Shown here: piece after piece, positions 1-64,000 of the stretch | Layout of the letters: the number at the start of each line of letters is the position of its first letter | Numbering within the stretch: the stretch's first letter is position 1 | NCBI GenBank assembly: GCA_963727525.1 | Contig: CAVSGO010000007.1 | Location: forward strand, 1,189,393 to 1,253,392 | Reading direction: 5' to 3' | DNA from: an uncultured bacterium | GTDB lineage: Bacteria; Krumholzibacteriota; Krumholzibacteriia; LZORAL124-64-63 | Length of the DNA stretch: 64,000 nt | Position numbers and translations under genes: made by a program | Notes under the pieces: model-generated | Seen by the model: only the letters and a program-made list of their open reading frames with translations | The model's database searches: none | What the model was told of the DNA's origin: nothing

Positions 1-82
1 CTGAATGGGATCGGTCTACCCCGTCGCGACCGGGCGTTGGGCCGTTGTGTGCGCGGGGGGCGTTCCGTTGCGGAGGGATGAA

Positions 83-1264
83 GTGGATTCGATGTCTTTC
101 GAGATAACTCACTGGGATCGCCTCTGTTGGGCCCGCCTTGGCTTTCTGGTCCTCGGCGGTGTTCTGCTTGCCGCTGGACCCGCGATCGCCAGCACCATCG
201 CCGTTCCGGGCGGAGCCCCGACGATCGGCGCCGCGCTGGCGCAAGCCAGTTCCGGCGACATCATCCTCGTCGCCTGCGGCACCTACTACGAGCACGACCT
301 GCGCGTCCCCTCCGGCGTGTCGCTGTGGAGCGGCACCTTGCAGTCCGCCTGTGCCACGATCGACGCCGGCGGCCGTGGCCGCGTGCTCGTGTGCGAGGCG
401 GCCGATTCCACCACGGCCGTCGTCGGATTCACGCTCACCGGAGGCCGCGCGGAGGGACCGGGCGGCGCCGTGATATGCCGCAACGCCGCGGTGAAGCTCG
501 CCAACTGCACCTTGAGTGCCAACACGGCGACCGAGGGCGGCGCCCTCGCCGTGGTGGGCGCGGTGGGACCGACCGTGGAGAGCTGTCTTTTCGAGAACAA
601 CCAGGCCAGCAACGATGGCGGTGCCGTGTCCTGGCGCGCCGCTGGGCGTGGTGGCTTGCGCAATTGTGAACTGCGGGGCAACGCGGCCCTGCGCGGCGGT
701 GCCATATTCGGCGACGGGTGCGGTGGGTTGCGGCTCGTGAACGTCACCTGCGTCGGCAACGAGGCCGGCAACGCGGGCGGCGCCGCGTATATCAGCAATG
801 CGGCCGGGAGCCTCGAGGACTGCGTCCTCGCCGGCAACTGGGGCGGCATCGGCGGTGGCGCCCTGGTCCTGGCAGCGTCGTCCACCCGCGTCGTCGGGTG
901 CACGCTGGGCGGCAACGAAGCCGAGCCCGACGGCGGGGTCCTGCTCAGCCTGAAAGCCGCGGCCACGCTGGATCACTGCCTCGTGGCCTACAACTCGACG
1001 GCCTCCATCGCGGGCCAGGGTCCGCCTTGGCCGAGCCTCCTGGGTTGCGATCTCTTCGGCAACCGGGGCGGCGACTGGGCCGGCCCACTCGCCAGCATGC
1101 AGAACCAGGCGGGCAACTTTTCTCTCGATCCCCGCTTCTGCGGACAGAGCGAGGGCGACTACAGCCTCCAGGAATCGTCGCCGTGTCTGCCCGGTCGCGC
1201 GCCGCATCATGCGGATCGGCCCGTCGGCGCACGGTCCGTGGGCTGCGCCGACGGCGGGCGGTGA
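83..1264 (+). CDS. Secreted right-handed parallel beta-helix repeat protein (NosD / pectate-lyase-like fold)
   Basis: The ORF in the 5..1264 frame has GGAGGG at 72-77 with an in-frame GTG at 83 (5-nt spacer); an ATG at 92 is the alternative start. An N-terminal signal peptide (LGFLVLGGVLLAAGPAIAS) is followed by many Gly/Ala/Asn-rich repeats of the beta-helix type (...GGAV..N..G..A). Confidence 0.6.
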   Translation: MDSMSFEITHWDRLCWARLGFLVLGGVLLAAGPAIASTIAVPGGAPTIGAALAQASSGDIILVACGTYYEHDLRVPSGVSLWSGTLQSACATIDAGGRGRVLVCEAADSTTAVVGFTLTGGRAEGPGGAVICRNAAVKLANCTLSANTATEGGALAVVGAVGPTVESCLFENNQASNDGGAVSWRAAGRGGLRNCELRGNAALRGGAIFGDGCGGLRLVNVTCVGNEAGNAGGAAYISNAAGSLEDCVLAGNWGGIGGGALVLAASSTRVVGCTLGGNEAEPDGGVLLSLKAAATLDHCLVAYNSTASIAGQGPPWPSLLGCDLFGNRGGDWAGPLASMQNQAGNFSLDPRFCGQSEGDYSLQESSPCLPGRAPHHADRPVGARSVGCADGGR

Positions 1265-1296
1265 CCCACCGACCCGGCCAACCGGGGAGGGACGTC

Positions 1297-3780
1297 GTGC
1301 ATCAGGAGTCGGTCCTTGCGCGGGCCATGCGACGGTTCAGTGTCATGGTGCTGGCGCCACTGCTGTGTCTGCTGTCCATCCCCACTGCGGTGAGCACCAT
1401 CCAGAAGCCTGACCTCGGTCTGCGCATCCACAACCTCGAGGTCGCTGTCGTGGTACCGGGCGGTCCGGCCGATCGTGCCGGCGTGCGCGTGGGCGACCAC
1501 GTCCGTGCCCTCGACGGTCACGTGCTGGCGTTCACGACCGAGTTCTACGCCGTCCAGGCCGCCACCTACAGCCTGCAGCCGCGCATCCTCACGGTCGAAC
1601 GCGGCGGCGTGGTGCGCGACGTGGCACTCGTGCCGCGCCGCGTGTCGCAGCCGCGTCTGGTCTGGGGCCTGAGCATGTGGCTCGCTGGACTTGCGTTCCT
1701 GATGATCGGCTGGTGGGTGCTCACCCGCCGGCACGACGCCGTCGGGCGCAACTTCTTCGGCCTCTGCCTGGTCTTCGCGTTCTTCCTGCTCGACGTCCCG
1801 GATCTGCCCAACGCCACGTACATGACGGTGAAGGATTTCGTGCGCGAGGTCATGCAACTCCTGCTCCCCCTGTTCTTCCTGCGCTTCTTCCGGCTCTTCC
1901 CCACCACGCTGCCCGGTGCCCCCGCGCCGCGCAAGCCGCGGATCCTCATGTTGCCGCCGCTCGTCCTCTTCCTGCTCACCGTGGCGATGTACCTGACCCA
2001 CCAGCGCGAAACCTCGCCGGCTGTGCGCGTGCTGACAGGCATCACGCTGCTCTATTTCGTCGTCTATTTCGTGGCAGGCCTCGTCGCGTTCGCGCGCAAG
2101 GTGTGGCGACGCGACCGGCCCGTGCTGCACTCGAAGCTGCGCGTGATCTTGCTGGGTCTCGTCTGCGGCCTCGTGCCGTTCCTGACGGCTCACCTCATGG
2201 CCGGCCTGCCGGAGCCGCCGATCCCCCACACGGAGTACCTCGGTTTCTCCCTGCTGCTCGTGCCGGCCAGCTTCGCCCTCGCCATCATGCGCTACGGCGC
2301 GCTCGACACGGCCTTCGTCGTACGCATAGGCCTGGTCTACGGCCTCGTGACGCTGGCGATCGTGGCGGCATACGTCGTCGCGGTGGCTGGACTCGGGCAC
2401 CTCATCACACAGACATACGGGCTCGACGAGTTGCCGGTCATGGTGCTCGCCATCGCCGGTTGCAGCCTCGCGGTGCTGCCGCTGCGTCGGGCCATCCAGC
2501 GCTGGGTGGATTCGATGTTCTACCCGGCGCGCCGCGCCGATCGGGAAGCTCTCGCCCGACTCGCGCGAGAGCTGTCCGACCAGATGGATCAAACGGCGGC
2601 CCACGAACTGCTGCTCGCCCGCCTGCACGCACTCTACCGGCCCGGGCACGTCGCCCTCATGCTGGCCGAGAACGATTTCCCGGCGCCGCTGCGCTGCGTG
2701 CACGCCCTCGCTGGCGGCAAGGTGCGGCCGGTCGACTGCGCGCTCGCCCCGGATGGCGCGTTGCCCGGCTTCCTCAACCGCATCCGGCGACCTGTGTACC
2801 GGGAGGAGTACGAGGATGCGCTGCCCGCGCATTCGCACGACGACGAGACCCGCACCGTACTCGACGACCTTGGCGCCGTGCTGCTTGTCCCTCTCGTGAC
2901 GGGCAACGCCCTGCAGGGCATGATCGTGCTCGGGGCCAAGCGCAGCGGCGATCTCTACAGCCAGACCGATCTCACCAACCTCGGCCCCCTTGCCCTGCAG
3001 GCCGCGCCCGCGCTGCGCAGCTTGCGGCTGTATCGCGAGAGCCTGCGCCAGCGCCAGCTCGAGACCGAGCTGGGCGTGGCCCGCGAGATCCAGTCCCAGC
3101 TCCTGCCGACGGCCCCGCTCGACACGGCGCGATTCAGCATCGCCGGCCACATGGAACCGTGCACGGAGATCGGTGGCGACTACTTCGACTACTTCCTCCT
3201 GGACGACGGCACGCTGGGCCTGGCGATCGCCGATGTCGCCGGCAAGGGCATTCCGGCCTCGCTCCTCATGACGACGGTGCGCGTGACGTTCCGCGCCGAA
3301 GCCCTGCCCGGCCGCGCGCCCGACGCGGTGGTGGGGGCCCTGAACCGCAGCCTGTCGCAGCTACTGGCCAGTGACCAATTCGTGAGCTTCTTCTACGGCA
3401 TCTTCGACCCGGAGACCCGGCAGATCACGTACAGCAACGCGGGCATGGATCCGCCACTGCTCCTGCGTGCCGACGGGAGCCGGGAGGTCCTGCGCAAGGG
3501 CGGGCCCGTGCTTGGCGTGGCGCCCGACCACACCTACCGTCGAGGGACGGTCCGTCTGGAGCCCGGCGACCTGCTGCTCGCCTACACCGACGGCATCACC
3601 GAGCAGACGGCCCCCGACGGCGAATTCTTCGACCTGCCCCGCCTCGAGGCCCTCGCCAACCAGGCCCGGAACCTGTCGCCGCGAGATCTCTGTGTCAGGA
3701 TTTTTGGCGCTGTCGCCGCGTTCGGCGGGCCGGAGGCCTCCGACGATGAGACCGCCATGGTCTTGAAATTCCACGGATAA
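1297..3780 (+). CDS. PDZ domain / multi-TM sensor / PP2C-type (SpoIIE/RsbU-like) serine phosphatase
   Basis: GGGGAGGG at 1284-1291 with GTG at 1297 (an ATG at 1327 is also in frame). There is a signal/TM segment, a PDZ-like region (GLRIHNLEVAVVVPGGPADRAGVRVGDHVRALDG), about 8 TM helices and a C-terminal PP2C domain (IAGHMEPCTEIGGDYFDY...AIADVAGKGIPASL...AYTDGITE). The 718..1296 N-terminal extension in the ORF track is a high-GC artefact. Confidence 0.75.
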   Translation: MHQESVLARAMRRFSVMVLAPLLCLLSIPTAVSTIQKPDLGLRIHNLEVAVVVPGGPADRAGVRVGDHVRALDGHVLAFTTEFYAVQAATYSLQPRILTVERGGVVRDVALVPRRVSQPRLVWGLSMWLAGLAFLMIGWWVLTRRHDAVGRNFFGLCLVFAFFLLDVPDLPNATYMTVKDFVREVMQLLLPLFFLRFFRLFPTTLPGAPAPRKPRILMLPPLVLFLLTVAMYLTHQRETSPAVRVLTGITLLYFVVYFVAGLVAFARKVWRRDRPVLHSKLRVILLGLVCGLVPFLTAHLMAGLPEPPIPHTEYLGFSLLLVPASFALAIMRYGALDTAFVVRIGLVYGLVTLAIVAAYVVAVAGLGHLITQTYGLDELPVMVLAIAGCSLAVLPLRRAIQRWVDSMFYPARRADREALARLARELSDQMDQTAAHELLLARLHALYRPGHVALMLAENDFPAPLRCVHALAGGKVRPVDCALAPDGALPGFLNRIRRPVYREEYEDALPAHSHDDETRTVLDDLGAVLLVPLVTGNALQGMIVLGAKRSGDLYSQTDLTNLGPLALQAAPALRSLRLYRESLRQRQLETELGVAREIQSQLLPTAPLDTARFSIAGHMEPCTEIGGDYFDYFLLDDGTLGLAIADVAGKGIPASLLMTTVRVTFRAEALPGRAPDAVVGALNRSLSQLLASDQFVSFFYGIFDPETRQITYSNAGMDPPLLLRADGSREVLRKGGPVLGVAPDHTYRRGTVRLEPGDLLLAYTDGITEQTAPDGEFFDLPRLEALANQARNLSPRDLCVRIFGAVAAFGGPEASDDETAMVLKFHG

Positions 3781-3919
3781 GAACGGCTAAAGAAAAACCG
3801 GCCCCGGACTTGCTTCAGAATTGTCGGCCGTTCAGTCCGGGATCAAGTCCCGGCCCGGATTGCCGATGACATCGATACGTCCGAAACCGAGGACCCTAGC
3901 CCAGGAAAGGGGGAGAGAG

Positions 3920-3985
3920 ATGGACGGCGACACCATCGTGATCGTACTCATGCTCATCGATCTCTTCTGGTGGTTGAGACGATGA
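3920..3985 (+). CDS. Hypothetical 21-aa hydrophobic peptide (MDGDTIVIVLMLIDLFWWLRR)
   Basis: A strong SD-like run AGGAAAGGGGGAGAGAG lies immediately upstream of the ATG at 3920. The peptide is a single hydrophobic helix with a basic C-terminus and sits in a low-GC (about 52%) intergenic island. Too short to assess by composition. Confidence 0.25.
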   Translation: MDGDTIVIVLMLIDLFWWLRR

Positions 3986-4000
3986 TCCCAGCAGCCTGCT

Positions 4001-4047
4001 AGTCCCTAGTCGGGCCTCGCTCGCCGGCTAGGGACTTCCTCTGTTCC
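4001..4047 (+). terminator. Hairpin plus T/C-rich tail between convergent genes (putative terminator)
   Basis: Imperfect inverted repeat AGTCCCTAGtCGG (4001-4013) / CCGgCTAGGGACT (4024-4036) with a 10-nt loop, followed by TCCTCTGTTCC. It lies between the 3' ends of the phosphatase gene and the small ORF on the plus strand and tlpA on the minus strand. Confidence 0.35.
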
Positions 4048-4052
4048 GCCGC

Positions 4053-4592
4053 TCAGATTGCGAGCACCTGCTTCACTTCCTTCTCGTACGTCTCCTTCGC
4101 ATTCAATCCCACCCACGCCTTCACGACCGTACCCTGCGGATCGATGAGATACGTGGTCGGAATGCTCTGGACGTTGCCATACGCGGCCGCCACCTCGGGT
4201 CCGCGCGGATCGGCGAGCACCGTGAACGTGAGCCCCATCTTGTCGACGAAGGCCGGCACCACGGCGGCCGGATTCTGATCGAGGGACACGGCCAGGACGA
4301 CGAGCTTATCGGCGTACTCCTCGCTCAGATCCTGCAGATGCGGCATCGACGCCCGGCAGGGCGGACACCAGGTCGCCCAGAAGTCGACGATGACGGCCTT
4401 GCCGCGGTAGTCGCTCAGCGACACGGCCTTGCCCGCCACATCCTTGAGCGTGAAATCGGGCGCCAGCTTCCCGATGCCGAACCCGCCGGTGGCCGCCATC
4501 GCCTTGTCGGCGGTACCGGAGTCCTTCTCGCCGCCGCAGCCGGCGACGACGAGCAACGCGCAGAAGGCCAGCAGGGTGAACTTGCGGGTCAC
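4053..4592 (-). CDS. TlpA/ResA-like thiol-disulfide oxidoreductase lipoprotein (thioredoxin fold)
   Basis: WCPPC active site in the context FWATWCPPCRASMP. AAGGA RBS 7 nt upstream of GTG at 4592, giving an N-terminus VTRKFTLLAFCALLVVAGCGG with a lipobox. The ORF-track start at 4658 lacks an RBS. Confidence 0.8.
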   Translation of the reverse strand: MTRKFTLLAFCALLVVAGCGGEKDSGTADKAMAATGGFGIGKLAPDFTLKDVAGKAVSLSDYRGKAVIVDFWATWCPPCRASMPHLQDLSEEYADKLVVLAVSLDQNPAAVVPAFVDKMGLTFTVLADPRGPEVAAAYGNVQSIPTTYLIDPQGTVVKAWVGLNAKETYEKEVKQVLAI

Positions 4593-4751
4593 GATTCGGT
4601 CCTTTCCATCGGGGGTCCAGGGATTCGCCACGGGGCCGGAACTCTTGCCATACCACACAAGTTCATTTGGCCCGTCGTCCCTCTATGGTATACCTTGGCG
4701 CGAGCATCCGAAAGGTCTCGCTCGCAGTCCCCGCCGGAAAGGACAGCCCCG

Positions 4752-6542
4752 ATGCCCCCGCATCCGAAGCCTCGCTGGTCCCGAATCGCGATCCTCGGCC
4801 TGACCCTCCTCGCAGCTGTCGGATCCCGATCCGTCCTGGCCGCCGACCTCGATGTGACGCCTCGCGACGAGACGGTGATGATCGGGCAGGATCTCATCCT
4901 GGAATTCCGCCTTCCCGACGGGGCCGTGGTGCCGGCCACCGACCTCGAGATCGTGGTCTCGGGCGAGAACACCGATGATATCCTCGCCTCCGCCTATCCG
5001 GTGAAGGATCTTGGCGGCGGCCGCTACGAGTTCGCGTCGCCCACCATGGCCGACGCCGCTCCGGGCACGTACCCGCTGACGCTCACCGTCCGCTACCCGG
5101 GCAGCGACGGCCCGCAAGAGGCGAACTGGACCGGCGACGTGGTGCTCGACTTCGGCGGCAAGTGGACGAGCGCGCGCATCACGTGGTTCATCGCCAACAA
5201 GGGTCTGCCGCTGTTCTTGCTCGTGGTGTTCGGGTTCGGCGTGCTCATGAGCTTCACGCCCTGCATCTATCCGATGATCCCGATCACCCTCGCCGTCATC
5301 GGCGCGCAGAGTACCGACAAGGGCCTGGTCAAGGGCTTCCTGATCGCCCTCACCTACGGTCTGGGACTGGCCATCGTCTACGCGGTGATCGGCGCCGTCA
5401 GCGCCACGGTGTTCAGCGGCATCACCGCCTTCTTGCAGAGTCCCGTGGTGCTCATTCCCATCGCGGTGCTCATGATCACGCTCAGCTTCGCGATGTTCGG
5501 CGCCTACGAATTGCAGGCTCCGGCGTTCCTGCGCGATCGCCTCACCGGCCCCGGCGGCAACCGCGCCGGAGTGGCGGGCGCGTTCGTCATGGGCATGGTC
5601 GCCGGCCTCGTGGCCTCGCCCTGCGTGGGACCGTTCCTCGGCGCCCTGCTCCTGTGGGTGGGCACGACGGGCAGCGTGTTTCTGGGCTTCTGGACGCTCT
5701 TCGTCTTCGGCCTCGGTCTCAGCCTGCTGCTGGTGATGGTGGGCACCTTCCCCGCCGCTATGGGCTCGCTGCCGCAGAGCGGCGGCTGGATGGACACCGT
5801 CAAGAGAGGCATGGGACTGCTCCTGCTCTACATGGCGTTCTTCTTCCTGCGCCCGGGCATGGTGCTACCCGCCGGGATCTTCTACCCCCTGCTCGGCATC
5901 GTGACCATCATCGTCGCCACGTTCCTGGGTGCATTCGATCGCCTGGGCGAGACCAGCACCTGGTGGGACCGCACGCGCAAGGCCCTGGGTCTCGTGGCCC
6001 TCGCCGCCGGCATGTGGCTGCTCGTGGGATCCTGGATCCAGCACGGCTGGTTGCTGCCCCCGCTCAAGGGCGAGCCCGTCATCGTCACCGAGGCGGGCGA
6101 CGCCGGCCTCCGCGACGCGATGACCACCGCCCCACTGCGGACCACCGCGCCGGCCGCGATGGAGCCGGAGGTGCCCTTCCAGAAGGTCCAGACCGGTGAA
6201 CAGGTACAGGCCTTCCTCGACACACAGATCGCGGAAGCCAAGCGTACCGGCCAGCCCATCGTCATCGACTTCTGGGCCACGTGGTGCAAGATCTGCCACG
6301 AGCTGGACGAGAAGGTCTGGGTGGATCCCGCGGTGATCCAGGAGAGCCAGCGCTACCATTGCCTGAAGGTCGACTGCACCGACATGGACGACGAGATGGA
6401 AGCCATCTGGGACCGGTTCAACATTAGCGGACTGCCGACTGTCGCGTTCATCGACAGCCGTGGCGAGATCCTGCACGGCCGCACGGTACGGGGCTTCAAG
6501 TCGGCTCCCGACATGGCGGCGTTGATGGCGTCGATCCGCTGA
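4752..6542 (+). CDS. dsbD: Thiol:disulfide interchange protein DsbD (N-terminal domain, CcdA-like TM core, C-terminal thioredoxin)
   Basis: Signal peptide MPPHPKPRWSRIAILGLTLLAAVGS, an 8-TM CcdA-like core with conserved Cys (FTPCIYPMIPI, ASPCVGPF) and a C-terminal thioredoxin domain with WCKIC. GGAAAGGA RBS upstream of ATG at 4752. Divergent from tlpA. Confidence 0.85.
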   Translation: MPPHPKPRWSRIAILGLTLLAAVGSRSVLAADLDVTPRDETVMIGQDLILEFRLPDGAVVPATDLEIVVSGENTDDILASAYPVKDLGGGRYEFASPTMADAAPGTYPLTLTVRYPGSDGPQEANWTGDVVLDFGGKWTSARITWFIANKGLPLFLLVVFGFGVLMSFTPCIYPMIPITLAVIGAQSTDKGLVKGFLIALTYGLGLAIVYAVIGAVSATVFSGITAFLQSPVVLIPIAVLMITLSFAMFGAYELQAPAFLRDRLTGPGGNRAGVAGAFVMGMVAGLVASPCVGPFLGALLLWVGTTGSVFLGFWTLFVFGLGLSLLLVMVGTFPAAMGSLPQSGGWMDTVKRGMGLLLLYMAFFFLRPGMVLPAGIFYPLLGIVTIIVATFLGAFDRLGETSTWWDRTRKALGLVALAAGMWLLVGSWIQHGWLLPPLKGEPVIVTEAGDAGLRDAMTTAPLRTTAPAAMEPEVPFQKVQTGEQVQAFLDTQIAEAKRTGQPIVIDFWATWCKICHELDEKVWVDPAVIQESQRYHCLKVDCTDMDDEMEAIWDRFNISGLPTVAFIDSRGEILHGRTVRGFKSAPDMAALMASIR

Positions 6543-6550
6543 GCGCGCGG

Positions 6551-7345
6551 TTACTGGAAACGCTTCTCGTTGCGGTAGTCGATGTCGAAGACGCGTAGCG
6601 GCAGGCCGTCGCTCTCGGTGAGCACCTCGAGGATGCCGTCGCCATCGATGTCGAGCAGCTGCACGCGGTTGCCGAACGCCTCGTCTTCCCACTTCACGGC
6701 CCCCGAACCGGAGTCCAGGATCTGGCCGGTGTTCAGCACCAGTTCGGGGCGGCCGTCGCCGTCGACGTCGCCCACGACGAGGCGCGTGGCGTCGTAGTCC
6801 TGAAGGCTCGTCCAGTCGCGCGAGAAGCTCTGGCCGTCCACGTAATTCAGCTTGTGGTCGGCAAGCAGCACGATCTCCGCCTGCGGATCCTGGTCGACGT
6901 TGGCCACGGCGAACGCCTGGATCTGCTGGTAGTCGTTGGACAGCGATTCGAAGAGCAGCTGGAAACCGTCGAGCGACCACACGTAGAGTCGCCCACCCGA
7001 GGTGCGTGCCACGATCGCGTCGTCGAGGCCGTCGCCGCTGAGGTCGACGCAGAGCACCTCGTCGGCGTTGCCGGCGAGCTGGCGACTCTTCCACACCGGC
7101 TTGCTCTCGCCGTCGGGTTGCAGGGCGAACACGTCGACTTTGCCGTAGCGGTCGCCCACCACGATGTTCATGCCCGCTTCTCCGGACAGCGGCTCGAACA
7201 TGGCCACGTGCTTGAGCCGCGCCGACGTCTCGGCGATGGCGCGGTACTGATCGTAAGAGAGTTCGTCCTGCGCGGCGGCGAGCGAGGCCGCCATAAGCAG
7301 GACCGGGACCAGCAGGCGCCAGCAGTTGCAGCGAGTCGGGTTCAT
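6551..7345 (-). CDS. Secreted FG-GAP/VCBS repeat protein
   Basis: Signal peptide and repeated DxDGDG motifs (VDLSGDGLDD, VANVDQDPQAEI, VGDVDGDGRPEL, LLDIDGDGILEV) typical of FG-GAP beta-propeller blades. Confidence 0.7.
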   Translation of the reverse strand: MNPTRCNCWRLLVPVLLMAASLAAAQDELSYDQYRAIAETSARLKHVAMFEPLSGEAGMNIVVGDRYGKVDVFALQPDGESKPVWKSRQLAGNADEVLCVDLSGDGLDDAIVARTSGGRLYVWSLDGFQLLFESLSNDYQQIQAFAVANVDQDPQAEIVLLADHKLNYVDGQSFSRDWTSLQDYDATRLVVGDVDGDGRPELVLNTGQILDSGSGAVKWEDEAFGNRVQLLDIDGDGILEVLTESDGLPLRVFDIDYRNEKRFQ

Positions 7346-7461
7346 GTCTCTTCCTCACGGAGTCGGGACAGCGGTGCAGGGGATGCCCCTGACGATACTG
7401 CCGCCGGCCGGAATCGACCAGGACGTTGTCTCAGGCGCGTGGGATCGCTAAACTCCCACAG

Positions 7462-8085
7462 ATGGACGACGCCTACCTCACGCTCGCCGGGCCGGCCGAG
7501 GCCGAGATCCGTATCCAGCGCTCGCGGTTCCTCGCGCTGGCCGCGCCGGCCGCTGACGAGGCCACGGCCCGTGCCGCTGTCACCGCGATGCAGCAGCGCT
7601 ACCACGACTGCCGTCACGTCTGCCACGCCTGGCGGCTCGGCCGGGCCACCCATACCATCGAGGCCCGCCAGGACGCCGGAGAACCGGCGGGCACGGCCGG
7701 CGAGCCGATCCTCGTGGCGATCCGCCAGGCTGACCTGGTGGACACCGTCGTCGTGGTGGCGCGCTATTTCGGGGGCATCAAGCTGGGCACCGGCGGCCTC
7801 GCCCGCGCGTATGGCGACGCCGCCCAGGGTGCGCTCACGGCCGCACCACGCCGCGAGGTGCGCCTCGGCCGCATGGCCGCCCTGGCGTTCGGCTACGCCT
7901 GGCAACGCACGGTCGGACACGTCCTGGAGCAATGCGGCGGCCACTGCGTCGGCGAGGAATACGGGGCGGACGTCCGCTGGCGGGTATGGCTGCCCCTGGC
8001 CACGGTGGACGCATTCACGACCGCCGTGTGCGAAGCCACGGCCGGCGCCGTGGCCGCGGCCTGGCATGACGAAGGCCCCGCCTGA
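7462..8085 (+). CDS. yigZ: YigZ / IMPACT family protein (UPF0029)
   Basis: IMPACT N-domain signatures: IQRSRFLA, CHAWR, DDGEPAGTAGEPIL and VVVVARYFGGIKLGTGGLARAY. Confidence 0.8.
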   Translation: MDDAYLTLAGPAEAEIRIQRSRFLALAAPAADEATARAAVTAMQQRYHDCRHVCHAWRLGRATHTIEARQDAGEPAGTAGEPILVAIRQADLVDTVVVVARYFGGIKLGTGGLARAYGDAAQGALTAAPRREVRLGRMAALAFGYAWQRTVGHVLEQCGGHCVGEEYGADVRWRVWLPLATVDAFTTAVCEATAGAVAAAWHDEGPA

Positions 8086-8125
8086 GCGGGGCCCTCGCGC
8101 GACGCGGTCAAGAGGTGCGGGTGTC

Positions 8126-9007
8126 CTAGCTCGCTTCCGCGTAATCCTGCATGTACCGGAACGTCTTGCTCGACCGGATCTTCTCGAACGCCTCTTCCTT
8201 GATCTGACGGATCCGCTCGCGCGTCAGTCCCATGATCTGGCCGATCTCCTCGAGCGTCATCTCGCGCTCGCTGCCGAGGCCGTAGTACAGGCGCAGAACC
8301 TTCGCCTCGCGCTCCTTGAGGTCGCCGAGCATGCGGTGGATCGAGCTGTGCAGGTCGTCCTCCAGCACCTGGGCGTCGGGACCGGCGCTCGTGGTGTCCT
8401 CGAGGAAGTCGAGGTACGTACTGTCCTCGTCATTGCCGACGAAGTCGTCGAGGAAGAAGTTGTCCTGCATGAGCGGCAAGGTGTCCTTCACTTCGTCCAC
8501 CGAGAGCTTCAGCTCCGCCGCGATCTCCTCGGGCTCCGGCTTGCGGCGCAGGCGCTGCTGCAGCTCGCCGCTGACCTTCTTGATCTGGTTCAGCACGCGC
8601 GCGCGATTCAGGGGCATGCGCACGATCTTGCTGTGGTTCGCCAGTGCCGCGAGAATCGACTGGCGGATCCACCACACGGCGTAGCTGATGAACTTGTAGC
8701 CGCGCGTCTCGTCGAAGCGCTGGGCCGCCTTCAGCAATCCGAGGTTGCCCTCGTTGATCAGATCCTCCAGGGGCACGCCGTAGTGCGCGTATTCTTTCGC
8801 GATCGAGACCACGAAGCGCAGGTTCGCCTTCACCAATCTATGCAGCGCGGCCGCGTCGTTCCCGTGAATGCCGCGGGCGAGTTCGCACTCCTCCTCGCGG
8901 GTCAGCAACTGGTACGCCTTCACTTCCTGGAAGTAGAGGTCGAGGTTGCTCATCAGCTGGTTGGTGGCACCGCTTTGCTTCTCACTGAATTTCTTCACGT
9001 TGGCCAT
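8126..9007 (-). CDS. RNA polymerase sigma factor, sigma-70 family (RpoD/RpoS-like, no region 1.1)
   Basis: Region 2 (LRFVVSIAKEY...DLINEGNLGLLKAAQRFD...KFISYAVWWIRQSI), region 3 and region 4 HTH (TLEEIGQIMGLTRERIRQIKEEAFEKIR). The gene has noticeably lower GC than its neighbours. Confidence 0.85.
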   Translation of the reverse strand: MANVKKFSEKQSGATNQLMSNLDLYFQEVKAYQLLTREEECELARGIHGNDAAALHRLVKANLRFVVSIAKEYAHYGVPLEDLINEGNLGLLKAAQRFDETRGYKFISYAVWWIRQSILAALANHSKIVRMPLNRARVLNQIKKVSGELQQRLRRKPEPEEIAAELKLSVDEVKDTLPLMQDNFFLDDFVGNDEDSTYLDFLEDTTSAGPDAQVLEDDLHSSIHRMLGDLKEREAKVLRLYYGLGSEREMTLEEIGQIMGLTRERIRQIKEEAFEKIRSSKTFRYMQDYAEAS

Positions 9008-9299
9008 GGATCACCTCGTCAGCCCGGGGTCGCGTGGGGTTCATTGGGTCTTTGTTGTTTTCCTTACTAACAAGATCCGGACCACTTGGATGGGTTTCCG
9101 AGAACTCCAGGCGGAATTTGAAGCTGTTATTATTCAATGACTTACAACGTCGACCGAACACCTCTCGCCTGGCAATACATGAGATCAATCGTCCAGCTAT
9201 GCCATATTGTCAAAATGGCGTCAATTCGGGGGTCAGTTTGTCAAAGTGATCGCACCTTTCGCGCTGGTCTACGCCGGGCCCGATGACTAGACTTCCGGC

Positions 9300-11411
9300 A
9301 TGCCGCACCGACCGCCCGACACCTCTGGTTCGCCACCCGCCGCCGCCACCGCCGTGCGCGCCCTGACGTGGTTCGGCGTGCTCAGCATCCTGATTCTCGG
9401 GGCTGCGCTGGCCCACCACTCGCTGTCGGATCGAGACATATTCCTGCACGATCGCGCGGGGCGCGACATCCTGGCGGGCGAGGGCGTGCCGGCGACCAAC
9501 GCCTATTCGTTCACGGCGCCGGATCAGCGCTGGGTGGACCACGAGTGGCTGTTCCAGACGCTCGTCGCCGCCGTGGCGGGGGGCGCCGACCTCGTCGCGC
9601 GGGCGCCGGCCTGGAACGCGTTGCGCATCGCGCTCGCCGTCGCCCTCGTCACCGTGCTCGTGCTGGGCGATGCCTGGCGCCGGCGGCGTGCGCCAGCGGG
9701 CTGGCTGTTGCTGCCGGCGGCCGTCTCCCTGGGCATGCTGTGGACACGCCTCACGCTGCGTCCCGAGCTGCTGAGCTACCTCTTCCTCGTCCTGGTGTGG
9801 CACGCGGTGGAAGGCGCCACGGGCGCACCCGGCACCGCGCGCTGGCGCGACATGTTCGATCCGCGGCGCCCGGCCGGTCGTGCCGTGCTGCTCACACTGG
9901 TGTGGGCGCAGTGCCACGGCTTCTACGCGCTGGCGGCCCTCGTCTGGCTCCTCGTCGGACTCACGGCGCCACGCGCGGCAGCGGGCCGGATCTCGCCGCG
10001 CCGTCTCGCCCTCGCCGGTGGCGCCCTCGCGCTCCTGGCCGGACTCGCCACGCCGTCGCTCGTGCAGGGCCTGCTCTACCCGCTGCGGGCCCTGACCCAG
10101 TTCACGCGCCCCGGTCCGCAACTGACATCGCTCGTCAGCGAACTCGTGCCCCTGCTGCGCTCGCCGGACAGCCTCGCCTGGACGATCCGCGTCACGCTTT
10201 TCAGCTACGTCTGGGGTGCAATATGGGTGGTGGCCACGTGGGGCCGCGTGCCGCGCGGACGCGTGCTCTTCTGGCTGGTCGCCGCCGTCGCGGCGTGGCA
10301 GACGCAGCGCAACCTCGCGCTGTACGCAGTGGCCTTCATGCTGCTGCACACGGGACTCGACGGCCCTCCGGCGTGGTTCGCGCGACGGGTTCGTGCAACC
10401 TGGCGACCGGCCGCGGCGGCGGCGGCCGCGCTGCTCGCACTCGCCGTCGTCGGGCTCTGGTTGCCGGCCCTGACGAGCAACCGGTTCTACCTCGCGGAAG
10501 GCGTCGCGCGGCGCTGGGGCGGCGGCGTGACGCCGACCAATTACCCCTTCGCGCAGGCGGCACGGCTGGGCGGCGAGCTGCGCCTCGCCAACACCATCGA
10601 CGCCGCATCCACGCTCATCGACGCCACGGCCGGCCGCGTGTGCATCGACGGCCGCACCGAGGCCTATCCCGCGTCCGCGTGGCGCGACTACGCCACCCTC
10701 AAGGATGGCGGCGCCGATGCCCTCGCGCAGCTGCGAACGTGGCGCGCCGATCGCGTGGTCATCGCACATCGCAGCACCGCGGCCGACCGCCTGCTCCGCA
10801 CGTTGTTGCAAGCGCCAGACTGGCACCTCGTCGATGCCGACGACGCCGGCGTTCTCTTCGCCCCCGGCGCCGACGACACGAACGCGACAGCCGCGAACCG
10901 CGCGCTCCTGCGCGCGCGTAGCGACGCCTTCGCCGCCACGTTGCCCACCTCGGCGTCCGTGCGCGCCGCCGATCGCTGCGCAGCGTGGGCCGGTCTGCTC
11001 GACGCGGCGGATCTCGGCACCGAGGCAGCCGCTCTGCTACGGCGCGGCCAGGCGCTCGCACCCGACCACCCCGCCATCCTGCACAATCTCGGCAACCATC
11101 TGATGGCCGCGGGCGACCTCGGCGGGGCCCGCACCCTCTTCCTGCGCGCCGCGCGCATCAACCCGCGCGCGGCGGGCGCGCTGGTGAATGCCGGAGTGTG
11201 CGCATTCCGACTCGGCGACCAGCGCGGTGCGGCCACTACCCTGCGCAAGGCCACCCGCGTGGATCCGCGGCGCTTCGAGGCCTGGGCGAACCTGGCCGAG
11301 GTGCGGCGCGCGGTCGGCGACATCGGCGGCGCGGCCACCGCCTACAGGAAGGCCCTGGCGCTGCGCGATGATCCGCGTCTGCGCGCCAGGGCCCGGTCGC
11401 TTGGCCAGTGA
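9300..11411 (+). CDS. Polytopic membrane protein with C-terminal TPR repeats (possible GT-C-like glycosyltransferase)
   Basis: The N-terminal half (about 450 aa) has many TM helices and a first-loop acidic motif (SDRDIFLHDRAGRD...DHEWLFQ). The C-terminal roughly 200 aa carries TPR-like repeats (LLRRGQALAPDHPAILHNLGNHLMAAGDLGGARTLFLRAARINP...). Confidence 0.55.
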   Translation: MPHRPPDTSGSPPAAATAVRALTWFGVLSILILGAALAHHSLSDRDIFLHDRAGRDILAGEGVPATNAYSFTAPDQRWVDHEWLFQTLVAAVAGGADLVARAPAWNALRIALAVALVTVLVLGDAWRRRRAPAGWLLLPAAVSLGMLWTRLTLRPELLSYLFLVLVWHAVEGATGAPGTARWRDMFDPRRPAGRAVLLTLVWAQCHGFYALAALVWLLVGLTAPRAAAGRISPRRLALAGGALALLAGLATPSLVQGLLYPLRALTQFTRPGPQLTSLVSELVPLLRSPDSLAWTIRVTLFSYVWGAIWVVATWGRVPRGRVLFWLVAAVAAWQTQRNLALYAVAFMLLHTGLDGPPAWFARRVRATWRPAAAAAAALLALAVVGLWLPALTSNRFYLAEGVARRWGGGVTPTNYPFAQAARLGGELRLANTIDAASTLIDATAGRVCIDGRTEAYPASAWRDYATLKDGGADALAQLRTWRADRVVIAHRSTAADRLLRTLLQAPDWHLVDADDAGVLFAPGADDTNATAANRALLRARSDAFAATLPTSASVRAADRCAAWAGLLDAADLGTEAAALLRRGQALAPDHPAILHNLGNHLMAAGDLGGARTLFLRAARINPRAAGALVNAGVCAFRLGDQRGAATTLRKATRVDPRRFEAWANLAEVRRAVGDIGGAATAYRKALALRDDPRLRARARSLGQ

Positions 11412-11418
11412 TGCCCGG

Positions 11419-12837
11419 CTAGGAGGACACCTGCACCGTGTAGGTGACCGTCTTCTCGCCATCCTTCGGCACGTCGACGACGAACTCGAGCGCCTGCGCG
11501 CTGAGCTTCTGGAACGGCTGCGAACTCTCCAGCACCTCCCAATCGCCGCCCACCATCTCCTGCACGTGCACCGACACGGCCTCATCCTTGTGGTTGCGCA
11601 GGGTGATCGCGAACGTCGAACGGCTCACGGTGTCGGCGACCTTGCGAAAGTCCTTCTGCACACGCGTGGCCACCACGTCGAAGGCCTTGCCCACCTCGAG
11701 GTTCACACGCTCGTCCTTCGGCGTGTGGTCGATGCGGTCCTCGCCCAGAAGTTGACGGCTGCCGCTCTGCGCCTCGCCATAGACCCGCACGACGCCCGCC
11801 GGCATGGGCAGACCGAGGTGGTTGTCCTGGCGGTTCTCGAAGGCGTAGGTCACCGTCACGTCCTGCGGCATCTCGCCCCAGCCGCCGCGCCTGAAGAACT
11901 GCCCCTGCGCCCGCGTCGTGTATTGCTTGGTCACCGTCACGCCGTCCGCGTCGAAGAGCGACACCTGCTTGGTCTGGTTGTCCTTGAGCGTCGTGGGCCA
12001 GTTCACCGTGTAGAGGTGGTAGTCGTAGAGCGCCTCCTCGGTGACGGCGCGGGCCTCGTCAGCCATCGCGTACACCTGCCCCTTCATCGCGATGGGCGGC
12101 CGGGCGGCCTGATGGATGTCGCCGGCGACGAGCATGAGCTTGGCGTCGTCGTAGGTGGCGCCGCTGCGATTGTCGACCGACACCCACGCCTGCAGACTCG
12201 CCTGGTCGCCCTTCGGCGTGAGCTGCAGAATGTAGTCCGCGGCCCAGCTCAGGCCACCGGTGAGATAGGATGCATCGATCTCGGCATCGCCGGCGCGCTT
12301 GGCCTCCGCACGCCACACGAGGGTGGGGCGGGCGCGTAGATCCGCGGGCAGCGATGGCAGCACGATGCGGCCGGGCATGTCGAAGACGATCTCACCATTC
12401 ACCGCGTACACCGGCCCGTTGGCCATGCCCAGCAGCTTGCCCGTGATGCGACCGCCGGTCTCCTGCTGCCAGGCGACGTCATGGCCCACGTACTTCTCCA
12501 TGATCTTCTCGCGCGACATCAGATCGAACTCGTAGTTCTGCTCGAGCACGGACAAGCCCGTCTTGCCGCCGATCGCGAGCACCAGCGTCTTGGGTTGGAT
12601 CTGCGACGGCACGCCCTGGAACTCGAGAGCGACAGCGCCGGCGGGCACCGCGACCCGACGCACCTCGCGCACAAGCCCGAGGTTCTGGTTGTAGACTGTC
12701 AGCTCGAGCTGGGTGCGCTGCGTGGGTTCGGACACCACGGTGGCCGGTGCGTCACCAGCCGCGCCGGCGGGCGCATCGGCCGCCAGCATCGCCCCGGACA
12801 GCGCCGCAAGCGTGAGGATTCGCAAGCGGTTGGACAT
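11419..12837 (-). CDS. Secreted DUF4139-family protein
   Basis: Signal peptide MSNRLRILTLAALSGAMLAADAPAGA. Length and composition are consistent with the DUF4139 / TIGR02231-type conserved hypothetical proteins. Confidence 0.6.
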   Translation of the reverse strand: MSNRLRILTLAALSGAMLAADAPAGAAGDAPATVVSEPTQRTQLELTVYNQNLGLVREVRRVAVPAGAVALEFQGVPSQIQPKTLVLAIGGKTGLSVLEQNYEFDLMSREKIMEKYVGHDVAWQQETGGRITGKLLGMANGPVYAVNGEIVFDMPGRIVLPSLPADLRARPTLVWRAEAKRAGDAEIDASYLTGGLSWAADYILQLTPKGDQASLQAWVSVDNRSGATYDDAKLMLVAGDIHQAARPPIAMKGQVYAMADEARAVTEEALYDYHLYTVNWPTTLKDNQTKQVSLFDADGVTVTKQYTTRAQGQFFRRGGWGEMPQDVTVTYAFENRQDNHLGLPMPAGVVRVYGEAQSGSRQLLGEDRIDHTPKDERVNLEVGKAFDVVATRVQKDFRKVADTVSRSTFAITLRNHKDEAVSVHVQEMVGGDWEVLESSQPFQKLSAQALEFVVDVPKDGEKTVTYTVQVSS

Positions 12838-12949
12838 ATCGTCACTCCTTGTTCAGGTCATGCAGTCAACGCTAAAGAGGCGCCCCGGCGGGACGATCCC
12901 TCCCATAACACATCAGCGGGCCGGAAAGTGCCACGACGCGGAGGCATAC

Positions 12950-13333
12950 ATGCTGGGAACCGTCATCATCGCGGACGATGCACCTTTCATGCGGGCCATG
13001 TTGCGCGGGATCGTGACCGACCTCGGGCTGGAGGTCGCCGGCGAAGCCTCCGACGGCGCCGAGGCCGTGGCGCTCTACCGGCAACACGCCCCCACCCTCG
13101 CCCTGATCGATCTCACGATGCCCGGCGTCGATGGTGTCGAGGCCGTGCGACAGATCGTGGCTCATGACCCCGCCGCCGCACTCGTCATGGTGTCGGCGCT
13201 CGGACAGAAGGACGCCGTGCTCGCGGCGGTCAAGGCCGGCGCGCTCGACTTCATCATCAAGCCGTTCGAAGCCGACCGGGTCGAGGCCACCTTGCAGAAG
13301 ATCCTCGGTCGCTTGCCCGTGACCGTGGCCTAG
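12950..13333 (+). CDS. Single-domain response regulator (CheY-like receiver)
   Basis: GGAGG RBS then ATG at 12950. Receiver motifs: IIADDAPFMR (acidic pocket), LALIDLTMPGVDG (phospho-Asp) and the conserved Lys in FIIKPF. Its 3' end overlaps uppP by 4 nt (convergent). Confidence 0.8.
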   Translation: MLGTVIIADDAPFMRAMLRGIVTDLGLEVAGEASDGAEAVALYRQHAPTLALIDLTMPGVDGVEAVRQIVAHDPAAALVMVSALGQKDAVLAAVKAGALDFIIKPFEADRVEATLQKILGRLPVTVA

Positions 13334-14118
13334 CTCAGCAACACGAGCGCGACCACGCCCAGGGGCAGACAGTACAGCGCGAACTTCCAGAAGTGGCGCT
13401 GCACCACTGCCAGCGCCGTCCAGCGGATCGCGAGCAACCCCACGACGAACGCCGTGAAGGCGGCGAGTGCGAGCCCCGTCGCGCCCACGCGCGAGGTAAG
13501 GTTGCCGTCCATGAGTTGCAGCACCAGCGCCCCGGCAATCGCCGGCACGGCGAGCAGGAAGCTGAAGCGCGCCGCCTCCGCCCGGGCCAGACCCAGCCAC
13601 AGCGACGCCGCGATCGTGGATCCCGAGCGGCTCACGCCGGGACAGATGGCCACGGCCTGCGCACAACCCACGAGCAGCGCCCTGCCCAGGGTGGGCGGCC
13701 GCGGCTCCCAGATCCCCGCCAGCTCCGTGGCCTGATCCCGCGCGGCACGCGTGGACAGCAGCACCAGGCCGGTGAAGATGAGCCCTCCGGCCGCGAACAC
13801 CGGTGCGCCGAACAGCCCTTCGACCGTGTCCTTGAGTGCGAGCCCCACGATCACCGCCGGAACCGTGCCCACTGCCAGAGCCATGAGGTACTGGATGGCT
13901 GGACGGTCGAAGCGCAGCAAGCGCAGGATTTCGCGCCGGTACACCACGAGCACCGAGACCAGCGTGCCGCAGTGCAGCACCACGTCGAGAAAGAAATCGT
14001 CCGCCGATGCGCCGAACAAATGCTGCAAGAGCACGAGGTGTCCGGAACTGCTGACGGGAAGAAACTCGGTCAGACCCTGCACGATGGCGAGGATCAGCGA
14101 CTCCAGCAACGGGGACAT
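13330..14118 (-). CDS. uppP: Undecaprenyl-diphosphatase
   Basis: BacA/UppP signatures QGLTEFLPVSSSGH and PGVSRSG, with about 8 TM helices. Confidence 0.9.
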   Translation of the reverse strand: MSPLLESLILAIVQGLTEFLPVSSSGHLVLLQHLFGASADDFFLDVVLHCGTLVSVLVVYRREILRLLRFDRPAIQYLMALAVGTVPAVIVGLALKDTVEGLFGAPVFAAGGLIFTGLVLLSTRAARDQATELAGIWEPRPPTLGRALLVGCAQAVAICPGVSRSGSTIAASLWLGLARAEAARFSFLLAVPAIAGALVLQLMDGNLTSRVGATGLALAAFTAFVVGLLAIRWTALAVVQRHFWKFALYCLPLGVVALVLLS

Positions 14119-14135
14119 GGTTTCTCCTGGGACGC

Positions 14136-15017
14136 TCAGGCGTTCTCGCGCGCGAGGCGCGCGAGCCGGTAGTGGTGGCGCGCCTCAGGCGTGCTGCCGA
14201 GGGCGTCGTATGTGAGGGCGAGTTGATACTGCAGGCGGCTATCCTCGGGGAACGCCGCCTCGGCGGCCTGCAGCGCGGTGAGCGCTTCGGGAAAGCGCGT
14301 GAGCTTGTGCAGGCAGGTGCCGCGATAGAACTGGGCTCGCGTGAGCTGGGGCGCCTGCCGCAGCACACGATCGAAGCGTTCGAGGGCGTCGCCATAGCAG
14401 CCCTGACGTAGCAGACACATGCCCGCGTAATAGCTTCCGCGCGCGTCGGAAGGATCGGCGGCCACGGCCTTCTCGAAACAGTTGAGCGCCCGATCGAGCA
14501 TGCCGGCCCGCAGATGCACCATCCCGAGCCCGTGGTAGGCATCACGATCCGGCTTGCTCGCGATCGCGGCCTCGAACGCGCGCACCGCCTCGTCGGTGCG
14601 CCCTTCCTCCGCGTACAGCGCGCCGAGGTTGTAATACGTCTCCGCCGATGCATCCTCGTGGAAGATCGCCTTGCGGTAGGCGCGCACCGCGTCGTCGCTG
14701 CGTCCGCGACGGTCGAGGGTGACGCCAAGATTGGTCAACAACGCGCCGCTGGTGGGATTGACCGCGAGCCCGTCGCGGAACCAGCGCTCCGCGTCTTCGA
14801 GGTCGCCCGCCTTCAGGCACACGCAGCCGAGGCGGTAGTACCAGTCCCAGTGTCCGCTCTCCTGGACGACCGCGCGCCGGTAGGCGCGGACAGCCTCGGC
14901 CCAGTCGCGCTTCAGCTCGGCATCGCGACCGGCCTGGTACCACGCGGCGGCATCGGGTTGGGCTTCGGGTTGGGCGCACATGGGCGGTATGGTAGTCGAG
15001 GCGGGTCGGTCGGTCAA
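14136..15017 (-). CDS. TPR repeat protein, translationally coupled to the MglA-like GTPase
   Basis: At least 6 TPR units (WYQAGRDAELKRDWAEAVRAYRRAV..., YYNLGALYAEEGRTDEAVRAFEAAI...). TTG start at 15017 overlaps the stop of the upstream GTPase gene (TTGA). Confidence 0.65.
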   Translation of the reverse strand: MTDRPASTTIPPMCAQPEAQPDAAAWYQAGRDAELKRDWAEAVRAYRRAVVQESGHWDWYYRLGCVCLKAGDLEDAERWFRDGLAVNPTSGALLTNLGVTLDRRGRSDDAVRAYRKAIFHEDASAETYYNLGALYAEEGRTDEAVRAFEAAIASKPDRDAYHGLGMVHLRAGMLDRALNCFEKAVAADPSDARGSYYAGMCLLRQGCYGDALERFDRVLRQAPQLTRAQFYRGTCLHKLTRFPEALTALQAAEAAFPEDSRLQYQLALTYDALGSTPEARHHYRLARLARENA

Positions 15018-15835
15018 CGATCCTCGATGTGCACCTCGAGCAGGATCCGCGTCTCGCCGCTCGTTCCCAGGGCGCTACGCGGAATGCGGACCGGGACCAC
15101 CAGCGCCACCGGCGCATCGGACCGCGGGCCATCCTCGTGGTAGCCGGGCGTGTGCGGGGTTCCCGGCACGGGTGGCGAGGAGTCGAATCCGGCCGGGCTG
15201 CCGTCGGGGCCGGGAACCGGGCTCTGGGCGGCGAGCTGCTGCTGCAGGATCTGCCCGATGGTGAGGCTCAGGATGGCCTTGAGCGCCTCACGCACCCCCT
15301 CGCCGTTGGTCACGTCCGCCGGGAACGACAGCAAGCCCCACGGATTGAGCAGGCTCTCGAGGCGGTCCACCGGCAGCACCGCGGCGGCATCGCGGTTGTT
15401 GTACTGCAGCACCACCGGCACCGACATGAGATCGCGGTTCCAGGTATCGAGGAAGCCCTTCAGCGCCTCCATGGCACTGAGCGCCTGGTCGAGCTCGTCG
15501 GGGCCCGAACTGCAAGCGAAGACGATCCCATCGAAGGGCGGACGCTGTGTCGGCGCCAGCGCCAGGTTCTCGCGCCCCACGTCCACGGCCTGGACGAAGA
15601 CCTGCCAGTCGCCCTGCTGGCCATTGCGCAGCATGAAGGCGATCTGGCGACTCGAGTCCTCCGTGGCGACGGCCAGCCGGTGCTCCGGGGGGAGCGATTG
15701 CTGGATTCGCGCCAGGGTCTGTCGCTTTCCGACGCCTGCCGGACCATAGTACAGGATCCGGCAAGATCGTGTGGCCGTATGCTGGGCAGTGAGCACCTTG
15801 CGCCTCCGTCGCGAACCATCGCTTGTGAGCAACAC
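15014..15835 (-). CDS. MglA-like Ras-superfamily small GTPase with a Pro-rich C-terminal extension
   Basis: ILYYGPAGVGKRQTL matches MglA IVYYGPGLCGKTTNL (G1) and VLQYNNRD matches MglA VIQYNKRD (G4). FDGIVFACSSG aligns to MglA VDGVVFVADSQ. The P-loop is GKR rather than GK[ST]. GTG start at 15835. A roughly 90-aa proline-rich tail (SPVPGPDGSPAGFDSSPPVPGTPHTPGY...) follows. Confidence 0.65.
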   Translation of the reverse strand: MLLTSDGSRRRRKVLTAQHTATRSCRILYYGPAGVGKRQTLARIQQSLPPEHRLAVATEDSSRQIAFMLRNGQQGDWQVFVQAVDVGRENLALAPTQRPPFDGIVFACSSGPDELDQALSAMEALKGFLDTWNRDLMSVPVVLQYNNRDAAAVLPVDRLESLLNPWGLLSFPADVTNGEGVREALKAILSLTIGQILQQQLAAQSPVPGPDGSPAGFDSSPPVPGTPHTPGYHEDGPRSDAPVALVVPVRIPRSALGTSGETRILLEVHIEDR

Positions 15836-16108
15836 CTGGCAGCAACATCCGTGCCATTCGAATGGTCATTGAAGCGACTCCTGGGCAACGGGTTACGTCG
15901 TCCGCCGATACGGACCCGGCAAAATGCACCCTGGAGGCGCCCCGGCAGCGGGGACTTCGCCATGGCATTGCGGAAGGCCCCGCGGCGAGTTCCTGAAGTT
16001 TCTGCTCAGTCCCGATGGGTGAGGCAAGGATCTTGCTGTCCCACCGCGAGATCAGGCGGTACGCGCCGCCACCGCACCACGGGACGGACCCCCATACGGG
16101 AGCGAACG

Positions 16109-16549
16109 ATGGCCAGCAATACCCCGCAGATCCTCAAAACGATGTTCTCCCGGCTGCTGAACGTGGAGGTCGAACCGGCGCTCGCCGCCAAGCTGAGCGC
16201 GGTCATCGACAGCGTGACCGAGCGGGTGGGCAACAACTTCGACCTCGAGACGGTCCAGGGCCAGAACACGTTCCGGGCACTGCTGTGCTCGATGGTCGTT
16301 CACGGCTGGGGCAACGGGATGCATCCCTTCCACAACCCTGAGAACGACCTCGAAGGCCAGCCCATCGAGGTGCGGGTGAGTAAGGACATCCTGATGCAGA
16401 TGGCTGATCTGCAGTCGCTGCGGTACGTGAAGAAGGATGCGGAAGGGCGGGTCAGGAAGGCCCTCTTCGAACCCGATCAGAACACCCGGATCCGCCAGCA
16501 GATCGACGACATCCTCGGCGAGATCAGTGCGACCAAGTGGTCCGAATAG
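16109..16549 (+). CDS. Hypothetical protein (146 aa, soluble)
   Basis: GGGAG RBS 6 nt before ATG at 16109. Amino-acid composition is normal and not Arg/Ala/Pro-skewed like antisense artefacts. It is divergent from the MglA-like gene. The upstream 360 codons of the ORF-track entry 15029..16549 run antisense to that GTPase gene and are rejected. Confidence 0.5.
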   Translation: MASNTPQILKTMFSRLLNVEVEPALAAKLSAVIDSVTERVGNNFDLETVQGQNTFRALLCSMVVHGWGNGMHPFHNPENDLEGQPIEVRVSKDILMQMADLQSLRYVKKDAEGRVRKALFEPDQNTRIRQQIDDILGEISATKWSE

Positions 16550-16606
16550 GTCGCCCATGGACGACGCGCGACCAGGGGGCCCCCGATCGCGCGTCGTCTT
16601 GAAGAT

Positions 16607-17161
16607 CTAGAAGAGTTTCTGGCCCTCGGCGAGGATCTCGTTCAGCGCGTCCTTGAAGTACGTCGTGCCGCTGGCGGCCTCGGCCCCCACTTTCTCCTTG
16701 TACAGCTCCCACGATTTCTTGATCTCCGGCCCCAGGACCTCGAGCAGATTGCCGTCGGCCAGGGCGCGATCGCGCGCCTCGCGGTTGTACACGACGATAT
16801 CCGAGACGAGCGCCCGGGCGAGCATCTCGGTCTTGTCGCGACGCCGTCGGGCCGTCGACCGCGTAGGCGCTTCCGCCACGGCCACGGCCGGTTCGGTACG
16901 CGCTGCGGCGGGACGCGGCGCCGGTGTCGCCGGCGCGGTGGGCGCCTCGACGGGCGACGTGAAGTTCTCGAAGCTCTCGAGGCTCTCGAGCCCCGTCACG
17001 GCGGCTGCCGGACGCGGCGAGGGCGCAGCGGTCTCCGGCGCCGTACCATCGAGGGTGAAGACGGTCTTGCAGTTCGGACAGCGTACGCGCACCTTGCGCC
17101 GGGGCACCTTGTCGTCGTTCAGGCGGTACCGCACGCGGCAACCGGTGCAGGTGGTGATCAT
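16607..17161 (-). CDS. MJ0042-type zinc-ribbon protein with Pro/Ala-rich linker and conserved C-terminal domain
   Basis: N-terminus CTGCRVRYRLNDDKV...VRCPNCKTVF has the two CxxC pairs of a zinc ribbon. This is followed by a low-complexity P/A/T linker and a C-terminal about 75-aa helical domain. Confidence 0.6.
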   Translation of the reverse strand: MITTCTGCRVRYRLNDDKVPRRKVRVRCPNCKTVFTLDGTAPETAAPSPRPAAAVTGLESLESFENFTSPVEAPTAPATPAPRPAAARTEPAVAVAEAPTRSTARRRRDKTEMLARALVSDIVVYNREARDRALADGNLLEVLGPEIKKSWELYKEKVGAEAASGTTYFKDALNEILAEGQKLF

Positions 17162-17250
17162 GGCCAGAATCCTCTCCTCTCAGGTTCAGCGCTCCAGGAA
17201 CACGTGAGGATCTTCGGCCGCTACCTGTCGATCTTTAATCCTGAATAGCC

Positions 17251-19332
17251 TCACCCGGCCGCCACGGGCACCAGCTTGCCGTAAGCCAGCTGGAGCTGGC
17301 GATGCAGGGGCGCCACGGCGGGCGCCTCCAGATGGGGATCCCCGGCCAGCAGGGCGCGCGCATCCTCGGCGCAGGCGCGCGCGAGGTCGCCGTCGCGTAG
17401 CGGGTTGGCCAGGCGGAAGCCCGGCACGCCGTGCTGACGCTCGCCCCAGAGGTCGCCCGGACCACGCAGGCGCAGGTCCTCCTCGGCCAGTTCGAAGCCG
17501 TCGGTGGTGCGCGCGAAGAACTGCAGACGATGCCACGTGGCCTCGGCGAGGTGGTCGTCGGCCATGAGCCAGCACCACGACGCGCCGCCGCCGCGGCCGA
17601 TGCGCCCGCGCAGCTGGTGGAGCTGCGCCAGGCCGAAGCGCTCCGGATGGTGGATCACCATCCAGGCGGCGTTCGGCACATCGACCCCGACCTCCACCAC
17701 CGTGGTGGCCACCAGCACGTCGATCTCGTTGGCAGCGAAGGCGGTCATCGCCGCCTCCTTCTCGCGCGGCTTGAGCCGGCCGTGCACCAATCCCACGCGC
17801 TGGGATCGGAAGGCGCCGGACGCGAGGTTCGCGGCCTCGCTCACGGCGGCCTTGATGTCGAGCGTCTCGCTCTCCTCCACCACGGGATAGATCACGTAGC
17901 CCTGGCGCCCAGCCTGCACGAGGTCGCGGCACTGCGCGTACACGCGCGTTTCGGCTCCCGCGTTCACGACCTGCGTGTCCACGGGCTGGCGGCCGGCGGG
18001 CATCTCGTCGAGGAGCGAGAGATCGAGATCGCCGTACAGCGTGAGTGCGAGGCTACGCGGGATGGGAGTGGCGCTCATCACGAGCAGGTGCGCGGGCACC
18101 TCGCCGTCGCCGCGCGCCGTGCGCCCGCGCTGCCGTACGCCGAAACGATGCTGCTCGTCGACGATGGCCAGGCCCAGGTTCGGCAATTGCACCTGGTCCT
18201 GGATCACGGCGTGCGTACCCACGAGCAGATCCACCTCGCCCTGGTTCGCGGCGCGGATGCGGCGGCGGCGCTCGGCAGCGGGCAGGGAACCGGTGAGCAC
18301 CTCCACCGATACGTTCAGTGGCGCGGCCAGGCGCTGCAATGTGCGGCCGTGCTGCTGCGCAAGCACCTCGGTGGGCGCCATGAGCAGGGCCTGGTATCCC
18401 TGCTCGATCACGAAGAGCGCCGCGATGAGCGCCACCAGCGTCTTGCCCGACCCCACGTCGCCCTGCAGGAGACGGTGCATGGCGCGGCCCCGCCGCAGGT
18501 CAGCCAGGATCTCGGCCAGCACGCGACGCTGGCCGCCGGTGAGCGCGAAGGGCAGCGCTGCCACGAGACGCGTGGTGAGGTCGCCCGGCTTCTCCAGCGC
18601 GATGCCGGGCTGGTCGACCTGCGCGCCGCGCCGCAGAGCCATGATGAGCTGGATGGCGAGCAGCTCGTCGTACACCAGACGGCGGCGGGCGGCGTCGTGC
18701 TGGGCTTGGTCGTCGGGGAAGTGGATGCCGCGCAGTGCGGTGCGCAGATCCACGAAACCGCGCCGGCGGCGCAGGGCGTCGGGCAGGTGATCGACCACCT
18801 GGGGTGCAAGGTCGGTGAGCGTTTGGTGTACCAGGCGGCGCAGCCAGTGCTGACCGATGCCCGCGGTGAGCGGGTACACCGGCACCAGCCGACCGGTGTG
18901 GAGCTGCTCGTTCTCGGCCTCGAGCACCTCCCAATCGGGATGGGTGAGCTGGCGACGGCCGCCGTGCACCTGCACCAGGCCGCTGAGCATCACCTTCTGG
19001 CCGCTGCGCAGTTGCTTGAGGAGCTGGCGCTGGTTGAACCAGACGCAGAAGATCACCCCGCTGTCGTCGGCCACGGTGACCGTCTGCAGGCTGCCGCCGC
19101 GCCGCGTGCGCCGGTCCCCGCAGGTGAGCACTTCGCCCAGGATCGTGGCTTCCTCTCCCACGCGGAGACTGCGAATGGGGATGGCGGTCGTGCGGTCGAA
19201 GAACCGCCGCGGGTAGTGCCGGAGCACGTCGGCGGCCGTCTCCAGGCCCAGGCGCGCCAGGGCAACGGATCGCACTGGACCCACCGTGCGCAGGTACTGG
19301 ACCGGGCTGTCGAGGGAGAGCGGCGGTTTCAT
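17251..19332 (-). CDS. recG: ATP-dependent DNA helicase RecG
   Basis: Wedge/OB N-domain, Walker A GDVGSGKT, DExH (IVDEQHRFG) and helicase C motifs. Length is 693 aa. Confidence 0.9.
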
Positions 19333-19358
19333 GGGCCATCCGATTGCGGGAAAAGACC

Positions 19359-19386
19359 TTGCCGTCCAGGCGTCCGCATGTTAAAT
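19359..19386 (+). promoter_or_regulatory. Putative sigma70-type promoter for rpmB
   Basis: TTGCCG (19359-19364), 16-nt spacer ending in TG, then TTAAAT (19381-19386), about 38 nt upstream of the rpmB ATG. Confidence 0.4.
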
Positions 19387-19424
19387 TCCCCGGCCCTGGA
19401 ATTCAATGCCCATCGGAGGGTGTC

Positions 19425-19616
19425 ATGAGCCGCAAGTGCTCCGTCTGCGACAAGGGTCCACAGTACGGTAACCGGGTCAGCCACGCGCATAATCTGACCC
19501 GGCACCGCTGGATGCCGAACCTTCAGAAGATCAAGTTCGAGCAGGGCGGCAAGGTCGTCCGCGGGTACGTGTGCACACGATGCATCCGCGCCGGCACCGT
19601 CAAGAAGGTCGTCTGA
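19425..19616 (+). CDS. rpmB: 50S ribosomal protein L28
   Basis: 63 aa [32 protein letters not shown]... is a canonical L28. GGAGGG RBS upstream. Confidence 0.9.
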
Positions 19617-19626
19617 GTCCCCTGCG

Positions 19627-21066
19627 TCAGCGAACCCGCTTGAAGACGTGCGTCAGCCCTTTCGACTCCACGAGAGGGCTGGTGGCGCCGATATCGAGCT
19701 TGGCGATCGTCGAGCGCAGTGGCTCGACCATATCCTTCGGATTCACCCACCCGATATCGCCCCCCTGCGCCGCTGTCGGCCCTGTCGAGAAGCGCACGGC
19801 CAGCGAGCCGAAGTCGTCGCCGCGCGCGAGCGCGACCTTGAGGCTGTCGGCCGCCCGCGGGTCACCGGTGACGATATGCATGAGATGCACCTTGCCGGTC
19901 TCGCGTGCGCTGGCGACCTGCGCCCCTTCCGTCGTCAGTTCCCGGCGCCATTGCGCGAGCTCGCCCTGGCTCGATGGGTCGCGCCGGTCGAGTAGGCCGA
20001 CGACCTGCAGCGCATCGTCGTAGCGGCCGAGCTTCTCCAGGATCTGCCCCTTCACCACCAGACCCGACAGCTGTGACGAATCCTGCGCCACCGCGCGGTC
20101 GACCTCGGACAGGGCTTGCTCCAGCTCGCCGACACCCTCGAGGTGGATACCATAGTTGAGGTGGCCGATCGGATCGTCGGGCGCCAGGGTGACGTAGCGC
20201 GCGAATTGCTCGCCTGCCTCGTCGACGTGGCCCTGGATCTCGAGCACGTTGGCCAGGTTGAAGCGGTGCCGCGGCTCCTCGGGCGCCATCTTCACCGCCT
20301 GACGAAGTGCCGCGAGAGCCGAATCGGGCTTGTTGGCCGAGAACCACGCCTCGCCAAGGCCTCCGTAGGTTTCACCGCTGGGTTGCATCGCCACGGCGCG
20401 CTGGAAAATGCCCACAGCTTGCCTGGACTGGTGCGCCATGATCTTCAGTTCGCCCAGCGTCACCAGGTCCCCGGCATTCTCCCCCTCGACATCCATGGCG
20501 TCGCGGAGATGCTCCGCCGCCTGGCCCCAGAGCTGCTTGCGCTTGGCGAGATTCGCGAGCAGACGGTGCAGCCAGGGTTCGTCCATACCCTGGATCTGGA
20601 GCTGGTTGAGCAAGTTGTAGGCCTTGGCGTCCTGGCCCCGGTTCATCGCCAGACGCGCCAAACCCTCGAGAATGCCGGCGTGGCGCTGGTCGAGCGCAAG
20701 ACCCTTCTCCCACTCGGCCTCGGCGGAGTCGAGCTTGCCCGTGCCCAGAAGCGCACGGCCGTACCAGTAATGGGCGTCGGCATTGTCCGGCGCCAGCCGC
20801 GCCGCCTTCTCGCCGTAGTCCACGCCCGCCGCGTTGTCATCCTGCGACACCGCGATCACGGTGAGCGGCAGCAGTGCGTCCACGGAGTCGCCGGAGCGCT
20901 GCAAGCACTCCTTCAGTGCCGGCTTCGCCGCGGCGTAATCCTGAGCCTTGAAGAGCCGCACCCCCTCGCCGCACGGGTCGGCCAGGGGAGCCATGGGTTG
21001 TGCACGGGCGGCGGTGGCGGCGAGGCAGAGCGCAAGGAGCAGGACGGACAGACGGTTCACGGACAT
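19627..21066 (-). CDS. Periplasmic TPR-repeat protein with C-terminal PpiC/parvulin peptidyl-prolyl isomerase domain
   Basis: Signal peptide (MSVNRLSVLLLALCLAATAARA) from ATG at 21066; the TTG at 21099 in the ORF track is less likely. Multiple TPRs, then a parvulin domain (HLMHIV...DDFGSLAVRFSTGP.A.QGGDIGWV....MVEPL). Confidence 0.75.
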   Translation of the reverse strand: MSVNRLSVLLLALCLAATAARAQPMAPLADPCGEGVRLFKAQDYAAAKPALKECLQRSGDSVDALLPLTVIAVSQDDNAAGVDYGEKAARLAPDNADAHYWYGRALLGTGKLDSAEAEWEKGLALDQRHAGILEGLARLAMNRGQDAKAYNLLNQLQIQGMDEPWLHRLLANLAKRKQLWGQAAEHLRDAMDVEGENAGDLVTLGELKIMAHQSRQAVGIFQRAVAMQPSGETYGGLGEAWFSANKPDSALAALRQAVKMAPEEPRHRFNLANVLEIQGHVDEAGEQFARYVTLAPDDPIGHLNYGIHLEGVGELEQALSEVDRAVAQDSSQLSGLVVKGQILEKLGRYDDALQVVGLLDRRDPSSQGELAQWRRELTTEGAQVASARETGKVHLMHIVTGDPRAADSLKVALARGDDFGSLAVRFSTGPTAAQGGDIGWVNPKDMVEPLRSTIAKLDIGATSPLVESKGLTHVFKRVR

Positions 21067-21127
21067 CCTCTCGGGTTTCGCGACGGTGACGCGCTGCAAA
21101 CAACCCCGGATCCCGCTCCGGGTTCCC

Positions 21128-22783
21128 CTAAGCGATCCAGCGCCTCACCGGTCCGAGCCAGAATCCGCGGCTGGCCCACCACCAGCGCGGCTGATCGGGT
21201 CTCACCGCGCGGCGTGCCTCCACCAACCGTTCGGCGTCGGCGCCCCGGCCCTGGCGACGCCAGAGGCCGGCCAGCGGGACGATCCAGGCATCCGGCCACA
21301 CCGCGGCGGGCGGCGCCGCCGCGCTACCCGCGGCCGCCGCAGCCACGAGCCAGAGCGCTCCGGTCTCCTCGTCGGCCGTTCCCACGTCGATCAGCGACTG
21401 CGCCAGCGACAGGGCGGTGTCAGGTTGCCCATCGCGCAGCTCTCGATGAATGGCAAGCTGCTGCCAGGCCGCCGCTCCGGGCTGGTCCGCGGCCGCCTCC
21501 GGCGGAACCTCGTCCGGCGCCTCGGGCGCCAGCCCCATCCGCACGGCGAGTCGCGCGCGCAGCAGCAGCAGACGTTGGTCCTGCCCGGCACTGCCGGGCC
21601 AGTGCGCCACGCCGTGCTCCACACGATCGGTGAGGCCGAGCGTGAGCGCGTATGCCAGCGCGAGAAAGTGCAACTCCACGTCGCCGGTCCACAGCTCCAT
21701 CAGCTCGTCGAGACGCGCGAGGCAACGATCGGGACGTTCGTCGGCGTCGTCGCACGCGGCCAGTAGCAGGGCCGCGCGTGCGAAGTGATGCGGGAGATCG
21801 TCCCAGCCCGCGAGAAGCCTGCGGCTCGCGTCGACATCGCCGAGCAGGAACGCCACCACCGCGCGCAGATAGGCCAGGAAGATCTCCTCGTGCCGGCCCG
21901 CGGCGCCCTCGGTGCGCGGCATGGCGTCGGCGAGGAAGTCGTGCGCCGCCGCGACGTCGCCCTGATCGGCGAGGATCAGGCCTTTCAGGCACACGGCCGT
22001 GCGATAGCGACCATTGATGGCCAGCGACGCGTCCACCTCGCGCAAGGCGTCGTCATCGCGTCCGACCTGGAAGAGTGCCGCAGCGTGTTTGGCACGGATG
22101 TCCGGATACCGCGGGTGCTCGGCCGCGAGTTCGCCCAGCCGGGCGAGCCCCTGCTCCCACTCCCCCGCCTGGCAACGCGCCACGGCATCGGCGAGCCGAT
22201 CTTTCAGGGCGTCTCCTGCCACCTCCTGGCGCAGGAGTCGCGGCAGATCGTTGGGCAGAGTCGTGGCGTCGAATCCGCCATCGCGGGCGAGCACGTCGAG
22301 CAGGCGGTGCGGCACCCGCCGACCCGACTCCACCAGAGCGTCGAGGCTATTCGCGGACTCGCGCTCGCGGTGTTGCGCCTGCAGCGCCGTCGCCTCGAGC
22401 AAACGCGCCTCGCAGTAGTCGGGATTGCGACGCAGCGCCTCGCGCGCCGCCGTGAGCGCGAGCGACCAGTCGCCCGCCAGACCGGCGGCCGCGCCGCAGA
22501 AGAATTGCAGGTCGGGAAATTCGGGCCAGGCGTCAGCAGCAGCCCGCAGGTCGTCGAGCGCACGCGCCGGTTCGCCGGCGCGTAGCAGCCGGCGCCCCTC
22601 GGACATGAGCGCCTTGCGCAGATAGAAGCCCGCGAGGGACCCCCGCGGGCTGCGATCGTCGAGCGCCCCTGCCTCCCGCAGCCGCGTGGCCGCCTCGGCG
22701 TAACGCCCCCCCTCGAAGAGCGCGATGCCCTCCGCGTAGGGATCACCGCCCCGACCACCGAAGAGCTTGCTGAAGATGGTCAT
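21128..22783 (-). CDS. TPR repeat protein immediately downstream of ftsZ
   Basis: ATG at 22783 lies 1 nt after the ftsZ stop (TGAcATG). It encodes more than 10 TPR-like helical repeats. Confidence 0.65.
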   Translation of the reverse strand: MTIFSKLFGGRGGDPYAEGIALFEGGRYAEAATRLREAGALDDRSPRGSLAGFYLRKALMSEGRRLLRAGEPARALDDLRAAADAWPEFPDLQFFCGAAAGLAGDWSLALTAAREALRRNPDYCEARLLEATALQAQHRERESANSLDALVESGRRVPHRLLDVLARDGGFDATTLPNDLPRLLRQEVAGDALKDRLADAVARCQAGEWEQGLARLGELAAEHPRYPDIRAKHAAALFQVGRDDDALREVDASLAINGRYRTAVCLKGLILADQGDVAAAHDFLADAMPRTEGAAGRHEEIFLAYLRAVVAFLLGDVDASRRLLAGWDDLPHHFARAALLLAACDDADERPDRCLARLDELMELWTGDVELHFLALAYALTLGLTDRVEHGVAHWPGSAGQDQRLLLLRARLAVRMGLAPEAPDEVPPEAAADQPGAAAWQQLAIHRELRDGQPDTALSLAQSLIDVGTADEETGALWLVAAAAAGSAAAPPAAVWPDAWIVPLAGLWRRQGRGADAERLVEARRAVRPDQPRWWWASRGFWLGPVRRWIA

Positions 22784-22784
22784 C

Positions 22785-24113
22785 TCAGTCCATGTACTTG
22801 CGCGTGTATGCTGGCGCATTCAGGTCGTCCAGCAGAGCATCGCTGCGGAAACCGCCGCTCTTCGGCCGCGCAGGACGCAGTTCCTGCGCTTCGCCCACCG
22901 GCCTGAGGTACCGCTGCGACGTCTCGTTCGACGACTCCGTCGGCGCCTGCGGCATCACCACCTCGGGCTCGTCGCTGCCTCCGGCCGCGGCCATGGCCGC
23001 CATGGGCTCAGCTTCCTGCACAAGTTCAGGGTCCGGAGCGATCGCCGCAACCGGTTCGGGCACGACCTCGACGACAGGCTCGGGCTCCACCGATGCCAAC
23101 ACCACAGGCTCCGGCTCCGCCACGAACGGCCGACGGTACGCCGGCGTCGTCTGCGCGCTCGCCGGGAAGCCGGTGGCGATGACGGTGACCTGCAGCTCGT
23201 CGCCCAGGCTGTCGTCGTTGCCGTAGCCGAAGATGACGTGGGCTTGCGGGCCCGCCGCTTCCTGGATGTGCTGCATCGCACCCGAGGTGTCCATGAGCGT
23301 GACCTGCTTACCGACCAGATTCACGAGCACCGCCTGGGCGCCGTGGATGTCGACGTTCTCGAGCAGCGGCGAGGCCACGGCCGCGCGGGCGGCCTTGATC
23401 GCCCGCTCCTCGCCCGTCGCCGTGCCGGTACCCACGAGCGCCACGCCCATGCCCTGCATGACAGTGCGGACGTCGGCGAAGTCGAGGTTCACCACGGCCG
23501 GACGCGAGATGATCTCGTAGATGCCCCGCGTGGCCTGGTAGAGCACGTCGTCCGCGGTGCGGAACGCTTCCTGCATGGTGGCCGTGGGCGACACGACCTC
23601 GAGCAGCCGCTGGTTAGGAATGACGATGAGCGTGTCCACATGCTCGCGCAGAGCGGCGATGCCGGCCTCGGCCTGGCGCCGCCGCACGTCGCCCTCGAAG
23701 AGGAATGGCTTGGTGACGATCGCCACGGTCAGCGCGCCAGCCGCCTTCGCCACCTCTGCCACCACCGGCGCGGCCCCCGTGCCTGTGCCGCCACCCATGC
23801 CGGCGGTGACGAAGACCATGTCGGCCCCGTCGACGATGGACGCGAGGTGCTCGCGATCCTCCTCGGCCGCCTTGCGCCCGATCTCGGGATTCCCGCCCGC
23901 GCCGAGGCCTCGCGTCAAACGTGAACCGATAGCCGTAACCTGATGGGCTTTCGAGTCCTTCAGGACCTGCGCGTCGGTATTGATGGCGTGGAATTCGACA
24001 CCGGAGAGCCCAGCCTCGATCATACGATTGACGGCGTTGCCGCCTGCCCCGCCGATGCCGAGCACCTTGATATTAGCCAGCCGCTCGGGGTTGTCGGCAA
24101 ACTGGATATTCAT
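22785..24113 (-). CDS. ftsZ: Cell division protein FtsZ
   Basis: GGGAGNAVNRM tubulin signature and T7 loop. AGGAGGAGG RBS upstream of ATG at 24113 ([22 protein letters not shown]). The long Pro/Glu-rich C-terminal linker ends with a conserved C-terminal peptide ([14 protein letters not shown]). Confidence 0.95.
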
Positions 24114-24219
24114 ATTGGACCGCCTCCTCCTTGAGAAAGGTCCAGCCGCAGAGACTCCTTGTCTCATCTGATTGAATTAACACAAACGGAGCGATTGGCC
24201 AAGGGGATTCTGGGAATGC

Positions 24220-25437
24220 TCAGCGCTTCTTTCCACCCAGCCAGTTCTTCAACCGGTCGACGACGCGCGTCGAACGTTCCGGAACCGACGGCGCTTGCGG
24301 CTCCACCGCGCCGGCGCCCGCCCACAGCGCAAGCCCCAGCGCGGTGGCCCACTGGCCCTCGCCAAGGTGCTCGGCGCCCGGCAGATCATCGGGCAGGAAC
24401 CGCGGCTGCACGCTCATGCCGAAGACCTCCTCGCACAGCGGCACGCTGCCGTCGCAGCGGCTGCCGCCGCCGGTGAGGATGAGGCCGGCGGCGAGGTCGG
24501 TGAGAGGGCGATCGCTGCCGAGGTCGGACTTGACGAGGGTGAGGATCTCCTCGAGGCGGGGTTCGAGGATGGCGGCCACCAGCCCTGGCGTCTCCTGCGG
24601 GCGATCGTCATCGAACAGCACATCCAGCGATGCCGACTCCACCAGACTGCGCAGCGCGACGCCGCGGGCGCACTTGAGGCGCTCGGCCGCGTCGAGTTCC
24701 ACGCGCAGGCCATGCGAGAGGTCGCGCGTCAGGTGCATGCCACCCCACGGCACGCTACCCACGCCCACGAGGCGGCCGGCGCGCAGCATGGCCCAGTGTG
24801 TCGCCAGACCGCCAATGTCCACGAGCAGCACGCCCGCATCCTTCTCGGCCTCGGAAACGAGGCAAGCGGCGGCCGCGAGCACGTCGACCGCATGGCCGGC
24901 GGCCGTGTAACCCGCCGCGTCGATAGCCTGCTCGACATTGCGCACCACCGAGCGCGAGCCCGTGATGAGGTGCGCCTGCACCTCGAGCTGGCTGCCGGTA
25001 CGGCCGCGCGGATCCACGATGTTGCCGACGCGATCCACCGTGTAGGACACAGGATTCACGGCAAGGATCTGGTGGTCGAACGGGATGGCGAGGCTGCGGG
25101 CCTTGGCGATGACGGCCTCGATGTCGCGGTCGCGGATCGCGCGGGGCGCCGAGCCCACCTGCACCTGGCCGCGCGCCCACACCGAGCGCAGGTGCGGACC
25201 GGCGACGTTGTGGAAGAACGCCTCCACCTCCAGTTCGGCGGCCGACTCGAGGGCGCGCAGCGTGCGCTGGATGGCGCGGCTGCCGGCGCGCAGATCCACG
25301 AAGTCGCCGTCCTGAAACCCCGCGGCCCGTTCGCTTGCGGCGCCGAGCACGGCCAGCCGACCATCGTCGAGCACCTCGACGGCCACCGCACGAAAGACGG
25401 TGGTGCCGAAGTCGCAGGCGACGATGACGTGGCCCAT
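24220..25437 (-). CDS. ftsA: Cell division protein FtsA
   Basis: Actin-fold FtsA with MGHVIVACDFGTT phosphate-1 motif and a C-terminal amphipathic helix. Confidence 0.9.
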   Translation of the reverse strand: MGHVIVACDFGTTVFRAVAVEVLDDGRLAVLGAASERAAGFQDGDFVDLRAGSRAIQRTLRALESAAELEVEAFFHNVAGPHLRSVWARGQVQVGSAPRAIRDRDIEAVIAKARSLAIPFDHQILAVNPVSYTVDRVGNIVDPRGRTGSQLEVQAHLITGSRSVVRNVEQAIDAAGYTAAGHAVDVLAAAACLVSEAEKDAGVLLVDIGGLATHWAMLRAGRLVGVGSVPWGGMHLTRDLSHGLRVELDAAERLKCARGVALRSLVESASLDVLFDDDRPQETPGLVAAILEPRLEEILTLVKSDLGSDRPLTDLAAGLILTGGGSRCDGSVPLCEEVFGMSVQPRFLPDDLPGAEHLGEGQWATALGLALWAGAGAVEPQAPSVPERSTRVVDRLKNWLGGKKR

Positions 25438-25440
25438 GAT

Positions 25441-26250
25441 CTACCTCGCGTCGGCGACCGGGGGTACGAAGGTGATACGATCGGAGAAGCGCAGGTCGAC
25501 GTCGCTTCCGGCGGGCACCTGCGCCTGCGCCATGATATAGCGGTCGAGGCGCGCGCGGTAGTCCTCGCGGCCGACGCGCAGGCTACCGCGTCCGTCCTGG
25601 AGCACGATCGCGAAGCCCTCGCGCCGGCAGAGCACGAAGTCGACCGGCGCCACCGCCTCGAGGCCGGTGGCGGCGAGCGCGTCGACGAGGGCGAGCACGT
25701 CGCTCACCGCCGGCTCCTGCAGCATCCCGTCGCTCGCGAGCCGCGCGTCGACGAGCACGGGCAGGCCCGGCGCCTCGAGGTGCGCCGGTACCGGGAGCAC
25801 GCGGCCGTTCTCCAGCAGCAAGCGCGGTCGGCCTCCCGTCTTGGCGGCGGGTAACTCGAGGACGGGGCGCCACTCCCGGAAATCGACGACCACCGTGCCG
25901 GGCAGCCGCCGCCGTACGCGCAGGTCGCGCACCCAGGGCAGAGCCTGGAGCTGCGCCGCGACCTCGTCGGTGGAGAGGCGGAAGATGTTGTGGTGCAGGC
26001 AGCCTGCGAGGGCGCGCTGGAGCGCCGCCTCTTCGGTGTAGCGATAAGGTCCCGACTCCAGGCGCGTGACCGCGAAGAGGGGTGCCGTGAGCAGCCACCA
26101 CACGGCGACGCCGAGGGCCGCCGCGACCAGGACGGCGGCTGCCCCACGCCCCAGCAGGCGCCGGCGCGAGGCACCGCGCTTCTTGCGGCGCGCCATGCCA
26201 CGCGTCCTCGTATCGGCGAATTCGCCGATGATGAGCGCCGGTCCTCTCAT
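25441..26250 (-). CDS. ftsQ: Cell division protein FtsQ
   Basis: Basic N-terminus, single TM (AAVLVAAALGVAVWWLL) and POTRA-like periplasmic domain. ATG at 26250 overlaps the murC stop (ATGA). Confidence 0.75.
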   Translation of the reverse strand: MRGPALIIGEFADTRTRGMARRKKRGASRRRLLGRGAAAVLVAAALGVAVWWLLTAPLFAVTRLESGPYRYTEEAALQRALAGCLHHNIFRLSTDEVAAQLQALPWVRDLRVRRRLPGTVVVDFREWRPVLELPAAKTGGRPRLLLENGRVLPVPAHLEAPGLPVLVDARLASDGMLQEPAVSDVLALVDALAATGLEAVAPVDFVLCRREGFAIVLQDGRGSLRVGREDYRARLDRYIMAQAQVPAGSDVDLRFSDRITFVPPVADAR

Positions 26251-27611
26251 GGCGTGGCCCGCTCGTCGAGATGCGAGGTGATCGTGTCCACGAGGCGACC
26301 GATGTCGCCCGCGCCGAGAGTGAGTAGCAGATCGCCAGACTGCACCTGATCGTCGAGCCACGCCGGCACGTCGCGCGGGCTCGCGAGGACGGTGACGACG
26401 CCGGCGTCCTTCTCGCGCAGGCCGTCGGCGATGAGATCGCTGGTCACGTCGCCTGGGTCGACTTCGCTCGCCGCATACACCGGCAGCAGGGCCACGGTGT
26501 CCGCACCGGCAAGGGAATCGGCGAACTCGCGCTGAAACCGCCGCGTGCGCGAGTAACGATGGGGCTGAAAGAGCACGGCCACGCGCCGGTCGAAGCTGCG
26601 CGCCACTTCCATGGTGGCCTGGATCTCGGTGGGGTGGTGCCCGTAGTCGTCGAGCACGAGCACGTCGCCGTGCACGCCGCGATTCTCGCAGCGGCGACCC
26701 ACGCCGCGAAACCCGGACAGTCCGCGCGCGATGGACGCGAAATCCACGCCCAGCTCCAGTCCCACGGCCACAGCCGCGAGCGCATTGCGCAGATTATGGC
26801 TTCCGCGCACCGGTAGCTCGATCGTCCCCAGTTCCTCGCCGAAGGCATGCACCACGGTGCGTTGCGCCGTGACCTCGGCGCGGACCTGCGCCTCGGTCGT
26901 CAGTCCGTACGTGAGGACCTTGCGATCCAGGCGCGCGGCGAGGGCGCGGACCTCGGCGTCGTCGTGACAGAGCACGGCGGTGCCGTAGAACGGCACGCGC
27001 GCGAGGAAGGCGGAGAAGGCCTCGCGCAGATGGTCGAGATCGGGATAGAAGTCGACATGCTCGAGGTCGATGTTCGTGACCACCGCGATGGTGGGGCTCA
27101 GGCGCAGAAAGGTACCGTCGCTCTCGTCGGCCTCGGCCACCAGGTACTCGCCCTTGCCGAGCTGCGCGTTGGTGCCCGTGGCCAGCACCTTGCCGCCCAC
27201 GATCACCGTGGGGTCGATCCCCCCCTCGCCCAGCACCGCCGCCACCATGCTCGTGGTGGTGGTCTTGCCATGCGAACCGGCGATGGCCACGCCGTACTTC
27301 AGACGCATCAGCTCGGCCAGCATGTCGGCGCGGCGGATCACGGGGATGCGGCGATTGCGCGCCGCGCGGATCTCGGGGTTGGCATCGGTGACGGCGGACG
27401 AGTAGACGACGACATCCGCCCCCGTGACACGGTCGGCGCCGTGACCGACGAACACGCGCGCGCCGAGCTCGCTCAGGCGCCGGGTGGTGGCGGTCTCGTG
27501 CAGATCACTGCCGCTCACGCGGAATCCAAGGTTGAGCAGGATCTCGGCGATGCCGCTCATCCCGACGCCGCCGATGGCTACCAGGTGGATGTGACGGGTG
27601 TTGCGAAACAT
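26247..27611 (-). CDS. murC: UDP-N-acetylmuramate--L-alanine ligase
   Basis: MFRNTRHIHLVAIGGVGMSGIAE... with Mur ligase motifs. ATG at 27611 has a GGAGG RBS. The ORF-track 5' extension to 27848 is rejected. Confidence 0.9.
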   Translation of the reverse strand: MFRNTRHIHLVAIGGVGMSGIAEILLNLGFRVSGSDLHETATTRRLSELGARVFVGHGADRVTGADVVVYSSAVTDANPEIRAARNRRIPVIRRADMLAELMRLKYGVAIAGSHGKTTTTSMVAAVLGEGGIDPTVIVGGKVLATGTNAQLGKGEYLVAEADESDGTFLRLSPTIAVVTNIDLEHVDFYPDLDHLREAFSAFLARVPFYGTAVLCHDDAEVRALAARLDRKVLTYGLTTEAQVRAEVTAQRTVVHAFGEELGTIELPVRGSHNLRNALAAVAVGLELGVDFASIARGLSGFRGVGRRCENRGVHGDVLVLDDYGHHPTEIQATMEVARSFDRRVAVLFQPHRYSRTRRFQREFADSLAGADTVALLPVYAASEVDPGDVTSDLIADGLREKDAGVVTVLASPRDVPAWLDDQVQSGDLLLTLGAGDIGRLVDTITSHLDERATP

Positions 27612-27633
27612 GATGCCTCCGTGCCCCTCGATC

Positions 27634-28737
27634 CTACGCCGCCGGCGCTCCCGATGCCAGCCGCAAAACGTCGGCGGCAATATCGGCGGCCGCGCGCGGC
27701 CGCGCCAGGCTGGCGGCGGCCGTCGCCATCGCGGCCAGGCGGGCGCGATCGCCGACGATGGCCTCGACCATGGGCGCCAGCGTGTCCGCGCGGCAATCGC
27801 GGTCCTCCAGCACGACGGCGGCGCCGGCCGCCTCGCGGGCGCGGGCATTGCGGAGCTGGTGATCGTCGGTCGCGTGCGGGAAGGGCACCAGTACCGCCGG
27901 ACGGCCGGTCACGGCCAGCTCGGCCAGCGTCATCGCGCCAGCCCGACACACCACGAGGTCGGCCCAGCGCAGCCCGGGCGCCATGGCATCGATGTAGGGC
28001 ATCACGCGTACCCGCGCCGGCGACCAGGCGGCGAATGCCGCCGCCACCTCCGCATGGGCGGTGGGGCCCGTCTGCACGACGAGCGCGAGGTCGCCTCGTT
28101 GCCGCCACCGCGGCGCGATCGCCGCCAGGGTTTCATTGAGCGTGCGGGCGCCGCCGCTGCCGCCGACGACGAGCACGCGCACATCGCCCTGCGGCAGATC
28201 AGGCGCCGTCGCCGTACCCGCGCTGAAGGCCGCGCGCACGGGATTGCCGGTCAGCACGCAACGTGCGGCCGGCAGCCAGCGCCGCGCCGCCTCCTCCCCC
28301 AGATAGATGCGCTGCGCCCATCGCGCGGCGAGTCGGTTGGCCGATCCGGGCACCGCATTCTGCTCCTGGATCGCGCAGGCGATGCCGCGCGCACGCGCCG
28401 CCGCCATCACCGGGCCGGTGACGTAGCCGCCGGTGCCGAGCACCACCTGCGGACGCCAGCGGCCGAGCAGCACCCACGCCGCGAGCGCCCCGCGGCCGAA
28501 GTTTCCCAGGAACCGCGTGCGAGCCACCGCACCGAGGCCGCGAAAGCCCGAAGCCGGCACCGCATGGAATGGCAGACCGGCGTCGGTGGCGAGGCGGCGC
28601 TCGATACCCCCCGGCGTGCCCGCGAAACGGATCTCGATGGTCGGCGCCTGTGCGCGCAGCGCCTCTGCGATGGCCAGCGCGGGGTAGACGTGCCCCCCCG
28701 TACCACCACCGGTGAGCAGCACGCGCGGCGCGGTCAC
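27634..28737 (-). CDS. murG: UDP-GlcNAc:undecaprenyl-PP-MurNAc-pentapeptide GlcNAc transferase
   Basis: LLTGGGTGGHVYPALAIAEAL N-terminal motif. GTG at 28737 overlaps the ftsW stop (GTGA). Confidence 0.9.
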   Translation of the reverse strand: MTAPRVLLTGGGTGGHVYPALAIAEALRAQAPTIEIRFAGTPGGIERRLATDAGLPFHAVPASGFRGLGAVARTRFLGNFGRGALAAWVLLGRWRPQVVLGTGGYVTGPVMAAARARGIACAIQEQNAVPGSANRLAARWAQRIYLGEEAARRWLPAARCVLTGNPVRAAFSAGTATAPDLPQGDVRVLVVGGSGGARTLNETLAAIAPRWRQRGDLALVVQTGPTAHAEVAAAFAAWSPARVRVMPYIDAMAPGLRWADLVVCRAGAMTLAELAVTGRPAVLVPFPHATDDHQLRNARAREAAGAAVVLEDRDCRADTLAPMVEAIVGDRARLAAMATAAASLARPRAAADIAADVLRLASGAPAA

Positions 28738-29906
28738 GACCGGCCCGGCAACCAGTTCTGGCGCCACTGCTGGTAGCTGCGTCCCTGGCGCTCGATGCTC
28801 AGGATGATGCCCACGGCCGCGAGGTTGGACACCAGCGCCGACCCGCCGTAGCTGACGAACGGCAGCGGCACGCCCATCACCGGGATCATGCCCGTCACCA
28901 TGCCGATGTTCGTGAAGCCGTAGACGGCAATCATGGCACTCAGGCCCGCGGCGACGAGGCGTCCGAAGGTGTCCTGCGCGCGCTGCGCGATGCCCAGGCC
29001 GCGCCACGCGAAGATCAGCAGCGCCACCACCACGATGACGGTGCCGATGAGACCCAGTTCCTCGCCGAGGTAGCTGAATGCGAAGTCGGTGTGCTGCTCC
29101 GGCAAGAAGGAGAACTTGTTGTGGCTGTTGCCCGGACCCAGCCCGTGCCAGCCGCCGGCGCCCAGGCCGATGAGCGACTGGTGCACCTGGTAGCCGAAAG
29201 GCGGCTCGTCGCCGCGGCCCTCGCCGAGCCAGCCGAGGCGCCAGGCGTCGATGCGCGTGTGCAGCTTGGACACGGCGAGGTAGCCTGCAGTGGTGCACAG
29301 CACCGCCGCCGGCGGCACCAGCGCGAGGAGACGCCAGGAGAGACCCGCCAGCAAGACCACGAGCAGAGTGCTGATCGCCACCACCACCACGTTGCCGAAA
29401 TTGGGCTGCAGGATGAGGATCACCATGAGTACGCCCGGTCCCGCCGCGAGGGTGCGCAGCAGGTTGCGCCAGGCCAGGGGCTCGGTGACGGCTGGCGCGC
29501 CGAGCCGCGCGGCGAGGAAAATCACCACGGCGATCTTCGCCACCTCGAGCGGCTGCACGGGGAAGAGTCCGAAGAAGGAAAACCAGCGCTCGATGCCCGC
29601 CTGCTTGCCGATCACCGGGATAGCCGTGAGCAAAAGCCCCACCGCCAGCACGCTCCAGTACACGAAAGGCCGCCGCAGGAACCCGAGGTCGAGGCTCGCG
29701 AGCACCACCAGCGCCACCAGACCCAGCGCCAGGCGCACGAGCTGCTTGACGAGGTAGTAATATTGCCCGAGCGAACCCGCCTGAGCCTCGGGCCGGAAGC
29801 TCCCGGCGCCGTATACGGCGAGGGTGCCGAGGATGCAGAGCGCAAGCACGGCGAAGAGCAGCATGCGATCGCCGTCGCGGAAGATGCGCAGCAAGCGTCC
29901 GCCCAC
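28734..29906 (-). CDS. ftsW: SEDS-family peptidoglycan glycosyltransferase FtsW
   Basis: 10-TM SEDS protein, placed between murD and murG as in dcw clusters. GTG at 29906. Confidence 0.85.
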   Translation of the reverse strand: MGGRLLRIFRDGDRMLLFAVLALCILGTLAVYGAGSFRPEAQAGSLGQYYYLVKQLVRLALGLVALVVLASLDLGFLRRPFVYWSVLAVGLLLTAIPVIGKQAGIERWFSFFGLFPVQPLEVAKIAVVIFLAARLGAPAVTEPLAWRNLLRTLAAGPGVLMVILILQPNFGNVVVVAISTLLVVLLAGLSWRLLALVPPAAVLCTTAGYLAVSKLHTRIDAWRLGWLGEGRGDEPPFGYQVHQSLIGLGAGGWHGLGPGNSHNKFSFLPEQHTDFAFSYLGEELGLIGTVIVVVALLIFAWRGLGIAQRAQDTFGRLVAAGLSAMIAVYGFTNIGMVTGMIPVMGVPLPFVSYGGSALVSNLAAVGIILSIERQGRSYQQWRQNWLPGRS

Positions 29907-29907
29907 G

Positions 29908-31260
29908 TCAGTCTCCCTTCGCGCCGAGGGCGCGCGCCGCCGCGGCGAAGGCCTCGCCGCGGTGGCGGTAGTCGCGAAACATGTCGAAGCTCGCGCACGC
30001 CGGGCTCAGCAGCACCGTCGCCTCCGGCGCGGCGAGCAGGGCAGCCAGGCGCACCGCCTCCTCCATGCTCGTGGTCGGATGCGTGGGCACCAGATCGCCG
30101 ACGGCGGCCGCAATGGCGGGCCCCTCCTCGCCGATCGTGACGACGGCCCGCACCTGGGCCATGGCGTCGCGCAGGGGCGTATAGTCCTCGCCCTTGCCCC
30201 GCCCGCCGGCGATGAGGACCACGTCGCCAGGGTAGTCGCGCAGGCCGGCGCACACCGCATGCACGTTGGTGGCCTTGGTATCGTCCACGAAGCGCACGCC
30301 GCCGAGCCGACCGACCGGCTGGTGGCGATGCGCCAGACCACGGAACGACCGCAGCCCCTCGGCGATGACGTCGGGCGCCAGGCCCAGCGGCAGGACCGCC
30401 GCCGCGCTGGCCAGCGCGTTGAGTACGTTGGGTGGCGACGGCAACGCGAGTTCGGACACGGCGAGCAGGCGTACGTCTTCGAGGAAGAGGTCGTCGCCGC
30501 GGCGATGCACGGTCGCACCGGCGTCGCGTGCGCCGAAGAGCACGCGCCGTCCTCGGTGCGACCAGGCCAGCGCCTCCGGGCAAGCCGTCCAGGTGACGAA
30601 GGCGCCGTCATCGGCCACGTGCTCGACGAGCCGCCGCTTCGCCGCGAAGTAGGCGGCGAGATCGGCGTAGCGGTCGAGGTGGTCGGGAGCTAGGTTCAGC
30701 ACCACGGCGACGGTCGGGCGGTAGGTGGCGATGGTCTCGAGCTGGAAGCTGCTGCACTCGATCACGGGGATCGCCTCGGGCGGGAGCGTATCGGCGACCA
30801 TGGCGAGGGGCTTGCCGAGGTTGCCGAGCCCCTCGGACACGAAGCCGGCCGTACACAGCAGGTGGGCGATCCAGGCCGTCGTCGTGGACTTGCCGTTGGT
30901 GCCGGTGACGGCCACGCTGCGGCCGCCGAAGACGCGGGCCGACCACTCCAGCTCGCCGTGCACGGGCACGCCCCGGGCGACCAGCTGCTGCAGACGCGGA
31001 TGCGCGAGGGAGACGCCCGGGCTGAGCACGACCGCGTCGATACTCGCGCGCAGCGCACCGTCCCAGTCGCCGCCCGTGTGCAGCGCGTCGAAGGCGTCGC
31101 CCGCGAGGTCGTCGGCCTGCCAGCGCGCGTCGACCCTGTCCTGCGGGGCGTCGTCCACACCCACGATGCGCGCACCGTGCCGGCGCAGCATGGCCGCCGC
31201 GGCGCAACCGCTGCGGGCCAGGCCCACCACCAGGATCGTCTTGCCGCGCACGTCGATCAC
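29908..31260 (-). CDS. murD: UDP-N-acetylmuramoylalanine--D-glutamate ligase
   Basis: MurD N-terminal Rossmann motif (ILVVGLARSG) and Mur ligase central GTNGKST. Confidence 0.9.
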   Translation of the reverse strand: MIDVRGKTILVVGLARSGCAAAAMLRRHGARIVGVDDAPQDRVDARWQADDLAGDAFDALHTGGDWDGALRASIDAVVLSPGVSLAHPRLQQLVARGVPVHGELEWSARVFGGRSVAVTGTNGKSTTTAWIAHLLCTAGFVSEGLGNLGKPLAMVADTLPPEAIPVIECSSFQLETIATYRPTVAVVLNLAPDHLDRYADLAAYFAAKRRLVEHVADDGAFVTWTACPEALAWSHRGRRVLFGARDAGATVHRRGDDLFLEDVRLLAVSELALPSPPNVLNALASAAAVLPLGLAPDVIAEGLRSFRGLAHRHQPVGRLGGVRFVDDTKATNVHAVCAGLRDYPGDVVLIAGGRGKGEDYTPLRDAMAQVRAVVTIGEEGPAIAAAVGDLVPTHPTTSMEEAVRLAALLAAPEATVLLSPACASFDMFRDYRHRGEAFAAAARALGAKGD

Positions 31261-31269
31261 GCCACGCTC

Positions 31270-32355
31270 CTACTGCAACTTGATGGTGCTCATGCTCAAC
31301 AGCGCGAGCAGGATGCCCACGATCCAGAAACGTACCACCACCTGCGTCTCCGACCAGCCGCTCAGCTCGAAGTGATGGTGCAGCGGTGCCATGCGGAAGA
31401 GACGCCGGCCCTTCGTCCAGCGGAAGAAGCTCACCTGGCAGATCACAGAGACCGCCTCGATCACGAACATACCGCCCACGATGACGAGCAGCAGCTCCTT
31501 CTTCACGAGAATGGCCACCGTGCCGAGCGCGCCGCCCAGCGCGAGGCTGCCGGTGTCGCCCATGAACACGCGCGCGGGATGCGCGTTGAACCAGAGGAAT
31601 CCCAGGGATGCGCCCACGACCGAGGCGCAGTACACCGTAAGCTCGCCGGCGCCGGGCAGGTAGAGGATGTTGAGATAGTCGGCGAAAACCTTGTTGCCCG
31701 ACAGGTACGACACGGCAGCGAAGGCCGCGAACGACAGCGCGCTCAGCCCGATGGCCAGGCCGTCGAGTCCGTCGGACAGGTTCACCGCGTTGCTCGTGCC
31801 GCTGACCACGAGCACGATGAGGGGGATATAGAACCAGCCCCAGTTGATGAGCAGATCCTTGAAGAACGGCACCGACGTCTTCGTGAGCACGGCGCTGCCG
31901 TCGCTCGTGATCAGGATGATGCCGAGCACCAGGCCGAAGCCCACCTGACCCGCCATCTTCACGCGGCCGACCATGCCCTTGGGCCGCTTCTTCACCACTT
32001 TCAGGTAGTCGTCGACAAAGCCCAGCGCCCCCATCCACACCGTGGCCAGCAACGCGAGCCGCACGTAGGTGCTATCGAGCCGCGCCCACAGCGCCGTGGG
32101 CACGACGATGGCGGTGAGGATCAGCAGCCCGCCCATCGTGGGCGTTCCCGCCTTGGCCTTGTGGTGGGCCGGCCCGTCCTCGCGGATGGTCTCGCCGAGT
32201 TGCATCGTGGCGAGCTTGCGGATGAGCCAGTCACCGAAGATGAAGGCGATGAGCAACGCCGTGATGGTGGCATAGGCGGCGCGGAAGGTGATGTACTGGA
32301 AGACGTTGAACACCGACCACTGGGTGTGTAGCGGATAGAGCAGGTGATAGAACAT
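31270..32355 (-). CDS. mraY: Phospho-N-acetylmuramoyl-pentapeptide transferase
   Basis: MraY signatures (KxGTPTMGG, DDx[20 protein letters not shown]). Confidence 0.95.
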
Positions 32356-32361
32356 CGGCCG

Positions 32362-33783
32362 TCACTCCGGGGCGTCGGGGCCAGGCCAGCGCCGCGCCAG
32401 TTCGTCGATGAGTTTCTCCATGGCCGACGAGCGCGAACCCTTGACGAGGATGCGATCGCCCGGCGATGTCGCGGCGGCCAGTACGTCGGCCGCCCGGGCA
32501 TGCGTCGCGCAATACTCGGCGATCCCGCCGCCCTCGTCAAACCCCGCGACGAGCGGCCGCGCCGCTTCGCCCACGGCCACCAGGCGGGCGATGCCGAGCG
32601 CCGCGAGGGCGTGTCCGGTCTCGTGGTGCAGTATCGCGCTCCGGTCGCCCAGCTCGCCCATCGCGCCCACGGCCGCCCAGGCGACGCCGCCCTGCAGGGT
32701 GAGGAGCGCCGCGGCGGCTCCGCGTAGACTCTCCGGGTTGGCATTGTAACAGTCATCGAGCAGCACGCGCCCGCCCAGGCGCCGCACATGGCCCCGGTGC
32801 GGCGACGGCGCGAAGGACGCCAGGCCGCGGGCGATCGCGGCGTCGTCGACGCCGGCGGCGCGCGCCGCGAGCACGGCGGCGGCGAGGTTGGCGGCGTTGT
32901 GCTCGCCCGGCAGCGGCACCGCCCAGGTGGTGTCGTCAAGGTGCAGCCAGCCGGCCGGTTCGCCGGCGCCCGGTTCCCAGCGCCAGCGATGATCGCCGCC
33001 GTCGCGGCCGAAGGTCACGACCGGCCCATGCGCCCGCTCCTGCCAGTCGGAAAAACCCGGACTGTCGTGGTTGAGGATGGCCACGCCGTCCGGCGGCAGC
33101 ACGTCGAGCATCTCCCCCTTGCCGCGGATCACTCCGGCGAGGGAGCCGAAACCGGCCAGGTGCGCCGCCGCGGCGTTGGTGATGATGCCGATCGCCGGCT
33201 GCGCCAGGGCGCCGAGCGCAGCGATCTCGCCCACGGCGGACGCGCCCATCTCGACCACGGCGTAGCGGTGGGTGGCATTCAGGCCAAGGAGCGTGAGGGG
33301 CACCCCGAGATCGTTGTTCAGGTTGCGGGCCGTCGCGTGCACGGGCCCCGCCGCCGACAGGCAGGCAACGAGCAGATCCTTGGTCGTGGTCTTGCCGTTG
33401 GTGCCGGTGACGCCGATCACGTGCACCGTCGTCTGACGCGCGCGCCAGCACGCGGCCAGGCGGGCCAGCGCGGCGCGTGGCCGCGGGCTCACGAGCACGG
33501 TGCCGTGGTCGGGCAGCGTGGTGGGGTCGACCTCGTCCGAGAGCGCGCAGGCACCCGCCGCGAGCGCGCTCGCGATGAACGCGCGCCCGTCGACGTGCTC
33601 GCCCGGCAGCGCCACGAAGAGCACGTCGGTCGTGACCTGGCGCGAGTCGAGGACCGCGCCGGCGAAGGCTCCGCACAGCGCCGCGGCGTGCACCTCGCGA
33701 CCACCGGCGAGGGCCCGCGACAGGAGCCCGGCTGCGGCCAGTTCGGTCGCGGCCTCTCGCAGGCGGTAGCGTGTCTCAGGCAT
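32362..33783 (-). CDS. murF: UDP-MurNAc-tripeptide--D-Ala-D-Ala ligase
   Basis: MurF with GVTGTNGKTTTK. ATG at 33783 overlaps the murE 3' end by 8 nt. The ORF-track N-terminal extension is an artefact. Confidence 0.85.
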   Translation of the reverse strand: MPETRYRLREAATELAAAGLLSRALAGGREVHAAALCGAFAGAVLDSRQVTTDVLFVALPGEHVDGRAFIASALAAGACALSDEVDPTTLPDHGTVLVSPRPRAALARLAACWRARQTTVHVIGVTGTNGKTTTKDLLVACLSAAGPVHATARNLNNDLGVPLTLLGLNATHRYAVVEMGASAVGEIAALGALAQPAIGIITNAAAAHLAGFGSLAGVIRGKGEMLDVLPPDGVAILNHDSPGFSDWQERAHGPVVTFGRDGGDHRWRWEPGAGEPAGWLHLDDTTWAVPLPGEHNAANLAAAVLAARAAGVDDAAIARGLASFAPSPHRGHVRRLGGRVLLDDCYNANPESLRGAAAALLTLQGGVAWAAVGAMGELGDRSAILHHETGHALAALGIARLVAVGEAARPLVAGFDEGGGIAEYCATHARAADVLAAATSPGDRILVKGSRSSAMEKLIDELARRWPGPDAPE

Positions 33784-35287
33784 GATTCTCGATCCAATCG
33801 GAGACGACCTCGCGATCGTCCAGGTGCAGGCGGCGCGACGCGATGAGCTGGTAGTCCTCGTGGCCCTTGCCCGCGATGACGACGATGTCGTCCGCTGCCG
33901 CCGCCGCGAGGGCGGCCGCGATCGCGCTACGCCGGTCCAGTTCCACGACCCGTCCGCGCGCACGTGTCGATGACGCCGCATCGAAACCGGCGACGATCTC
34001 GGCCGCGATGGCGGCCGGATCCTCGCTGCGCGGATTATCGGACGTGATCCAGACAAGATCGGCGAGTTCGGCGGCAACGCCGCCCATCAGCGGCCGCTTG
34101 CCGCGGTCGCGATCGCCCCCGCAGCCGAAGACCACGAGCAGCCGGCCGCGCGTCAGCTCGCGGCAGGTGGTGAGCACGGCCGCCAGCGCGTCGTGGGTGT
34201 GCGCGTAATCGACCACCGCGAGCCCGCCGGCGGGCAGGACGAAGCGTTCGAGCCGACCGGGCACCTGCGGCATGTCGGCGAGGGCGTCGACGCAGGCGTC
34301 GGGCGCGTGGCCGAGCGCGAGTCCGGCGGCGAGGGCCGCGGCGAGATTTTCCACGTTGAACCGGCCGACCAGCGGGCTGCGCAGCGCGAGAGCCCGGCCA
34401 CGCCAGTCGAGGCGCAGGGCGATGCCGCCGGCGTCCAGCCGGGCGTCGGTGACGCGCAGATCGGCGTCCACGTGGGAGCCGGTCGCGAAACGCACGACCT
34501 CGAGCCCTGTGGTGTCGAGAGCCGCGAACGCCGGGTCACCGGCGTTGATCACGGCCATGCCCGTTGCCTTGCCACGCCGCGGACCGTCGCGCAATAGTTC
34601 GAGGATCCGCGCTTTCGCCGCGAGGTAGCTCGCGAGGTCGTGGTGATAGTCGAGGTGGTCGCGACCGAGGTTCGTGAAGACCGCCACGTCGAGGGCCAGC
34701 TCGCCGGTGCGCTCCTGGTCGAGGGCGTGCGACGACACCTCCATCGCCGCGGCGCGGCAGCCGCCGGCGACCATGCGCCCGAGCCAGTGGAAGAGCACCG
34801 GGCCTCCCGGCGTGGTGAGCGGCGCAGGAAGCTGCGTGTGCCCATCATCGTAACGGATGGTGCCGAGCAGGCCGCACGGTCCCACCAGACTGGCCAGCAT
34901 GTCTCGCATGAGGAACGCCACGGTGGTCTTGCCGTTCGTACCGGTGACACCGGCGACAGTGAGCCGGGAGTCCGGTCGTCCCTCGCACTCGCGCGCCAGG
35001 CGGGCAGGCAACCCATGGGTGCTGGGGGCCACCACCCAGGCGGCGGGTTCGCGGTCGGTCAGGGACGACCGGACCTCCTCGTGACGGGCGGCGTCGATCG
35101 CCACGGCGGCCGCGCCCTGGGCAAGCGCAGCGTCCACGAAGCGATGACCGTCCCGTACTGCCACGAAGAGCGAGTCAGGACCTGCCTGACGGGAATCTTC
35201 GGTGACGCGGGCGATGGCCTCATCGGCTCGCCCGAAGATCTCGAGGTCTGGCCAGGGCGCGCACAGCGCATTCAACGCGCTGCCCAC
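33776..35287 (-). CDS. murE: UDP-MurNAc-L-Ala-D-Glu--2,6-diaminopimelate ligase
   Basis: GVTGTNGKTT, DNPR and other MurE motifs. The N-terminus LNALCAPW aligns with E. coli MurE LRDLLAPW, so GTG at 35287 is chosen; the start is uncertain to within about 15 nt. Confidence 0.85.
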   Translation of the reverse strand: MGSALNALCAPWPDLEIFGRADEAIARVTEDSRQAGPDSLFVAVRDGHRFVDAALAQGAAAVAIDAARHEEVRSSLTDREPAAWVVAPSTHGLPARLARECEGRPDSRLTVAGVTGTNGKTTVAFLMRDMLASLVGPCGLLGTIRYDDGHTQLPAPLTTPGGPVLFHWLGRMVAGGCRAAAMEVSSHALDQERTGELALDVAVFTNLGRDHLDYHHDLASYLAAKARILELLRDGPRRGKATGMAVINAGDPAFAALDTTGLEVVRFATGSHVDADLRVTDARLDAGGIALRLDWRGRALALRSPLVGRFNVENLAAALAAGLALGHAPDACVDALADMPQVPGRLERFVLPAGGLAVVDYAHTHDALAAVLTTCRELTRGRLLVVFGCGGDRDRGKRPLMGGVAAELADLVWITSDNPRSEDPAAIAAEIVAGFDAASSTRARGRVVELDRRSAIAAALAAAAADDIVVIAGKGHEDYQLIASRRLHLDDREVVSDWIENHA

Positions 35288-37377
35288 GTCGACTCCATCG
35301 TCACGACCAGTCCGTCGGACGGCAGCGGTTCGCCCGCAGCCGGCGCCTGCGACACCACGTAGCCCACGCCGTCGATGCGCACGGCGATGCCGAGTCGCGC
35401 GGCGAGGGCCTGCACCTGGCGGTTGCTCAGTCCGCCGAGATCGGGGCACACGGCCGCCGTCTGGGGCGCCACGGTCGTGCCGCGCACCGTCAGCACCACG
35501 GTGCTGCCGGTTGCGATGCGGGTGCCCGGTGCTGGAACCTGCTGCAGGACGATGCCGTTCTTGTCGGCGCCGTCCACCAGCAGGCCGGCGGCGACGAGCC
35601 GCGCCGTGGCGACCGGGCTACTCAGATAGAGCACGTCGGGGACGGTGAGCCGCGCGCCAGGCGGATCCATGGCCAGGCGGACGCTCCCACGGTCGAGATC
35701 GGTGAGCCAATCGGTGCTGCGGCGGATCTCCTGCACCACCTGGCCGAAGAGCGGCACGGCGCTCTGGGCCGCGTAGTGATGCCAGCCCCGCGGCTCGTCC
35801 AGCACGGTGAGGATCACGAGACGGGGGGCGTCCCATGGCACGATTCCCGCGAACGTGGCCACGTACTTGTTCGGCGCGTAGCCGCGGCCGTCGACGCTCT
35901 TCTGCGCCGTGCCCGTCTTGCCGCCGAGGGCGATCCAGTCCCGTTGCGCGGCCACGCCGGTGCCCGACGACACGACGCGCGCCATCGCCGTGCGCAGCGT
36001 GCGTGCCAGTGCCGGCGGCATCACCATGCGCAGCGGCGTGGGCGGACAATGGCGCACGAGACTGCCGTCCTGATCGCGAATCTCGCGCACGAGGCGTGGC
36101 GCGAAGAGCGTGCCTCCGTTCGCCACCGCCGCCACGGCCAGGCCGAGTTGCAGGGGCGTGACGGCCACCTCCTGACCGATCGCCATCGTCGCCTGCGACC
36201 GTCCCGACCACTGCGCAGGCGCATGCAGCAGCCCGGCCGGTTCGACCGGGTAGGGCGCGTTCGTGCGCTGGCCGAACCCGAAGGTCTGCAGGTCGCGGTA
36301 GAACTCGCGTGGTGTGAGGTTGGCCACGGCCCGTGCGAAGAACACGTTGCTCGACTTCGCAAAGGCGTCCATGAAGCTGGTGCGACCGAACTCGTGGCCA
36401 TCCGCCTCGCGGATGACGAAGCGGTCGAAGTGGCCGTCGGCGCAGTCGATCGTGGTGGCCGTGTCGATGGCGCCTGCTCCGAGCAGCGAGGCGGCGGTGA
36501 AGATCTTGAAGACCGAGCCCGGCTCGTACTGGAAGCTGAAGTTGCGGTTGTTCCACATCGCCGCATCCGTCACGCGTGCGGTGCGGTCGGCCAGGGTGGG
36601 CCAACTCGCTGCGGCCAGCACGTCGCCGCAGCTCGGATCGATGATGAGCACCGAACCACCGGCTGCGCCGTACTCGCTGACCGCGCGGGTGAGCTGCGAC
36701 TCGCAGATCTCCTGCAGGTCCGCATCGATCGTCAGCTCGACGTCGTGACCGTGTACCGCCGGCGTGACCACCACGTCACCGAGGTTGCGGCGCGGATCGG
36801 CTGAACGCAGACGGATCGCGCGTCCGGGTTGACCGGCCAGCAGCGCGTCGAGGCCGCACTCGAGGCCAGCGGTGCGCTCGTCGCCCCGGGAATCCTGGTG
36901 GTAGAAGCCGATGAGAGACGCCCCGACACCATCCAGCGGATACACGCGCGCGCTGCCCTCGTCGATGGTGATCGCGGGAAAGCGGCGCAACGCCTCCTGC
37001 TGCGCAGGCTCGAGGAACGCATCGCGCCGCAGCGGCAAGAACGCGCCATGCGCCTTCGTGATACGCCGCGCGAGCGCCGCCGGATCCATCCCGACCACAG
37101 GGCCGAGCACCCTGGCGAGCGGCAGCGGATCCTCCACTCGACTCGTGGCGACGCCCAGGGTCGTGGCCGTGACCGACAGCGCGAGGGGCCGCCCGTGGCG
37201 ATCGAAGATGTCGCCGCGGCGCGGCGCCAGCGTGTGGGCCTTCACCCACTGCGCATCGGCCAGCTCGCGGTAGTTCGTGTGTTCGAGGACCTGGACCTGG
37301 ATGAGGCGCGCCACGAGGAGGAGCCCGCCGAGCAGCACGAGTCCGCGGGCCACGCCGAATCGCGCGCGTGTGGTCAT
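35272..37377 (-). CDS. ftsI: Peptidoglycan D,D-transpeptidase FtsI (class B PBP) with two C-terminal PASTA domains
   Basis: N-terminal TM, dimerisation domain, transpeptidase motifs (SxxK: SVFK; SxN; KTG: GKTGTA) and two C-terminal PASTA-like repeats (VPDVLYLSSPVATARLVAAGL...; CPDLGGLSNRQVQALAARLGI...). Confidence 0.85.
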   Translation of the reverse strand: MTTRARFGVARGLVLLGGLLLVARLIQVQVLEHTNYRELADAQWVKAHTLAPRRGDIFDRHGRPLALSVTATTLGVATSRVEDPLPLARVLGPVVGMDPAALARRITKAHGAFLPLRRDAFLEPAQQEALRRFPAITIDEGSARVYPLDGVGASLIGFYHQDSRGDERTAGLECGLDALLAGQPGRAIRLRSADPRRNLGDVVVTPAVHGHDVELTIDADLQEICESQLTRAVSEYGAAGGSVLIIDPSCGDVLAAASWPTLADRTARVTDAAMWNNRNFSFQYEPGSVFKIFTAASLLGAGAIDTATTIDCADGHFDRFVIREADGHEFGRTSFMDAFAKSSNVFFARAVANLTPREFYRDLQTFGFGQRTNAPYPVEPAGLLHAPAQWSGRSQATMAIGQEVAVTPLQLGLAVAAVANGGTLFAPRLVREIRDQDGSLVRHCPPTPLRMVMPPALARTLRTAMARVVSSGTGVAAQRDWIALGGKTGTAQKSVDGRGYAPNKYVATFAGIVPWDAPRLVILTVLDEPRGWHHYAAQSAVPLFGQVVQEIRRSTDWLTDLDRGSVRLAMDPPGARLTVPDVLYLSSPVATARLVAAGLLVDGADKNGIVLQQVPAPGTRIATGSTVVLTVRGTTVAPQTAAVCPDLGGLSNRQVQALAARLGIAVRIDGVGYVVSQAPAAGEPLPSDGLVVTMESTWAAR

Positions 37378-37826
37378 GGCCGCTCCACCCCTGCGGTGGC
37401 GGCCGCGACAGCATCACCGCCGCCGACGTTGCGCAGTACGCGTCGCCACAGATGACCACCACCATGGTGGTTAGGCGTGACCATGACCAGGACCTGCCCC
37501 GGGTCGTCGGGATTGATCATACCCAGCTCGCGGCACGCACGGTCGACCACGACGAGGCGCGACGATGTCTCGTTCCAGCGCGCGGTGAGCACCGCATGCC
37601 GGGTGATGAGCGCGGTACGCTCGCGGGTGAGCGCGCCGATCTCGCTGCGCGCGCGCGTGACCTGGTTGCCGAGAAAGATCGCCGCGGCGAGACCGGCCAC
37701 GACGAGCATCCCGGCGATGACGCCGCACATCACGGGGCGGCCGAGGGTGGCCCGTCGCCGCGCCATCGTGCGCGGGATCTGGCGGGTGGCACCGGTGAAG
37801 AGCCCGGCGACGGTCTGGGTGGTCAC
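37374..37826 (-). CDS. ftsL: Cell division protein FtsL
   Basis: Small bitopic protein (TM GVIAGMLVVAGLAAAIFLG, then coiled-coil) sitting between rsmH and ftsI. GTG at 37826 overlaps the rsmH stop (GTGA). An ATG at 37766 is the alternative start. Confidence 0.55.
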   Translation of the reverse strand: MTTQTVAGLFTGATRQIPRTMARRRATLGRPVMCGVIAGMLVVAGLAAAIFLGNQVTRARSEIGALTRERTALITRHAVLTARWNETSSRLVVVDRACRELGMINPDDPGQVLVMVTPNHHGGGHLWRRVLRNVGGGDAVAAATAGVERP

Positions 37827-38767
37827 GGCGAGCTCCTTGCGGCCGGGGCCAGAACGCGAACCGCGCGCAGCTTGGCGCTGCGCGCGCGTGGATTTTCGGC
37901 GATCTCCGCCGCACCGGGTGTCACGGGGCGGCGCGTGAGCGGCTCGAGCGTGCGCGTGTGTCCGCAGATGCACACCGGCACCGACGGTGGGCACAGACAG
38001 TCGCGCCGCTCGCGATCGATCCAGCGCTTGACGATGCGATCCTCGAGCGAGTGGTAGGCGATGACGACGACGCGCGCGCCGCCGCCAAGCAGCGCGGGCA
38101 GGGCATCGAGGGTGTCGGCGAGGGCCCCCAGCTCGTCGTTGACGGCGATGCGCAGGGCCTGGAACACGCGGCTGAGCACGGCGTTGACGGGCGCCCCCCT
38201 GGGGAGCGCCGTGGTCACGACCTCGCGCAACTGCGCCGTGGTGCGGATCGGCTCCGTCCGACCCGCACCCTTGATGGCCCTTGCCAGTGGCCGCGCTCCG
38301 CGCTCCTCTCCGTATTCTTGCAGGATCCTGGTGAGTGCCATCTCGTCCAGTTCCTCGAGCAGAGCGTGAGCGGGCTGGCCTCGATGCTGGTGGAAGCGCA
38401 AGTCCAGCGGGCCGTCGGCGCGATACGTGAACCCCTTCGTGGGATCGTCGAGCTGCCGCGAGCTGACACCCAGATCCAGCAACAGACCATCCGCACCCTG
38501 CCAGTGCGTATCCGCCAGCGCCTGCGCGATCTGGCGGAAACTCCCATGCCAGCAGTTCAGCCCGGAGCGGTCGGCCGAGATCCGTCTGCATGACGCGACC
38601 GCTTCCTCGTCGAGGTCCAGTCCCAGGACGGTGGCTCCGGCGTCCAGCAGCGCCTGGCTGTGCCCGCCGAATCCGAAGGTCCCGTCGACGATCCGCTTGC
38701 CCGGTCCCGGCTCGAGCCAGCCGAGGACCTCATCCGTGAGCACCGGGACATGCAGCGGCTCGTTCAT
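37823..38767 (-). CDS. rsmH: 16S rRNA (cytosine1402-N4)-methyltransferase RsmH (MraW)
   Basis: MNEPLHVPVLTDEVL...DGTFGFGGHS...DLGVSS motifs. ATG at 38767 overlaps the stop of the upstream STAS-like gene (ATGA). Confidence 0.9.
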   Translation of the reverse strand: MNEPLHVPVLTDEVLGWLEPGPGKRIVDGTFGFGGHSQALLDAGATVLGLDLDEEAVASCRRISADRSGLNCWHGSFRQIAQALADTHWQGADGLLLDLGVSSRQLDDPTKGFTYRADGPLDLRFHQHRGQPAHALLEELDEMALTRILQEYGEERGARPLARAIKGAGRTEPIRTTAQLREVVTTALPRGAPVNAVLSRVFQALRIAVNDELGALADTLDALPALLGGGARVVVIAYHSLEDRIVKRWIDRERRDCLCPPSVPVCICGHTRTLEPLTRRPVTPGAAEIAENPRARSAKLRAVRVLAPAARSSP

Positions 38768-39168
38768 GCCGACTGGACGGGCTGAGTGCCTGCCACCACC
38801 TTCCAACCTTGCGGCAACCACGTGCCGCGCTCGAGTTCGCGATCCCAGTCCTCCATGGCCAGGATCGCATCGAGATACGCGCTCCAACCGACGAGCCGCA
38901 GGCAGTGGCCGAAGGACCGGAGGCCCCGGCTCCAGCGGATCAGCGGCGAGACGCAGCGGTAGTCCATGTGCAGGAGACGCCGGCCGTCAAACACGAGCTG
39001 GCAGCTGCGCGCTGGCAACGCCAGGCTCACCTGGCGCATCAATTCCTGACAACCGTCACGATCGAGGATGCCGGCGAGGGAAACCCGGACCAGGTCGCCA
39101 CGCTGATTGATGCGAAACACGAGAGCCCCTGCCTTCGCAGCGGCCGGCCGGATCTCACCTCGCGGCAT
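38764..39168 (-). CDS. STAS-domain-like small protein (anti-sigma-factor-antagonist-like), inserted between mraZ and rsmH
   Basis: AAGGAG RBS 5 nt upstream of ATG at 39168. The 134-aa product has STAS-like topology (…LVFRINQRGDLVRVSLAGILD…SCQLVFDGRRLLHMDYRCVSPLIRWSRGLRSFGHCLRLVGWSAYLDAIL). The position aligned to the phospho-Ser of DSSG is Tyr/Arg. The upstream roughly 170 codons of ORF-track 38764..39675 are rejected as a high-GC artefact. Confidence 0.5.
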   Translation of the reverse strand: MPRGEIRPAAAKAGALVFRINQRGDLVRVSLAGILDRDGCQELMRQVSLALPARSCQLVFDGRRLLHMDYRCVSPLIRWSRGLRSFGHCLRLVGWSAYLDAILAMEDWDRELERGTWLPQGWKVVAGTQPVQSA

Positions 39169-39206
39169 GTGGGCTCCTTCCCATGACGTCACCCCTCCAT
39201 GGGCGA

Positions 39207-39656
39207 TCAACCGAAGAACGTATCCAGGTGCGCGGACGCCGGCGCGCCCAGCGTGGCCTCGACGATGGCGTAGCGCTCCGGATCCCAGAGCTCGATGTAG
39301 TGCCCCATGCCGATGCACAGGACGCGGCCCGTCACGCCGACGGTCTGCAACAACTCGTTGGGCACCGCCACGCGCCCCTGGCTGTCGGGCACGATCAGCT
39401 GGCTCACCTTGCTGAGTCCGCGCAGCACCATGCGCTTGTCGCGTCCCGCCTCGCCCGTCTGCGCCACCTTGTCGAAGGCCGCGACGAAGGCATCCCGGGG
39501 CATGAGATTCAGCGATCCATCGGGTCCCTTGGTGATCACGAATCCGTCGTCCTTTGCGGCCTTCGCACCCCGGCGCAGCTTGAACGGCAGGTTGAACCGC
39601 CCCTTGGGGTCCACCGCGCGCTCGTAGGAGCCGAAGTATGTGGATTCGCTCATCAT
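39207..39656 (-). CDS. mraZ: Transcriptional regulator MraZ
   Basis: Two SpoVT/AbrB-like halves with DxxxR motifs (DPKGRFNLP..., DSQGRVAVP...). It is the first gene of the dcw cluster. Confidence 0.85.
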   Translation of the reverse strand: MMSESTYFGSYERAVDPKGRFNLPFKLRRGAKAAKDDGFVITKGPDGSLNLMPRDAFVAAFDKVAQTGEAGRDKRMVLRGLSKVSQLIVPDSQGRVAVPNELLQTVGVTGRVLCIGMGHYIELWDPERYAIVEATLGAPASAHLDTFFG

Positions 39657-39670
39657 CGAAACCTGTTTTC

Positions 39671-39737
39671 ACCAATCTTCACCATAAGACCCCACTGCCA
39701 ACCACTGGACTGTAGTTCTTCCCCACCACAAAGTCAA
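39671..39737 (-). promoter_or_regulatory. mraZ promoter (-35 TTGACT / -10 TACAGT) followed by four 10-bp-phased GTGGN repeats (putative MraZ operator)
   Basis: On the minus strand: TTGACT (39737-39732), 17-nt spacer, TACAGT (39714-39709). Downstream of this come GTGGT/GTGGG/ATGGT/TTGGT at exact 10-bp spacing (plus-strand ACCAA 39671, ACCAT 39681, CCCAC 39691, ACCAC 39701), overlapping the predicted TSS to +35. This resembles the direct-repeat MraZ boxes of other bacteria. Confidence 0.45.
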
Positions 39738-39746
39738 TAGGCTCGC

Positions 39747-39780
39747 GCAAAAAAAAGTGCGGTCCCTGTCCAGGGACCGC
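39747..39780 (-). terminator. Rho-independent terminator ending the glycan-gene operon
   Basis: Minus strand GCGGTCCCTG-GA-CAGGGACCGC (perfect 10-bp stem) followed by ACTTTTTTTTGC. It lies 40 nt after the flippase gene stop and directly upstream of the mraZ promoter. Confidence 0.6.
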
Positions 39781-39820
39781 GATTCCGTCGCAAGATATTG
39801 TCCGATAACGAATTATAACG

Positions 39821-41107
39821 TCAGAGCTTCAGGTCCCCCATCCGTGGTACCAGCAGATCGCGCCATGGCGCTTGCGTCACCGACCGGAAACGCACCAGCA
39901 TGATCGTGCTACCGACGGCGTAGGCCACGCTCGACGCCCAGGCGGCCCCCACGGCGCCATGGGTCGGGATCCAGGCCAGACAGAGGGCAACGTTGGCCGC
40001 CACCGTCGCGGCGCTGGCCTGGGTATTCCAGCCCGACCGGCCGCGGCCGATGAAATCGCCCGCCAGCACCGCCCCCGGGGCGAAGCAGACGATGCCAGGC
40101 AGCAATGCGCGCAGAGGCGCGGCCGACGCCGCGTAACTGCCACGAAAGAGCCACCCGAACACGGGTCCAGCGAGCAACGCCACGAACACCGCCCCCACGG
40201 CCGTGAGCGTCAAGCCCAGGCGCACCGCGCGCGCGGCCGTGGCGTCGCGCACGTGCGGATCGCCGACGTCGGCCGAGGAATGCACGAGGAACGGATTGAG
40301 CGCCTCGGGCAGCATCCAGAGCATCTCCCCCGCCCACACCGCCACGCTATAGATCCCCACCGCCGCCGCGCCGTGATCGAACTCGAGGAAGCCCTGGTCC
40401 ACGCGCAGGAGCAGGAGATACGCCACCGCCGAAAGCTGACCGAGCCAGCCGTGGCGCAGACACCAGCCCACGAGGCGCGGGATCGACGGCGCCGACGCGA
40501 ACTCCGCACGCCCGGACAGCGCGCGTACGGCGAGGATCGCGAGGGCGACCGCCGCCCCCACCTGCACCGCGGCGTACACGCCGATCGCCCCCCGCAGGTT
40601 GAGCGAACCGACGAGGACGAGGACCGCCACACCAGCGAGCTGGGCGATGGCGCGGCCGGCGTTCACGATGGTGCCGGTCACGAGCCGACCGGTGGCCAGC
40701 AGGTCGTAGGTATGGATATCGAAGGCCACCAGTGCCAGCGTGGCCGCGGCCGTGGCGACGAGGCCGAAGCGATCCCACCCCAGGTGCCGCGTGATCCCGG
40801 ACCAGGCGTGCCCCCGCTGCACGGCGAGCACGACCGCGGCGAGCACGAGTGCCAGCAGTCCGAGCCAGCACGCCTGCGCCACGAGCAGGCGCCGCGCGGG
40901 AAGCGTGCGCTGGCGTAGCGGCGGCACGGCGGCCAGGCCCATGCCGCCGTTGAGCAGGGCGGCGACGACCATGGCCACCATCATCGTGAGGCTGAAGTAT
41001 CCCTGCCCCGCGGGACCGAGATGGCCCGCGAGCAGAACCACGACGAGTGCGCCCGCCGCCTTCTGCACGATGCGCCAGACGACGATGCGCGAACCCGTGC
41101 CGACCAT
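39821..41107 (-). CDS. MOP-superfamily polysaccharide flippase (Wzx/MurJ-like)
   Basis: About 12-14 TM helices across 429 aa. It is the last gene of the glycan operon. ATG at 41107 lies 2 nt after the upstream stop. Confidence 0.7.
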   Translation of the reverse strand: MVGTGSRIVVWRIVQKAAGALVVVLLAGHLGPAGQGYFSLTMMVAMVVAALLNGGMGLAAVPPLRQRTLPARRLLVAQACWLGLLALVLAAVVLAVQRGHAWSGITRHLGWDRFGLVATAAATLALVAFDIHTYDLLATGRLVTGTIVNAGRAIAQLAGVAVLVLVGSLNLRGAIGVYAAVQVGAAVALAILAVRALSGRAEFASAPSIPRLVGWCLRHGWLGQLSAVAYLLLLRVDQGFLEFDHGAAAVGIYSVAVWAGEMLWMLPEALNPFLVHSSADVGDPHVRDATAARAVRLGLTLTAVGAVFVALLAGPVFGWLFRGSYAASAAPLRALLPGIVCFAPGAVLAGDFIGRGRSGWNTQASAATVAANVALCLAWIPTHGAVGAAWASSVAYAVGSTIMLVRFRSVTQAPWRDLLVPRMGDLKL

Positions 41108-41109
41108 TG

Positions 41110-42114
41110 TCACGGCCCACCCCGCAGCGTCCGCCGCATCGCCGCCGCCACGGTCCACAGCGGATGCGAGCGGCGGAGCTGGCAACGCACCTCCTCGGCC
41201 GCCCCCATCAGGCGCTTGAACTGCCGCAGGCCGGTGCGCCCCGCGTAGCCGCCGAAGTCAAGGACCCGCGCGCCGCGTGCACATCCCTCGACGATGTCCT
41301 GCCAGTAGAGCAGGGTCGAGGGAAAGACCTCGCGCGCCAGATCCGGACGGCTCGCGCCGTAGAGCGCCGCGACGCGGTCGCGCCAGGCGATGCAGAAATG
41401 GCCGCCGACGATCACTCCCCGCCGCCGCACCAGGGCGAAGAACGCGTGCTGTGAACGCTCGCGCAACAGGGCCTGCATGAACTCGAGCGGCACCGGCGCC
41501 TGCGCCCAGCTGGCGGCCACGTCCAGATAGATGGCATACCAGGCGGCGACGTCGTCGGGATCGGTGCTCGTGTGCAGTGTGCAGCCGCGTTTCAGCCCGC
41601 GATTGCGTTCGTTGCGGCGGTTATTCGAGAGCACGGTGCGCTCGATGTGGGCGAGGCCGCCCGAGAGATCGATCACGGCGGTAGCCACGTCTTCCCGTTG
41701 CCAGCCGGACGCCGCCGGCACGAGCGCCGACTGCGCCGCACTCAGCGTCACCGCGGCGGTGATCGTGCGGCCGCGCACACTCGCGCCGCAGGCGTCGAGA
41801 AGGGCCCCGGCCACGCGCCTCCGTTCGGCCGGCGTCAGGTCGTCGCTCACCTGGGGGCCGGCCGGACTGCCCTCGAGGCCGCTCTCGAGCCGATCGAAAC
41901 CGTGGCGACGGCGGCTGAGCGCCACCAGCCCGCCCACGAGAGCGCCCTCGCGGTGGGCCGCCCACCAGCGCTGCGCGGCATGCGGGTAGTACCGGGCCGC
42001 GGCGTCGTTCCACCATGCGGACGCGGCGAAGTCGGTCGCCGCGACACCGTCGAGCCACGCATCCCAGCCCGCGGGCGCCGTACCGCCGCTCGTGACCGTG
42101 ATCACCGCAGGCAT
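41110..42114 (-). CDS. FemAB-like / BioF2-like GNAT-fold acyl- or peptidyl-transferase
   Basis: Its length, position in a glycan cluster and composition match the GNAT-fold FemAB-like proteins commonly encoded in EPS/O-antigen loci; the assignment is by family resemblance only. Confidence 0.5.
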   Translation of the reverse strand: MPAVITVTSGGTAPAGWDAWLDGVAATDFAASAWWNDAAARYYPHAAQRWWAAHREGALVGGLVALSRRRHGFDRLESGLEGSPAGPQVSDDLTPAERRRVAGALLDACGASVRGRTITAAVTLSAAQSALVPAASGWQREDVATAVIDLSGGLAHIERTVLSNNRRNERNRGLKRGCTLHTSTDPDDVAAWYAIYLDVAASWAQAPVPLEFMQALLRERSQHAFFALVRRRGVIVGGHFCIAWRDRVAALYGASRPDLAREVFPSTLLYWQDIVEGCARGARVLDFGGYAGRTGLRQFKRLMGAAEEVRCQLRRSHPLWTVAAAMRRTLRGGP

Positions 42115-43529
42115 GGTCGCTCGAGCAACGTGGCCAGAGCATCACGGACCCCGCGCCGGTCGCCCAGCGCCGCGAGGTCGAGTAGGTGCGGCATCAGGCG
42201 GGCCGCCGCGTCGGGATCACCGGTGCGGCAACGCGCCTGGTTGATCAGCGGGTTGGCGCTGGTCTCGAGCACCTCGCCGGGATCCAGCAACGACTCGTGG
42301 CACTTCTCGCCGGGCCGCAGGCCCACGATCTCGATCCCGGGTCCGAGATCGTCGTTCTCCACGTCGAATCCCGACAGCGCGAGCAGCGTGCGCGCCAGTT
42401 CCAGGATCGACACCGGGTCGCCCATTTCGAGGATGTACGTAGCACCCGCCTCGCCCAGGACCATGGCCTCGAGGACCAGAAGCGCCGCTTCCTTGATGGT
42501 CATGAAGTAACGCGTCATCTGCGGGTCCGTGATCGGCAACGGCAAGCCCTGAGCGATGCGCCGCTGGAAGAACGGCACCACCGAGCCGCGGCTGCCGAGC
42601 ACATTGCCAAAGCGCACCGTCATGAAGCGCGTCGACCCGGGACCGGCCTGGGCATGCCGTACGAGAAGCTCTGCGAGCTTCTTCGTGGCGCCCATGATGC
42701 TCTGCGGCGCGACCGCCTTGTCGGTGCTCACCATCACGAAGCGCTCGGCGACGACCTCCCGCGCGAACGCGATGAGATTGGCCGTGCCGCCGCCGTTGAC
42801 GACCACGGCCTCCTCGGGATTCGCCTCCATCAGGGGCACGTGCTTGTGGGCCGCGGCGTGCAGAATGAGCTGCGGGCGGTGCCGCTGCGCGAGCACAGTG
42901 AGACGGGCCGCGTCGCGCACGTCGCACACCACCGTCGTGAGCCGGGTCTTGCCGGCGCGCGGCGCCAGCTCGCCGTGGATCTCGAAGAGGCTGTTTTCGC
43001 CGCGGCCGAGCAAGATGAGTTCCTGCGGCTGCAGTGTCAGGAGCTGGCGGCACAGCTCGCCACCGATCGATCCGCCAGCACCGGTCACGAGTACGGTGCG
43101 CCCCTCCACAACGTCGCGCGCCGGACCGGTCTGGAAGGTCACCGTCTCGCGGCCGAGCAGATCCTCGGGCGCGATGGGGCGCACCTGCTGGAAGCTGACG
43201 TCGCCCTCGATGATGGCGCGCAGGCCAGGCACGATGCGAAAGGGCAGCTTCGCGCGCCGGCACAGCATGAGCAAGCGGCGGATGAGCGCCCCGCGCGCAC
43301 TCGGGATGGCCAGCAGGATCTCCTGCGCGCTGACCGCGCGGGCCGCGTCCACCAGGTGGGTCGTATCGCCGACCACCGGCAGCCCGACCACTTCCTTCCC
43401 CAGCAGGGCGGCATCGTCGTCGACGAAACCGACCGGCTCGACGGCCAGATCCTGTTCGCGGATCTGCCGCACCAGCGAGCGTCCGGCCTCGCCGGCGCCG
43501 ACGATGAGCAAGCGCGCCTTGGTGGTCAA
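42102..43529 (-). CDS. CapD/PglF/WbpM-like NDP-sugar 4,6-dehydratase (soluble form lacking the TM region)
   Basis: Rossmann motifs LIVGAGEAG and VLVTGAGGSIGGEL plus a catalytic MVSTDKAV...Y...K region. TTG at 43529 (GGAAAGGA RBS, TTGA overlap with the upstream stop) is preferred over the ORF-track start at 43730. Confidence 0.75.
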   Translation of the reverse strand: MTTKARLLIVGAGEAGRSLVRQIREQDLAVEPVGFVDDDAALLGKEVVGLPVVGDTTHLVDAARAVSAQEILLAIPSARGALIRRLLMLCRRAKLPFRIVPGLRAIIEGDVSFQQVRPIAPEDLLGRETVTFQTGPARDVVEGRTVLVTGAGGSIGGELCRQLLTLQPQELILLGRGENSLFEIHGELAPRAGKTRLTTVVCDVRDAARLTVLAQRHRPQLILHAAAHKHVPLMEANPEEAVVVNGGGTANLIAFAREVVAERFVMVSTDKAVAPQSIMGATKKLAELLVRHAQAGPGSTRFMTVRFGNVLGSRGSVVPFFQRRIAQGLPLPITDPQMTRYFMTIKEAALLVLEAMVLGEAGATYILEMGDPVSILELARTLLALSGFDVENDDLGPGIEIVGLRPGEKCHESLLDPGEVLETSANPLINQARCRTGDPDAAARLMPHLLDLAALGDRRGVRDALATLLERPCLR

Positions 43530-45499
43530 CGAGCGTCCTTTCCCGATTCGCGACTGCCGCCGGGCTGGAACCAGAGCGTCCGCCAGGTAGATCCGCGTCC
43601 GCCCGCCCAGGCGCCGGTGAGTCCCGGCGGCGCCGAGATCGCGTTCCAGAACGGATCGGCGTCCCAGGCGTTCGGCCGCGGCCCCACGAGGGACACGTGC
43701 CCCCGCAACAGTGCGACGACCAGCGGCCACTGCCTCCAGAGGGGCAAGATGCGCCCATCCCGGCCGGTCGCAATCGTGACCCGGAGATTATGCCCGCCCG
43801 CGCCGCGCCAGTCGATGATTTCCCGCCCCGAATGACCGCGCGACCAGACCGCCACCACCGCCAGGGCCGCCCCCACGACCAGCCCCAGCACCCTCAGGCC
43901 GGCGCGACGCAGAGTCTGTCCATCGTCCGGGTCGAGCACGCCGCTCACGTCCGCACCGAAAGTCTCCGCCCGGGCCCCGGCCTCGAGCATCCAGGCTTCG
44001 TCGATGCGCCAACGCAGTCGGATGCGCGCGCGGCGCAGCTGCGCGAGCTCGGCCGCATCGCCCCGGGGAGCCTGCCAGAACACGACCTGGGACACCCGCA
44101 GCCGCTCGACGAGTGCCGGCAGCTCCTGCACCGGCCCGAGCCACGGGATCTCCAGCTCCTGGTCCGTGACGGGCGCATCGGTCACGTAGCCCACGGGATC
44201 GATCCCCTCGCGGCGCGGGTCCGGACAGCCGCCCAACCACTGCTGGAGCTGCGCGGGCGTGGCCACGAGCAACGTGCGCTCCAGGGAGAAGTAGCCGCGC
44301 TCCATGCGACGCCGCAGGCGGGTGAAGATCTGTTCACCCAGGATGGTCAGCCCGGTGAACAGCGCCAGGAAGAGCACGAGCACCGCGCGACTCACGACGT
44401 CCTGTCGACCGAGGTACGGCGTCGCCAGCAGGAGCAGCCCCACGAGGCCCTGCTGCCGCACATACTCGCCCAGTCGCGTGAGTCGGCGCAGCCGCTCGCC
44501 CCGGTACCGCCCCAGGAGCAGGAACGTCACCGTCACGAGCAGGGCGGCGTACGCCAGGAAGCCGCGATACCAGGACAGCGGGAAGAGGGTCTCGGGAAAC
44601 AATGGCTGGAACGCACGCCGCACCCCGTACGCAGTGAGGAAGGCGACGAGAAGCAGCACCATGTCCAGCAGCCAGAGCCCGATCTGGTCGAGCGGTTGCC
44701 GCCACTTCTTGAGCAGGTAGACGAGCACGCCCCACTTCTCGTAGAACGACATCAGGCTCGTCAGGTGCAGCCAGTAGCTGCGCGTCAGCGGGCCGCGCGC
44801 ACTGGCGCGCCGGTGGCGGTGCACGAAACGCGCAGCGGGCGTGTAGACGACCTCATACCCGCAGCGCCACATGCGGTAGCACCAGTCGACGTCCTCGAAG
44901 TACAGGAAGAAGCGCTCGTCCATCGGTCCGCACCGCGCCAGCGCGTCGCGCCGCACCAGGAGGCAGCCGCCCAGCACCCAGTCCACCGGACGTTCGCTCA
45001 AATGGTCGAAGTCGCGCATGAGATGGCGACTCACCGTGCGGCTGCGGGGAACGACGCGTCCCAGCGGCGTCCGCCGCAGCAGCAGCGTGCGCAGGGTGTA
45101 GAAGCGCCGACACGACTCCTGCACGCTGCCGTCGTCGTTGAGCAGTTGCGGACCGATGATGCCGGCGCGCGGCCGTGCGGCGGCGAAGGCCACGAGCGCG
45201 TCGAGCGAGCCCGGCAGCACCACGATGTCGGGATTCAGGATGAGGTAATAGTCGGCCGCCACCTGCGCGAGTCCCTGGTTGCACCCGCGCGCGTAGCCCC
45301 GGTTCTCGGTGTTCATGAGCCAGTGGCAGGCCGGAAAACGATCGCGCACACGATCGAGATCGGGGGCGGTGCTCGCGTTGTCCACGACGACGATCTCGTG
45401 GGCACACGCCGGCGCTTGCTCGTGCAGCGAGGCCAGGCATCGCTCGAGATCGTCGGGCGTGTTGTAATGAATGATCACGATGCCGAGCGTCACCGACAT
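43526..45499 (-). CDS. Bifunctional GT2 glycosyltransferase fused to a bacterial sugar-transferase (phosphoglycosyl transferase, PF02397-like) domain
   Basis: N-terminal GT2 (IVIIHYNTPDDLERCL...VVDNAST, DxD in the FEDVDW region), central TM helices, and a C-terminal LRGHVSLVGPRP...PGLTGAW that matches the ...MSLVGPRP...KPGITG motif of priming sugar transferases. ATG at 45499 shares 1 nt with the upstream stop. Confidence 0.7.
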   Translation of the reverse strand: MSVTLGIVIIHYNTPDDLERCLASLHEQAPACAHEIVVVDNASTAPDLDRVRDRFPACHWLMNTENRGYARGCNQGLAQVAADYYLILNPDIVVLPGSLDALVAFAAARPRAGIIGPQLLNDDGSVQESCRRFYTLRTLLLRRTPLGRVVPRSRTVSRHLMRDFDHLSERPVDWVLGGCLLVRRDALARCGPMDERFFLYFEDVDWCYRMWRCGYEVVYTPAARFVHRHRRASARGPLTRSYWLHLTSLMSFYEKWGVLVYLLKKWRQPLDQIGLWLLDMVLLLVAFLTAYGVRRAFQPLFPETLFPLSWYRGFLAYAALLVTVTFLLLGRYRGERLRRLTRLGEYVRQQGLVGLLLLATPYLGRQDVVSRAVLVLFLALFTGLTILGEQIFTRLRRRMERGYFSLERTLLVATPAQLQQWLGGCPDPRREGIDPVGYVTDAPVTDQELEIPWLGPVQELPALVERLRVSQVVFWQAPRGDAAELAQLRRARIRLRWRIDEAWMLEAGARAETFGADVSGVLDPDDGQTLRRAGLRVLGLVVGAALAVVAVWSRGHSGREIIDWRGAGGHNLRVTIATGRDGRILPLWRQWPLVVALLRGHVSLVGPRPNAWDADPFWNAISAPPGLTGAWAGGRGSTWRTLWFQPGGSRESGKDAR

Positions 45500-46215
45500 C
45501 ACGGAATCTTCTTCAGCCGCAGGGCCCACACCACCCACGCCGCTTCCAAGATGATCCGTCGCGACATCTTGCTCATGCCGACCTGCCGATCGACGAAGAG
45601 TATCGGAATCTCCTTGATGCGCATCCCGCGTTTCCACACGTGGTACGTCACCTCGATCTGGAAACTGTAGCCGTCGCTCTTGATCCGGTCGAGGGGCAGC
45701 GCCGCGAGGGTCGAGCGGCGGAAGCACTTGAAGCCGCCCGTGCAATCGCTGACCGGCAGGCCCGTGATCAAGCGCGCGTAGTGATTGGCGCCCACGCTGA
45801 GGATGAGCCGGCTCAGCGGCCAGTTCACCACCGTGATGCCATGCAGATAGCGGCTACCGAGCACGAGATCGTGGTCGGCGATCTCGCGCAGGAATTGGGG
45901 CAGCGCCGTGGGGTCGTGGCTATGATCGGCATCCATCTCGAAGATCACGTCGCATTCGGTGTTGGCCAGCACCCACTGGAAGCCGGCGATGTAGGCCTGT
46001 CCCAGGCCGGCCTTGCTGGGCCGCAGCAGTAGATGCAGCCGCGTGCCGAAGCCGGGCAGACCGCGCACCACGTCGGCCGTGCCATCGGGCGAGCTGTCGT
46101 CCACGACCAGCACGGCGAGCCGGGGATCCTGCGCGAGGATCTCGGGTACGATGCGCGCGATGTTCTCCGCCTCGTTGTAGGTCGGTACCACCACGATGGG
46201 CCGCATCTCACTCAT
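45499..46215 (-). CDS. GT2 polyprenyl-phosphate sugar synthase (Dpm1/Ppm1-like, e.g. polyprenol-P-mannose synthase)
   Basis: IVVVPTYNEAENI...VVDDSSPDGT...EMDADHSHDP...GFKCFRR motifs are typical of the dolichyl/polyprenyl-phosphate mannosyl/glucosyl transferase family. There is no C-terminal TM. GGAGG RBS. Confidence 0.75.
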   Translation of the reverse strand: MSEMRPIVVVPTYNEAENIARIVPEILAQDPRLAVLVVDDSSPDGTADVVRGLPGFGTRLHLLLRPSKAGLGQAYIAGFQWVLANTECDVIFEMDADHSHDPTALPQFLREIADHDLVLGSRYLHGITVVNWPLSRLILSVGANHYARLITGLPVSDCTGGFKCFRRSTLAALPLDRIKSDGYSFQIEVTYHVWKRGMRIKEIPILFVDRQVGMSKMSRRIILEAAWVVWALRLKKIP

Positions 46216-48643
46216 GTCGCCTCCACCCCACCACCAGCAGTACGACGATGCCTAAAAGTCCGATCAGGCTGGCGACGAATCCCGCGCGCAGACCAGGCGT
46301 GTGGTAGGCGAACCGCACCTCGTGTTTTCCCGCCGGCAACGCCACGGCCCGCAACGCGTGGTCGGCCGTCAGCAACGGCTGTGCCGCGCCGTCCACGTGG
46401 ACGATCCAGCCCGGAGCGGCGAGGTCGGCAAGCACGAGCACCGCGGGCGACGGCGCCTCGGTCGCCAGCACGATCTCGTCGGGACCGTCCTTCACGAACG
46501 TCGGGCGCGGCAGTGGTGCCTCGGCGGGCACGGGCGGCGGTTCCGGGACCTGGTCGAGCACGACGGCCGCGCTCGCGTCGTGACGACCGGCGACGATCGC
46601 ATCGAGGAATGGACCGAGCGAATCGTTCGCCGCGATTGTGAAGCGGTCGACCAGCCGGGCCCGCGGCAAGGCGGCGCGATTGTGGTAGAGCCACATGTTC
46701 CCGACAGTCTGCGGCGTGGGTTCGAGGTCGAGCCCGACCTGGCGCAGCACGTCGAACGCCTCGGCCGGCAGCGCGCGCGCGAAGGTGACCGTCGTCGCTC
46801 CGAGCCAGTTCGCGAGGTGGCCGCTGGGCATCTGCCCGAAGAGCCGCTGGCGCAGTTCCTCGGCCACCGCCGGCTTGGCCGGGTAGTAGCCGCCGAGCGA
46901 CCGCACACCCACGGTCATGTAGGCATTGCTCTGGCTGTCGCGCGCCAGCGGGTACACGCGCTCGTGCCCCACCCCGGCCTGAAGCGCGGCGGCCAGAGCC
47001 GGATCGACGAGCGGGGCGCGCTGGCGACGATAGGGATGCTCGAGCCGGGCGGCGGCCAGGAGGCGCCCGCGTCCCTGCGAGTCGGCCACGACCTGCTGCA
47101 GGGCTGTCTGCGGTGCCGTCACCAGCCTCGCCACGGAACCCAGGTCCACGCACAGGAGCAGCGCGAGCACCCACACCAGCGCCCGCGCCCGGAAGACCGC
47201 GTGCCGCGTGGCCAGGAAGATCGCCCCGGCGGCCGCGAGCAGCACCAGGCCGTCGCGCACGAGGAAACTCTTCTGGAGAGCCCAGGCGCCGTCGAGCAGC
47301 ACGTCGACCGCCTGCTTGCCCGTGCCCGCGGCGACGTCCCGCAGATGGCTGCGGAACGCGCCGGCCGTGGCGCCGGACGCGCCGGCGACGAGCGTGAGCG
47401 CGCCGAGCGCCGCGAGCACGATGAGCACGATGCGCCGTTGCCGGTCACGTCCGGGGGCATCCTCGGCCAGCGCCGCCGCCCCCTGGCCCGCCAGGACCGC
47501 TGCCACGAAGGCCAGTAGCACCAGGATCATCGAGGGCACGCGGAACTTGTCGAAATACGGCAGTGCGGCATACATCGCCTGGTACAGGCCCGGACTGCGG
47601 CCTCCCAGGGCTACCAGCAGCGCCAGCACACCGGCGACCGCGCAGCAGAGCACCAGGCTGCGCCGCCGCGTCCACCAGGCCGCGCCGGCCAGCACCAGCC
47701 ATAGCCAGCCGAGGTAATTGGGATAGTCGGTGAAGGGCATCGGTCCCATGTACGTGGCCTTGCCGAAGCCCATGGCGCCGGGCTGCACCAGCGTCGGGAT
47801 CTCCTGCGGTCCGAGGCTCCAGGCCGTGGCGTAGTCGAAGCCCACACCGCCTCCCGCTCCGCTCCCGCCGCGGGTCGAGATGGCCGCGTAGTCGTGCACC
47901 GGAAGCAGCATCACGGCGCCCACCAGGAACGCGAGCGCCAGGGCAACGGCCACCAGTCCGGCGCGCCGCAACCGCGCGCCGATCGGCACGACGTCACCCA
48001 GGGGCCAGGCGACGTGCCACACGACGATGAATCCGAGCAGCAGAAGCGTGTAGTACGTGATCTGCACGTGCCCGCGCAGGAATTGCAGTCCGAGCAGCAA
48101 TGCCAGCCAGCCCACAGAACGCAGGCGCCCGCGCGTGAGCACGTCGAAGGTCAACCCCACCAGCCAGGGCAGGTACATCGCCGCGCCCAGCTTGCTGCCG
48201 TGTCCGTACACGCTCCACGCCACGATGCGCGCGAACATGAGCCAGCCCACGGCGCCCACGACCCGCGCCGCCAGCGGCAGGCGCCAGCGGCCCAGCAGCC
48301 ACACCATGCCCAGACCGCCGAAGACGAGATGGGCAAGCAGCCACGTCAGCGGCGGGAAATGGAGCTGGCGCTGGAGGAACTCGAGGATCAGGCCCGGCGG
48401 ATAGAGCCCTGGTGTGTAGGCTAGCGAACCGAAGGTGGGCATGCCGATGAAGATGAACGGAGTCCACTGGGGATAGCCGCCCGCCGCGTCGCCGGCCAGC
48501 CGGAACGCGTCGGAGCTCTCGGCGTCGGCGCTCTGGAACACGTGGCCGCGGAACATGGCCCCCGGATAGAGCCATGCCAGTATCAGGACCACGGCCAGGG
48601 CGGGCGCCCAGGCGCGCAGTCGGGACAGCGGCGGCATGGTCAC
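46208..48643 (-). CDS. YfhO-family polytopic membrane protein (GT-C fold glycosyltransferase using polyprenyl-P-sugar donors)
   Basis: 811 aa with at least 13 TM helices and a C-terminal extracytoplasmic domain plus a terminal TM, which is the YfhO architecture. GTG at 48643 has an AAGGAGG RBS (5-nt spacer). Confidence 0.7.
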   Translation of the reverse strand: MTMPPLSRLRAWAPALAVVLILAWLYPGAMFRGHVFQSADAESSDAFRLAGDAAGGYPQWTPFIFIGMPTFGSLAYTPGLYPPGLILEFLQRQLHFPPLTWLLAHLVFGGLGMVWLLGRWRLPLAARVVGAVGWLMFARIVAWSVYGHGSKLGAAMYLPWLVGLTFDVLTRGRLRSVGWLALLLGLQFLRGHVQITYYTLLLLGFIVVWHVAWPLGDVVPIGARLRRAGLVAVALALAFLVGAVMLLPVHDYAAISTRGGSGAGGGVGFDYATAWSLGPQEIPTLVQPGAMGFGKATYMGPMPFTDYPNYLGWLWLVLAGAAWWTRRRSLVLCCAVAGVLALLVALGGRSPGLYQAMYAALPYFDKFRVPSMILVLLAFVAAVLAGQGAAALAEDAPGRDRQRRIVLIVLAALGALTLVAGASGATAGAFRSHLRDVAAGTGKQAVDVLLDGAWALQKSFLVRDGLVLLAAAGAIFLATRHAVFRARALVWVLALLLCVDLGSVARLVTAPQTALQQVVADSQGRGRLLAAARLEHPYRRQRAPLVDPALAAALQAGVGHERVYPLARDSQSNAYMTVGVRSLGGYYPAKPAVAEELRQRLFGQMPSGHLANWLGATTVTFARALPAEAFDVLRQVGLDLEPTPQTVGNMWLYHNRAALPRARLVDRFTIAANDSLGPFLDAIVAGRHDASAAVVLDQVPEPPPVPAEAPLPRPTFVKDGPDEIVLATEAPSPAVLVLADLAAPGWIVHVDGAAQPLLTADHALRAVALPAGKHEVRFAYHTPGLRAGFVASLIGLLGIVVLLVVGWRRHE

Positions 48644-48661
48644 ACGGCCCTCCTTCGCGAT

Positions 48662-49591
48662 TCAGGTTAGCATTCCCGGCGCAGGATTGTCCACCGGCGC
48701 CGCCCGCAGCTCGTCGAGGGCACCTTGTACCAGGGCCAGGGCCGTCGCCCAGCGGCCGTGCCACAGATGCCACACGTAGTGGCCGCCGAAGTAGGCGAGC
48801 TGGCCCAGGGCGAGCGCGGGCCAGTCGCGGACCGGCCAGTGGCGGCGCAGCAGCTTGATGTGGCTGCGGCTGCGCAGGTACGCCTTCCGCGGACTGCCGA
48901 CGCCGAGGCTGGCGCTCACACGGTGCAGGATGAGCGCGCGTGGCACGTGCAGGATCTCGCCGCCCCGCTCGCGCATGCGCAGGCTGTAGTCGGCATCCTC
49001 GCCGTAGAAGTAGAAATCGGTGTCGAGCAGACCGAGCCGCTGAAGGTTCTCACGCGCGAGCAGCAAGGCGCACCCCGTGCCGTAGTCGACGAAACGCTGC
49101 TCGAGGGAGAGCTTGCCGGTGAGCTTGCGGATCCCCTCGTGGCTCACCCAGCCGCTCCAGCGGCCCACACGCCCACCGTCGTACCAGGCGCGCGCGGGGT
49201 CGTCGAAGTAGCAGATGCGCGGCGTGGCCGCCCAGGCGCGCGGCTCGGCCGCGAGCGCGGTGGTGAGCCGTTCGAGGCTGCCCTGGGGCACGCTCGTGTC
49301 GTTGTTCAGCAGGAGCACCTGGTCCTGCGGCAGCCCTTCCTCGAGCAGGCGTTGCAGGGCGAGGTTGTTGCCCGCCGCCCACCGCAGGTTGCGGTCCGAC
49401 TCGATGATCTCGACCTCGGGATGGTGCTTGCGCACGAAGGCCAGCGAGCTGTCCGTGGACGCGTTGTCGACGAGAAGCACTCGCAGATCGGGATAGCCCG
49501 CGTCCCGGAGGGAGCGCAGGCAGTCCGGCAGGACCTCGCGGCCGTTCCAGTTCACCACCACGACCACCAGGCTCGGCAGGGTATCAGACAC
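48662..49591 (-). CDS. GT2 family glycosyltransferase
   Basis: LVVVVVNWNGREVLPDCL...LLVDNASTDSS and DxD motifs. Overlaps the upstream GT2 by 8 nt. Confidence 0.8.
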   Translation of the reverse strand: MSDTLPSLVVVVVNWNGREVLPDCLRSLRDAGYPDLRVLLVDNASTDSSLAFVRKHHPEVEIIESDRNLRWAAGNNLALQRLLEEGLPQDQVLLLNNDTSVPQGSLERLTTALAAEPRAWAATPRICYFDDPARAWYDGGRVGRWSGWVSHEGIRKLTGKLSLEQRFVDYGTGCALLLARENLQRLGLLDTDFYFYGEDADYSLRMRERGGEILHVPRALILHRVSASLGVGSPRKAYLRSRSHIKLLRRHWPVRDWPALALGQLAYFGGHYVWHLWHGRWATALALVQGALDELRAAPVDNPAPGMLT

Positions 49592-50507
49592 GATCGCGCA
49601 CCCGGAACGCCTCGGTCGGCCGGCGCTGGCTGACGATCAGTTCCGCGATCAGCCCCAGGCTGATGAACTGGATGGCCATGATGACGAGCACGAGTCCGAG
49701 CACCAGCATCGGGCGCACGCGCAGCGCGTGTCCCACGAGCCAGGTGACGAGGAAGTACAGGCAGATCGCCAACCCCGCCGTCCCCGTGCCCACGCCGAGC
49801 CGGCCGAAGAAATGCAGCGGCGAGGTGCCGCGCGCGTGCAGGAACGACACGGTGAGCAGATCGAGGAAGCCGTGCAGAAAACGGTCGAGGCCATACTTGG
49901 TGACGCCGTACTTCCGCCGGTGGTGGCGCACCGGGATCTCCGTGACACGGAAGCCATCGAGATGCGCGAGCGCCGGCACGTAGCGGTGCATCTCGCCATA
50001 GAGCGGCAGCCGCTGGGTGACTTCGCGGCGGTACGCCTTGAGCCCGCAATTGAAGTCGTGCAGGGCGAGTCCGCACATCCGGCTCGTGGCCCAATTGTAA
50101 ATCTTGGAGGTGTTGTTCTTGACCCACGTGTCCTTGCGATCCTGCTTCCAGCCCGAGACGAGGTCCCAGCCCTCGTCGAGGGTGGCGAGCAAGCGCGGGA
50201 TCTCGACAGGATCGTCCTGCAGGTCGGCGTCCATGGTGACGACGATGCGCCCCTGCGCGGCAGCGAAACCCGCCGCTAGCGCCGCCGCCTTGCCATAGTT
50301 GCGCGCCAGGCGGATGCCGTGCACGTGGGAGTCGGCCGCAGCCTGGGCCTGGATCGCTTCCCAGGTGCTATCGCGCGAGCCGTCGTCAATGATCCACATC
50401 TCCCAGGCGAGGCCGGCGGCCGCCGCCACGTCGCGCACCTGCGCCACCAGTTCGGGGAGCGATTCGGCCTCGTTGAACGCGGGCACCACGATGGCGACAT
50501 CAACCAC
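49584..50507 (-). CDS. GT2 polyprenyl-phosphate glycosyltransferase (ArnC/GtrB/CsbB-like) with two C-terminal TM helices
   Basis: VAIVVPAFNEAESL...IDDGSRDST...TMDADLQDDP and a C-terminal pair of TM helices, as in Und-P-sugar synthases. Confidence 0.8.
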   Translation of the reverse strand: MVDVAIVVPAFNEAESLPELVAQVRDVAAAAGLAWEMWIIDDGSRDSTWEAIQAQAAADSHVHGIRLARNYGKAAALAAGFAAAQGRIVVTMDADLQDDPVEIPRLLATLDEGWDLVSGWKQDRKDTWVKNNTSKIYNWATSRMCGLALHDFNCGLKAYRREVTQRLPLYGEMHRYVPALAHLDGFRVTEIPVRHHRRKYGVTKYGLDRFLHGFLDLLTVSFLHARGTSPLHFFGRLGVGTGTAGLAICLYFLVTWLVGHALRVRPMLVLGLVLVIMAIQFISLGLIAELIVSQRRPTEAFRVRDRV

Positions 50508-51558
50508 CCTGACGCCTCCTGGCCACGGTCCACATGACCTCGCGTGCGATCCCCTCGGCGAACGGCACTTGCGGCGCGTATCCGATGAGCGCCTCGCCGT
50601 GCGAGCGGTCGGCGTAGGTGTGGCGGACGTCGCCCTTGGCCGTCTCGGTGTAGGCGATCTGCGCCTGGGTGTGCGGCGCGGTCTTGCGCAGAAGCGCCGC
50701 GATCAGCTCGAGCGCGTCGGCCAGCACGATGCGTGAGCCGCCGCCCACGTTGAACACCGGCCCGCCCGCCGGCGCCGCCACGCTCAGCAGATTGGCGCGC
50801 ACGGCGTCGGTGACGTAGGTGAAATCGCGCGTCTGCCGGCCATCGCCATACACGCGGAAGGGCCGTCCGTCGAGCGCCGCCTCGCAGAACTTGCGGAAGG
50901 CCATGTCGGGCCGTTGCCGCGGGCCGTACACCGTGAAGTATCGCAGACTCGCCGTCGGAACCTGGAAACCCTCGGCGTACAGCACGCAGAGATGCTCGGC
51001 CGCCAGCTTGCTCACGCCGTAAGGGGAGCGCGGCATGGGCAGCATGTCCTCCGTCACAGGATACTGCGGCTGGTCGCCGTACACGGAACTGGAGCTTGAG
51101 TAGACGAGGCGCGCGAGGTCGCCGCCCACACGCGGATCGCGGCAAGCTTCGAGTAGCCGCTGGGTCGCCAGCACGTTCCAGTCGAGGTAGTGAGTGAACT
51201 CGCGTCCCCAGCTCGCCCTCACGCCCGCCTGCGCGGCCAGATGGAAACAGGCGCGAGCGCCGGCCAGGAGGTCGACCGCATCGAGGTCGTTCAGATCGCG
51301 TTCCAGGAACGTGAACCGCGGATGGGCCTGGGCCGTGCCCAGGTTCTCGCGCTTGAGGGCCGGATCGTAGTAGTCGGTAAGCCGGTCGACGCCCACCACG
51401 TCGCATTCCAGCGCGAGGAGGGCCTCCGTGAGGTGGCTGCCGATGAAGCCCGCGCACCCCGTGACGACCACGCGGGCGCCCGGCGCAAGGATATCGCGCA
51501 CGGCCGCGGGCAAGTCGGCCGTGAGGGCTGACCAGTCATGCTCCCAGGCCGCGCTCAC
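50500..51558 (-). CDS. NAD-dependent epimerase/dehydratase (UDP-sugar 4-epimerase-like)
   Basis: VVVTGCAGFIGSHL Rossmann motif and SSSSVYG...YGVSK (YxxxK) catalytic motifs. GTG at 51558 overlaps the DUF2723 gene stop (GTGA). Confidence 0.8.
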   Translation of the reverse strand: MSAAWEHDWSALTADLPAAVRDILAPGARVVVTGCAGFIGSHLTEALLALECDVVGVDRLTDYYDPALKRENLGTAQAHPRFTFLERDLNDLDAVDLLAGARACFHLAAQAGVRASWGREFTHYLDWNVLATQRLLEACRDPRVGGDLARLVYSSSSSVYGDQPQYPVTEDMLPMPRSPYGVSKLAAEHLCVLYAEGFQVPTASLRYFTVYGPRQRPDMAFRKFCEAALDGRPFRVYGDGRQTRDFTYVTDAVRANLLSVAAPAGGPVFNVGGGSRIVLADALELIAALLRKTAPHTQAQIAYTETAKGDVRHTYADRSHGEALIGYAPQVPFAEGIAREVMWTVARRRQGG

Positions 51559-54500
51559 TGACCGCCTCCCTGGATGGTCTCCTTCATGCGGCTGTTCTCC
51601 TGATCGCGCGCCTTCGCGTCGAGCTTCTGCATGCGGTCGCGCAGCGTGGGATCGGGCTTGCCGGTCGCCGTCTCGTACCGCGTCACGAGGTCGCGGCATT
51701 TGCCGACCTCGCCTGCCGACTCGTACACGCGAAAGAGCAGATCATAGGCGAACGTCCACTGCGGTGCACGGTCGATCTGCTGTTCGAGCCAGGCGGCTGC
51801 CTGGTCGGCGCGGTCAAGGCCGAGCAGACCGCGCACGCCCGCCAGGATGGCCTGCTCCTCGATGGCCGGATCGATGCGGCCGTGCAGCGACTCGAGGAAC
51901 GCGAGCGCCTTGGCGATCTGGCCATGTTCCATCAGCAACGCCGGGTAATAGCCGGTGGCGACGAGCGCGTTGGTCGGATCGAAGCGTAACGCCAGTTCGT
52001 AGCAGGTCAGGGCGCGGTCCGTGAGGTGGTCGTACGCCGTGGTATCGGCCGCGGCGAGATCGCCGTTGCTGGTACGCAGCTCCTCTGAATCCCGCAGGTA
52101 ATCGAAGCCGGCGCGTGCGATCGAGACCGGGTAGTTGCCCAGGAGGTTCAACGTATTGGCGTCGCGATAGACGTCGGTGCGGTCGTGACCGACCAGCTCC
52201 AGGACCGGCGCGAGGTCGAGCCGCGTCGGCAGGCCGTACTTCTCCAGGTTCAGCGCCGGCGGCGTATCGCTCTGCCAGCCGACAGCCTCGGCGAAGCGCT
52301 GGTGCCGGGGTGCGTCGTCACCCGTGAGCAGTGCGCTCAGCTCGTACGCGCCCAGGACGTTGGCGAGCAGGCGCTCGCCATCGGTGGTGGGCAGGTTGTC
52401 CGGCGACTTGGTCTCGAGGAGCCGGTACGCCAGCCCTTCCATCTGCAGGAAGGGGAAGTAGGTGGCCATGTTCTCGCGCGGGATGGTCACGGCGAAGAAC
52501 ACGGGCCGTGGGTGCGCCGACCTGCGATTCGTGTCGACCACGTCCTGGACCACGTAGTCGCGCACGTAGACATAGGTGATGTTGCCGGTGTCCGCGTCGC
52601 GCAAGGCACGTGGCCGCAGCGCCTCGACCTGCGCCTTGGTGAAGCTGAGCGGGATACCGGGATTCCTGCCGCGGAGCTGCTCCACGTACCACGGCAGGTT
52701 GACCAGCGAGAGGTTCACCACGGTCACGTCGCGCCGGAAGTGCTCCACCTCCTGCAGGTACCAGATCGGGAAGGTGTCGTTGTCGCCGTTGGTGAAGACG
52801 ATCGCGTTCTCGTCGAGGCCGGCCAGGATGTTGTACGCGTACTGGTAGGGGATGCGGTTCTCGTGCCGGTCGTGCTCGAACCACTTCACATGGTGCGGCT
52901 GGATGAGCGGCAGCGCGGCAATGAGCACGAGCAAGGCGGCCGCCACCTTCGCCAGCACTCCAGTGGGCACGGCACGCACGGCCGCCACGGGCGCCAGGCG
53001 CCGCGGCATGCCCCGTTGCTCGCCATAGGCGAGCAACGCGCCGCCGAGCACCGCCCCGTAGCACACCATGACGAAGAGCCGATCTTGCCCCGCGGCGAAG
53101 AGCGAGAGCATGAGCCCTCCGACCACCATCAACGCGATGAACATGAGTCCGAGTCCGAGCCGCGCGCCCCAGGAGCGCGCATTCCAGGCCGCCGGCGGCG
53201 GGGCGGCCGCGCGACCTCGCGCCGGTTCGCCAGGCCGGTCGATGAAGCGGCAGAGAAAAAGTCCCAGGAACGGGCCGCCGAAGAGGATGAATGGCAGCAC
53301 GCCCGGACGCGCGCCGGCGGGCGTGAAGACGAGCAGCACCATCGCCACGATGAACGCCGCACCCCAGCGCAACAGGAATCCCCGCGGCAGGAACGGACGC
53401 GCCGGCGGCGGCGGGTTGGCCTCGCGCTCGAGCTGGCCCAGGCTCGGTCCCTCGGGACCGGCGGTGAAACGCAGCAGGGCGGCCACCCCCAGTCCGATGA
53501 ATACCGCGTAATACATGAAGGCCGCGAAGTAGAAATAGTCGCGTGCGCGGACCTCGTGGTCCGTGAAGTTGAGGTACAGCGTCAACAGATCGGCGTTCAC
53601 GAGATACAGCGCCACCAGCATCCACAGCACGGGGCGCGCACGACGCACGCCGTTGACCAGCCCCAGGAGCCCCAGCGCGATGGGCCCGATGAGGGTGCCC
53701 AGGAACGCCGCCATCCCGTGCTTCTGCGACAGGAAGACGAACTGCTGCATGAGGAAGTCGTAGTAGTAGCGGAACTGGAAGCTCAGCGGCGCCTGGCGCT
53801 GGAGCGGATTGAGCGCCGGGTACTGCTCGCGGCGCAGCACCGAGAGCAGGGTCTTGAAGTTGTCCGGCGTCGTCTGGTTGATCGCCGGCTCGGGATGCGC
53901 TCCGGCGCGGATGATCATCATCAGGTGCACCGACAGGCCCGCCACGAAGAGCAGCAGGGCGAGCAGCGCCAGCGGCCGCCGAGCCATGGCCCGCGCGACA
54001 CACGCCAGCGTGTAGACGATGATCAGCGCCAGCAGGATGCCACCATTCGTGACGAAGGTGGTCGAGGCCAGGAACAGCGCCAGCCCCACCGACACGAGCA
54101 TGAGGTCGAGGACCGGAAGCTGACGATCAGTGGTCATCCAGATCAGCAAGAAGATGCCCGGGTAGGCCAGCAACGACCCCAGGTGGAAACCGACGCCGAG
54201 GCCGAAGAGGTAGATGAGCAGCAGCAGCAGCCAGTTGCTACGCTCCTCCGTTCGGGTCTCGTACCAGCGCAGTCCGAGCCAGGTGAGCAGCGCCATCATG
54301 AAGCCGGCGAGACCATAGACCTCGGCCTCGATGGCATTGTTCCAGAACGTTTCCGAGAACGTCAGGAAGAGCGCCCCTACCACGCCGCCGGCGATGGCGA
54401 TCCAGCCGCTGTCGGGATCGACCCGCCGCGCCAAGCGCACGATCACGAGGTAGCTCAGCATCACGGCGAGCGCGCTGAAGAACGCACTCATCCAGTTCAC

Positions 54501-54755
54501 CGCGGCGGCGGTACGCGTGGACGCTGTCGTGGTGTCGGCTTGCCCCAGGACGCAATCAAATACGCGGCCCACAAGCACGTAGAGCGGCGTGCCCGGCTGG
54601 TGCGGGATGCCGACGATATGGCTAGTCGTGATGTACTCGGCGCAATCCCAGAAGCTGATGGTCGGCGCCATGGTGGCGGTGTAGACACCCAGGGCAAGCA
54701 GGAAGACGCCGCCCGCCACGAGGTTCCCCGGGCGCAGGTACCACTTGCGGTCCAA
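51555..54755 (-). CDS. DUF2723 / TMEM260-like GT-C membrane glycosyltransferase with C-terminal TPR repeats (1066 aa)
   Basis: The N-terminal hallmark SFWDCAEYITTSHIVGIPHQPGTPLYVL matches the DUF2723 WDsGEf...GiPHpPGyPL motif. At least 12 TM helices are followed by a large C-terminal soluble region with TPR-like repeats (…YYPALLMEHGQIAKALAFLESL…). TTG start at 54755. Confidence 0.75.
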   Translation of the reverse strand: MDRKWYLRPGNLVAGGVFLLALGVYTATMAPTISFWDCAEYITTSHIVGIPHQPGTPLYVLVGRVFDCVLGQADTTTASTRTAAAVNWMSAFFSALAVMLSYLVIVRLARRVDPDSGWIAIAGGVVGALFLTFSETFWNNAIEAEVYGLAGFMMALLTWLGLRWYETRTEERSNWLLLLLIYLFGLGVGFHLGSLLAYPGIFLLIWMTTDRQLPVLDLMLVSVGLALFLASTTFVTNGGILLALIIVYTLACVARAMARRPLALLALLLFVAGLSVHLMMIIRAGAHPEPAINQTTPDNFKTLLSVLRREQYPALNPLQRQAPLSFQFRYYYDFLMQQFVFLSQKHGMAAFLGTLIGPIALGLLGLVNGVRRARPVLWMLVALYLVNADLLTLYLNFTDHEVRARDYFYFAAFMYYAVFIGLGVAALLRFTAGPEGPSLGQLEREANPPPPARPFLPRGFLLRWGAAFIVAMVLLVFTPAGARPGVLPFILFGGPFLGLFLCRFIDRPGEPARGRAAAPPPAAWNARSWGARLGLGLMFIALMVVGGLMLSLFAAGQDRLFVMVCYGAVLGGALLAYGEQRGMPRRLAPVAAVRAVPTGVLAKVAAALLVLIAALPLIQPHHVKWFEHDRHENRIPYQYAYNILAGLDENAIVFTNGDNDTFPIWYLQEVEHFRRDVTVVNLSLVNLPWYVEQLRGRNPGIPLSFTKAQVEALRPRALRDADTGNITYVYVRDYVVQDVVDTNRRSAHPRPVFFAVTIPRENMATYFPFLQMEGLAYRLLETKSPDNLPTTDGERLLANVLGAYELSALLTGDDAPRHQRFAEAVGWQSDTPPALNLEKYGLPTRLDLAPVLELVGHDRTDVYRDANTLNLLGNYPVSIARAGFDYLRDSEELRTSNGDLAAADTTAYDHLTDRALTCYELALRFDPTNALVATGYYPALLMEHGQIAKALAFLESLHGRIDPAIEEQAILAGVRGLLGLDRADQAAAWLEQQIDRAPQWTFAYDLLFRVYESAGEVGKCRDLVTRYETATGKPDPTLRDRMQKLDAKARDQENSRMKETIQGGGQ

Positions 54756-54835
54756 ACTGTCCCCTTACGTAAGCGGAATGAATACGCGCACTTCAGGCCG
54801 CAGAAGGTAACACACGGTCAAATGGGCGACAACCC

Positions 54836-55804
54836 TCAACCCCTGACGGTGGCGTCGGTTCCCGCCGGGCGGCGGCTCCAGAACACGACCCCTCCCACGA
54901 GGCTGAACGCCACCATCACCAGGAAGGCCATCATCTCCATGGCCACCACGGCGCGCGGTTCGAGCCCCGACCAGGGCAACAGGTAGGCCGACACGGTCTC
55001 GCGCAGCCCGATACCATTGATCGTCACCGGCAGTGTGAGGCTGATGGCCAGCATCGGCACCAGAACGAAGAGCTGCAGCACCTGAGCGCCCGCGAGCGAC
55101 AGATGGAGGCCCCAGGCCACGGCCAGGTGCGTGACGATGCGCAGGGCCTGCACGACCAGGCTGTAGGCAAAGAGCCGCGCGAGGAGGCGCGGGCGCCGGC
55201 GGAAGGCCTGGAAATCGGCCACCACCATCGCCAGTTGCTCGGCCAGCGTGGGCATCCGCAACCGCCGGAGCCAGCCGGGCAACCGCGTACCCAGACGCCG
55301 CGACAGCAGGGCGGCGACCGCGCCACCCAGGACCAGCAGCACCCCGCCGAGCAGCCACGTCACCGGCGGCAACGGGATCCCGGCCCCCACGGCGACCGCG
55401 ACGGCGACCACCGCCACCATCGTCAGGGCGCTCAGGCCGAGCAGCCGATCCAGGAGCGTGGCGGCGAAGACCTTCGCCGCATCCTGCTCCCGGCGACCGA
55501 GATCGACGACCTTGTAGATGTCGCCGCCCACGTTGGCAGGCAGGAAGTTGTTGAAGAACAGCCCCACCAGGTACAGCCGCACACACACGCGCATGCGGGT
55601 GCCGAGGCCGGCGGCATGCAGCAACCAGCCCCATTGCAGCGCGCCCCCGATCGCGGAGAGCCCGTAGACCGCGAGAGCCACCGCCAGCCACCCCCACATC
55701 GGCTGGCGCAGCGCGGCCTGGATCTCGGCCAGCGGCTGGCGCGAGAGCAACCAGGCCAGCAGGGCGAGACTGACGACGATCTTCGCCAGCTGCTTCGCGG
55801 TCAC
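54836..55804 (-). CDS. LPG-synthase-TM-like / flippase-like membrane protein (UPF0104)
   Basis: 8-TM protein with GLFFNNFLPANVGGD motif typical of the lysyl-PG-synthase TM/flippase-like family. GTG at 55804 overlaps the GT4 stop (GTGA). Confidence 0.6.
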   Translation of the reverse strand: MTAKQLAKIVVSLALLAWLLSRQPLAEIQAALRQPMWGWLAVALAVYGLSAIGGALQWGWLLHAAGLGTRMRVCVRLYLVGLFFNNFLPANVGGDIYKVVDLGRREQDAAKVFAATLLDRLLGLSALTMVAVVAVAVAVGAGIPLPPVTWLLGGVLLVLGGAVAALLSRRLGTRLPGWLRRLRMPTLAEQLAMVVADFQAFRRRPRLLARLFAYSLVVQALRIVTHLAVAWGLHLSLAGAQVLQLFVLVPMLAISLTLPVTINGIGLRETVSAYLLPWSGLEPRAVVAMEMMAFLVMVAFSLVGGVVFWSRRPAGTDATVRG

Positions 55805-56922
55805 CGTTGCGCTCCGATCGCCACCCGCGCGAAGAGGTCGAGCGATTCACGCACGCACGTCGGCCACGCGAAGCTCGCAGCCCATACCCGCGCGGCGTCG
55901 CTGTAGCAGGCCCAGAGGTCGCGATCGTGCAGCAGGCTCAGCGCAGCGTGAGCCATGGCCTCGGCATCGCCGTAGGGCACGAGGATCCCGGTCTGCCCGT
56001 CGCGCACGGAGTCGCGCAGGCCGGGCCGGTCGCTCGCCACCACGGGCAAGCCGCACTGGTTGGCCTCCACCACCGTCAATCCCCACCCCTCCTTGGGGCT
56101 GGGGTTCAGGCACACGTGAGCCCGGTGCAGGGTGCGCACCAGCTCGTCCCAGGGCAGGTGGCCGGTGAAGGTGACGGCATCGGTCAGGCCGACCCGCGCC
56201 ACGAGCCGGCGCAGCCGCGGCTCGTCCGGTCCGCGCCCCATGACGATCAGGTTCGCTTCCGGCAGCTCTTCTCGGATGTGCGCGAAGGCACGGATCGCCA
56301 CGTCGTTGCTCTTGTAGCGTCGCAGCCGCGACCAGCACACCACCAGCGGCGTCTCGGTGCGCGGCGGCGGGTCGTCGAGGGCAAAGCGCTCGTGCGCGAG
56401 ACCGCAGTGGATCACGGCGATGCGCTCGCGCGCGACGCCGCGCCGCGCGAGATCGTCGGCAGTGGACTGACTGATGACCTCGAATGTCGCGTGCCGGTAG
56501 ACCAGCGGAATCGGCCACTCGCCGGCCCACACGTAGGTGGCAACCAGGGGGTTGGTCTCGCGGTACACCGTCCGCCCGAAGAGGTGCGGCACGATGACCA
56601 GCACCGGTACCTTGCCCGCATAGAGCGGCGTGTAGAACGGGATCTTGTTGATGTCCTCGACGACGAGATCCCAGCTCTCCTCGCGCAGGCGCCGACGCAC
56701 TACGGCCGGCAGCAGGATATTCGCGAAGCGCCAGTCGCCGTGGCGCCGCACCCGGACGCCGTCGAGCATATCGGTGGCCGGCGCGCCGGCATAGGCCGCG
56801 CAAATAAGTTCCACCTCGTGACCGTGGGCTGCCGCACCGCTGAGCAGGTGGTGCAGATGCTGCTCCGCGCCACCGCCGAGAGGGTCGCCGATGTCGCGCC
56901 AGTTCACCGCGAGGATCCTCAC
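55801..56922 (-). CDS. GT4 family glycosyltransferase (Glycos_transf_1)
   Basis: VRILAVNW...GGAEQHLHHLL N-domain and C-terminal EGWGLTVVEANQCGLPVVASD (EX7E-type). GTG at 56922 overlaps the methyltransferase stop (GTGA). Confidence 0.8.
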   Translation of the reverse strand: MRILAVNWRDIGDPLGGGAEQHLHHLLSGAAAHGHEVELICAAYAGAPATDMLDGVRVRRHGDWRFANILLPAVVRRRLREESWDLVVEDINKIPFYTPLYAGKVPVLVIVPHLFGRTVYRETNPLVATYVWAGEWPIPLVYRHATFEVISQSTADDLARRGVARERIAVIHCGLAHERFALDDPPPRTETPLVVCWSRLRRYKSNDVAIRAFAHIREELPEANLIVMGRGPDEPRLRRLVARVGLTDAVTFTGHLPWDELVRTLHRAHVCLNPSPKEGWGLTVVEANQCGLPVVASDRPGLRDSVRDGQTGILVPYGDAEAMAHAALSLLHDRDLWACYSDAARVWAASFAWPTCVRESLDLFARVAIGAQR

Positions 56923-57680
56923 GGCTTGCGCCCCACGACGCCGATGGTGGGGGTGGTATACAGCGCCAGGCGACGTCGGCCGAACCAGTCGCGCCAGCCC
57001 TGGCCCAGGGTACCGAAGGGGCGCATGGGGAGCCGGGCGCCCGTGCGCGTGAGCACGACCTTTCGCAACGCGCGGTACCAGAGCCCCGGGACCATCCAGT
57101 CGCCGTAGCTTCGCTGCGGCACCAGGCCGGCCTGGCGCACCAGAGACTCCAGCTCGTCGATCGTGAACTGCGTCTCCCAGCCCGCAAACCACTTGCCCAG
57201 GGCGATGAGGACCTGCTTGCCCACGGTGTAGTAGTGGAACGTCTGCGGCACGTCCACCACGAGCACGCCGCCATCGCGCAGGACCCGCACGTTCTCGCGC
57301 AACAGCGGCAAGGGGTCGCGAAAGTGCTCGAGCAGGCCCTGATGGAAGACCACGTCGAAGGTGCCGTCGGGAAAGGGCATGGCCAGGCCGTCGCCACACA
57401 CCGGCGCCACGGGTGCCGACGCCGTCCGGGCCGCCTGCTGGGTCAAAAGTAGCGAGCCAGGCACGTAATCGAGGGTGATGATCTCGGCGCCGGCGGCTGC
57501 CAGGGTGACGGCGTCGCGCCCCGTACCCGCGCCGACCTCGAGCACGCGCTTGCCGCGCAGGTCGCCCAGCGCGGTGATCTCGCGCACGAGGCGACCGTCG
57601 TTGCCGTAGACGTCGTCCAGGCCGTGCGCATCGGCTTGCTCCCAGAACTGCTGCCAGTGCCGCGGCGTCGATTCCCTCAC
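56919..57680 (-). CDS. Class I SAM-dependent methyltransferase
   Basis: Motif I VLEVGAGTGRD and post-I/II motifs (DVVFHQGLLEH...LRDGGVLVV). GTG at 57680 overlaps the nusB stop (GTGA). Confidence 0.75.
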   Translation of the reverse strand: MRESTPRHWQQFWEQADAHGLDDVYGNDGRLVREITALGDLRGKRVLEVGAGTGRDAVTLAAAGAEIITLDYVPGSLLLTQQAARTASAPVAPVCGDGLAMPFPDGTFDVVFHQGLLEHFRDPLPLLRENVRVLRDGGVLVVDVPQTFHYYTVGKQVLIALGKWFAGWETQFTIDELESLVRQAGLVPQRSYGDWMVPGLWYRALRKVVLTRTGARLPMRPFGTLGQGWRDWFGRRRLALYTTPTIGVVGRKP

Positions 57681-58090
57681 GGCTTCAGCCCCGCCGCCGC
57701 CCGGTCGAGCACGCCGTTCACGAACCCCACCGCGTGCTCGTCGCAGAACAAGCGTGCAAGCTCGCAAGCCTCGTTGATGGCCACCTTGTACGGCACCTCG
57801 GGGCTGTGATGCAGCTCCGTGATGGCCAGCGTGAGGATGAGCCGTTCAAGCAGCCCGACCCGTTCGAGGTCCCAGTTCGCGAGCAACGGCGCGATCTCGC
57901 GCTCGTGGGCCGCGCCGTGATTGATGACCTTGCGCACGAGCTCGCGGGCGAAGTCGCTGGTCTCGTCGTTCGATTCGCGGCGGTCCAGCTGATCATCGAG
58001 GCACTGGAGCAGCCCCCCGCCGCTCACGCGGGAGGCGTACATGGCCTGCAGAACGATCGCGCGCCCCTTGCTGCGTTTGCCCACGGTCAC
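57677..58090 (-). CDS. nusB: Transcription antitermination factor NusB
   Basis: RSKGRAIVLQAMYA...W...R....ERLIL..A..EL all-helical NusB signature. GTG at 58090 overlaps the ribH stop (GTGA). Confidence 0.85.
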   Translation of the reverse strand: MTVGKRSKGRAIVLQAMYASRVSGGGLLQCLDDQLDRRESNDETSDFARELVRKVINHGAAHEREIAPLLANWDLERVGLLERLILTLAITELHHSPEVPYKVAINEACELARLFCDEHAVGFVNGVLDRAAAGLKP

Positions 58091-58560
58091 CCCTTGTCGA
58101 TGGTGGCGTAGAGATCGATCATCTCGAGGGCGGTCATGGCCGCATCGAACCCCTTGTTGCCCGCCTTGGTTCCGGCCCGCTCGATCGCCTGGTCGAGAGT
58201 CTCGGCGGTGACGACACCGTAGACGACCGGGATGCTCGCTTCCAACCCCACCTGCGCGACGCCCTTCGTCAGCTCGTTGCTGATGTAGTGCCAATGGGGC
58301 GTGTCGCCCTGGATGACGCAACCCACGCAGATGACCGCCGCATACCGGCCGCTGCCGGCGAAGCGTTTGGCCACCGGCGGGATCTCGAAACCTCCAGGCA
58401 CCCACGCCAGGTCCACCTGGTCGTCGCTCACACCGTGGCGGCGCAGGCAGTCGCGCGCGCCGTCCACCAGCTCGCTGGTGAAGAAATCGTTGAAGCGGCT
58501 GGCGACGATGGCGATCTTCTGCCCACGCGCATCGAAGCGTCCCTCGTACGTCTTGCCCAT
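58087..58560 (-). CDS. ribH: 6,7-dimethyl-8-ribityllumazine synthase
   Basis: KIAIVASRFN...GGFEIP...AVI.LG.VI.G.T.H lumazine synthase motifs. Confidence 0.95.
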   Translation of the reverse strand: MGKTYEGRFDARGQKIAIVASRFNDFFTSELVDGARDCLRRHGVSDDQVDLAWVPGGFEIPPVAKRFAGSGRYAAVICVGCVIQGDTPHWHYISNELTKGVAQVGLEASIPVVYGVVTAETLDQAIERAGTKAGNKGFDAAMTALEMIDLYATIDKG

Positions 58561-58576
58561 GTCTCCTCCTGTGCGA

Positions 58577-59779
58577 TTACAGATGATCCAGCAGGTGGCC
58601 GAGGCGCGCCTTCTTGGTCTTCAGGTACTCGAGGTTGCGCAGATTCGGTCGGATCTCCAGCGGTACCCGATCGACGATGTGCAGACCGTAGCTGTCGAGC
58701 CCGACGATCTTGCGCGGATTGTTCGTCATCAGCCGCATCTCGCGCACGCCCAGATCGCGCAGCATCTGGGCGCCGAGTCCATACTCGCGCAGATCGGCCG
58801 GAAAGCCCAGGCGGTGGTTGGCCTCGACGGTGTCCAGGCCCGCGTCCTGCAGATCATAGGCCTTGAGCTTGTTCAGCAGGCCGATGCCGCGCCCTTCCTG
58901 CCGCATGTACAGCAGCACGCCGCGCCCCTCGGCCTCGATGGCCGTGAGCGCCGCCTCGAGCTGCTCGCCACAGTCGCAGCGGAGACTGTGGAAGAGGTCA
59001 CCGGTGAGGCACTCGCTGTGCACCCGCACCAGGGTGGGCTCCTCGGTCACGATGTCGCCCTTGACCAGCGCCAGGTGCACGAGGCTGTCGACGCTGGTGG
59101 TGTAGGCGATCATGCGGAAGTTGCCGTGCCGCGCGGGCATGGCCACGTCGGCCGCGCGTGTGACGAGCTGCTCATGGCCACGCCGCCAGCGGATGAGGTC
59201 GGCGATGGAGATGAGCCTAAGGTCGTGCTCCCGTGCAAGCTCCAGCAGGCGCGGCAGACGCGCCATGCTGCCGTCGTCGTCCATGATCTCGCAGAGGATG
59301 CCCGCCGGGGTGAGCCCGGCCGCCCTGCAGAGATCGACCACGGCCTCCGTATGCCCGGCCCGCCGCAGCACGCCGCCGTTCACCGCCTCCAGCGGAAAGA
59401 CATGCCCGGGTCGCGCCAGATCCTGCGACCGCGTCTGCGGGTCGATGAACACTTGCACCGTACGCGCACGGTCGTGCGCGCTGATGCCCGTCGTGGTGCC
59501 GGTGGCGGCGTCCACGCTCACGGTGAACTGCGTACCAAGACTGGCCGTATTGCGCGCCACCATGGGCTGCAGCTCCAGCTCACGCATACGTTCGCCGGTG
59601 GCGGCCAGGCACACGAGACCGCGCCCGTGCTTGGCGACGAAGTTGATCGCCTGGGGCGTCACCTTGTCGGCGGCCATGACGAAATCGCCCTCGTTCTCGC
59701 GGTCCTCATCGTCGACCACGATGATGAGCTCGCCGCGCTTCAACGCTTCGAGAGCGGAATCGATGGTGTCGAGGGTCAT
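58577..59779 (-). CDS. ribBA: Bifunctional DHBP synthase / GTP cyclohydrolase II
   Basis: RibB half ([15 protein letters not shown]) and RibA half (ECLTGD...CDCG, RDxxxK). ATG at 59779 overlaps the ribE stop (ATGA). Confidence 0.95.
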
Positions 59780-60441
59780 GATCTCTCCCCTGAGTCGCGG
59801 CTCCAGCCGCGCGCGAGGATGAAGCCGAGGTCGGGCACCTGGGCCGCGACCTCCGCCCGCCGCCCCGTGCGGGCGGCCTTGACAAGCACATCCATCTCCA
59901 GATTCACGCGCCGCCCCCGCCGGGCCTGCGCGAACGTCGTCCAGCGAAGCGTGTGCGGGATGAGGTTCAAGGTGAAGCGGTCGACATGCGGACCGGCATC
60001 CACCGTGAGGCTGACACCGTCCACTGCGACCGACCCCTTGGGCATGAGCCACTGGACGAGATCCGCGCCGCATGCCACCGTCATCAAGAAGCTGGCGCCT
60101 TGCGGCCTGATGGCCGCGATGGTGCCCGTGCCGTCCACGTGACCCTGCACGAGGTGCCCGTCCAGCGCCTGACCGGCCTGCAGCGCGGGTTCGAGATGGA
60201 GACGATCGCCGGCGCGCCAGCCTGCCAGCGTGGTGACCCGCAGCGTCTCGGCCGCGGCTTCCACGGTGACGGCGTCGCGCGCATGATCCGTGACGGTGAG
60301 GCAGATGCCATTGACGGCAAGCGAGTCGCCGGCCTTCAGCGCCGGCGCCGTCCGGGGCGCGCCGATTGTCAGACGCGCGAGCTGCCGCGTCGTGTGCATG
60401 GCGCGCAGGGTGCCGATCTCGCGGATGAGGCCCGTGAACAC
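59776..60441 (-). CDS. ribE: Riboflavin synthase alpha subunit
   Basis: [12 protein letters not shown]... N-terminus and duplicated lumazine-binding halves ([13 protein letters not shown] / [12 protein letters not shown]). GTG at 60441 has a GGGAGGGGAG RBS. Confidence 0.85.
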
Positions 60442-60442
60442 G

Positions 60443-61528
60443 TCACTCCCCTCCCGCAAGCTGGCGACGCGTGGCCGCGAAGTCGGTGTGGTCCCAGACG
60501 GCGCACAGATCGTTGCCCACCTGGTCGGTGCGTGTGAGAGAGAACGCCTCGACCGGGCCGCTCGTGCTCGACGGCCACGACGGGCCGTCGCCGAGCACGA
60601 CCGGCGCCGTGTATTGCACCCAGCGATCCACGAGCCCGGCCGCAAGGAAGCTCGCCGCCAGCCGCGGCCCGCCCTCCAGCAGCACCGTGTGCACGTGCCG
60701 CGACGACGACGCCTCGAGCAGCGCGGTCGGATGGATCCCGTTGCGCCCCGCCGGGCAGCGCAGCACGTCGAAACCCGCAGGCGGCGTGCCGTTGGCCGTG
60801 TGCGCACAGAACACGAGACCGCTCTCGCGCCGTAGCCCACTCTCGAGTTCGAGCCGCGTGTCGACGTAGCCGACCAGCGGCAGCGCCTGCGGACAGCACG
60901 CGTCGTCGACCACGAGCCGCGTGTCGAGGCGCGGACGGTCGGCCTCCGCCGTACCGCGCCCCACGAGCACGAGGTCGAGCCATCGGCGCCTCTCGTGCAC
61001 GCGCCGGCGCGCCGACTCGCTGGTGAGGTAGACCGGCCCGGCCGCGAGCTTGGCCGCCGGCGCGAAGCGCCCGTCGAGACTCTGCGCCGTCTTCAGTTCC
61101 ACGTAGGGCCGGGCGAAGCCCTCGGTGACGACGAATGGCCACACCAGTTCGAGGCAGGCATCGGCTTCGACGCCGAGCATGACCTCCACGCCCTCGCCCA
61201 CCAGCCGCGCCAGTCCCCCGCCCTTGACGGTGGGATTGGGGTCCCGCACTCCGCATACGACGCGCGTGATGCCCGCCTGCAGGATCGCCTCGGTGCACGG
61301 CGGCGTGCGCCCGTGGTGATTGCAGGGCTCGAGGGTGCAGAACAAGGTGGCGCCGCGCGCGCGCGCGCCGGCCTCGCCAAGGGCCACGCGCTCGGCGTGA
61401 GGTCGGCCGGGCCCGTGGTGGGCTCCACGCCCGACGACCTCGCCGTCGCTTACGACGAGTGTGCCCACCGGCGGGTTCGGCCACGTCCGTCGCGGCAACC
61501 GCCCCGCCAGTTGCAAAGCCTCGTTCAT
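60443..61528 (-). CDS. ribD: Bifunctional riboflavin biosynthesis deaminase/reductase RibD
   Basis: CMP/dCMP deaminase zinc motif (HAERVAL...TLEPCNHHGRTPPC) followed by an RibD_C reductase domain. ATG at 61528 (MNEALQLAG). Confidence 0.9.
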   Translation of the reverse strand: MNEALQLAGRLPRRTWPNPPVGTLVVSDGEVVGRGAHHGPGRPHAERVALGEAGARARGATLFCTLEPCNHHGRTPPCTEAILQAGITRVVCGVRDPNPTVKGGGLARLVGEGVEVMLGVEADACLELVWPFVVTEGFARPYVELKTAQSLDGRFAPAAKLAAGPVYLTSESARRRVHERRRWLDLVLVGRGTAEADRPRLDTRLVVDDACCPQALPLVGYVDTRLELESGLRRESGLVFCAHTANGTPPAGFDVLRCPAGRNGIHPTALLEASSSRHVHTVLLEGGPRLAASFLAAGLVDRWVQYTAPVVLGDGPSWPSSTSGPVEAFSLTRTDQVGNDLCAVWDHTDFAATRRQLAGGE

Positions 61529-61599
61529 ATACTGCGCATCGCGCAAGACGGTAGACCCTTCGTCCGTGCCGGCACGAAGGGAGAGGCGGGGGTCTGGCC

Positions 61600-61714
61600 C
61601 CAACTTCTCCCATCCGGACTGTGACCGTCGGCTCCGGAATCTCACCGGATCGTGCCCTTGCGGGCTCGCGGGCTTTCACCGCCGGTGGGGACTTCCACCC
61701 CGCCCTGAAGTTGG
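61600..61714 (-). promoter_or_regulatory. FMN riboswitch (RFN element) in the ribD leader
   Basis: Minus strand CCAACTTCAGGGCGGGGTGGAAGTCCCCACCGGCGGTGAAAGCCCGCGAGCCCGCAAGGGCACGATCCGGTGAGATTCCGGAGCCGACGGTCACAGTCCGGATGGGAGAAGTTGG. It carries the conserved GGG(C)GGGGTGaAAgTCCC...ACCGGCGGT...AGCCCGCGAGC...GGATGGGAGAAG blocks and an 8-bp P1 (CCAACTTC/GAAGTTGG). A downstream 8-bp hairpin (61556-61581) is a possible expression platform. Confidence 0.85.
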
Positions 61715-61727
61715 ATCTGGCTGCCCC

Positions 61728-61756
61728 AAAATAGCTGGCAGTGTTCGAGCGGTCAA
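61728..61756 (-). promoter_or_regulatory. Putative sigma70-type promoter driving the FMN riboswitch and rib operon
   Basis: Minus strand TTGACC (61756-61751), 17-nt spacer, TATTTT (61733-61728), placing the TSS about 7-10 nt before the riboswitch P1. Confidence 0.4.
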
Positions 61757-61968
61757 GCCGACTGCTCGTGCCCGAATCGGTGACAGCGACTGCACACCGC
61801 GATCGGATTGCTCGGGTCGCCCACCACGGCGCTGGCGGATTCCCCGCGGATCAATGCCTACGACCCGGTTGCGCACCACGTCCGTGCCGCCCGTATCTCA
61901 CCGTCGGCAACGCCGGCGCGACGCGGACGACGAGGTATATGGCCATCGTCCCCCGCAACGCAACGCCC

Positions 61969-63000
61969 CTACTCCCGCACCTCCTCTTCGGGCACCATCT
62001 CCGACACCAGCGCCACGCTGAACGCATCCGCGTCGAACACCGCGAGGTCGTCGACCGTCTCCCCCATGCCGACGTACTTCACGGGTAGCCCGATCGACTC
62101 GGCGATGGCGACCACGATTCCGCCCTTGGCGGTGCCGTCGAGCTTGGTCAAGAAGAGCCCCTCCACCGGGATCGTCTCCGCGAAGATCTTTGCCTGCTGC
62201 AGGCCATTCTGCCCGGTGTTCGCATCGACCACCAGCAACGTCTCGGGATCGCGGCCCGTGCGCTTGCGAATCACGCGAGCGACCTTGGCGAGCTCATCCA
62301 TGAGGTTGGTCTTGGTGTGCAATCGCCCCGCCGTGTCGACGATCACCACGTCGCAACCGCGCGCCGCGGCCGCGTTCAGAGCGTCGTACACGACGGCCGC
62401 GGGGTCGGCGCCGTGCCCCTGGGACACGCAGGGCACGCCCACGCGGTCGGCCCAGACCTGGAGCTGCTCGACGGCAGCAGCGCGGAACGTGTCGCCCGCG
62501 GCCAGCAGCACCGAACGACCCTCGTCCTTGTACAGCTTGGCGAGCTTGGCGATGGAGGTCGTCTTGCCGGTACCGTTCACGCCGACCACGAAGATGACCT
62601 GCAACGCAGCCGCCGCCGCGTCGACGGCGGGCGCCTCCGCGGCGGCAGCGTCGCGCTTCTTCTTCGACTTCTTGCCGCCACTGTCCAGCGCATCCTCCCA
62701 CCGCGGCGGATGCACCTTGGGTTTCGCCTCGGTGAGGATCTTGCGCACGTCGCCGCGGATGATGCCCACCACCGAGGCCAGCGTGGCCTCGCCCTTCTCT
62801 TCGCGCACGCGCTTCTCGATGTTGCGCGTGATGGCGACGGCCGACTGCACGCCCATGTCGGCGGAGATGAGCAGTTCCTCGAGCTGGTCGAGGGTGTCCT
62901 CGTCGAGCTTCACGCCGCCGCGGAAGAGCTTCTGCAGCCCACCCACCATGTTGTCGCGGGTCTTGGTCATACCCTGCTTGAAGCGATCGAACAGCCCCAT
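61969..63000 (-). CDS. ftsY: Signal recognition particle receptor FtsY
   Basis: N-terminal acidic/helical region then NG domain (GVNGTGKTTSIAKLA, DTAGR, TKLDGTAKGG). Confidence 0.9.
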   Translation of the reverse strand: MGLFDRFKQGMTKTRDNMVGGLQKLFRGGVKLDEDTLDQLEELLISADMGVQSAVAITRNIEKRVREEKGEATLASVVGIIRGDVRKILTEAKPKVHPPRWEDALDSGGKKSKKKRDAAAAEAPAVDAAAAALQVIFVVGVNGTGKTTSIAKLAKLYKDEGRSVLLAAGDTFRAAAVEQLQVWADRVGVPCVSQGHGADPAAVVYDALNAAAARGCDVVIVDTAGRLHTKTNLMDELAKVARVIRKRTGRDPETLLVVDANTGQNGLQQAKIFAETIPVEGLFLTKLDGTAKGGIVVAIAESIGLPVKYVGMGETVDDLAVFDADAFSVALVSEMVPEEEVRE

Positions 63001-64000
63001 CAGCCGGTGGCCTCCCCAGTCTCGGGTTCCGCGGTCGCCATCTCGTCGTCGGACTCGTCGGCGGCCGGCGCCTTCGCGTCCTCCGTCCGGTCGATGTCCT
63101 GTCGCCGCGAGGCGATCGCGCCCGCCAGTTCGGCGTCGCTCTGCGTCTGCGCCACGTCCTTGAACGACACCGACACGACGCTGGAGACGCCCTGCTCCAT
63201 CATGGTGACGCCGTAGAGATGGTTGGCCGTTTCCATGGTGAGTTTGTTGTGCGTGATCACGAGGAACTGCGTGTTCTTCGAAAACTCGCGCAGCATGGTG
63301 ACGAAGCGGCCGATGTTCGTGTCATCGAGGGGCGCGTCGGCCTCGTCGAGCATGCAGAAGGGCGACGGCTTCACGAGGTACACGGCGAAGAGGATCGACA
63401 GGGCTGTGAGGCAACGCTCGCCGCCCGAGAGCAGCGACACGTGGTCGATCACCTTGCCCGTGGGCTGGGCCACGATCTGGATCTCGCTTTCCAGCGGGTC
63501 GTCGGTCTTCTGCAGGATGAGGTCGGCACGCCCGCCGCGGAAGAGCGTCTGGAACACCGCGACGTAGTTGCGGCGCACCTCCTCGAAGGTATCCGCGAAG
63601 AGCTTGCGCGCCGTGCGGTTGATCTCGCCGATCGCCTTCTCGAGATCGGCCCGGGCCTTGGACACGTCCGTCTGCTGGCCGGTGAGGAATTCGAGGCGCA
63701 CCTTCTTGGTGTCATACTCCTCGAGGGCGAGGTGGTTGATCGGCCCCAGCGATGCGAGCTGCTGCTTCTTGTCGTTCAGCAGCGATTCGGCCTGGCTGAA
63801 CTGGAAGACGCCCTCCTCGCGTTCCAGCTCTCGCGGCAGGTGCTCGGGATCCACCTGGGCGACCAGCTCGGCAAACCCGCCAGTGTACTGCTCCTCGATC
63901 CTCTCCTCGAGGTTGTTGCGGCGCAGGTCGAGGGTGGCGAGCTCGGTCTCGAGCTGGTGGATCTGATCGCGGCAGCCGGTGCGCTGGTCCTCGATGGCCT
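63000..64000 (-). CDS. smc: Chromosome segregation protein SMC (C-terminal part; 5' end outside the window)
   Basis: C-terminal coiled coil and ABC head with signature LSGGERCLTALSILFAVY and Walker B FCMLDEADAPLDD. The reading frame continues upstream without a stop to position 64000; the ORF-track M at 63854 is an internal GTG. Confidence 0.85.
   Translation of the reverse strand, partial: AIEDQRTGCRDQIHQLETELATLDLRRNNLEERIEEQYTGGFAELVAQVDPEHLPRELEREEGVFQFSQAESLLNDKKQQLASLGPINHLALEEYDTKKVRLEFLTGQQTDVSKARADLEKAIGEINRTARKLFADTFEEVRRNYVAVFQTLFRGGRADLILQKTDDPLESEIQIVAQPTGKVIDHVSLLSGGERCLTALSILFAVYLVKPSPFCMLDEADAPLDDTNIGRFVTMLREFSKNTQFLVITHNKLTMETANHLYGVTMMEQGVSSVVSVSFKDVAQTQSDAELAGAIASRRQDIDRTEDAKAPAADESDDEMATAEPETGEATG

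Follow-up and report, generated by a model that had tools for sequence, protein, structure and literature searches.

Virtually all P-loop NTPases are considered to hold their Mg2+ by a Ser or Thr in the Walker-A motif. In eukaryotic pseudoGTPases (e.g., Rnd, RhoH, CENP-M and the pG domains of p190RhoGAP), the G domain is kept as an interaction module while catalytic residues are lost. MglA (Group 1 of the MglA family, within the Ras superfamily), studied in M. xanthus and T. thermophilus, carries a GKT P-loop and a switch-I Thr, and its exchange factor is RomX, a partnership that has been shown experimentally. The helix-1 residues R11, R14 and D19 of RomX are required for MglA-GTP binding or GEF activity, and RomX-fold domains are also found in proteins unrelated to MglA. 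In GltJ (AgmX), a ZnR-linker-GYF arrangement forms a switch operated by MglA-GTP, in which the linker binds MglA-GTP and the ZnR binds the linker and MglB, with no binding to MglA (PMC11135422). MglA-TPR pairs also have precedents (PMC3983030, PMC7519303, PMC7668184), among them MglA/SgmX of M. xanthus and MglA/Bd2492 of Bdellovibrio; the Bdellovibrio MglA keeps the GTP-binding residues, and its TPR gene (Bd2492) lies in the tamAB operon, not beside mglA (PMC3983030).

The locus that we compared with these systems lies in a 64-kb window, i.e., the whole stretch of DNA analysed, and its central features are the following.

14136..14981, minus strand: cytoplasmic 7-repeat TPR protein, 281 aa from ATG 14981
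15014..15796, minus strand: MglA-derived small G protein, 260 aa, GTG start (phmmer, Foldseek and start-site evidence)
15017..15226, minus strand: C-terminal tail of the G protein, with a conserved PPxPG in its Pro-rich linker and a conserved segment at its end
15722..15745, minus strand: P-loop GPAGVGKR with G18, G23, K24 and R25 invariant (translation and counts in 120 orthologues)
15841..15856, minus strand: sigma-54-type promoter TGGCACGGATGTTGCT, oriented toward the GTPase gene, 3' end 44 nt upstream of its GTG
16023..16036, minus strand: conserved box GCAAGATCCTTGCC, family consensus ATGCAAnTTGCTTGCC, in 51 of 55 intergenic regions
16109..16549, plus strand: highly conserved 146-aa cytoplasmic protein, divergently transcribed
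16607..17161, minus strand: zinc-ribbon / variable Pro-Ala linker / RomX-like protein, 184 aa (PF13717, TIGR02098, PDB matches)
16625..16837, minus strand: RomX-like helical domain of that protein, residues 109-179 (PDB match to RomX)
17051..17161, minus strand: MJ0042-type zinc ribbon of that protein, residues 1-37, CxxC...CxxC

The sequence-only reading had proposed MglA kinship for the minus-strand ORF ending at 15014, quoting the strings ILYYGPAGVGK and VLQYNNRD, both of which are found in the translation. The G protein matches no Pfam or NCBIfam model, and it has more than 271 homologues. Its PDB matches by phmmer are MglA chains only (E 2e-12 to 4e-11), MglA being its best sequence match, and the AF2 model (pLDDT 86.6) has MglA as its top 14 Foldseek matches (E about 1e-13), with Ras/Rab matches at E 1e-9, about five orders of magnitude weaker. 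Sequence and fold comparison put the protein closest to MglA, with which it shares its fold, the two signatures YYGP...GK and QYNxRD, and the intrinsic Arg of switch I (MglA R53, here R50). The G domain occupies approximately residues 10-190 and is followed by a 70-aa tail, an extra conserved element compared with MglA. The start that had been placed at 15835 is replaced by GTG 15796, which has GGAGG 8 nt upstream and agrees with the public gene call (P0001), whereas GTG 15835 lies just 6 nt past the -12 element of the conserved sigma-54 promoter. The G3 region has no insertion, although one had been suggested; instead, the interswitch and switch-II regions align as 2-5 residues shorter than those of MglA. 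The proline-rich tail is present, with 13 Pro, and its length is about 70 aa and not about 90. Its last 30 residues are conserved (v.PV..PR..L....r..LEv), and AF2 places the terminal segment at a pLDDT of about 80.

Residues of the nucleotide site were counted over 120 orthologues of the G protein. Unlike the GKT of MglA, the P-loop here reads GKR: Arg25 stands at the place of the Mg2+-coordinating Ser/Thr (MglA Thr26) in all 120, so the substitution first noticed in the single sequence is invariant, and G18, G23 and K24 are each likewise found in 120/120. The switch-I Thr is also gone, since position 51 (MglA Thr54) is Gln in 97 orthologues, Glu in 17, His in 5 and Ala in 1, and never Thr or Ser, while R50 is kept in 117/120. 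Where MglA has T-x-x-G-Q, the G3 motif here is V-D-x-G-x-E (V-D-x-G-[R/Q]-E), and the T/DxxGQ form with its catalytic Gln does not occur. The position aligned to the catalytic Gln82 of MglA (position 75) is Arg in 62, Gln in 25, His in 8 and Lys in 7, i.e., the equivalent is gone in about 80% of members; in switch II, D72 (120/120) and E76 (118/120) are retained. The G4 motif is N-x-R-D rather than [NT]KxD, with N133 in 118/120 and R135 in 116/120; the Lys expected at position 134 is outside the six commonest residues, which cover 110/120, and the G4 Asp is relaxed (Asp 85, Glu 13, Gly 8, Ala 5, Asn 4, Ser 3), being replaced in 29% of members. The earlier suggestion of a pseudo-GTPase or atypical nucleotide handling therefore holds up: both Mg2+ ligands are lost family-wide and the catalytic Gln is mostly lost, with the P-loop Gly and Lys invariant. 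Judging from these counts and the structural model, the family fits the definition of a pseudoGTPase, in which catalytic residues are lost and the fold is kept under purifying selection, and it resembles the eukaryotic pseudoGTPases in retaining its G domain, although the lineage here is bacterial.

We know of no other family in which the Walker-A Ser/Thr is replaced by a conserved Arg, and none was found in text searches of the literature. Among the best 150 of 3829 relatives, GKR is limited to the Krumholzibacteriota G-protein family. A sister clade at the orthologous locus has GK[S/T], lacks the G-x-E and keeps the G4 Asp invariant, whereas in the GKR clade the switch-II D-x-G-x-E and the relaxed G4 Asp co-vary with GKR. 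A large orthologous family under purifying selection with Arg for the Walker-A Ser/Thr, together with a GK[S/T] sister clade at the same locus, amounts to a natural experiment, and the comparison would show a Ras-like switch turning into a pseudo-enzyme, with a compensating switch-II G-x-E and a relaxed NKxD.

The gene downstream of the GTPase gene encodes a protein in which seven TPR_2 stretches were found, in agreement with the six or more repeats described before. It is downstream of the GTPase gene in 54/54 Krumholzibacteriota loci that reach past the latter, and also in the GK[S/T] sister clade, so the operon-like link between the two genes stands. The TTGA stop/start overlap, on which translational coupling had been proposed, is present in the sequence but not conserved: in the public annotation the TPR gene begins at ATG 14981, 36 nt later than the overlap and after a 32-nt gap, and the distance from the GTPase stop to the first in-frame ATG of the TPR ORF across 54 scored loci is mostly a gap of roughly 30-95 nt, which leaves the coupling unsupported. 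The alternative start, TTG at 15017, would yield 293 aa. Similar to Bdellovibrio MglA/Bd2492 and M. xanthus MglA/SgmX, an MglA-type protein with no coupled MglB is accompanied here by a cytoplasmic TPR protein. In contrast to the Bdellovibrio case, the TPR gene lies directly downstream of the GTPase gene; the similarity is generic, the best matches being consensus TPRs and OGT. A tblastn search that took two MglB sequences as queries found no MglB/roadblock gene in the 64-kb window, nor within 10 kb of any of 55 related Krumholzibacteriota loci, and recovered the MglB of the L056 control; none of the 52 window ORFs scanned against Pfam, a set that takes in the gene-like ORFs, matched Robl_LC7. 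The absence of an adjacent MglB noted from the sequence is hence upheld; a coupled MglB is typical of the MglA family, in which orphans are known.

The same-strand upstream neighbour of the GTPase gene is the zinc-ribbon/RomX-like gene, with the 146-aa gene between them on the opposite strand. Assignment of its N-terminus as an MJ0042-type zinc ribbon is backed by TIGR02098 (37.7 bits, cut-off 20.9, E 1.2e-9) and PF13717 (46.5 bits, cut-off 30.3, E 3e-12), and this region matches 7zok, the ZnR of AgmX/GltJ, at E 3.5e-4. The protein is like GltJ in its MJ0042-type zinc ribbon, long flexible Pro-rich linker and small protein-binding domain; in contrast to GltJ, the C-terminal domain is RomX-like and not GYF, and there is no membrane segment. 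The earlier statement that zinc ribbons bind MglA-GTP in the Glt machinery needs correcting, since in GltJ it is the linker that does so. The RomX-like domain matches RomX (PDB 8zna) at E 6.8e-9 over 71 ungapped residues (109-179 on 7-77). In an alignment of 42 sequences, the window's included, RomX R14 and D19 correspond to R116 and D121, in columns that are both at least 95% conserved, whereas R11 aligns with a Met that has a conserved basic RRRR run just before it. Unlike RomX, the domain follows a zinc ribbon and a disordered linker in one polypeptide, and the helix-3 interface for the RomR REC domain (L75, R76, W87) is missing: Ala/Glu stand at the aligned positions, and with its C-terminus 5 residues further on the protein stops before the RomR-binding region; no RomR was identified. 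On the G-protein side, the acidic patch of MglA modelled to contact RomX is kept in part, D103 corresponding to E111 and E110 to the neighbouring E118. With a RomX-like domain next to an MglA-type gene, the idea of a switch- or polarity-type module is strengthened, and the MglA/RomX toolkit, hitherto studied in Myxococcota and Bdellovibrio, is extended to Krumholzibacteriota, an uncultured phylum of the FCB group. The ZnR-linker-RomX architecture is new here, as is the sigma-54 control layer described next, and the locus offers concrete constructs for the question of how RomX-type domains recognise a GTP-like state.

The putative sigma-54 promoter follows the consensus TGGCAC-N5-TTGC (-24 GG / -12 GC) at a fixed upstream place. 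Using the strict motif TGGCA-N6-TTGC, whose matches read TGGCA[CT]-N5-TTGC, we found it in 55/55 orthologous intergenic regions, always on the GTPase strand and never on the other, with its 3' end 43-83 nt from the GTPase start. Out of 81 motif matches in 812 kb of related loci, 55 are the GTPase-gene promoter; the copy at 15841..15856 is the sole perfect match in the window, and the promoter is also present in GKS-clade loci. Neither RpoN nor a cognate enhancer-binding protein was detected in the 64-kb window by Pfam scans of its ORFs. The box GCAAGATCCTTGCC lies upstream of the -24 element by roughly 60-130 nt in related loci (mostly 70-85) and by about 170 nt in the window, within flanking sequence that is not conserved, and is a candidate enhancer/regulator site or part of the divergent gene's promoter. 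That divergent 146-aa ORF is coding by its GC3 of 0.88; the label of orphan does not apply, as the protein has 653 homologues at 72-88% identity and its gene was found in every related locus whose upstream sequence is covered.

Beyond the TPR gene lie three further genes.

13330..14118, minus strand: UppP/BacA undecaprenyl-diphosphatase (PF02673, E 2e-70), 17 nt after the TPR stop
12950..13333, plus strand: single-domain CheY-type receiver (PF00072)
11419..12837, minus strand: DUF4139/DUF4140 protein, a conserved neighbour with an N-terminal signal-peptide-like segment by eye

UppP/BacA is probably co-transcribed with the TPR gene here and is a variable member of the block, undetected by tblastn in 9 loci that reach the CheY gene and displaced in others. 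The CheY-type receiver, for which T. maritima CheY is the nearest match of known structure (E 1.7e-32), is encoded in 50/55 Krumholzibacteriota loci, the remaining five ending before it, and also in the sister clade. The DUF4139/DUF4140 gene is a conserved neighbour with no evidence of module membership. Over 20 kb of synteny is conserved in four related loci with full gene tables, and the side-by-side position of the 146-aa, CheY and DUF4139 genes therefore says little, gene order alone being weak evidence for a module.

The explanation that we favour, with about even confidence, is a hydrolysis-dead MglA-type adaptor with RomX-like and TPR partners under sigma-54 control, in a polarity-type module conserved across Krumholzibacteriota. 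Its G domain would have lost the GAP-stimulated hydrolysis cycle and would hold a single conformation resembling the GTP-bound state, with the invariant Arg25 filling the Mg2+/gamma-phosphate site and paired with D72 and E76, the switch-II acids that co-vary with it. Binding of this adaptor by helix 1 of the RomX-like domain would resemble that of MglA-GTP by RomX, and the TPR protein would be its effector or scaffold, the part that SgmX and Bd2492 play for MglA. Control may have shifted from a GAP/GEF cycle to sigma-54/enhancer-dependent transcription and partner availability, the latter set by the zinc-ribbon/linker switch and perhaps also by the CheY receiver. Candidate outputs include pole or site selection for an envelope machine, because SprA (type IX secretion system) or a cell-division (dcw) cluster adjoins the block. 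Nevertheless, the invariant P-loop Gly and Lys and the RomX-like exchange-factor neighbour could equally point to a persisting nucleotide cycle. The protein might then be a working GTPase switch with non-canonical chemistry, a tentative reading that we consider somewhat unlikely, in which Arg25 acts in place of Mg2+ or joins R50 as a cis arginine finger, nucleotide exchange falls to the RomX-like domain, and an unrecognised protein, e.g., the 146-aa protein, is the GAP. Such a switch would account for the near-absolute constraint on G18, G23, K24 and R50, which goes beyond the need of a pure scaffold, and for a neighbour homologous to a bona fide MglA exchange factor with R14 and D19 retained; in MglA groups 2 and 3 the G4 Lys is likewise absent, and CvnD9 nevertheless hydrolyses GTP (PMC4316618). 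It would, however, have to operate without both Mg2+ ligands and Gln82, i.e., every element known to be necessary for MglA catalysis, with the guanine-specificity Asp replaced in 29% of members, with no roadblock/MglB GAP detected in the window or the 55 loci, and with a 146-aa protein for which no similarity to any GAP was detected.

It is distinctly unlikely, in our estimation, that the protein is a nucleotide-free structural pseudo-GTPase whose pocket is filled by an Arg25/Asp72/Glu76 network and which offers an interaction platform through a hyperconserved DRLESLLNPWGLLSFP surface and its docked tail. Relaxation of the G4 Asp in the GKR clade only, a peak of conservation that falls in NPWGLL and the tail and not in the nucleotide motifs, and the confident docking of the tail on the G domain by AF2 are all in keeping with such a platform, but the constancy of G18, G23, K24, N133 and R135 would be difficult to account for if no phosphate or nucleotide were bound. 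Least probable, and in our view very improbable, is that the module is inherited gene order only, with the MglA-like protein acting elsewhere and the ZnR-RomX-like, 146-aa, TPR and CheY genes functionally unrelated. The order from the ZnR gene to DsbD (>10 kb) is indeed identical in the window and the four loci, down to 42-50% G-protein identity, and UppP, UbiA and HATPase_c_2 genes are gained or lost inside the block. Against this, a RomX homologue beside an MglA homologue is an unlikely coincidence given the demonstrated partnership, a change of the upstream junction from SprA/M28 to RecG left the break outside the ZnR gene, and the GTPase and TPR genes are close together on the same strand in every locus, behind a single sigma-54 promoter.

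A bolder reading can be put forward that we regard as unlikely in its entirety. The P-loop Arg would replace Mg2+, with nucleotide bound metal-free and the protein permanently "on-like", so that a polarity-type module would for the first time be seen to have a bacterial pseudo-GTPase at its centre; the GK[S/T] clade of Krumholzibacteriia, already without Thr54 and Gln82, would be an evolutionary intermediate, the hyperconserved 146-aa protein would found a new class of partners, and an envelope machine, e.g., the type IX secretion system or the divisome, would be what the module positions. Lastly, P0244 looks like a GTPase-TPR fusion or a frameshift product.

G+C makes up about 69% of the window. 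Real genes around the G protein were picked out by codon-position G+C, and no Rfam family was matched between 11 and 20 kb.

Genes around the G protein, picked out by codon-position G+C
11419-12837, minus strand: DUF4139 protein
12950-13333, plus strand: CheY-type receiver
13330-14118, minus strand: UppP
14136-14981 (or 15017), minus strand: TPR protein
15014-15796 (or 15835), minus strand: G protein
16109-16549, plus strand: 146-aa protein
16607-17161, minus strand: zinc-ribbon protein
17251-19332, minus strand: RecG

Neither the G protein nor the 146-aa protein gave a usable match in Pfam or NCBIfam, the sole match, to AAA_24 (E 0.04), falling short of the cut-off for that model. When the G protein was compared with all PDB sequences using phmmer, it matched MglA chains only (3t12 at E 2.3e-12; M. 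xanthus MglA at about 3.5e-11). An AlphaFold2 model generated from a 102-sequence alignment has a mean pLDDT of 86.6, with most of the G domain above 94, and when it is compared with the PDB by Foldseek, MglA takes the top 14 places (E 4e-14 to 3e-12), followed by Rab and Ras at about 1e-9. These matches place the protein in the MglA lineage, as a sequence-only reading had proposed; the strings quoted in that reading are found in the sequence, and the P-loop translates as GPAGVGKR. The start proposed there, GTG 15835, was abandoned: the public gene call P0001 (260 aa, 100% identical) begins at GTG 15796, with a GGAGG located 8 nt ahead of it, and GTG 15835 is only 6 nt past the -12 element of a conserved sigma-54 promoter and would thus be upstream of the transcription start, which is expected near 15829. 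The supposed insertion in the G3 region is likewise not there, as both the interswitch region and switch II are shorter than in MglA, not longer. The Pro-rich tail is present, with 13 prolines, but is about 70 rather than about 90 residues long. Its PPxPG motif is among the most strongly conserved parts of the protein, and the terminal segment v.PV..PR..L....r..LEv, placed by AlphaFold2 with a pLDDT of about 80, is also strongly conserved.

Residues at nucleotide motifs in 120 orthologues of the G protein (MglA numbering in brackets)
G18, G23, K24: 120/120 each
R25 (T26): 120/120
R50 (R53, intrinsic Arg): 117/120
Position 51 (T54): Q 97, E 17, H 5, A 1; S or T never
D72: 120/120
G74: 119/120
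Position 75 (Q82): R 62, Q 25, H 8, K 7
E76: 118/120
N133: 118/120
Position 134 (K of NKxD): R, G, H, Q, A or N in 110/120; Lys is not among these
D136: D 85, E 13, G 8, A 5, N 4, S 3

The two Mg2+ ligands are lost throughout the family and the catalytic Gln in most of it, and the phosphate-binding glycines and lysine are invariant. This loss across 120 orthologues points to the pseudo-GTPase, or atypical nucleotide handling, suggested earlier for the single protein. Literature text searches listed no paper describing a small-GTPase family with a Walker-A Arg or such bacterial pseudoGTPases, and none on MglA in Krumholzibacteriota. In a 2014 survey of Ras-like GTPases from prokaryotes, the general G1 motif is GxxxxGK[T/S], and group-specific deviations are recorded for G4 and G5 only, in groups 2 and 3 (PMC4316618).

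A word-indexed search retrieved more than 271 homologues, and those with a named taxon are Candidatus Krumholzibacteria; IMG auto-annotation calls some family members 'MglA' or 'SR-beta'. Scanning one genome per GTDB species yielded 56 loci, of which 55 are of Krumholzibacteriota type, some labelled otherwise. The sole non-Krumholzibacteriota locus (L056), from an Acidobacteriota genome, was ruled out as a family member, since what it encodes is a canonical MglA+MglB pair. When 1.84 billion representatives were searched exhaustively with a profile, the family stood out sharply as the top group (E <= 1e-41), followed by about 2,250 ordinary MglA-like proteins from E of about 1e-32 downward, and GKR is confined to the family among the best 150 relatives. 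Most of the best-scoring MglA-like proteins with a canonical P-loop in this library (P0249-P0385) are 300-600 aa long, with an MglA domain at the N-terminus and a long extension C-terminal to it (Pro-rich in P0249, the only one aligned). This architecture is not known from characterised MglA proteins.

A search seeded with one relative, P0242, revealed a second Krumholzibacteriia clade (P0242, P0386-P0398 and P0245; P0391 is named Krumholzibacteriia) that has the NPWG motif and the C-terminal segment in common with the GKR clade, i.e., the orthologues with Arg after the P-loop Lys. The P-loop of this sister clade reads GKT or GKS rather than GKR; its switch II has no G-x-E (D-A-A-A-V-G, against D-x-G-x-E); and its G4 is NRQD, NKQD or NKRD with an invariant Asp, against N-x-R-D with a relaxed Asp. 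Since Thr54 and Gln82 are already gone in a clade that keeps GK[S/T], the loss of catalytic residues preceded the Thr-to-Arg change. Judged from the aligned sequences, that change came together with the switch-II G-x-E and the relaxed guanine-specificity Asp, and we infer from this three-way co-variation a compensating network of Arg25 and acidic residues at or close to the site of Mg2+ and the gamma-phosphate. The sister clade sits at the orthologous locus (L062, L063), with genes for RecG, the zinc-ribbon/RomX-like protein, (HATPase_c_2), the 146-aa protein, the G protein, the TPR protein, CheY and DUF4139, and with the same sigma-54 promoter. In one sister-clade protein (P0244, 639 aa), the G protein continues into the downstream TPR protein, which reflects a genuine fusion or else a frameshift in the assembly.

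The zinc-ribbon protein consists of an MJ0042-type ribbon (residues 1-37; TIGR02098, PF13717), a variable Pro/Ala linker and a segment, residues 109-179, that aligns ungapped to the MglA exchange factor RomX (8zna, E 6.8e-9). RomX needs R11, R14 and D19 of helix 1 to bind MglA-GTP or to act in exchange, and it binds the RomR receiver through L75, R76 and W87 (preprint 10.1101/2024.02.20.581209); the preprint also notes Foldseek hits in which a RomX-like fold is combined with receiver and zinc-finger domains. In an alignment of 42 sequences, the equivalents of R14 and D19 (R116 and D121) fall in columns at least 95% conserved; that of R11 is a Met following a conserved RRRR run, and the protein stops short of the RomR-binding residues. 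The ribbon also matches the ZnR of AgmX/GltJ (7zok, E 3.5e-4). The earlier statement that zinc ribbons bind MglA-GTP in the Glt machinery is to be corrected: in GltJ it is the linker that does so, the ZnR showed no MglA binding, and the ZnR partners are the linker and MglB (PMC11135422).

The TPR protein, expected to hold six or more repeats, has seven TPR_2 stretches and is otherwise generic, its best PDB matches being consensus TPRs and OGT. Two TPR proteins, Bd2492 (PMC3983030) and SgmX (PMC7519303, PMC7668184), are established partners of MglA. The TTGA overlap of the two genes exists in the window, but the public call starts the TPR protein at ATG 14981, leaving a 32-nt gap, and in most of the 54 loci scored roughly 30-95 nt separate the G-protein stop from the first in-frame TPR ATG. 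The genes are adjacent on one strand, but the overlap is not conserved and translational coupling by it is not supported. Nor is the 146-aa protein, which has an invariant Cys/His cluster, an orphan, with 653 homologues. The receiver is of true CheY type (closest PDB match T. maritima CheY, E 1.7e-32). The reported lack of an adjacent MglB extends further: a search of the window and of the sequence up to 10 kb from each of the 55 Krumholzibacteriota loci turned up neither MglB nor a second MglA.

We aligned the 55 intergenic regions, the window's included, that separate the 146-aa gene from the G-protein gene, and only two islands are conserved. One is a textbook sigma-54 promoter, TGGCA[CT]-N5-TTGC, which in 55/55 regions points toward the G-protein gene and in none occurs on the opposite strand, the 3' end of the 16-nt match lying 43-83 nt from the G-protein start. 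The other, a 16-nt box, ATGCAAnTTGCTTGCC, occurs in 51/55 regions and is a candidate enhancer or regulator site.

Conserved islands in the window
15841-15856, minus strand: sigma-54 promoter TGGCACGGATGTTGCT, the only perfect match in 64 kb
16023-16036: conserved box GCAAGATCCTTGCC

From the box to the -24 element downstream of it, the distance is roughly 60-130 nt in related loci, with most values at 70-85 nt; in the window it is about 170 nt. Neither RpoN nor an enhancer-binding protein is encoded in the window. The strict sigma-54 motif occurs 81 times in 812 kb of related loci, and 55 of these are the G-protein promoter. About 23 of the 81 mark another conserved site, whose distance downstream from the G-protein start ranges over 7.4-10.1 kb and is mostly 8.3-10 kb; in locus L060 it lies near 18281 (plus strand), just upstream of a gene for a hypothetical protein of about 210 aa, with an FG-GAP gene coming next. 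The window yielded no counterpart.

The window's gene order from the zinc-ribbon gene to DsbD is kept in four loci of distant family members (L060, L061, L062 and L063), so conserved adjacency alone is weak evidence; UppP, UbiA and HATPase_c_2 genes vary in presence inside the block. Independent support is limited to two links. The first, between the G protein and the RomX-like protein, is drawn because the MglA/RomX partnership is known; the second, between the G protein and the TPR gene, because of their shared strand, close spacing, single promoter, conservation in the sister clade and the fused or frameshifted P0244. Against these two links, synteny by mere coincidence strikes us as very improbable.

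Our preferred reading, held with evenly balanced confidence, is an MglA-derived pseudo-GTPase module in which the G protein is an adaptor. The G domain would be unable to hydrolyse GTP by the MglA mechanism and would probably be fixed in one conformation, with Arg25 taking the role of Mg2+; it would link the RomX-like/zinc-ribbon protein with the TPR protein, and control would have moved to sigma-54-dependent expression and partner availability. A GTPase that still cycles by unusual chemistry is unlikely, though a serious contender. A scaffold without nucleotide seems improbable: in its favour, the family's conservation is strongest outside the nucleotide motifs, in the DRLESLLNPWGLLSFP stretch between G4 and G5 and in the tail; against it, the P-loop lysine is invariant.

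Only hints bear on the cellular output of the module: adjoining genes of type IX secretion or of cell division, and the CheY receiver. Upstream of the zinc-ribbon gene are SprA (the type IX secretion translocon) and an M28 peptidase in 29 of the 37 loci with enough sequence; in L060 (1170-7610), SprA (about 2150 aa) and the peptidase are directly upstream. In the remaining 8 loci, those of the window's clade, RecG takes that place, and beyond it come the dcw cluster (window) or FtsZ (L062). A further hint, of partner-switching input, comes from an RsbW/SpoIIAB-like HATPase_c_2 gene between the zinc-ribbon/RomX-like and 146-aa genes in the sister clade (L062 8389-9246; L063 8408-9253), an additional HDOD gene in L063 (6713-7633) and a SpoIIE(PP2C)-PDZ protein encoded in the window at 718-3780. 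The window's dcw cluster (22785-39656, minus strand) extends from mraZ and mraW to ftsZ, by way of ftsI, mur ligase genes, mraY, ftsW, ftsQ and ftsA; the expected place of murG, 27849-28733, is outside the scanned ORFs. A TPR-PpiC gene and the dcw cluster precede RecG in the window, where two TPR proteins follow the cluster, one of them the PpiC rotamase fusion (19627-21099).

Follow-up and report, generated by a model that had tools for sequence, protein, structure and literature searches.

The mraZ gene followed directly by rsmH is among the most conserved gene pairs of bacteria. In E. coli, RsmH reportedly relieves the toxicity of MraZ overproduction, as Eraso et al. are said to have found in 2014, and to our knowledge no mechanism connecting the two proteins has been established. 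Among STAS proteins, SpoIIAA is described as contacting its kinase through the beta2-alpha1, beta3-alpha2 and beta4-alpha3 regions. Here we describe a stretch of 64,000 nucleotides from an uncultured bacterium of the Krumholzibacteriota (hereafter the window), in which a gene coding for a STAS-fold protein of 134 aa lies between mraZ and rsmH, where the dcw cluster begins. RsmH and MraZ themselves are of ordinary size and ordinary sequence. The operon and its signals consist of the following features, given in the direction of transcription:

39759..39780, minus strand: intrinsic-terminator-like hairpin with a T-run, closing the upstream operon.
39709..39737, minus strand: dcw operon promoter, sigma-70-like (TTGACT-17-TACAGT), one site found versus 0.3 expected.
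39207..39656, minus strand: mraZ, gene 1 of the operon (Pfam MraZ, E 6.9e-18; PDB MraZ chains, E ~1e-8).
38764..39168, minus strand: STAS-fold gene, 134 aa, identified by Pfam, homologues, an AF2 model, Foldseek, conservation and dN/dS.
38764..38767, minus strand: ATGA, in which the stop of the STAS gene overlaps the start of rsmH, in frame with rsmH at 44 of 46 distinct junctions.
37823..38767, minus strand: rsmH, coding for the 16S rRNA m4C1402 methyltransferase (TIGR00006, E 1.6e-85; PDB 1wg8 and 3tka).
37374..37826, minus strand: small ftsL-like gene whose product has a single predicted membrane helix; a gene stands at the same place in three related loci (L002, L053 and L055).
35272..37377, minus strand: ftsI, coding for a PBP3-type transpeptidase (tblastn conservation; Pfam PBP_dimer and Transpeptidase on homologues).

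Since the terminator-like hairpin closes the upstream operon, mraZ opens a new transcription unit. No promoter or terminator was found between mraZ and rsmH, both kinds of signal being present only 5' of mraZ. Read by eye, GTGG-type repeats at 39660..39735 that follow the sigma-70-like promoter may be MraZ boxes. The STAS gene begins 38 nt behind mraZ with an ATG at 39168..39166, and its strong ribosome-binding site AAGGAG, which an earlier note on this DNA had described, is situated at 39178..39173, 5 nt 5' of this codon. At its other end, the stop codon TGA (38766..38764) shares bases with the ATG of rsmH (38767..38765). The ftsL-like gene, whose product gave no Pfam match, starts with a GTG that overlaps the stop of rsmH (GTGA) and ends with a stop that overlaps the ATG of ftsI (ATGA), so that the STAS gene, rsmH, the ftsL-like gene and ftsI form one chain of successive overlaps.

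The earlier note had proposed an insertion between mraZ and rsmH that is coupled to rsmH by the overlap. The order mraZ, STAS gene, rsmH, ftsL-like gene and ftsI was retained in all 57 related loci with enough flank; wherever these have a phylum label, they belong to MAGs of Krumholzibacteriota. The overlap was also conserved, as the two junctions outside the in-frame count read ATGA too, and this conservation points to translational coupling to rsmH. No member of this gene family was encountered outside the mraZ-rsmH slot. In the dcw operon of Krumholzibacteriota, the STAS gene has a fixed place as the second gene, and full-text literature searches turned up no publication that puts a STAS gene into a dcw cluster or links STAS proteins to it. 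Homologues of the protein formed more than 100 clusters at 90% identity, dN/dS between close pairs ranged from 0.00 to 0.34 and was mostly at or below 0.25, and the G+C content at the three codon positions was 0.71/0.50/0.80. This ORF is a genuine and strongly conserved gene.

That the sequence is STAS-like, as the earlier note had noticed, was borne out by Pfam, by structure prediction and by Foldseek. The Pfam family STAS_2 (PF13466) matched residues 29-105 with 38.1 bits, above the cut-off of 29.2 (E 1.8e-9), and was found in every listed homologue except P0029 and the fragment P0034. The AF2 model reached a mean pLDDT of 80.9, with blocks above 90 across residues 21-100, and shows the topology b1 b2 a1 b3 a2 b4 a3, with a four-stranded sheet and at least three helices. 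In Foldseek, the top match was SpoIIAA (1til_B; E 5e-7, TM 0.67/0.76, rmsd 2.2), RsbV (6m36_B) was also a top match with a TMt of 0.87, and the probability was 1.00 for more than 25 STAS chains. The 134-aa product is thus a single-domain protein with a SpoIIAA/RsbV-type fold.

Members of the family share the signature L-x-G-x-L-D, H-[LM]-D-[YF]-R, W79, H88 and W-x-x-Y-L, and most of them carry the motif M-E-D-W-D. About 30 positions are conserved to at least 85% among sequences that are just 40-60% identical, and in the model the most conserved residues map to the segments beta2-alpha1, beta3-alpha2 and beta4-alpha3. Among 1.84 billion representatives, near-full-length members ended at 71 bits, short fragments followed at ~50 and generic STAS proteins at 48 or less; judged by this gap in the scores, the family from the mraZ-rsmH slot is a narrow and discrete one. 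A profile search of 1.84 billion proteins for domain fusions that would name a partner yielded artefacts only, the candidates being a repeat-ridden eukaryotic enzyme (P0027), a frameshift read-through (P0030) and a chimera (P0026). A metal site formed by H67, D69, C72 and H88 was also considered and rejected, because C72 is replaced by A or V in other clades and because the topology of the model puts H88 at the far end of its own strand.

The residue at the position of the phosphorylated serine of SpoIIAA and RsbV had been suspected in the earlier note not to be a serine, and the family alignment agrees with this. In the profile alignment, Tyr70 was aligned with the phospho-acceptor Ser58 of SpoIIAA ('hlDYRCv' in the family versus 'fmDSSGl' in SpoIIAA), and this position is occupied by Tyr in 44, by Phe in 4 and by Pro in 1 of the 49 distinct family sequences. 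The Ser or Thr that the D-S-S-G motif provides at the N-terminus of helix 2 is therefore lacking in the STAS protein. With Tyr or Phe at the position of Ser58, this residue is not expected to be a phospho-acceptor like that serine, and phosphorylation of Tyr70 itself is made unlikely by the four members that carry Phe there.

The mraZ-STAS spacer was found to contain a conserved leader of two GGA hairpins ahead of the STAS gene, which is absent from the earlier note. The leader comprises two elements:

39189..39206, minus strand: RNA hairpin 1 (UCGCCC-AUGGAG-GGGUGA), a 6-bp stem with an A-N-G-G-A-N hexaloop, detected by covariation.
39171..39182, minus strand: RNA hairpin 2 (GGG-AAGGAG-CCC), a 3-bp stem whose loop, again an A-N-G-G-A-N hexaloop, holds the Shine-Dalgarno sequence of the STAS gene.

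Hairpin 1 begins right behind the mraZ stop codon. Among 39 distinct sequences, compensatory changes were seen in 6 of its 7 pairs, and its covariation was 0.332 versus 0.139 in shuffles (reached in 0/500) and at most 0.095 when the partners were slid; the loop residues A, G, G and A and the closing C-G pair are invariant. In hairpin 2, two pairs are invariant G-C, and the loop is closed by G-C in 26 sequences and by A-U in 13, the pair being broken in none. In the window's copy of hairpin 1, one pair is G-U and the minimum-energy fold is an alternative one, and single-sequence folding energies were not better than those of shuffles (z +0.8 to -1.9), so that the support for the hairpins comes entirely from covariation.

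The two GGA motifs are ~23 nt apart, and a CsrA dimer can bridge GGA sites separated by 10-63 nt (PMC7652899). By the criteria of the same source, a GGA hexaloop hairpin combined with a GGA at the Shine-Dalgarno sequence within this distance, as found here, corresponds to the CsrA/Rsm layout (PMC7652899), and the spacer can be regarded as a putative pair of CsrA-type repression sites. CsrA homologues have been reported from Krumholzibacteriota, few of which were predicted to be functional by a model based on B. subtilis (PMC13443453). Neither the window nor the 57 loci contained a CsrA gene, and searches of Rfam with the spacer from the window and from three loci gave no match even at permissive E-values. 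The window held no other copy of a hairpin followed by a GGA Shine-Dalgarno sequence, and its ANGGAN hairpins numbered 4 overall versus 3.3 by chance, so that no regulon is visible within it. Since the hairpin loops are also Shine-Dalgarno-like, a role in ribosome standby or in stability is possible as well.

The reading that we favour, tentatively and at somewhat less than an even chance, is that of a non-phosphorylatable, dosage-controlled STAS adaptor, encoded by the fixed second gene of the dcw operon behind a GGA-hairpin leader. The protein would be a stoichiometric protein-binding adaptor regulated by its amount rather than by phosphorylation, and its conserved beta2-alpha1, beta3-alpha2 and beta4-alpha3 segments would correspond to the partner-binding face of characterised STAS proteins. 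The amount could be set by the MraZ-controlled operon promoter together with the leader, which a CsrA-type RNA-binding protein could clamp, blocking initiation. Since 4-nt overlaps link the STAS gene, rsmH, the ftsL-like gene and ftsI, the leader would act as a gate for the translation of all four, and the STAS gene probably adds a new control point to the expression of division genes. The most economical partner candidates for the conserved face would be the operon mates RsmH and MraZ. RsmH would be made in a fixed ratio with the STAS protein. Mirror-tree partial correlations over 23 loci, controlled for FtsI, were 0.38 for the STAS protein and MraZ and 0.30 for the STAS protein and RsmH, values that are too weak, and from pairs that are too non-independent, to pick a partner.

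Alternatively, the protein could be a classical anti-sigma-factor antagonist, which binds a kinase of the RsbW/SpoIIAB type encoded elsewhere and frees a sigma factor. The earlier note had gone further and considered a partner-switching module wired into the division operon, naming as its potential components two genes, of which the first was confirmed here in its identity and the second was located:

1297..3780: PP2C phosphatase with PDZ, GAF and SpoIIE domains, found by domain scan.
~12965..13315, plus strand: CheY-like receiver.

An antagonist would fit with the structural matches, the best of which are SpoIIAA, RsbV and other antagonists, some solved together with their kinases, and with the PDB sequence-profile search, in which SpoIIAA gave the best matches; besides the phosphatase, the window also codes for a 293-aa protein of the sigma-70 family. 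Against this, the anti-sigma-antagonist model TIGR00377 gave the STAS protein 15 bits with a cut-off of 53.45, the phospho-site lacks Ser or Thr and is even Phe in some members, and the gene never leaves the mraZ-rsmH slot. A GHKL anti-sigma kinase was found neither by tblastn with RsbW and SpoIIAB in the window and the 57 loci nor by Pfam among the ~43 window proteins scanned. Where such a kinase, usually accompanied by a sigma factor, would be expected as a neighbour, mraZ and rsmH stood in 57/57 loci. The distance to the STAS gene is 26-37 kb for the PP2C and CheY genes and 30-37 kb for the PP2C and sigma genes, the latter two being outside the conserved neighbourhood, and the flanks of the related loci (up to 6 kb) contained neither PP2C nor CheY genes; their neighbours were cell-wall and polysaccharide genes. 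In its classical sense, the partner-switching module of the earlier note therefore found no support, as both a nearby kinase gene and a phospho-site are missing, and its two proposed components are not part of the conserved locus. An antagonist that cannot be phosphorylated would behave like a permanent Ser-to-Ala SpoIIAA, its effect being set by its level alone. We consider this explanation rather unlikely; if true, it would tie a sigma regulon to dcw expression.

A more specific proposal, and a distinctly improbable one in our opinion, is that the STAS protein physically connects MraZ with RsmH, as a phosphorylation-independent partner switch that would hold one of them (MraZ, or else RsmH) depending on the state in which the other is. 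In this case, transcription of the division operon would be tied to ribosome maturation, with a CsrA-type leader gating STAS, rsmH, ftsL and ftsI. Such a link would give a mechanistic handle on the lasting union of mraZ and rsmH at the dcw head across Bacteria.

The matched Pfam family, STAS_2, holds MlaB, several homologues are labelled 'MlaB component' by JGI, and MlaB chains appeared among the Foldseek fold matches at ranks 27-44. The protein might thus be an MlaB-like accessory subunit that modulates an ABC-type ATPase by docking on it, with FtsE of FtsEX and MlaF as examples. However, MlaB was not the closest match: its TMq was ~0.5, much weaker than the 0.67 of SpoIIAA/RsbV, and it was missing from the PDB sequence-profile search at E-values up to 10. 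Moreover, neither mlaF, mlaE or mlaD nor any other ABC ATPase with its permease lies alongside, and ABC transporter genes were absent from the conserved neighbourhood and from the scanned window genes. An MlaB-like role is, in our view, very doubtful. Even harder to credit is that the frame serves mainly as a translated leader through which, under the control of the GGA hairpins, ribosomes reach rsmH, the ftsL-like gene and ftsI, with a protein that is nearly functionless. Invariance is indeed greatest in the stop/start overlap and in the regulated initiation region, but the amino-acid sequence is under strong purifying selection, with its many strongly conserved positions in divergent members, the domain folds confidently in the AF2 model, and a folded domain of 120-140 aa would be superfluous for such a role. 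Finally, although long spurious ORFs are common in this 69% G+C DNA (201 ORFs of at least 120 aa in the window versus ~50 genes), two of them overlapping the STAS locus on the opposite strand, the idea that the frame arose by chance, or is the high-GC artefact that the earlier note had feared, is refuted by the Pfam score above cut-off, the homologues, the conserved ribosome-binding site and position (57/57 loci), a dN/dS far below 1 and a GC3 of coding type, and retains practically no probability.

A whole lineage has fixed a third player between mraZ and rsmH, a protein-binding STAS domain minus the phosphorylation switch, whose synthesis keeps step with that of RsmH and which has a conserved RNA control element of its own in front of it. 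Should MraZ or RsmH prove to be its partner, the adaptor that we favour would expose a functional link between these two proteins. If the hairpins are CsrA sites, the division operon, ftsL and ftsI included, would be under global post-transcriptional control through one gated initiation site. Although the organisms are uncultured, the 45-nt RNA at 39166..39210 on the minus strand and the proteins are of a small size that makes heterologous tests easy.

Compared with SpoIIAA and RsbV (STAS, PF01740, TIGR00377), the STAS protein shares the single domain of ~110-135 aa, the same order of strands and helices with a TM of up to 0.87 on the target and an rmsd of 2.1-2.3 A, and the L-x-G-x-L-D motif. 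It differs from them by D-Y-R-[CAV] in place of D-S-S-G, with Tyr or Phe for the phosphorylated Ser, by its score below the TIGR00377 cut-off, and by an operon without kinase, phosphatase or sigma gene, the STAS gene being always in dcw and coupled to rsmH. With MlaB (STAS_2, PF13466), it has in common the Pfam family by score, and MlaB is also a STAS protein unrelated to sigma factors that works by docking on a partner; in contrast to MlaB, the STAS gene has no mla or ABC genes nearby, and its product shows weaker structural similarity and no sequence-profile match to it. Like the CsrA/RsmE-controlled leaders of glgC and hcnA, the STAS leader has an ANGGAN hexaloop hairpin just 5' of the ribosome-binding site and a second GGA within that site, likewise in an ANGGAN loop, at a spacing that CsrA could bridge (PMC7652899). 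Unlike them, it lies between two operon genes instead of in a 5' untranslated leader, has no Rfam family, and belongs to a phylum in which Csr regulation is not known to have been studied. Finally, the canonical mraZ-rsmH dcw head has the gene order, the promoter 5' of mraZ and the tight downstream overlaps that are also seen here, whereas in Krumholzibacteriota a STAS gene, and with it what appears to be an extra regulated initiation region, has come to stand between the two.

The earlier note had described a 134-aa ORF with an AAGGAG ribosome binding site between mraZ and rsmH in the operon of cell-wall and division genes (dcw), overlapping rsmH by ATGA, and we recovered all of these elements as follows:

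39207..39656, (-) strand: mraZ (Pfam MraZ, E 6.9e-18)
38764..39168, (-) strand: STAS gene, 134 aa, ATG start at 39168 (Pfam STAS_2)
37823..38767, (-) strand: rsmH (TIGR00006, E 1.6e-85)

The spacer from mraZ to the STAS gene measures 38 nt in the window, AAGGAG lies 5 nt upstream of the STAS ATG, and the TGA of the gene overlaps the rsmH ATG (ATGA). Whether such an ORF is a real gene matters, because the window, with a G+C content of 69%, abounds in spurious long ORFs (many of the 201 ORFs of at least 120 aa). The product scored 38.1 bits against Pfam STAS_2, above the cut-off of 29.2, and codon-position GC was 0.71/0.50/0.80, a coding-type pattern. Moreover, homologues form more than 100 clusters at 90% identity, with dN/dS values of 0.00-0.34 in close pairs, mostly at or below 0.25. 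These results show that 38764..39168 (-) is a real gene.

The insertion is conserved in relatives. Scanning GTDB species, each represented by a single genome, yielded twelve loci: four labelled Candidatus Krumholzibacteriota or Krumholzibacteriia, four "uncultured Fibrobacteraceae" and four just "bacterium" or "uncultured bacterium". The Fibrobacteraceae labels are taken to be mislabels, since the genes of those loci cluster with the Krumholzibacteriia type. A metagenome scan added 38 loci, and contigs were retrieved as well for three members that rank among the most divergent. The order mraZ, STAS, rsmH, small ftsL-like gene, ftsI was found without exception in every locus with enough flank, and no STAS-gene copy outside the mraZ-rsmH slot was found among the loci examined. 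The family is narrow: when 1.84 billion representative proteins were searched, only 18 fell below E 1e-10, and bit scores dropped from 71 (last near-full-length members) to about 50 (short fragments) and then to 48 or less (generic STAS proteins). Just upstream of mraZ, at 39821..42114 (-), lie a PF13480 (FemAB-like GNAT) acetyltransferase gene and a gene for a 430-455-aa protein without Pfam match, hydrophobic by eye. Both are conserved alongside mraZ in loci L001, L002 and L053-L055, with a terminator-like hairpin between them and mraZ.

An AlphaFold2 model built from 13 family sequences had a mean pLDDT of 80.9, with ten-residue blocks above 90 across residues 21-100, and the element order b1 b2 a1 b3 a2 b4 a3. 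In a Foldseek search of the PDB, anti-sigma antagonists ranked first, led by SpoIIAA (1til_B and 1tid_B; E 5e-7, TM 0.67/0.76, rmsd 2.2 A) and followed by TM1442, the Haliangium antagonist 4hyl and RsbV 6m36 (target TM up to 0.87); RsbS, SLC26 STAS domains and MlaB came lower in the list. Searched with the family profile, PDB sequences gave SpoIIAA chains only (E 0.003-0.1). The protein is thus a true structural relative of SpoIIAA and RsbV. Counting residues conserved in 85% or more of the sequences, the signature of the family includes L31-x-G33-x-L35-D36, D61-G62, L65-x-H67-[LM]-D69-[YF]-R71, W79, H88, W95-x-x-Y98-L99 and I102, and E106-D107-W108 is present in most members. By model position, L31..D36, L65..R71 and the last group lie in the beta2-alpha1, beta3-alpha2 and beta4-alpha3 segments, which would correspond to the partner-binding face in SpoIIAA and RsbV complexes. 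Also kept family-wide is an N-terminal M-P-[RSG]-E-x-[TI]-R, although the model predicts disorder there (pLDDT <50).

The suspicion that the residue at the phospho-Ser position of SpoIIAA/RsbV is not Ser was correct. Profile alignment placed the family's "hlDYRCv" on SpoIIAA "fmDSSGl", with Tyr70 at the position of phosphorylated Ser58; of 49 distinct family sequences, 44 have Tyr here, four have Phe and one has Pro. Because Phe cannot accept phosphate, the aromatic side chain is structural or part of a binding face, and the alignment argues that the protein is without a phosphorylation switch. Cys72 is invariant within the window's clade; a redox or metal role is unlikely, since Ala or Val replaces it in other clades.

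The same note had envisaged a partner-switching module, with a PP2C phosphatase and a CheY receiver as possible components. Candidate signalling genes are indeed present in the window:

1297..3780, (+) strand: PDZ-GAF-SpoIIE (PP2C) phosphatase
8126..9007, (-) strand: sigma-70-family protein, 293 aa, regions 1.2 to 4
about 12965..13315, (+) strand: stand-alone CheY-like receiver

However, they lie 26-37 kb from the STAS gene, outside the conserved neighbourhood, and in none of the related loci are they linked with the dcw operon. No kinase gene for a partner switch was found in the window or related loci, nor in Pfam scans of the window proteins, and the anti-sigma-antagonist model TIGR00377 gave only 15 bits (cut-off 53). 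With the phospho-site also missing, a classical module is not supported. Binding to a kinase whose gene lies elsewhere, with an effect set by dosage alone, would fit the protein's structural kinship to SpoIIAA and RsbV, and we consider it improbable. The window also holds, at 43526..57399 (-), a large envelope-glycosylation block with several GT2 and GT4 glycosyltransferases, a YfhO-like protein, epimerases, a 1066-aa TMEM260-like O-mannosyltransferase and a lysyl-PG-synthase-like membrane domain.

The claimed translational coupling to rsmH is borne out by the relatives. The 4-nt stop/start overlap is present and in frame at 44 of 46 distinct junctions (GTGA in L002), and the other two also read ATGA, with rsmH frame problems. 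Further elements of the operon are:

39780..39759, (-) strand: terminator-like hairpin upstream of mraZ
39737..39709, (-) strand: promoter-like site upstream of mraZ
37374..37826, (-) strand: ftsL-like gene, without Pfam match, its place between rsmH and ftsI kept in related loci

In the window, the ftsL-like gene begins with a GTG that overlaps the rsmH stop (GTGA) and ends in a stop that overlaps the ftsI ATG (ATGA), and in homologous loci the same overlaps run on into murE and murF. Neither promoter-like nor terminator-like sites were found between mraZ and rsmH in the window. From this overlap chain, the STAS start is therefore the only free-standing initiation region that lies between mraZ and, at the least, ftsI. 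The STAS proteins nearly always end in Pro, because the A that opens the rsmH start codon comes from CCA. GTGG-type repeats read by eye (GTGGTGGGG, AGTGGTTGG, AGTGGGG, ATGGTGA, TTGGTGA) recur at about 10-12-nt spacing at 39660..39735 (-), around the promoter-like site and downstream of it, with the first of them in the spacer of that site; they look like MraZ boxes. In RsmH, residues about 255-270 hold a four-Cys stretch, C-L-C-P-P-S-V-P-V-C-I-C-G-H, absent from the Thermus structure 1wg8 and unmatched in E. coli 3tka, which may be a metal-binding insertion.

An alignment of the mraZ-STAS spacer from 39 distinct loci revealed two hairpins:

39206..39189, (-) strand: hairpin 1, UCGCCC-AUGGAG-GGGUGA, with covariation in the aligned spacers
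39182..39171, (-) strand: hairpin 2, GGG-AAGGAG-CCC, loop-closing pair kept in the aligned spacers

Hairpin 1 (consensus CCGCCC-ACGGAG-GGGCGG) shows compensatory changes at six of seven pairs, and its covariation score of 0.332 compares with 0.139 in shuffles (0/500 reach 0.332) and at most 0.095 with partners slid. Its loop is an A-N-G-G-A-N hexaloop, with no variation at A, G, G, A or at the closing C-G. The Shine-Dalgarno sequence of the STAS gene sits in the loop of hairpin 2, a second such hexaloop, whose closing pair is G-C in 26 sequences, A-U in 13 and broken in none; the change from one pair to the other may have happened just once in evolution. Both loops are themselves Shine-Dalgarno-like, single-sequence folding energies did not surpass those of shuffles, and for the window copy an alternative minimum-energy fold is predicted. 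Rfam holds no family for the element, which is new and, judged by the alignment, conserved. In one clade (L010, L011, L013, L014, L034, L036, L046, L051), the ancestral start ATG-CCG-AGA-GAG reads GCG-CCG-AGA-GAG and an in-frame ATG follows hairpin 1 by 6-7 nt. The start seems to have shifted upstream here; the ribosome binding site would then be the GGAG loop of hairpin 1, and hairpin 2 would be coding.

Taken together, the STAS protein lacks a phospho-acceptor, is under purifying selection, and is always encoded by the second dcw gene, coupled to rsmH and behind a conserved structured leader. We propose that it would bind another protein as an adaptor and be active according to its concentration, which in turn would depend on an MraZ-regulated promoter and on the leader with its GGA hairpins. 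Since the genes overlap in a chain, this leader would also set how much rsmH, the ftsL-like gene and ftsI are translated. The most economical candidate partners are RsmH, made in fixed ratio with the STAS protein, and MraZ, which regulates the operon itself. In E. coli, MraZ and RsmH are reported to be genetic antagonists, and this lends appeal to the idea of a third protein acting between the two. A mirror-tree comparison gave weak partial r values of 0.38 (STAS-MraZ) and 0.30 (STAS-RsmH).

In databases the protein goes under "STAS domain-containing protein" or "MlaB component", and no paper describing a STAS gene within a dcw cluster came up in our full-text literature searches. What is known is the STAS domain, and what is new is its fixed lineage-wide context, the lost phosphorylation site and its own RNA leader. 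To our knowledge, the mraZ-rsmH pair split by this insertion is otherwise almost never split. The function is one that we infer and the host organisms are uncultured; the parts are small and testable.

With SpoIIAA and RsbV, the STAS protein shares the fold but not the phosphorylated Ser. Its leader matches the layout of CsrA/RsmE targets, in which a hairpin with an ANGGAN hexaloop, a little upstream of the ribosome binding site, is combined with a second site on the latter (PMC7652899). The spacing of about 23 nt between the two GGA triplets falls within the 10-63 nt over which a CsrA dimer bridges sites, as in glgC (PMC7652899). CsrA homologues have been reported for Krumholzibacteriota, although one model predicts few to be functional (PMC13443453), and no CsrA gene was found in the window or related loci. 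Another clade (L023, L025-L029, L031, L032, L038-L045, L048), with the STAS motif H-L-D-Y-R-A-T, has longer mraZ-STAS spacers of 150-280 nt with, by eye, two extra upstream hairpins carrying GGA in their loops (types GGCA-AGGA-TGCC and GGCGCCG-ACGGAU-CGGCGCC). The resulting row of four GGA loops recalls CsrB/RsmZ-like decoys.

Follow-up and report, generated by a model that had tools for sequence, protein, structure and literature searches.

We assign a probability of about 0.6 to the reading that the riboflavin, nusB and envelope-sugar genes described here form a lineage-conserved, co-linear array, set in a longer same-strand block of smc, ftsY, rib, nusB, glycan genes and the mraZ/dcw division cluster, and built from at least three linked promoter-defined units without terminators between them rather than as one riboswitch-controlled operon. 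The first unit would run from the promoter P1 and an FMN riboswitch through ribD-E-BA-H and, in this genome, also through nusB and the methyltransferase, GT4 and flippase-like genes; nusB and its followers are included because nusB lies 2 nt behind ribH and has no promoter of its own. From P2 the second unit would express a TMEM260-like GT-C enzyme, an epimerase, an ArnC-like polyprenyl-phosphate sugar transferase and another GT2, while P3 would serve a YfhO-like GT-C enzyme, a DPM1-like synthase, a GT2 fusion, a 4,6-dehydratase, a FemAB-like protein and a Wzx flippase, ending at the sole strong terminator of the array. The distal two thirds would be expressed independently of the riboswitch promoter, read-through between units is likely, so that long transcripts may exist, and stop/start overlaps inside each unit would couple translation, on which several starts without a ribosome-binding site probably rely. 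Gene content, junctions, synteny and the conservation of the motifs are observed directly; promoter activity, the mode of the riboswitch and the glycan chemistry are inferred. What we describe is a lineage-specific conserved gene array and no new mechanism.

All 18 genes lie on the minus strand and occupy 99.7% of the roughly 22 kb from P1 to the intrinsic terminator (61756 to 39747), with the riboflavin synthesis genes followed by nusB and then by 13 envelope-sugar genes (Table 1). Neighbouring genes overlap by 4-13 nt at 12 junctions, and the sole gap above 18 nt measures 80 nt (54756-54835). No minus-strand terminator-like site within the array is stronger than a 5-bp stem, and counts of such sites are not clearly above those of shuffled sequence (5 against 6.6 ± 2.7 expected, and 5 against 2.1 ± 1.4 expected). 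A preliminary description of this DNA had placed the riboswitch, promoter-like site, terminator and genes just where we find them, and its picture of tightly packed genes with a single 80-nt gap and no internal terminator-like hairpin holds. Of its GTGA or ATGA overlaps, those at ribE/ribBA, nusB/methyltransferase, methyltransferase/GT4, GT4/flippase-like and TMEM260-like (DUF2723)/epimerase are present, the overlap of the dehydratase gene with the GT2 fusion reads TTGA, and at ribH/nusB a 2-nt spacer is most likely. A further GTGA overlap joins GT2c to the GT2 fusion, and 8-nt overlaps occur at epimerase/GT2a, GT2a/GT2b and YfhO-like/GT2c.

Table 1. Features of the array and its boundaries, in the direction of transcription
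Feature	Position	Strand	Remarks
P1, sigma70-like promoter, TTGACC-17-TATTTT	61728..61756	-	11 nt upstream of riboswitch aptamer
FMN riboswitch aptamer (RF00050)	61598..61716	-	Rfam 112.8 bits (gathering score 66.2), full-length model match
Riboswitch expression-platform hairpin CCCUUCGUGCCGGCACGGACGAAGGG	61556..61581	-	3' arm is GAAGGG ribosome-binding site
ribD (deaminase/reductase)	60443..61546	-	TTG start; dCMP_cyt_deam_1 and RibD_C domains
ribE (riboflavin synthase)	59776..60441	-	GTG start, 1 nt past ribD stop; Pfam/NCBIfam
ribBA (DHBP synthase / GTP cyclohydrolase II)	58577..59779	-	Pfam/NCBIfam; ATGA overlap with ribE
ribH (lumazine synthase)	58087..58560	-	Pfam/NCBIfam; AGGAGG ribosome-binding site; 16-nt gap
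nusB	57677..58084	-	TIGR01951, 113.8 bits, above cut-off 88.35
Class I SAM methyltransferase	56919..57680	-	GTGA overlap with nusB; identical 253-aa call in source genome
GT4 glycosyltransferase	55801..56922	-	Pfam/NCBIfam; GTGA overlap with methyltransferase
LPG_synthase_TM / flippase-like membrane protein	54836..55804	-	TIGR00374 above cut-off; GTGA overlap with GT4
P2, predicted internal promoter, TTGTCG-N17-TACCTT	54804..54832	-	TGTG -16 element; in 80-nt gap
TMEM260-like (DUF2723) GT-C glycosyltransferase	51555..54755	-	1066 aa, TTG start; PF11028, 2.5e-46
NAD-dependent sugar epimerase/dehydratase	50500..51558	-	Family profiles; GTGA overlap with TMEM260-like gene
GT2a, ArnC/PgfS-like polyprenyl-phosphate sugar transferase	49584..50507	-	C-terminal membrane helices; NF007986, 198.7 bits, below equivalog cut-off
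GT2b glycosyltransferase	48662..49591	-	Family profiles
P3, predicted promoter, TGGACA-N18-TAACCT	48664..48693	-	TG extension; overlaps last codons and stop of GT2b
YfhO-like GT-C membrane glycosyltransferase	46208..48643	-	811 aa; PF09586, 32.3 bits, match C-terminal only
GT2c, DPM1/PpgS/AglJ-like polyprenyl-phosphate sugar synthase	45499..46215	-	Family profiles
GT2 fused to membrane/CoA_binding_3 part of polyprenyl glycosylphosphotransferase	43526..45502	-	Degenerate Bac_transf remnant
Polysacc_synt_2 UDP-GlcNAc 4,6-dehydratase-like (PseB/FnlA-like)	42102..43529	-	TTG start; TTGA overlap with GT2 fusion
Acetyltransf_6 / FemAB-family (FemAB-like acetyltransferase)	41110..42114	-	Family profiles
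Wzx/MOP-type oligosaccharide flippase	39821..41107	-	428 aa; homologues with PF01943, PF03023 or PF13440; P0121 100% identical
Intrinsic terminator	39747..39780	-	9-bp G+C-rich hairpin GCGGTCCCTGGACAGGGACCGC, then T8
mraZ promoter-like site, TTGACT-17-TACAGT	39709..39737	-	Boundary element at start of dcw cluster; 3' of terminator, before mraZ

The division into units is drawn from the predicted promoters. The preliminary description had pointed to the 80-nt gap as a candidate site for an internal promoter, and the P2 motif indeed occurs there and in 35 of the 37 equivalent gaps of relatives (31 distinct sequences), with the consensus gTTGT(T/C)G-N11-cgTGTGtTAg.TT, in which the hexamers are invariant and the spacer varies in sequence while keeping a fixed length of 17 nt. 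By position weight matrix P2 scores 39.2 bits, with no other match above 12 bits in the window (the whole 64-kb stretch analysed); its regular expression finds 45 matches in 1.54 Mb of related loci, 35 of them the P2 site itself. Along 39747-61756 the general pattern TTGnnn-17-TAnnnT matches the sense strand at P1 and P2 only, and the antisense strand nowhere. P2 is not universal, since Candidatus Eisenbacteria have neither the gap nor the motif. P3 (TGGACA-N18-TAnnnT with the TG extension) is found ahead of the YfhO-like gene in 20 of the 21 loci, and of 25 distinct relatives 12 have a site similar to P1 before the riboswitch. All three promoters are predicted from sequence, and the sigma70-like patterns may not reflect the sigma-factor specificity of this uncultured lineage. 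The closest relative (L092) has no P3, a terminator-like riboswitch platform (U7) and no nusB promoter, features that are hard to square with constitutive nusB expression and suggest undetected promoters or leaky termination.

Conservation of gene order is extensive. Across 87 related loci, drawn from Krumholzibacteriota-like and Candidatus Eisenbacteria genomes, the genes follow the order ribD-E-BA-H, nusB, methyltransferase, GT4, flippase-like, TMEM260-like, epimerase, GT2, GT2, YfhO-like, judged where the contig extends far enough; the synteny comparison that had been proposed thus finds the rib-nusB-glycan order in two uncultured phyla wherever sequence is available. In L168-L170 the downstream half is conserved as well, including mraZ and the dcw cluster, and two of these loci (L168 and L169) carry TTGACA-17 sites at the position equivalent to the mraZ promoter-like site. 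On start-codon assignments that are approximate, nusB and the methyltransferase gene share 4 nt in 54 of the 73 loci and the TMEM260-like/epimerase spacing is zero or negative in 28 of 31, while gaps above 30 nt separate the flippase-like from the TMEM260-like gene in 37 of 46 and GT2b from the YfhO-like gene in 19 of 21.

Such an order could also be inherited neutrally, from a long leading-strand block in phyla that rearrange slowly, with the rib/NusB and glycan genes sharing only incidental read-through. This would fit a same-strand run of at least 52 kb, which is not special to the array (all genes between about 11.4 kb and 64 kb, where the window ends, lie on the minus strand), as well as the uniform GC content, the likewise conserved smc-ftsY and mraZ-dcw flanks, and the insertions that relatives tolerate at the ftsY/ribD and ribH/nusB boundaries. 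We nevertheless regard it as unlikely: the nusB/methyltransferase overlap is far more conserved than ribH/nusB or the other unit boundaries, which points to selection for expressing nusB jointly with the three genes that follow it. The nusB-to-glycan junction, earlier singled out as unusual, does exist and is conserved in both candidate phyla. As judged from these comparisons, the evolutionarily kept unit is nusB-methyltransferase-GT4-flippase-like and not rib-nusB-glycan, about half of the relatives having a promoter-bearing leader or inserted genes between rib and nusB (predicted motifs TTGC(G/A)(G/A)-17-CATAAT or TTGCAn-17-TAAAnT). This genome has no separate nusB promoter or leader in its 2-nt spacer; we take GTG 58084 as the most likely nusB start codon, ahead of the overlapping GTG 58090, because VGKRSKGR is found in all relatives and because the gene as called in the source genome itself encodes 135 aa.

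Against our multi-unit reading stands the single 22-kb super-operon of the preliminary description, a polycistronic mRNA from P1 in which riboswitch-sensed FMN status would set the levels of NusB and all 13 glycan genes. Its contiguity, common orientation, stop/start coupling and lack of internal terminators above chance are borne out, and, as no promoter is recognisable between P1 and P2, nusB through the flippase-like gene are probably transcribed through the riboswitch. What does not stand is a single transcription unit from the riboswitch promoter, which we consider very unlikely: the conserved P2 and P3 motifs coincide with the only non-coding gaps that relatives retain, and many relatives have an independent promoter ahead of nusB. 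The riboswitch itself points the same way. Its platform hairpin carries the ribosome-binding site 9 nt upstream of the ribD TTG start and is followed by no U tract, whereas relatives have the same hairpin, then U5-U7 and the start codon (the riboswitch also precedes ribD in L081-L084 and L086). Such a platform probably controls ribD translation and not transcription of the whole array, and FMN control of the array through intrinsic termination is unlikely. Bound FMN would most likely mask the ribD ribosome-binding site, and any effect on nusB would be exerted via Rho polarity. That FMN sufficiency should shut off essential NusB and envelope functions would, moreover, seem physiologically odd. 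P2 and P3 could, however, add to a dominant full-length P1 transcript instead of replacing it.

We find it highly improbable that nusB heads the glycan genes because transcription of a long envelope/division block requires NusB-dependent processive antitermination or growth-rate signalling, by analogy with the RfaH/UpxY/LoaP systems of polysaccharide operons: the overlap frequency and the adjacency across two phyla would agree with it, as would a boxA-like G(A/T/C)TCTTTGACA element in the nusB leader of relatives, which implies that Nus-factor RNA signals exist at the locus, and the published boxA upstream of ribH-nusB in Pseudomonas (PMC5725501), but the window has no boxA-like sequence with at most one mismatch (13 two-mismatch matches against 8.25 expected), the relatives' element adjoins the nusB ribosome-binding site and so fits nusB autoregulation better than downstream antitermination, and Eisenbacteria have a phosphoesterase gene inserted between nusB and the methyltransferase gene.

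Within the array, the glycan genes resemble two modules of a lipid-phosphate-sugar synthase with a GT-C transferase and one flippase-dependent oligosaccharide module, assignments that are family-level matches below equivalog cut-offs; the product would be a cell-envelope glycoconjugate. The TMEM260-like protein matches the structure of human TMEM260 (9rql, 7.9e-16). To speak of a complete lipid-linked glycan pathway, as had been done, was an overstatement: the sole sugar-phosphate-transferase domain, in the GT2 fusion, is partial (Bac_transf 20.5 bits, below the Pfam cut-off of 27; TIGR03025 matched at positions 1-223 only), and the array genes include neither a Wzy-type polymerase nor an aminotransferase.

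Several parts of the array have known counterparts. FMN riboswitches (RF00050) control B. subtilis ribDEAHT, of the terminator type, and E. coli ribB, of the translation/Rho type; here a full-length, high-scoring aptamer likewise precedes ribD and the platform hairpin includes the ribosome-binding site, but the U tract of the relatives is missing and the transcript would run on into nusB and non-riboflavin genes. In many bacteria nusB directly follows the lumazine synthase gene, ribH (ribE), on the same strand, as it does here; in E. coli nrdR-ribD-ribE-nusB-thiL-pgpA the pair leads into thiL and pgpA, whereas here a methyltransferase gene (4-nt overlap) and glycosyltransferase genes follow, and an entire rib operon with its riboswitch is attached upstream. 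The boxA of the Pseudomonas pair finds a likeness in the nusB leader of some relatives but not in this genome.

Three-component extracytoplasmic glycosylation systems combine polyprenyl-phosphate sugar enzymes of the GT2 family with GT-C membrane transferases. The array shares this pairing, along with an accompanying epimerase and flippase-like proteins, with GtrA/GtrB/GtrC, ArnC/ArnT, CsbB/GtcA/YfhO, PpgS/Rv3779 and S. mutans PgfS/PgfE/PgfM; unlike these systems it has two GT-C enzymes, one of the TMEM260/DUF2723 type, for which a limited literature search found no characterised bacterial member, and no GtrA-type flippase. Human TMEM260 is a protein O-mannosyltransferase (PMC10214176; PDB 9rql); it is the N-terminal GT-C domain of the bacterial protein that matches it and PF11028, and this match does not imply O-mannosylation. 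The bacterial protein also has a long extra C-terminal region. A parallel in organisation is the division and cell wall (dcw) cluster found in E. coli and other bacteria, in which many same-strand genes are served by several internal promoters, with no internal terminators and one end terminator. A long run of packed, co-oriented and overlapping genes with predicted internal promoters and one strong end terminator recurs in our array, with different gene content and with promoter use that is predicted here and experimentally established for dcw, the very cluster that the array directly abuts.

The array studied here, 18 genes on the minus strand from 61756 to 39747, had been presented in the preliminary description as one riboswitch-led super-operon of 22 kb, joining riboflavin genes and nusB to a complete lipid-linked glycan pathway. 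Much of the physical picture was borne out. In a window of 69% G+C, coding sequence takes up 21,672 of 21,726 nt, and our junction table reproduced the stop/start overlaps that had been read from the sequence, with ATGA at ribE/ribBA and GTGA at nusB/methyltransferase, methyltransferase/GT4, GT4/flippase-like, TMEM260-like/epimerase and GT2c/GT2-fusion (the three separate GT2 genes are called GT2a, GT2b and GT2c, and GT2-fusion is a GT2 joined to a partial sugar-phosphate transferase). The overlap of GT2-fusion with the dehydratase gene is TTGA (43526-43529), three further overlaps measure 8 nt each, and the table also contains the single large gap of 80 nt (54756-54835). Co-orientation with short or negative spacing, as looked for in a single operon, is found along the array. 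The reported absence of internal intrinsic terminators was likewise confirmed, with sense-strand candidates within the array being only weak 5-bp stems whose count lies at or near shuffled expectation. Two details need amendment. The close packing of ribH and nusB stands; the overlapping start (GTG 58090) probably does not, as the nusB start is most likely GTG 58084, 2 nt past the ribH stop, because NusB opens with (V/L)GKR(S/R)KGR in all relatives and is called as a protein of 135 aa in the source genome itself. The same-strand run is real and yet not special to the array, since from ~11.4 kb to the window end all genes lie on the minus strand.

Features of the array and its flanks, in the order of transcription
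Feature	Position	Strand	Assignment or remark
P1, promoter-like site	61756-61728	minus	TTGACC-17-TATTTT, eleven bases upstream of the FMN riboswitch
FMN riboswitch	61716-61598	minus	RF00050, full length (model positions 1-138), 112.8 bits against a gathering threshold of 66.2
Predicted hairpin CCCUUCGUGCCGGCACGGACGAAGGG	61581-61556		3' of the aptamer
UCUACCGUC	61547-61555		in place of the U5-U7 run of relatives
ribD start codon (TTG)	61546
rib genes ribD, ribE, ribBA, ribH		minus	Pfam/NCBIfam
NusB		minus	TIGR01951 equivalog, 113.8 bits, above the curated NCBIfam cut-off of 88.35
Class I methyltransferase, then GT4, then LPG_synthase_TM "flippase-like" protein		minus	Pfam/NCBIfam
P2, predicted promoter	54832-54827 and 54809-54804		TTGTCG and TACCTT
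TMEM260-like (DUF2723) GT-C enzyme		minus	1066 aa
Epimerase/dehydratase, then two GT2 enzymes		minus	3' of the TMEM260-like gene
P3, predicted promoter	48693-48664		overlap with the 3' end of GT2b, final codons and stop included
YfhO-like GT-C enzyme, then third GT2		minus	YfhO-like enzyme 811 aa
GT2-fusion	43526-45502	minus	GT2 plus a sugar-phosphate transferase, non-catalytic part only
Polysacc_synt_2 4,6-dehydratase, FemAB-like protein, putative MOP/Wzx-type flippase		minus	last three genes of the array
Terminator	39780-39747		9-bp G+C-rich hairpin and eight T, then a TTGACT-17-TACAGT site and mraZ
STAS_2-domain gene	38764-39168	minus	134 aa, 38.1 bits

The idea of a single operon holds as far as orientation, packing and the lack of intrinsic terminators are concerned, but not in its claim that internal promoters are absent, as two predicted promoters, P2 in the 80-nt gap and P3 before the YfhO-like gene, are conserved in relatives. 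The P2 motif, gTTGT(T/C)G-N11-cgTGTGtTAg.TT, was found in 35 of 37 equivalent gaps (31 distinct sequences), with nearly invariant TTGT, TGTG, TA and TT positions and a spacer of variable sequence and a constant length of 17 nt. Element by element, it matches the -35 box of sigma70-type promoters, the TRTG '-16' element and a -10 box of the form TAnnnT. Scored with a weight matrix that was derived from relatives, the site in the window reaches 39.2 bits, compared with at most 12 bits anywhere else on either strand of the 64 kb. The general pattern TTGnnn-17-TAnnnT occurs between 39747 and 61756 only at P1 and P2 on the sense strand and never on the antisense strand, and a regular expression for P2 run over 1.54 Mb of related loci returned 45 matches, 35 of them the P2 site. 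For P3 the motif is TGGACA-N18-TAnnnT extended by TG, and 20 of 21 loci have it; it is missing from L092, the closest relative. Throughout, a sigma70-like specificity was assumed for promoters of these phyla; P1 fits this consensus, as do the promoters of mraZ and, in relatives, of nusB. In two loci of Candidatus Eisenbacteria (L158 and L155) the TMEM260-like gene is preceded neither by the gap nor by the P2 motif.

The spacing of genes across loci, measured from approximate start codons chosen by homology, follows the same divisions. The nusB/methyltransferase junction is a 4-nt overlap in 54 of 73 loci, and the TMEM260-like and epimerase genes are spaced by zero or less in 28 of 31. Gaps of more than 30 nt separate the flippase-like from the TMEM260-like gene in 37 of 46 loci (median 108 nt) and GT2b from the YfhO-like gene in 19 of 21 (median 138 nt). 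The distance from ribH to nusB is bimodal, with 30 loci at no more than 10 nt and 27 between 33 and 3385 nt. Taken together, the conserved gap spacing, the motifs and the nusB promoters of relatives point to three stable, putatively co-translated units: nusB-methyltransferase-GT4-flippase-like, TMEM260-like-epimerase-GT2-GT2, and the YfhO-like gene through the terminal flippase. In some genomes, the one studied here among them, the rib genes adjoin the first unit directly; in others they are joined to it via a promoter-bearing leader. The distal 15 kb of the array probably has promoters of its own, to judge from these motifs. Because the units are not separated by terminators, read-through between them is likely, and long transcripts across units may well exist.

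Comparison with related genomes, proposed as a check of whether the arrangement recurs elsewhere, gave a clearly positive answer, as the order is kept in every set of relatives considered. NusB homologues of 56-80% identity come mostly from Candidatus Krumholzibacteriia/Krumholzibacteriota where the source is named, with one labelled Gemmatimonadales. A scan of genome contigs with NusB had gammaproteobacterial and other NusB proteins of at most 40% identity among the matches listed, and the matches listed by a protein search with the methyltransferase were all close relatives, which left the taxonomic range as it was. The context of five NusB homologues (60-70% identity) has an identical same-strand order: smc, ftsY, variable cargo, FMN riboswitch, ribD-E-BA-H, nusB, methyltransferase, GT4, flippase-like, TMEM260-like, epimerase, GT2, GT2 and YfhO-like. 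A metagenome scan with the methyltransferase added 80 loci (47-79% identity), for which tblastn layouts gave an unchanged order in every locus, up to the end of each contig. The most distant group, with NusB at 30-38% identity and assigned to Candidatus Eisenbacteria by the source names of identical proteins, also keeps the order, with a metallophosphoesterase gene (241 aa; L158:9258-9983, L155:1738-2463) inserted between nusB and the methyltransferase gene, its stops and starts touching or overlapping those of its neighbours. The distal half is retained as well: in three contexts of flippase homologues (L168-L170) the YfhO-like, GT2, GT2-fusion, extra, dehydratase, FemAB-like and flippase genes are followed by mraZ and the division and cell wall (dcw) cluster. 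The extra gene encodes ~800 aa with no clear Pfam family and lies between GT2-fusion and the dehydratase gene (L168:5149-7533, L169:5059-7494, L170:6401-8833); the window does not have it, and its two neighbours overlap directly there. Horizontal acquisition of the glycan genes was also considered and was rejected, given uniform GC content and synteny kept across phyla. A literature search returned no paper tying nusB or ribH to glycosyltransferase operons.

The junction between ribH and nusB varies among relatives. Relatives with a long gap have TTGC(G/A)(G/A)-17-CATAAT or TTGCAn-17-TAAAnT before nusB, and in some of them whole genes are inserted between ribH and nusB. The window and L092 have no such gap and no promoter-like match in or near ribH; within the rib genes of the window, the search for a nusB promoter gave only a poor match at 60311 (ATGGCA-17-GATCAT), and in no relative with a fused junction was a promoter found within 150 nt upstream of nusB. 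The leader of long-gap relatives, examined over the 150 nt before nusB (whose start is at 10001 in nusB-centred loci), consists in order of the promoter TTGCAn-17-TAAAnT, a hairpin (GGGGAAGG-loop-CCTTCCCC) whose tail is rich in U, and a boxA-like element, G(A/T/C)TCTTTGACAGG, which lies 21-23 nt before the start codon and abuts the ribosome-binding site. It was seen in L086:9815-10000, L101, L097, L099, L110, L114, L105, L109, L112, L115, L117 and L095. By analogy, this three-part leader looks like a device for NusB autoregulation, as has been proposed for ribH-nusB of Pseudomonas (PMC5725501). The entire leader is missing from the window, and no boxA-like sequence was found in the 64 kb, whereas many relatives have one in the nusB leader.

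At the head of the array, the FMN riboswitch is the only Rfam family at gathering threshold in the 64-kb window. The distance from the end of its aptamer to the ribD start is 51 nt, and the aptamer stands in the corresponding place in five relatives. In the hairpin predicted 3' of the aptamer, the 3' arm is formed by the ribosome-binding site (GAAGGG) that precedes the TTG start of ribD by 9 nt; translation from this start opens with MRDAQYMNEALQLAGR, which is similar to the N-terminus of E. coli RibD. The hairpin is conserved in relatives and is followed there by U5-U7 and the start codon, so that it could conceivably act as terminator and sequestor both. In the window, UCUACCGUC replaces the U5-U7 run of L092, L081-L083 and L132, leaving no U tract, and this replacement may have turned a dual terminator/sequestor into a pure sequestor. 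An upstream UCUCCC can alternatively pair with GGGAGA of the aptamer closing helix, which would make a plausible switch. We infer that ribD is controlled at the level of translation and that the genes downstream may be subject to Rho polarity. Hairpin and U tract occur together in 3 of 9 fused and 8 of 13 unfused ribH-nusB loci, and a rule linking fused junctions to the lack of a terminator-type platform was rejected on these counts, L092 being fused yet carrying U7.

A more far-reaching reading is that the nusB-methyltransferase-GT4-flippase-like unit, whose genes are coupled in translation and stay together in both Krumholzibacteriota and Eisenbacteria, is a functional module linking the level of NusB, an rRNA antitermination factor, to envelope glycolipid synthesis and export, and that in genomes where the separate promoter/boxA leader of nusB has been lost, such as this one, the FMN riboswitch has taken control of it. 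If true, flavin status would jointly gate ribosome-biogenesis capacity and envelope glycan output, just upstream of division genes. We give this reading roughly one chance in twelve, because the window has no Nus-factor RNA signal and rib and nusB come apart readily among relatives.

The glycan genes themselves do not demonstrate the complete pathway that had been claimed, as the sole Bac_transf match is a sub-threshold remnant and the array has no Wzy-type polymerase and no aminotransferase. That match, in GT2-fusion, scores 20.5 bits (threshold 27) and covers only profile positions 94-138, a remnant of 40 residues; the protein covers positions 1-223 of the 445 of TIGR03025, and the usual DE-containing stretch of Bac_transf reads RQWPLV. 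From a WbaP/WcaJ-type transferase, GT2-fusion has kept the membrane portion with CoA_binding_3, next to a degenerate catalytic domain (…RQWPLVVALLRGHVSLVGPRP…). Since this domain is a degenerate remnant, the cluster may have no functional initiating transferase, or a divergent one; no intact initiating polyprenyl-phosphate sugar-phosphate transferase was found among the array genes with Pfam/NCBIfam, nor any Wzy polymerase or O-antigen-ligase-type enzyme among the 13 glycan genes. The putative terminal flippase has no Pfam/NCBIfam match itself; its homologues at ~50% identity match PF01943, PF03023 or PF13440 and are flippases by source name. GT4, methyltransferase, flippase-like protein, GT2b, 4,6-dehydratase, FemAB-like protein and Wzx-type flippase suggest, by their families, a flippase-dependent oligosaccharide or glycolipid branch.

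GT2a resembles polyprenyl-phosphate sugar transferases of the ArnC/PgfS type and ends in two hydrophobic helices (the ArnC model gives 198.7 bits with a cut-off of 529, a family-level resemblance), and GT2c resembles PpgS, AglJ and dolichyl-phosphate hexose transferases (~53 bits for the PpgS and AglJ models with cut-offs of 325-370, again at family level). GT-C transferases are encoded nearby by the TMEM260-like and YfhO-like genes, and in the predicted units GT2a falls with the former and GT2c with the latter. The TMEM260-like protein matches PF11028 at 158.1 bits (gathering threshold 24.2) and also 9rql (human TMEM260). Human TMEM260 is a protein O-mannosyltransferase (PMC10214176). A limited literature search returned no characterised bacterial TMEM260/DUF2723 member.

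The flanks of the array show insertions of their own. The STAS_2-domain gene stands between mraZ and rsmH in the dcw cluster, as it does in L168 and L169. Relatives have a hot spot of insertion between ftsY and the riboswitch (L083:2638-5847, L084:3564-5894, L081:4388-5677, L086:4496-5803). The cargo, always on the same strand, encodes a CotH-domain protein or a hybrid histidine kinase, or else consists of unknown genes of ~430 aa. In the window this interval (61757-61968) consists of 212 non-coding bases with no predicted terminator after ftsY, and for these two reasons read-through from ftsY into the riboswitch is possible.

More generally, tight packing, co-orientation and terminator absence are not in themselves proof of a single operon, and the likely internal promoters came to light by comparing a few non-coding gaps across relatives. 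The variable ribH-nusB junction, with a promoter, hairpin and boxA-like leader in some genomes and a 2-nt fusion in others, offers a natural experiment in placing an essential transcription factor gene behind a metabolite-sensing riboswitch. If correct, our analysis provides two uncultured candidate phyla with a well-defined envelope-glycan locus, conserved at phylum level and equipped with predicted promoters and a clear-cut test case, and gives a bacterial genomic context to TMEM260/DUF2723 enzymes, whose human homologue is a disease-linked protein O-mannosyltransferase.

The kinds of component are already known: a rib operon with an FMN riboswitch, ribH and nusB as a pair, a cluster of glycan genes, and a long array with several promoters and no internal terminators. 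New is the specific way in which nusB is linked, with deep conservation, to a methyltransferase/GT4/flippase-like unit and beyond it to two GT-C modules beside the dcw cluster; new too is the fusion of that nusB unit, in this genome, to riboswitch-controlled rib genes. In the Gtr, Arn, CsbB-YfhO and PpgS-Rv3779 systems, a cytoplasmic step loads a sugar onto a lipid phosphate, the loaded sugar is flipped, and a GT-C enzyme then transfers it outside the membrane; the predicted pairing of GT2 with GT-C in the array follows this logic at the level of gene families. It has no GtrA-like match that would indicate a small GtrA/GtcA-type flippase, and another flippase-like protein (TIGR00374) is present. 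The dcw cluster of model bacteria is likewise built of linked, promoter-defined units without terminators between them, and the array resembles it in this multi-promoter layout, with promoters that are here predicted from sequence.
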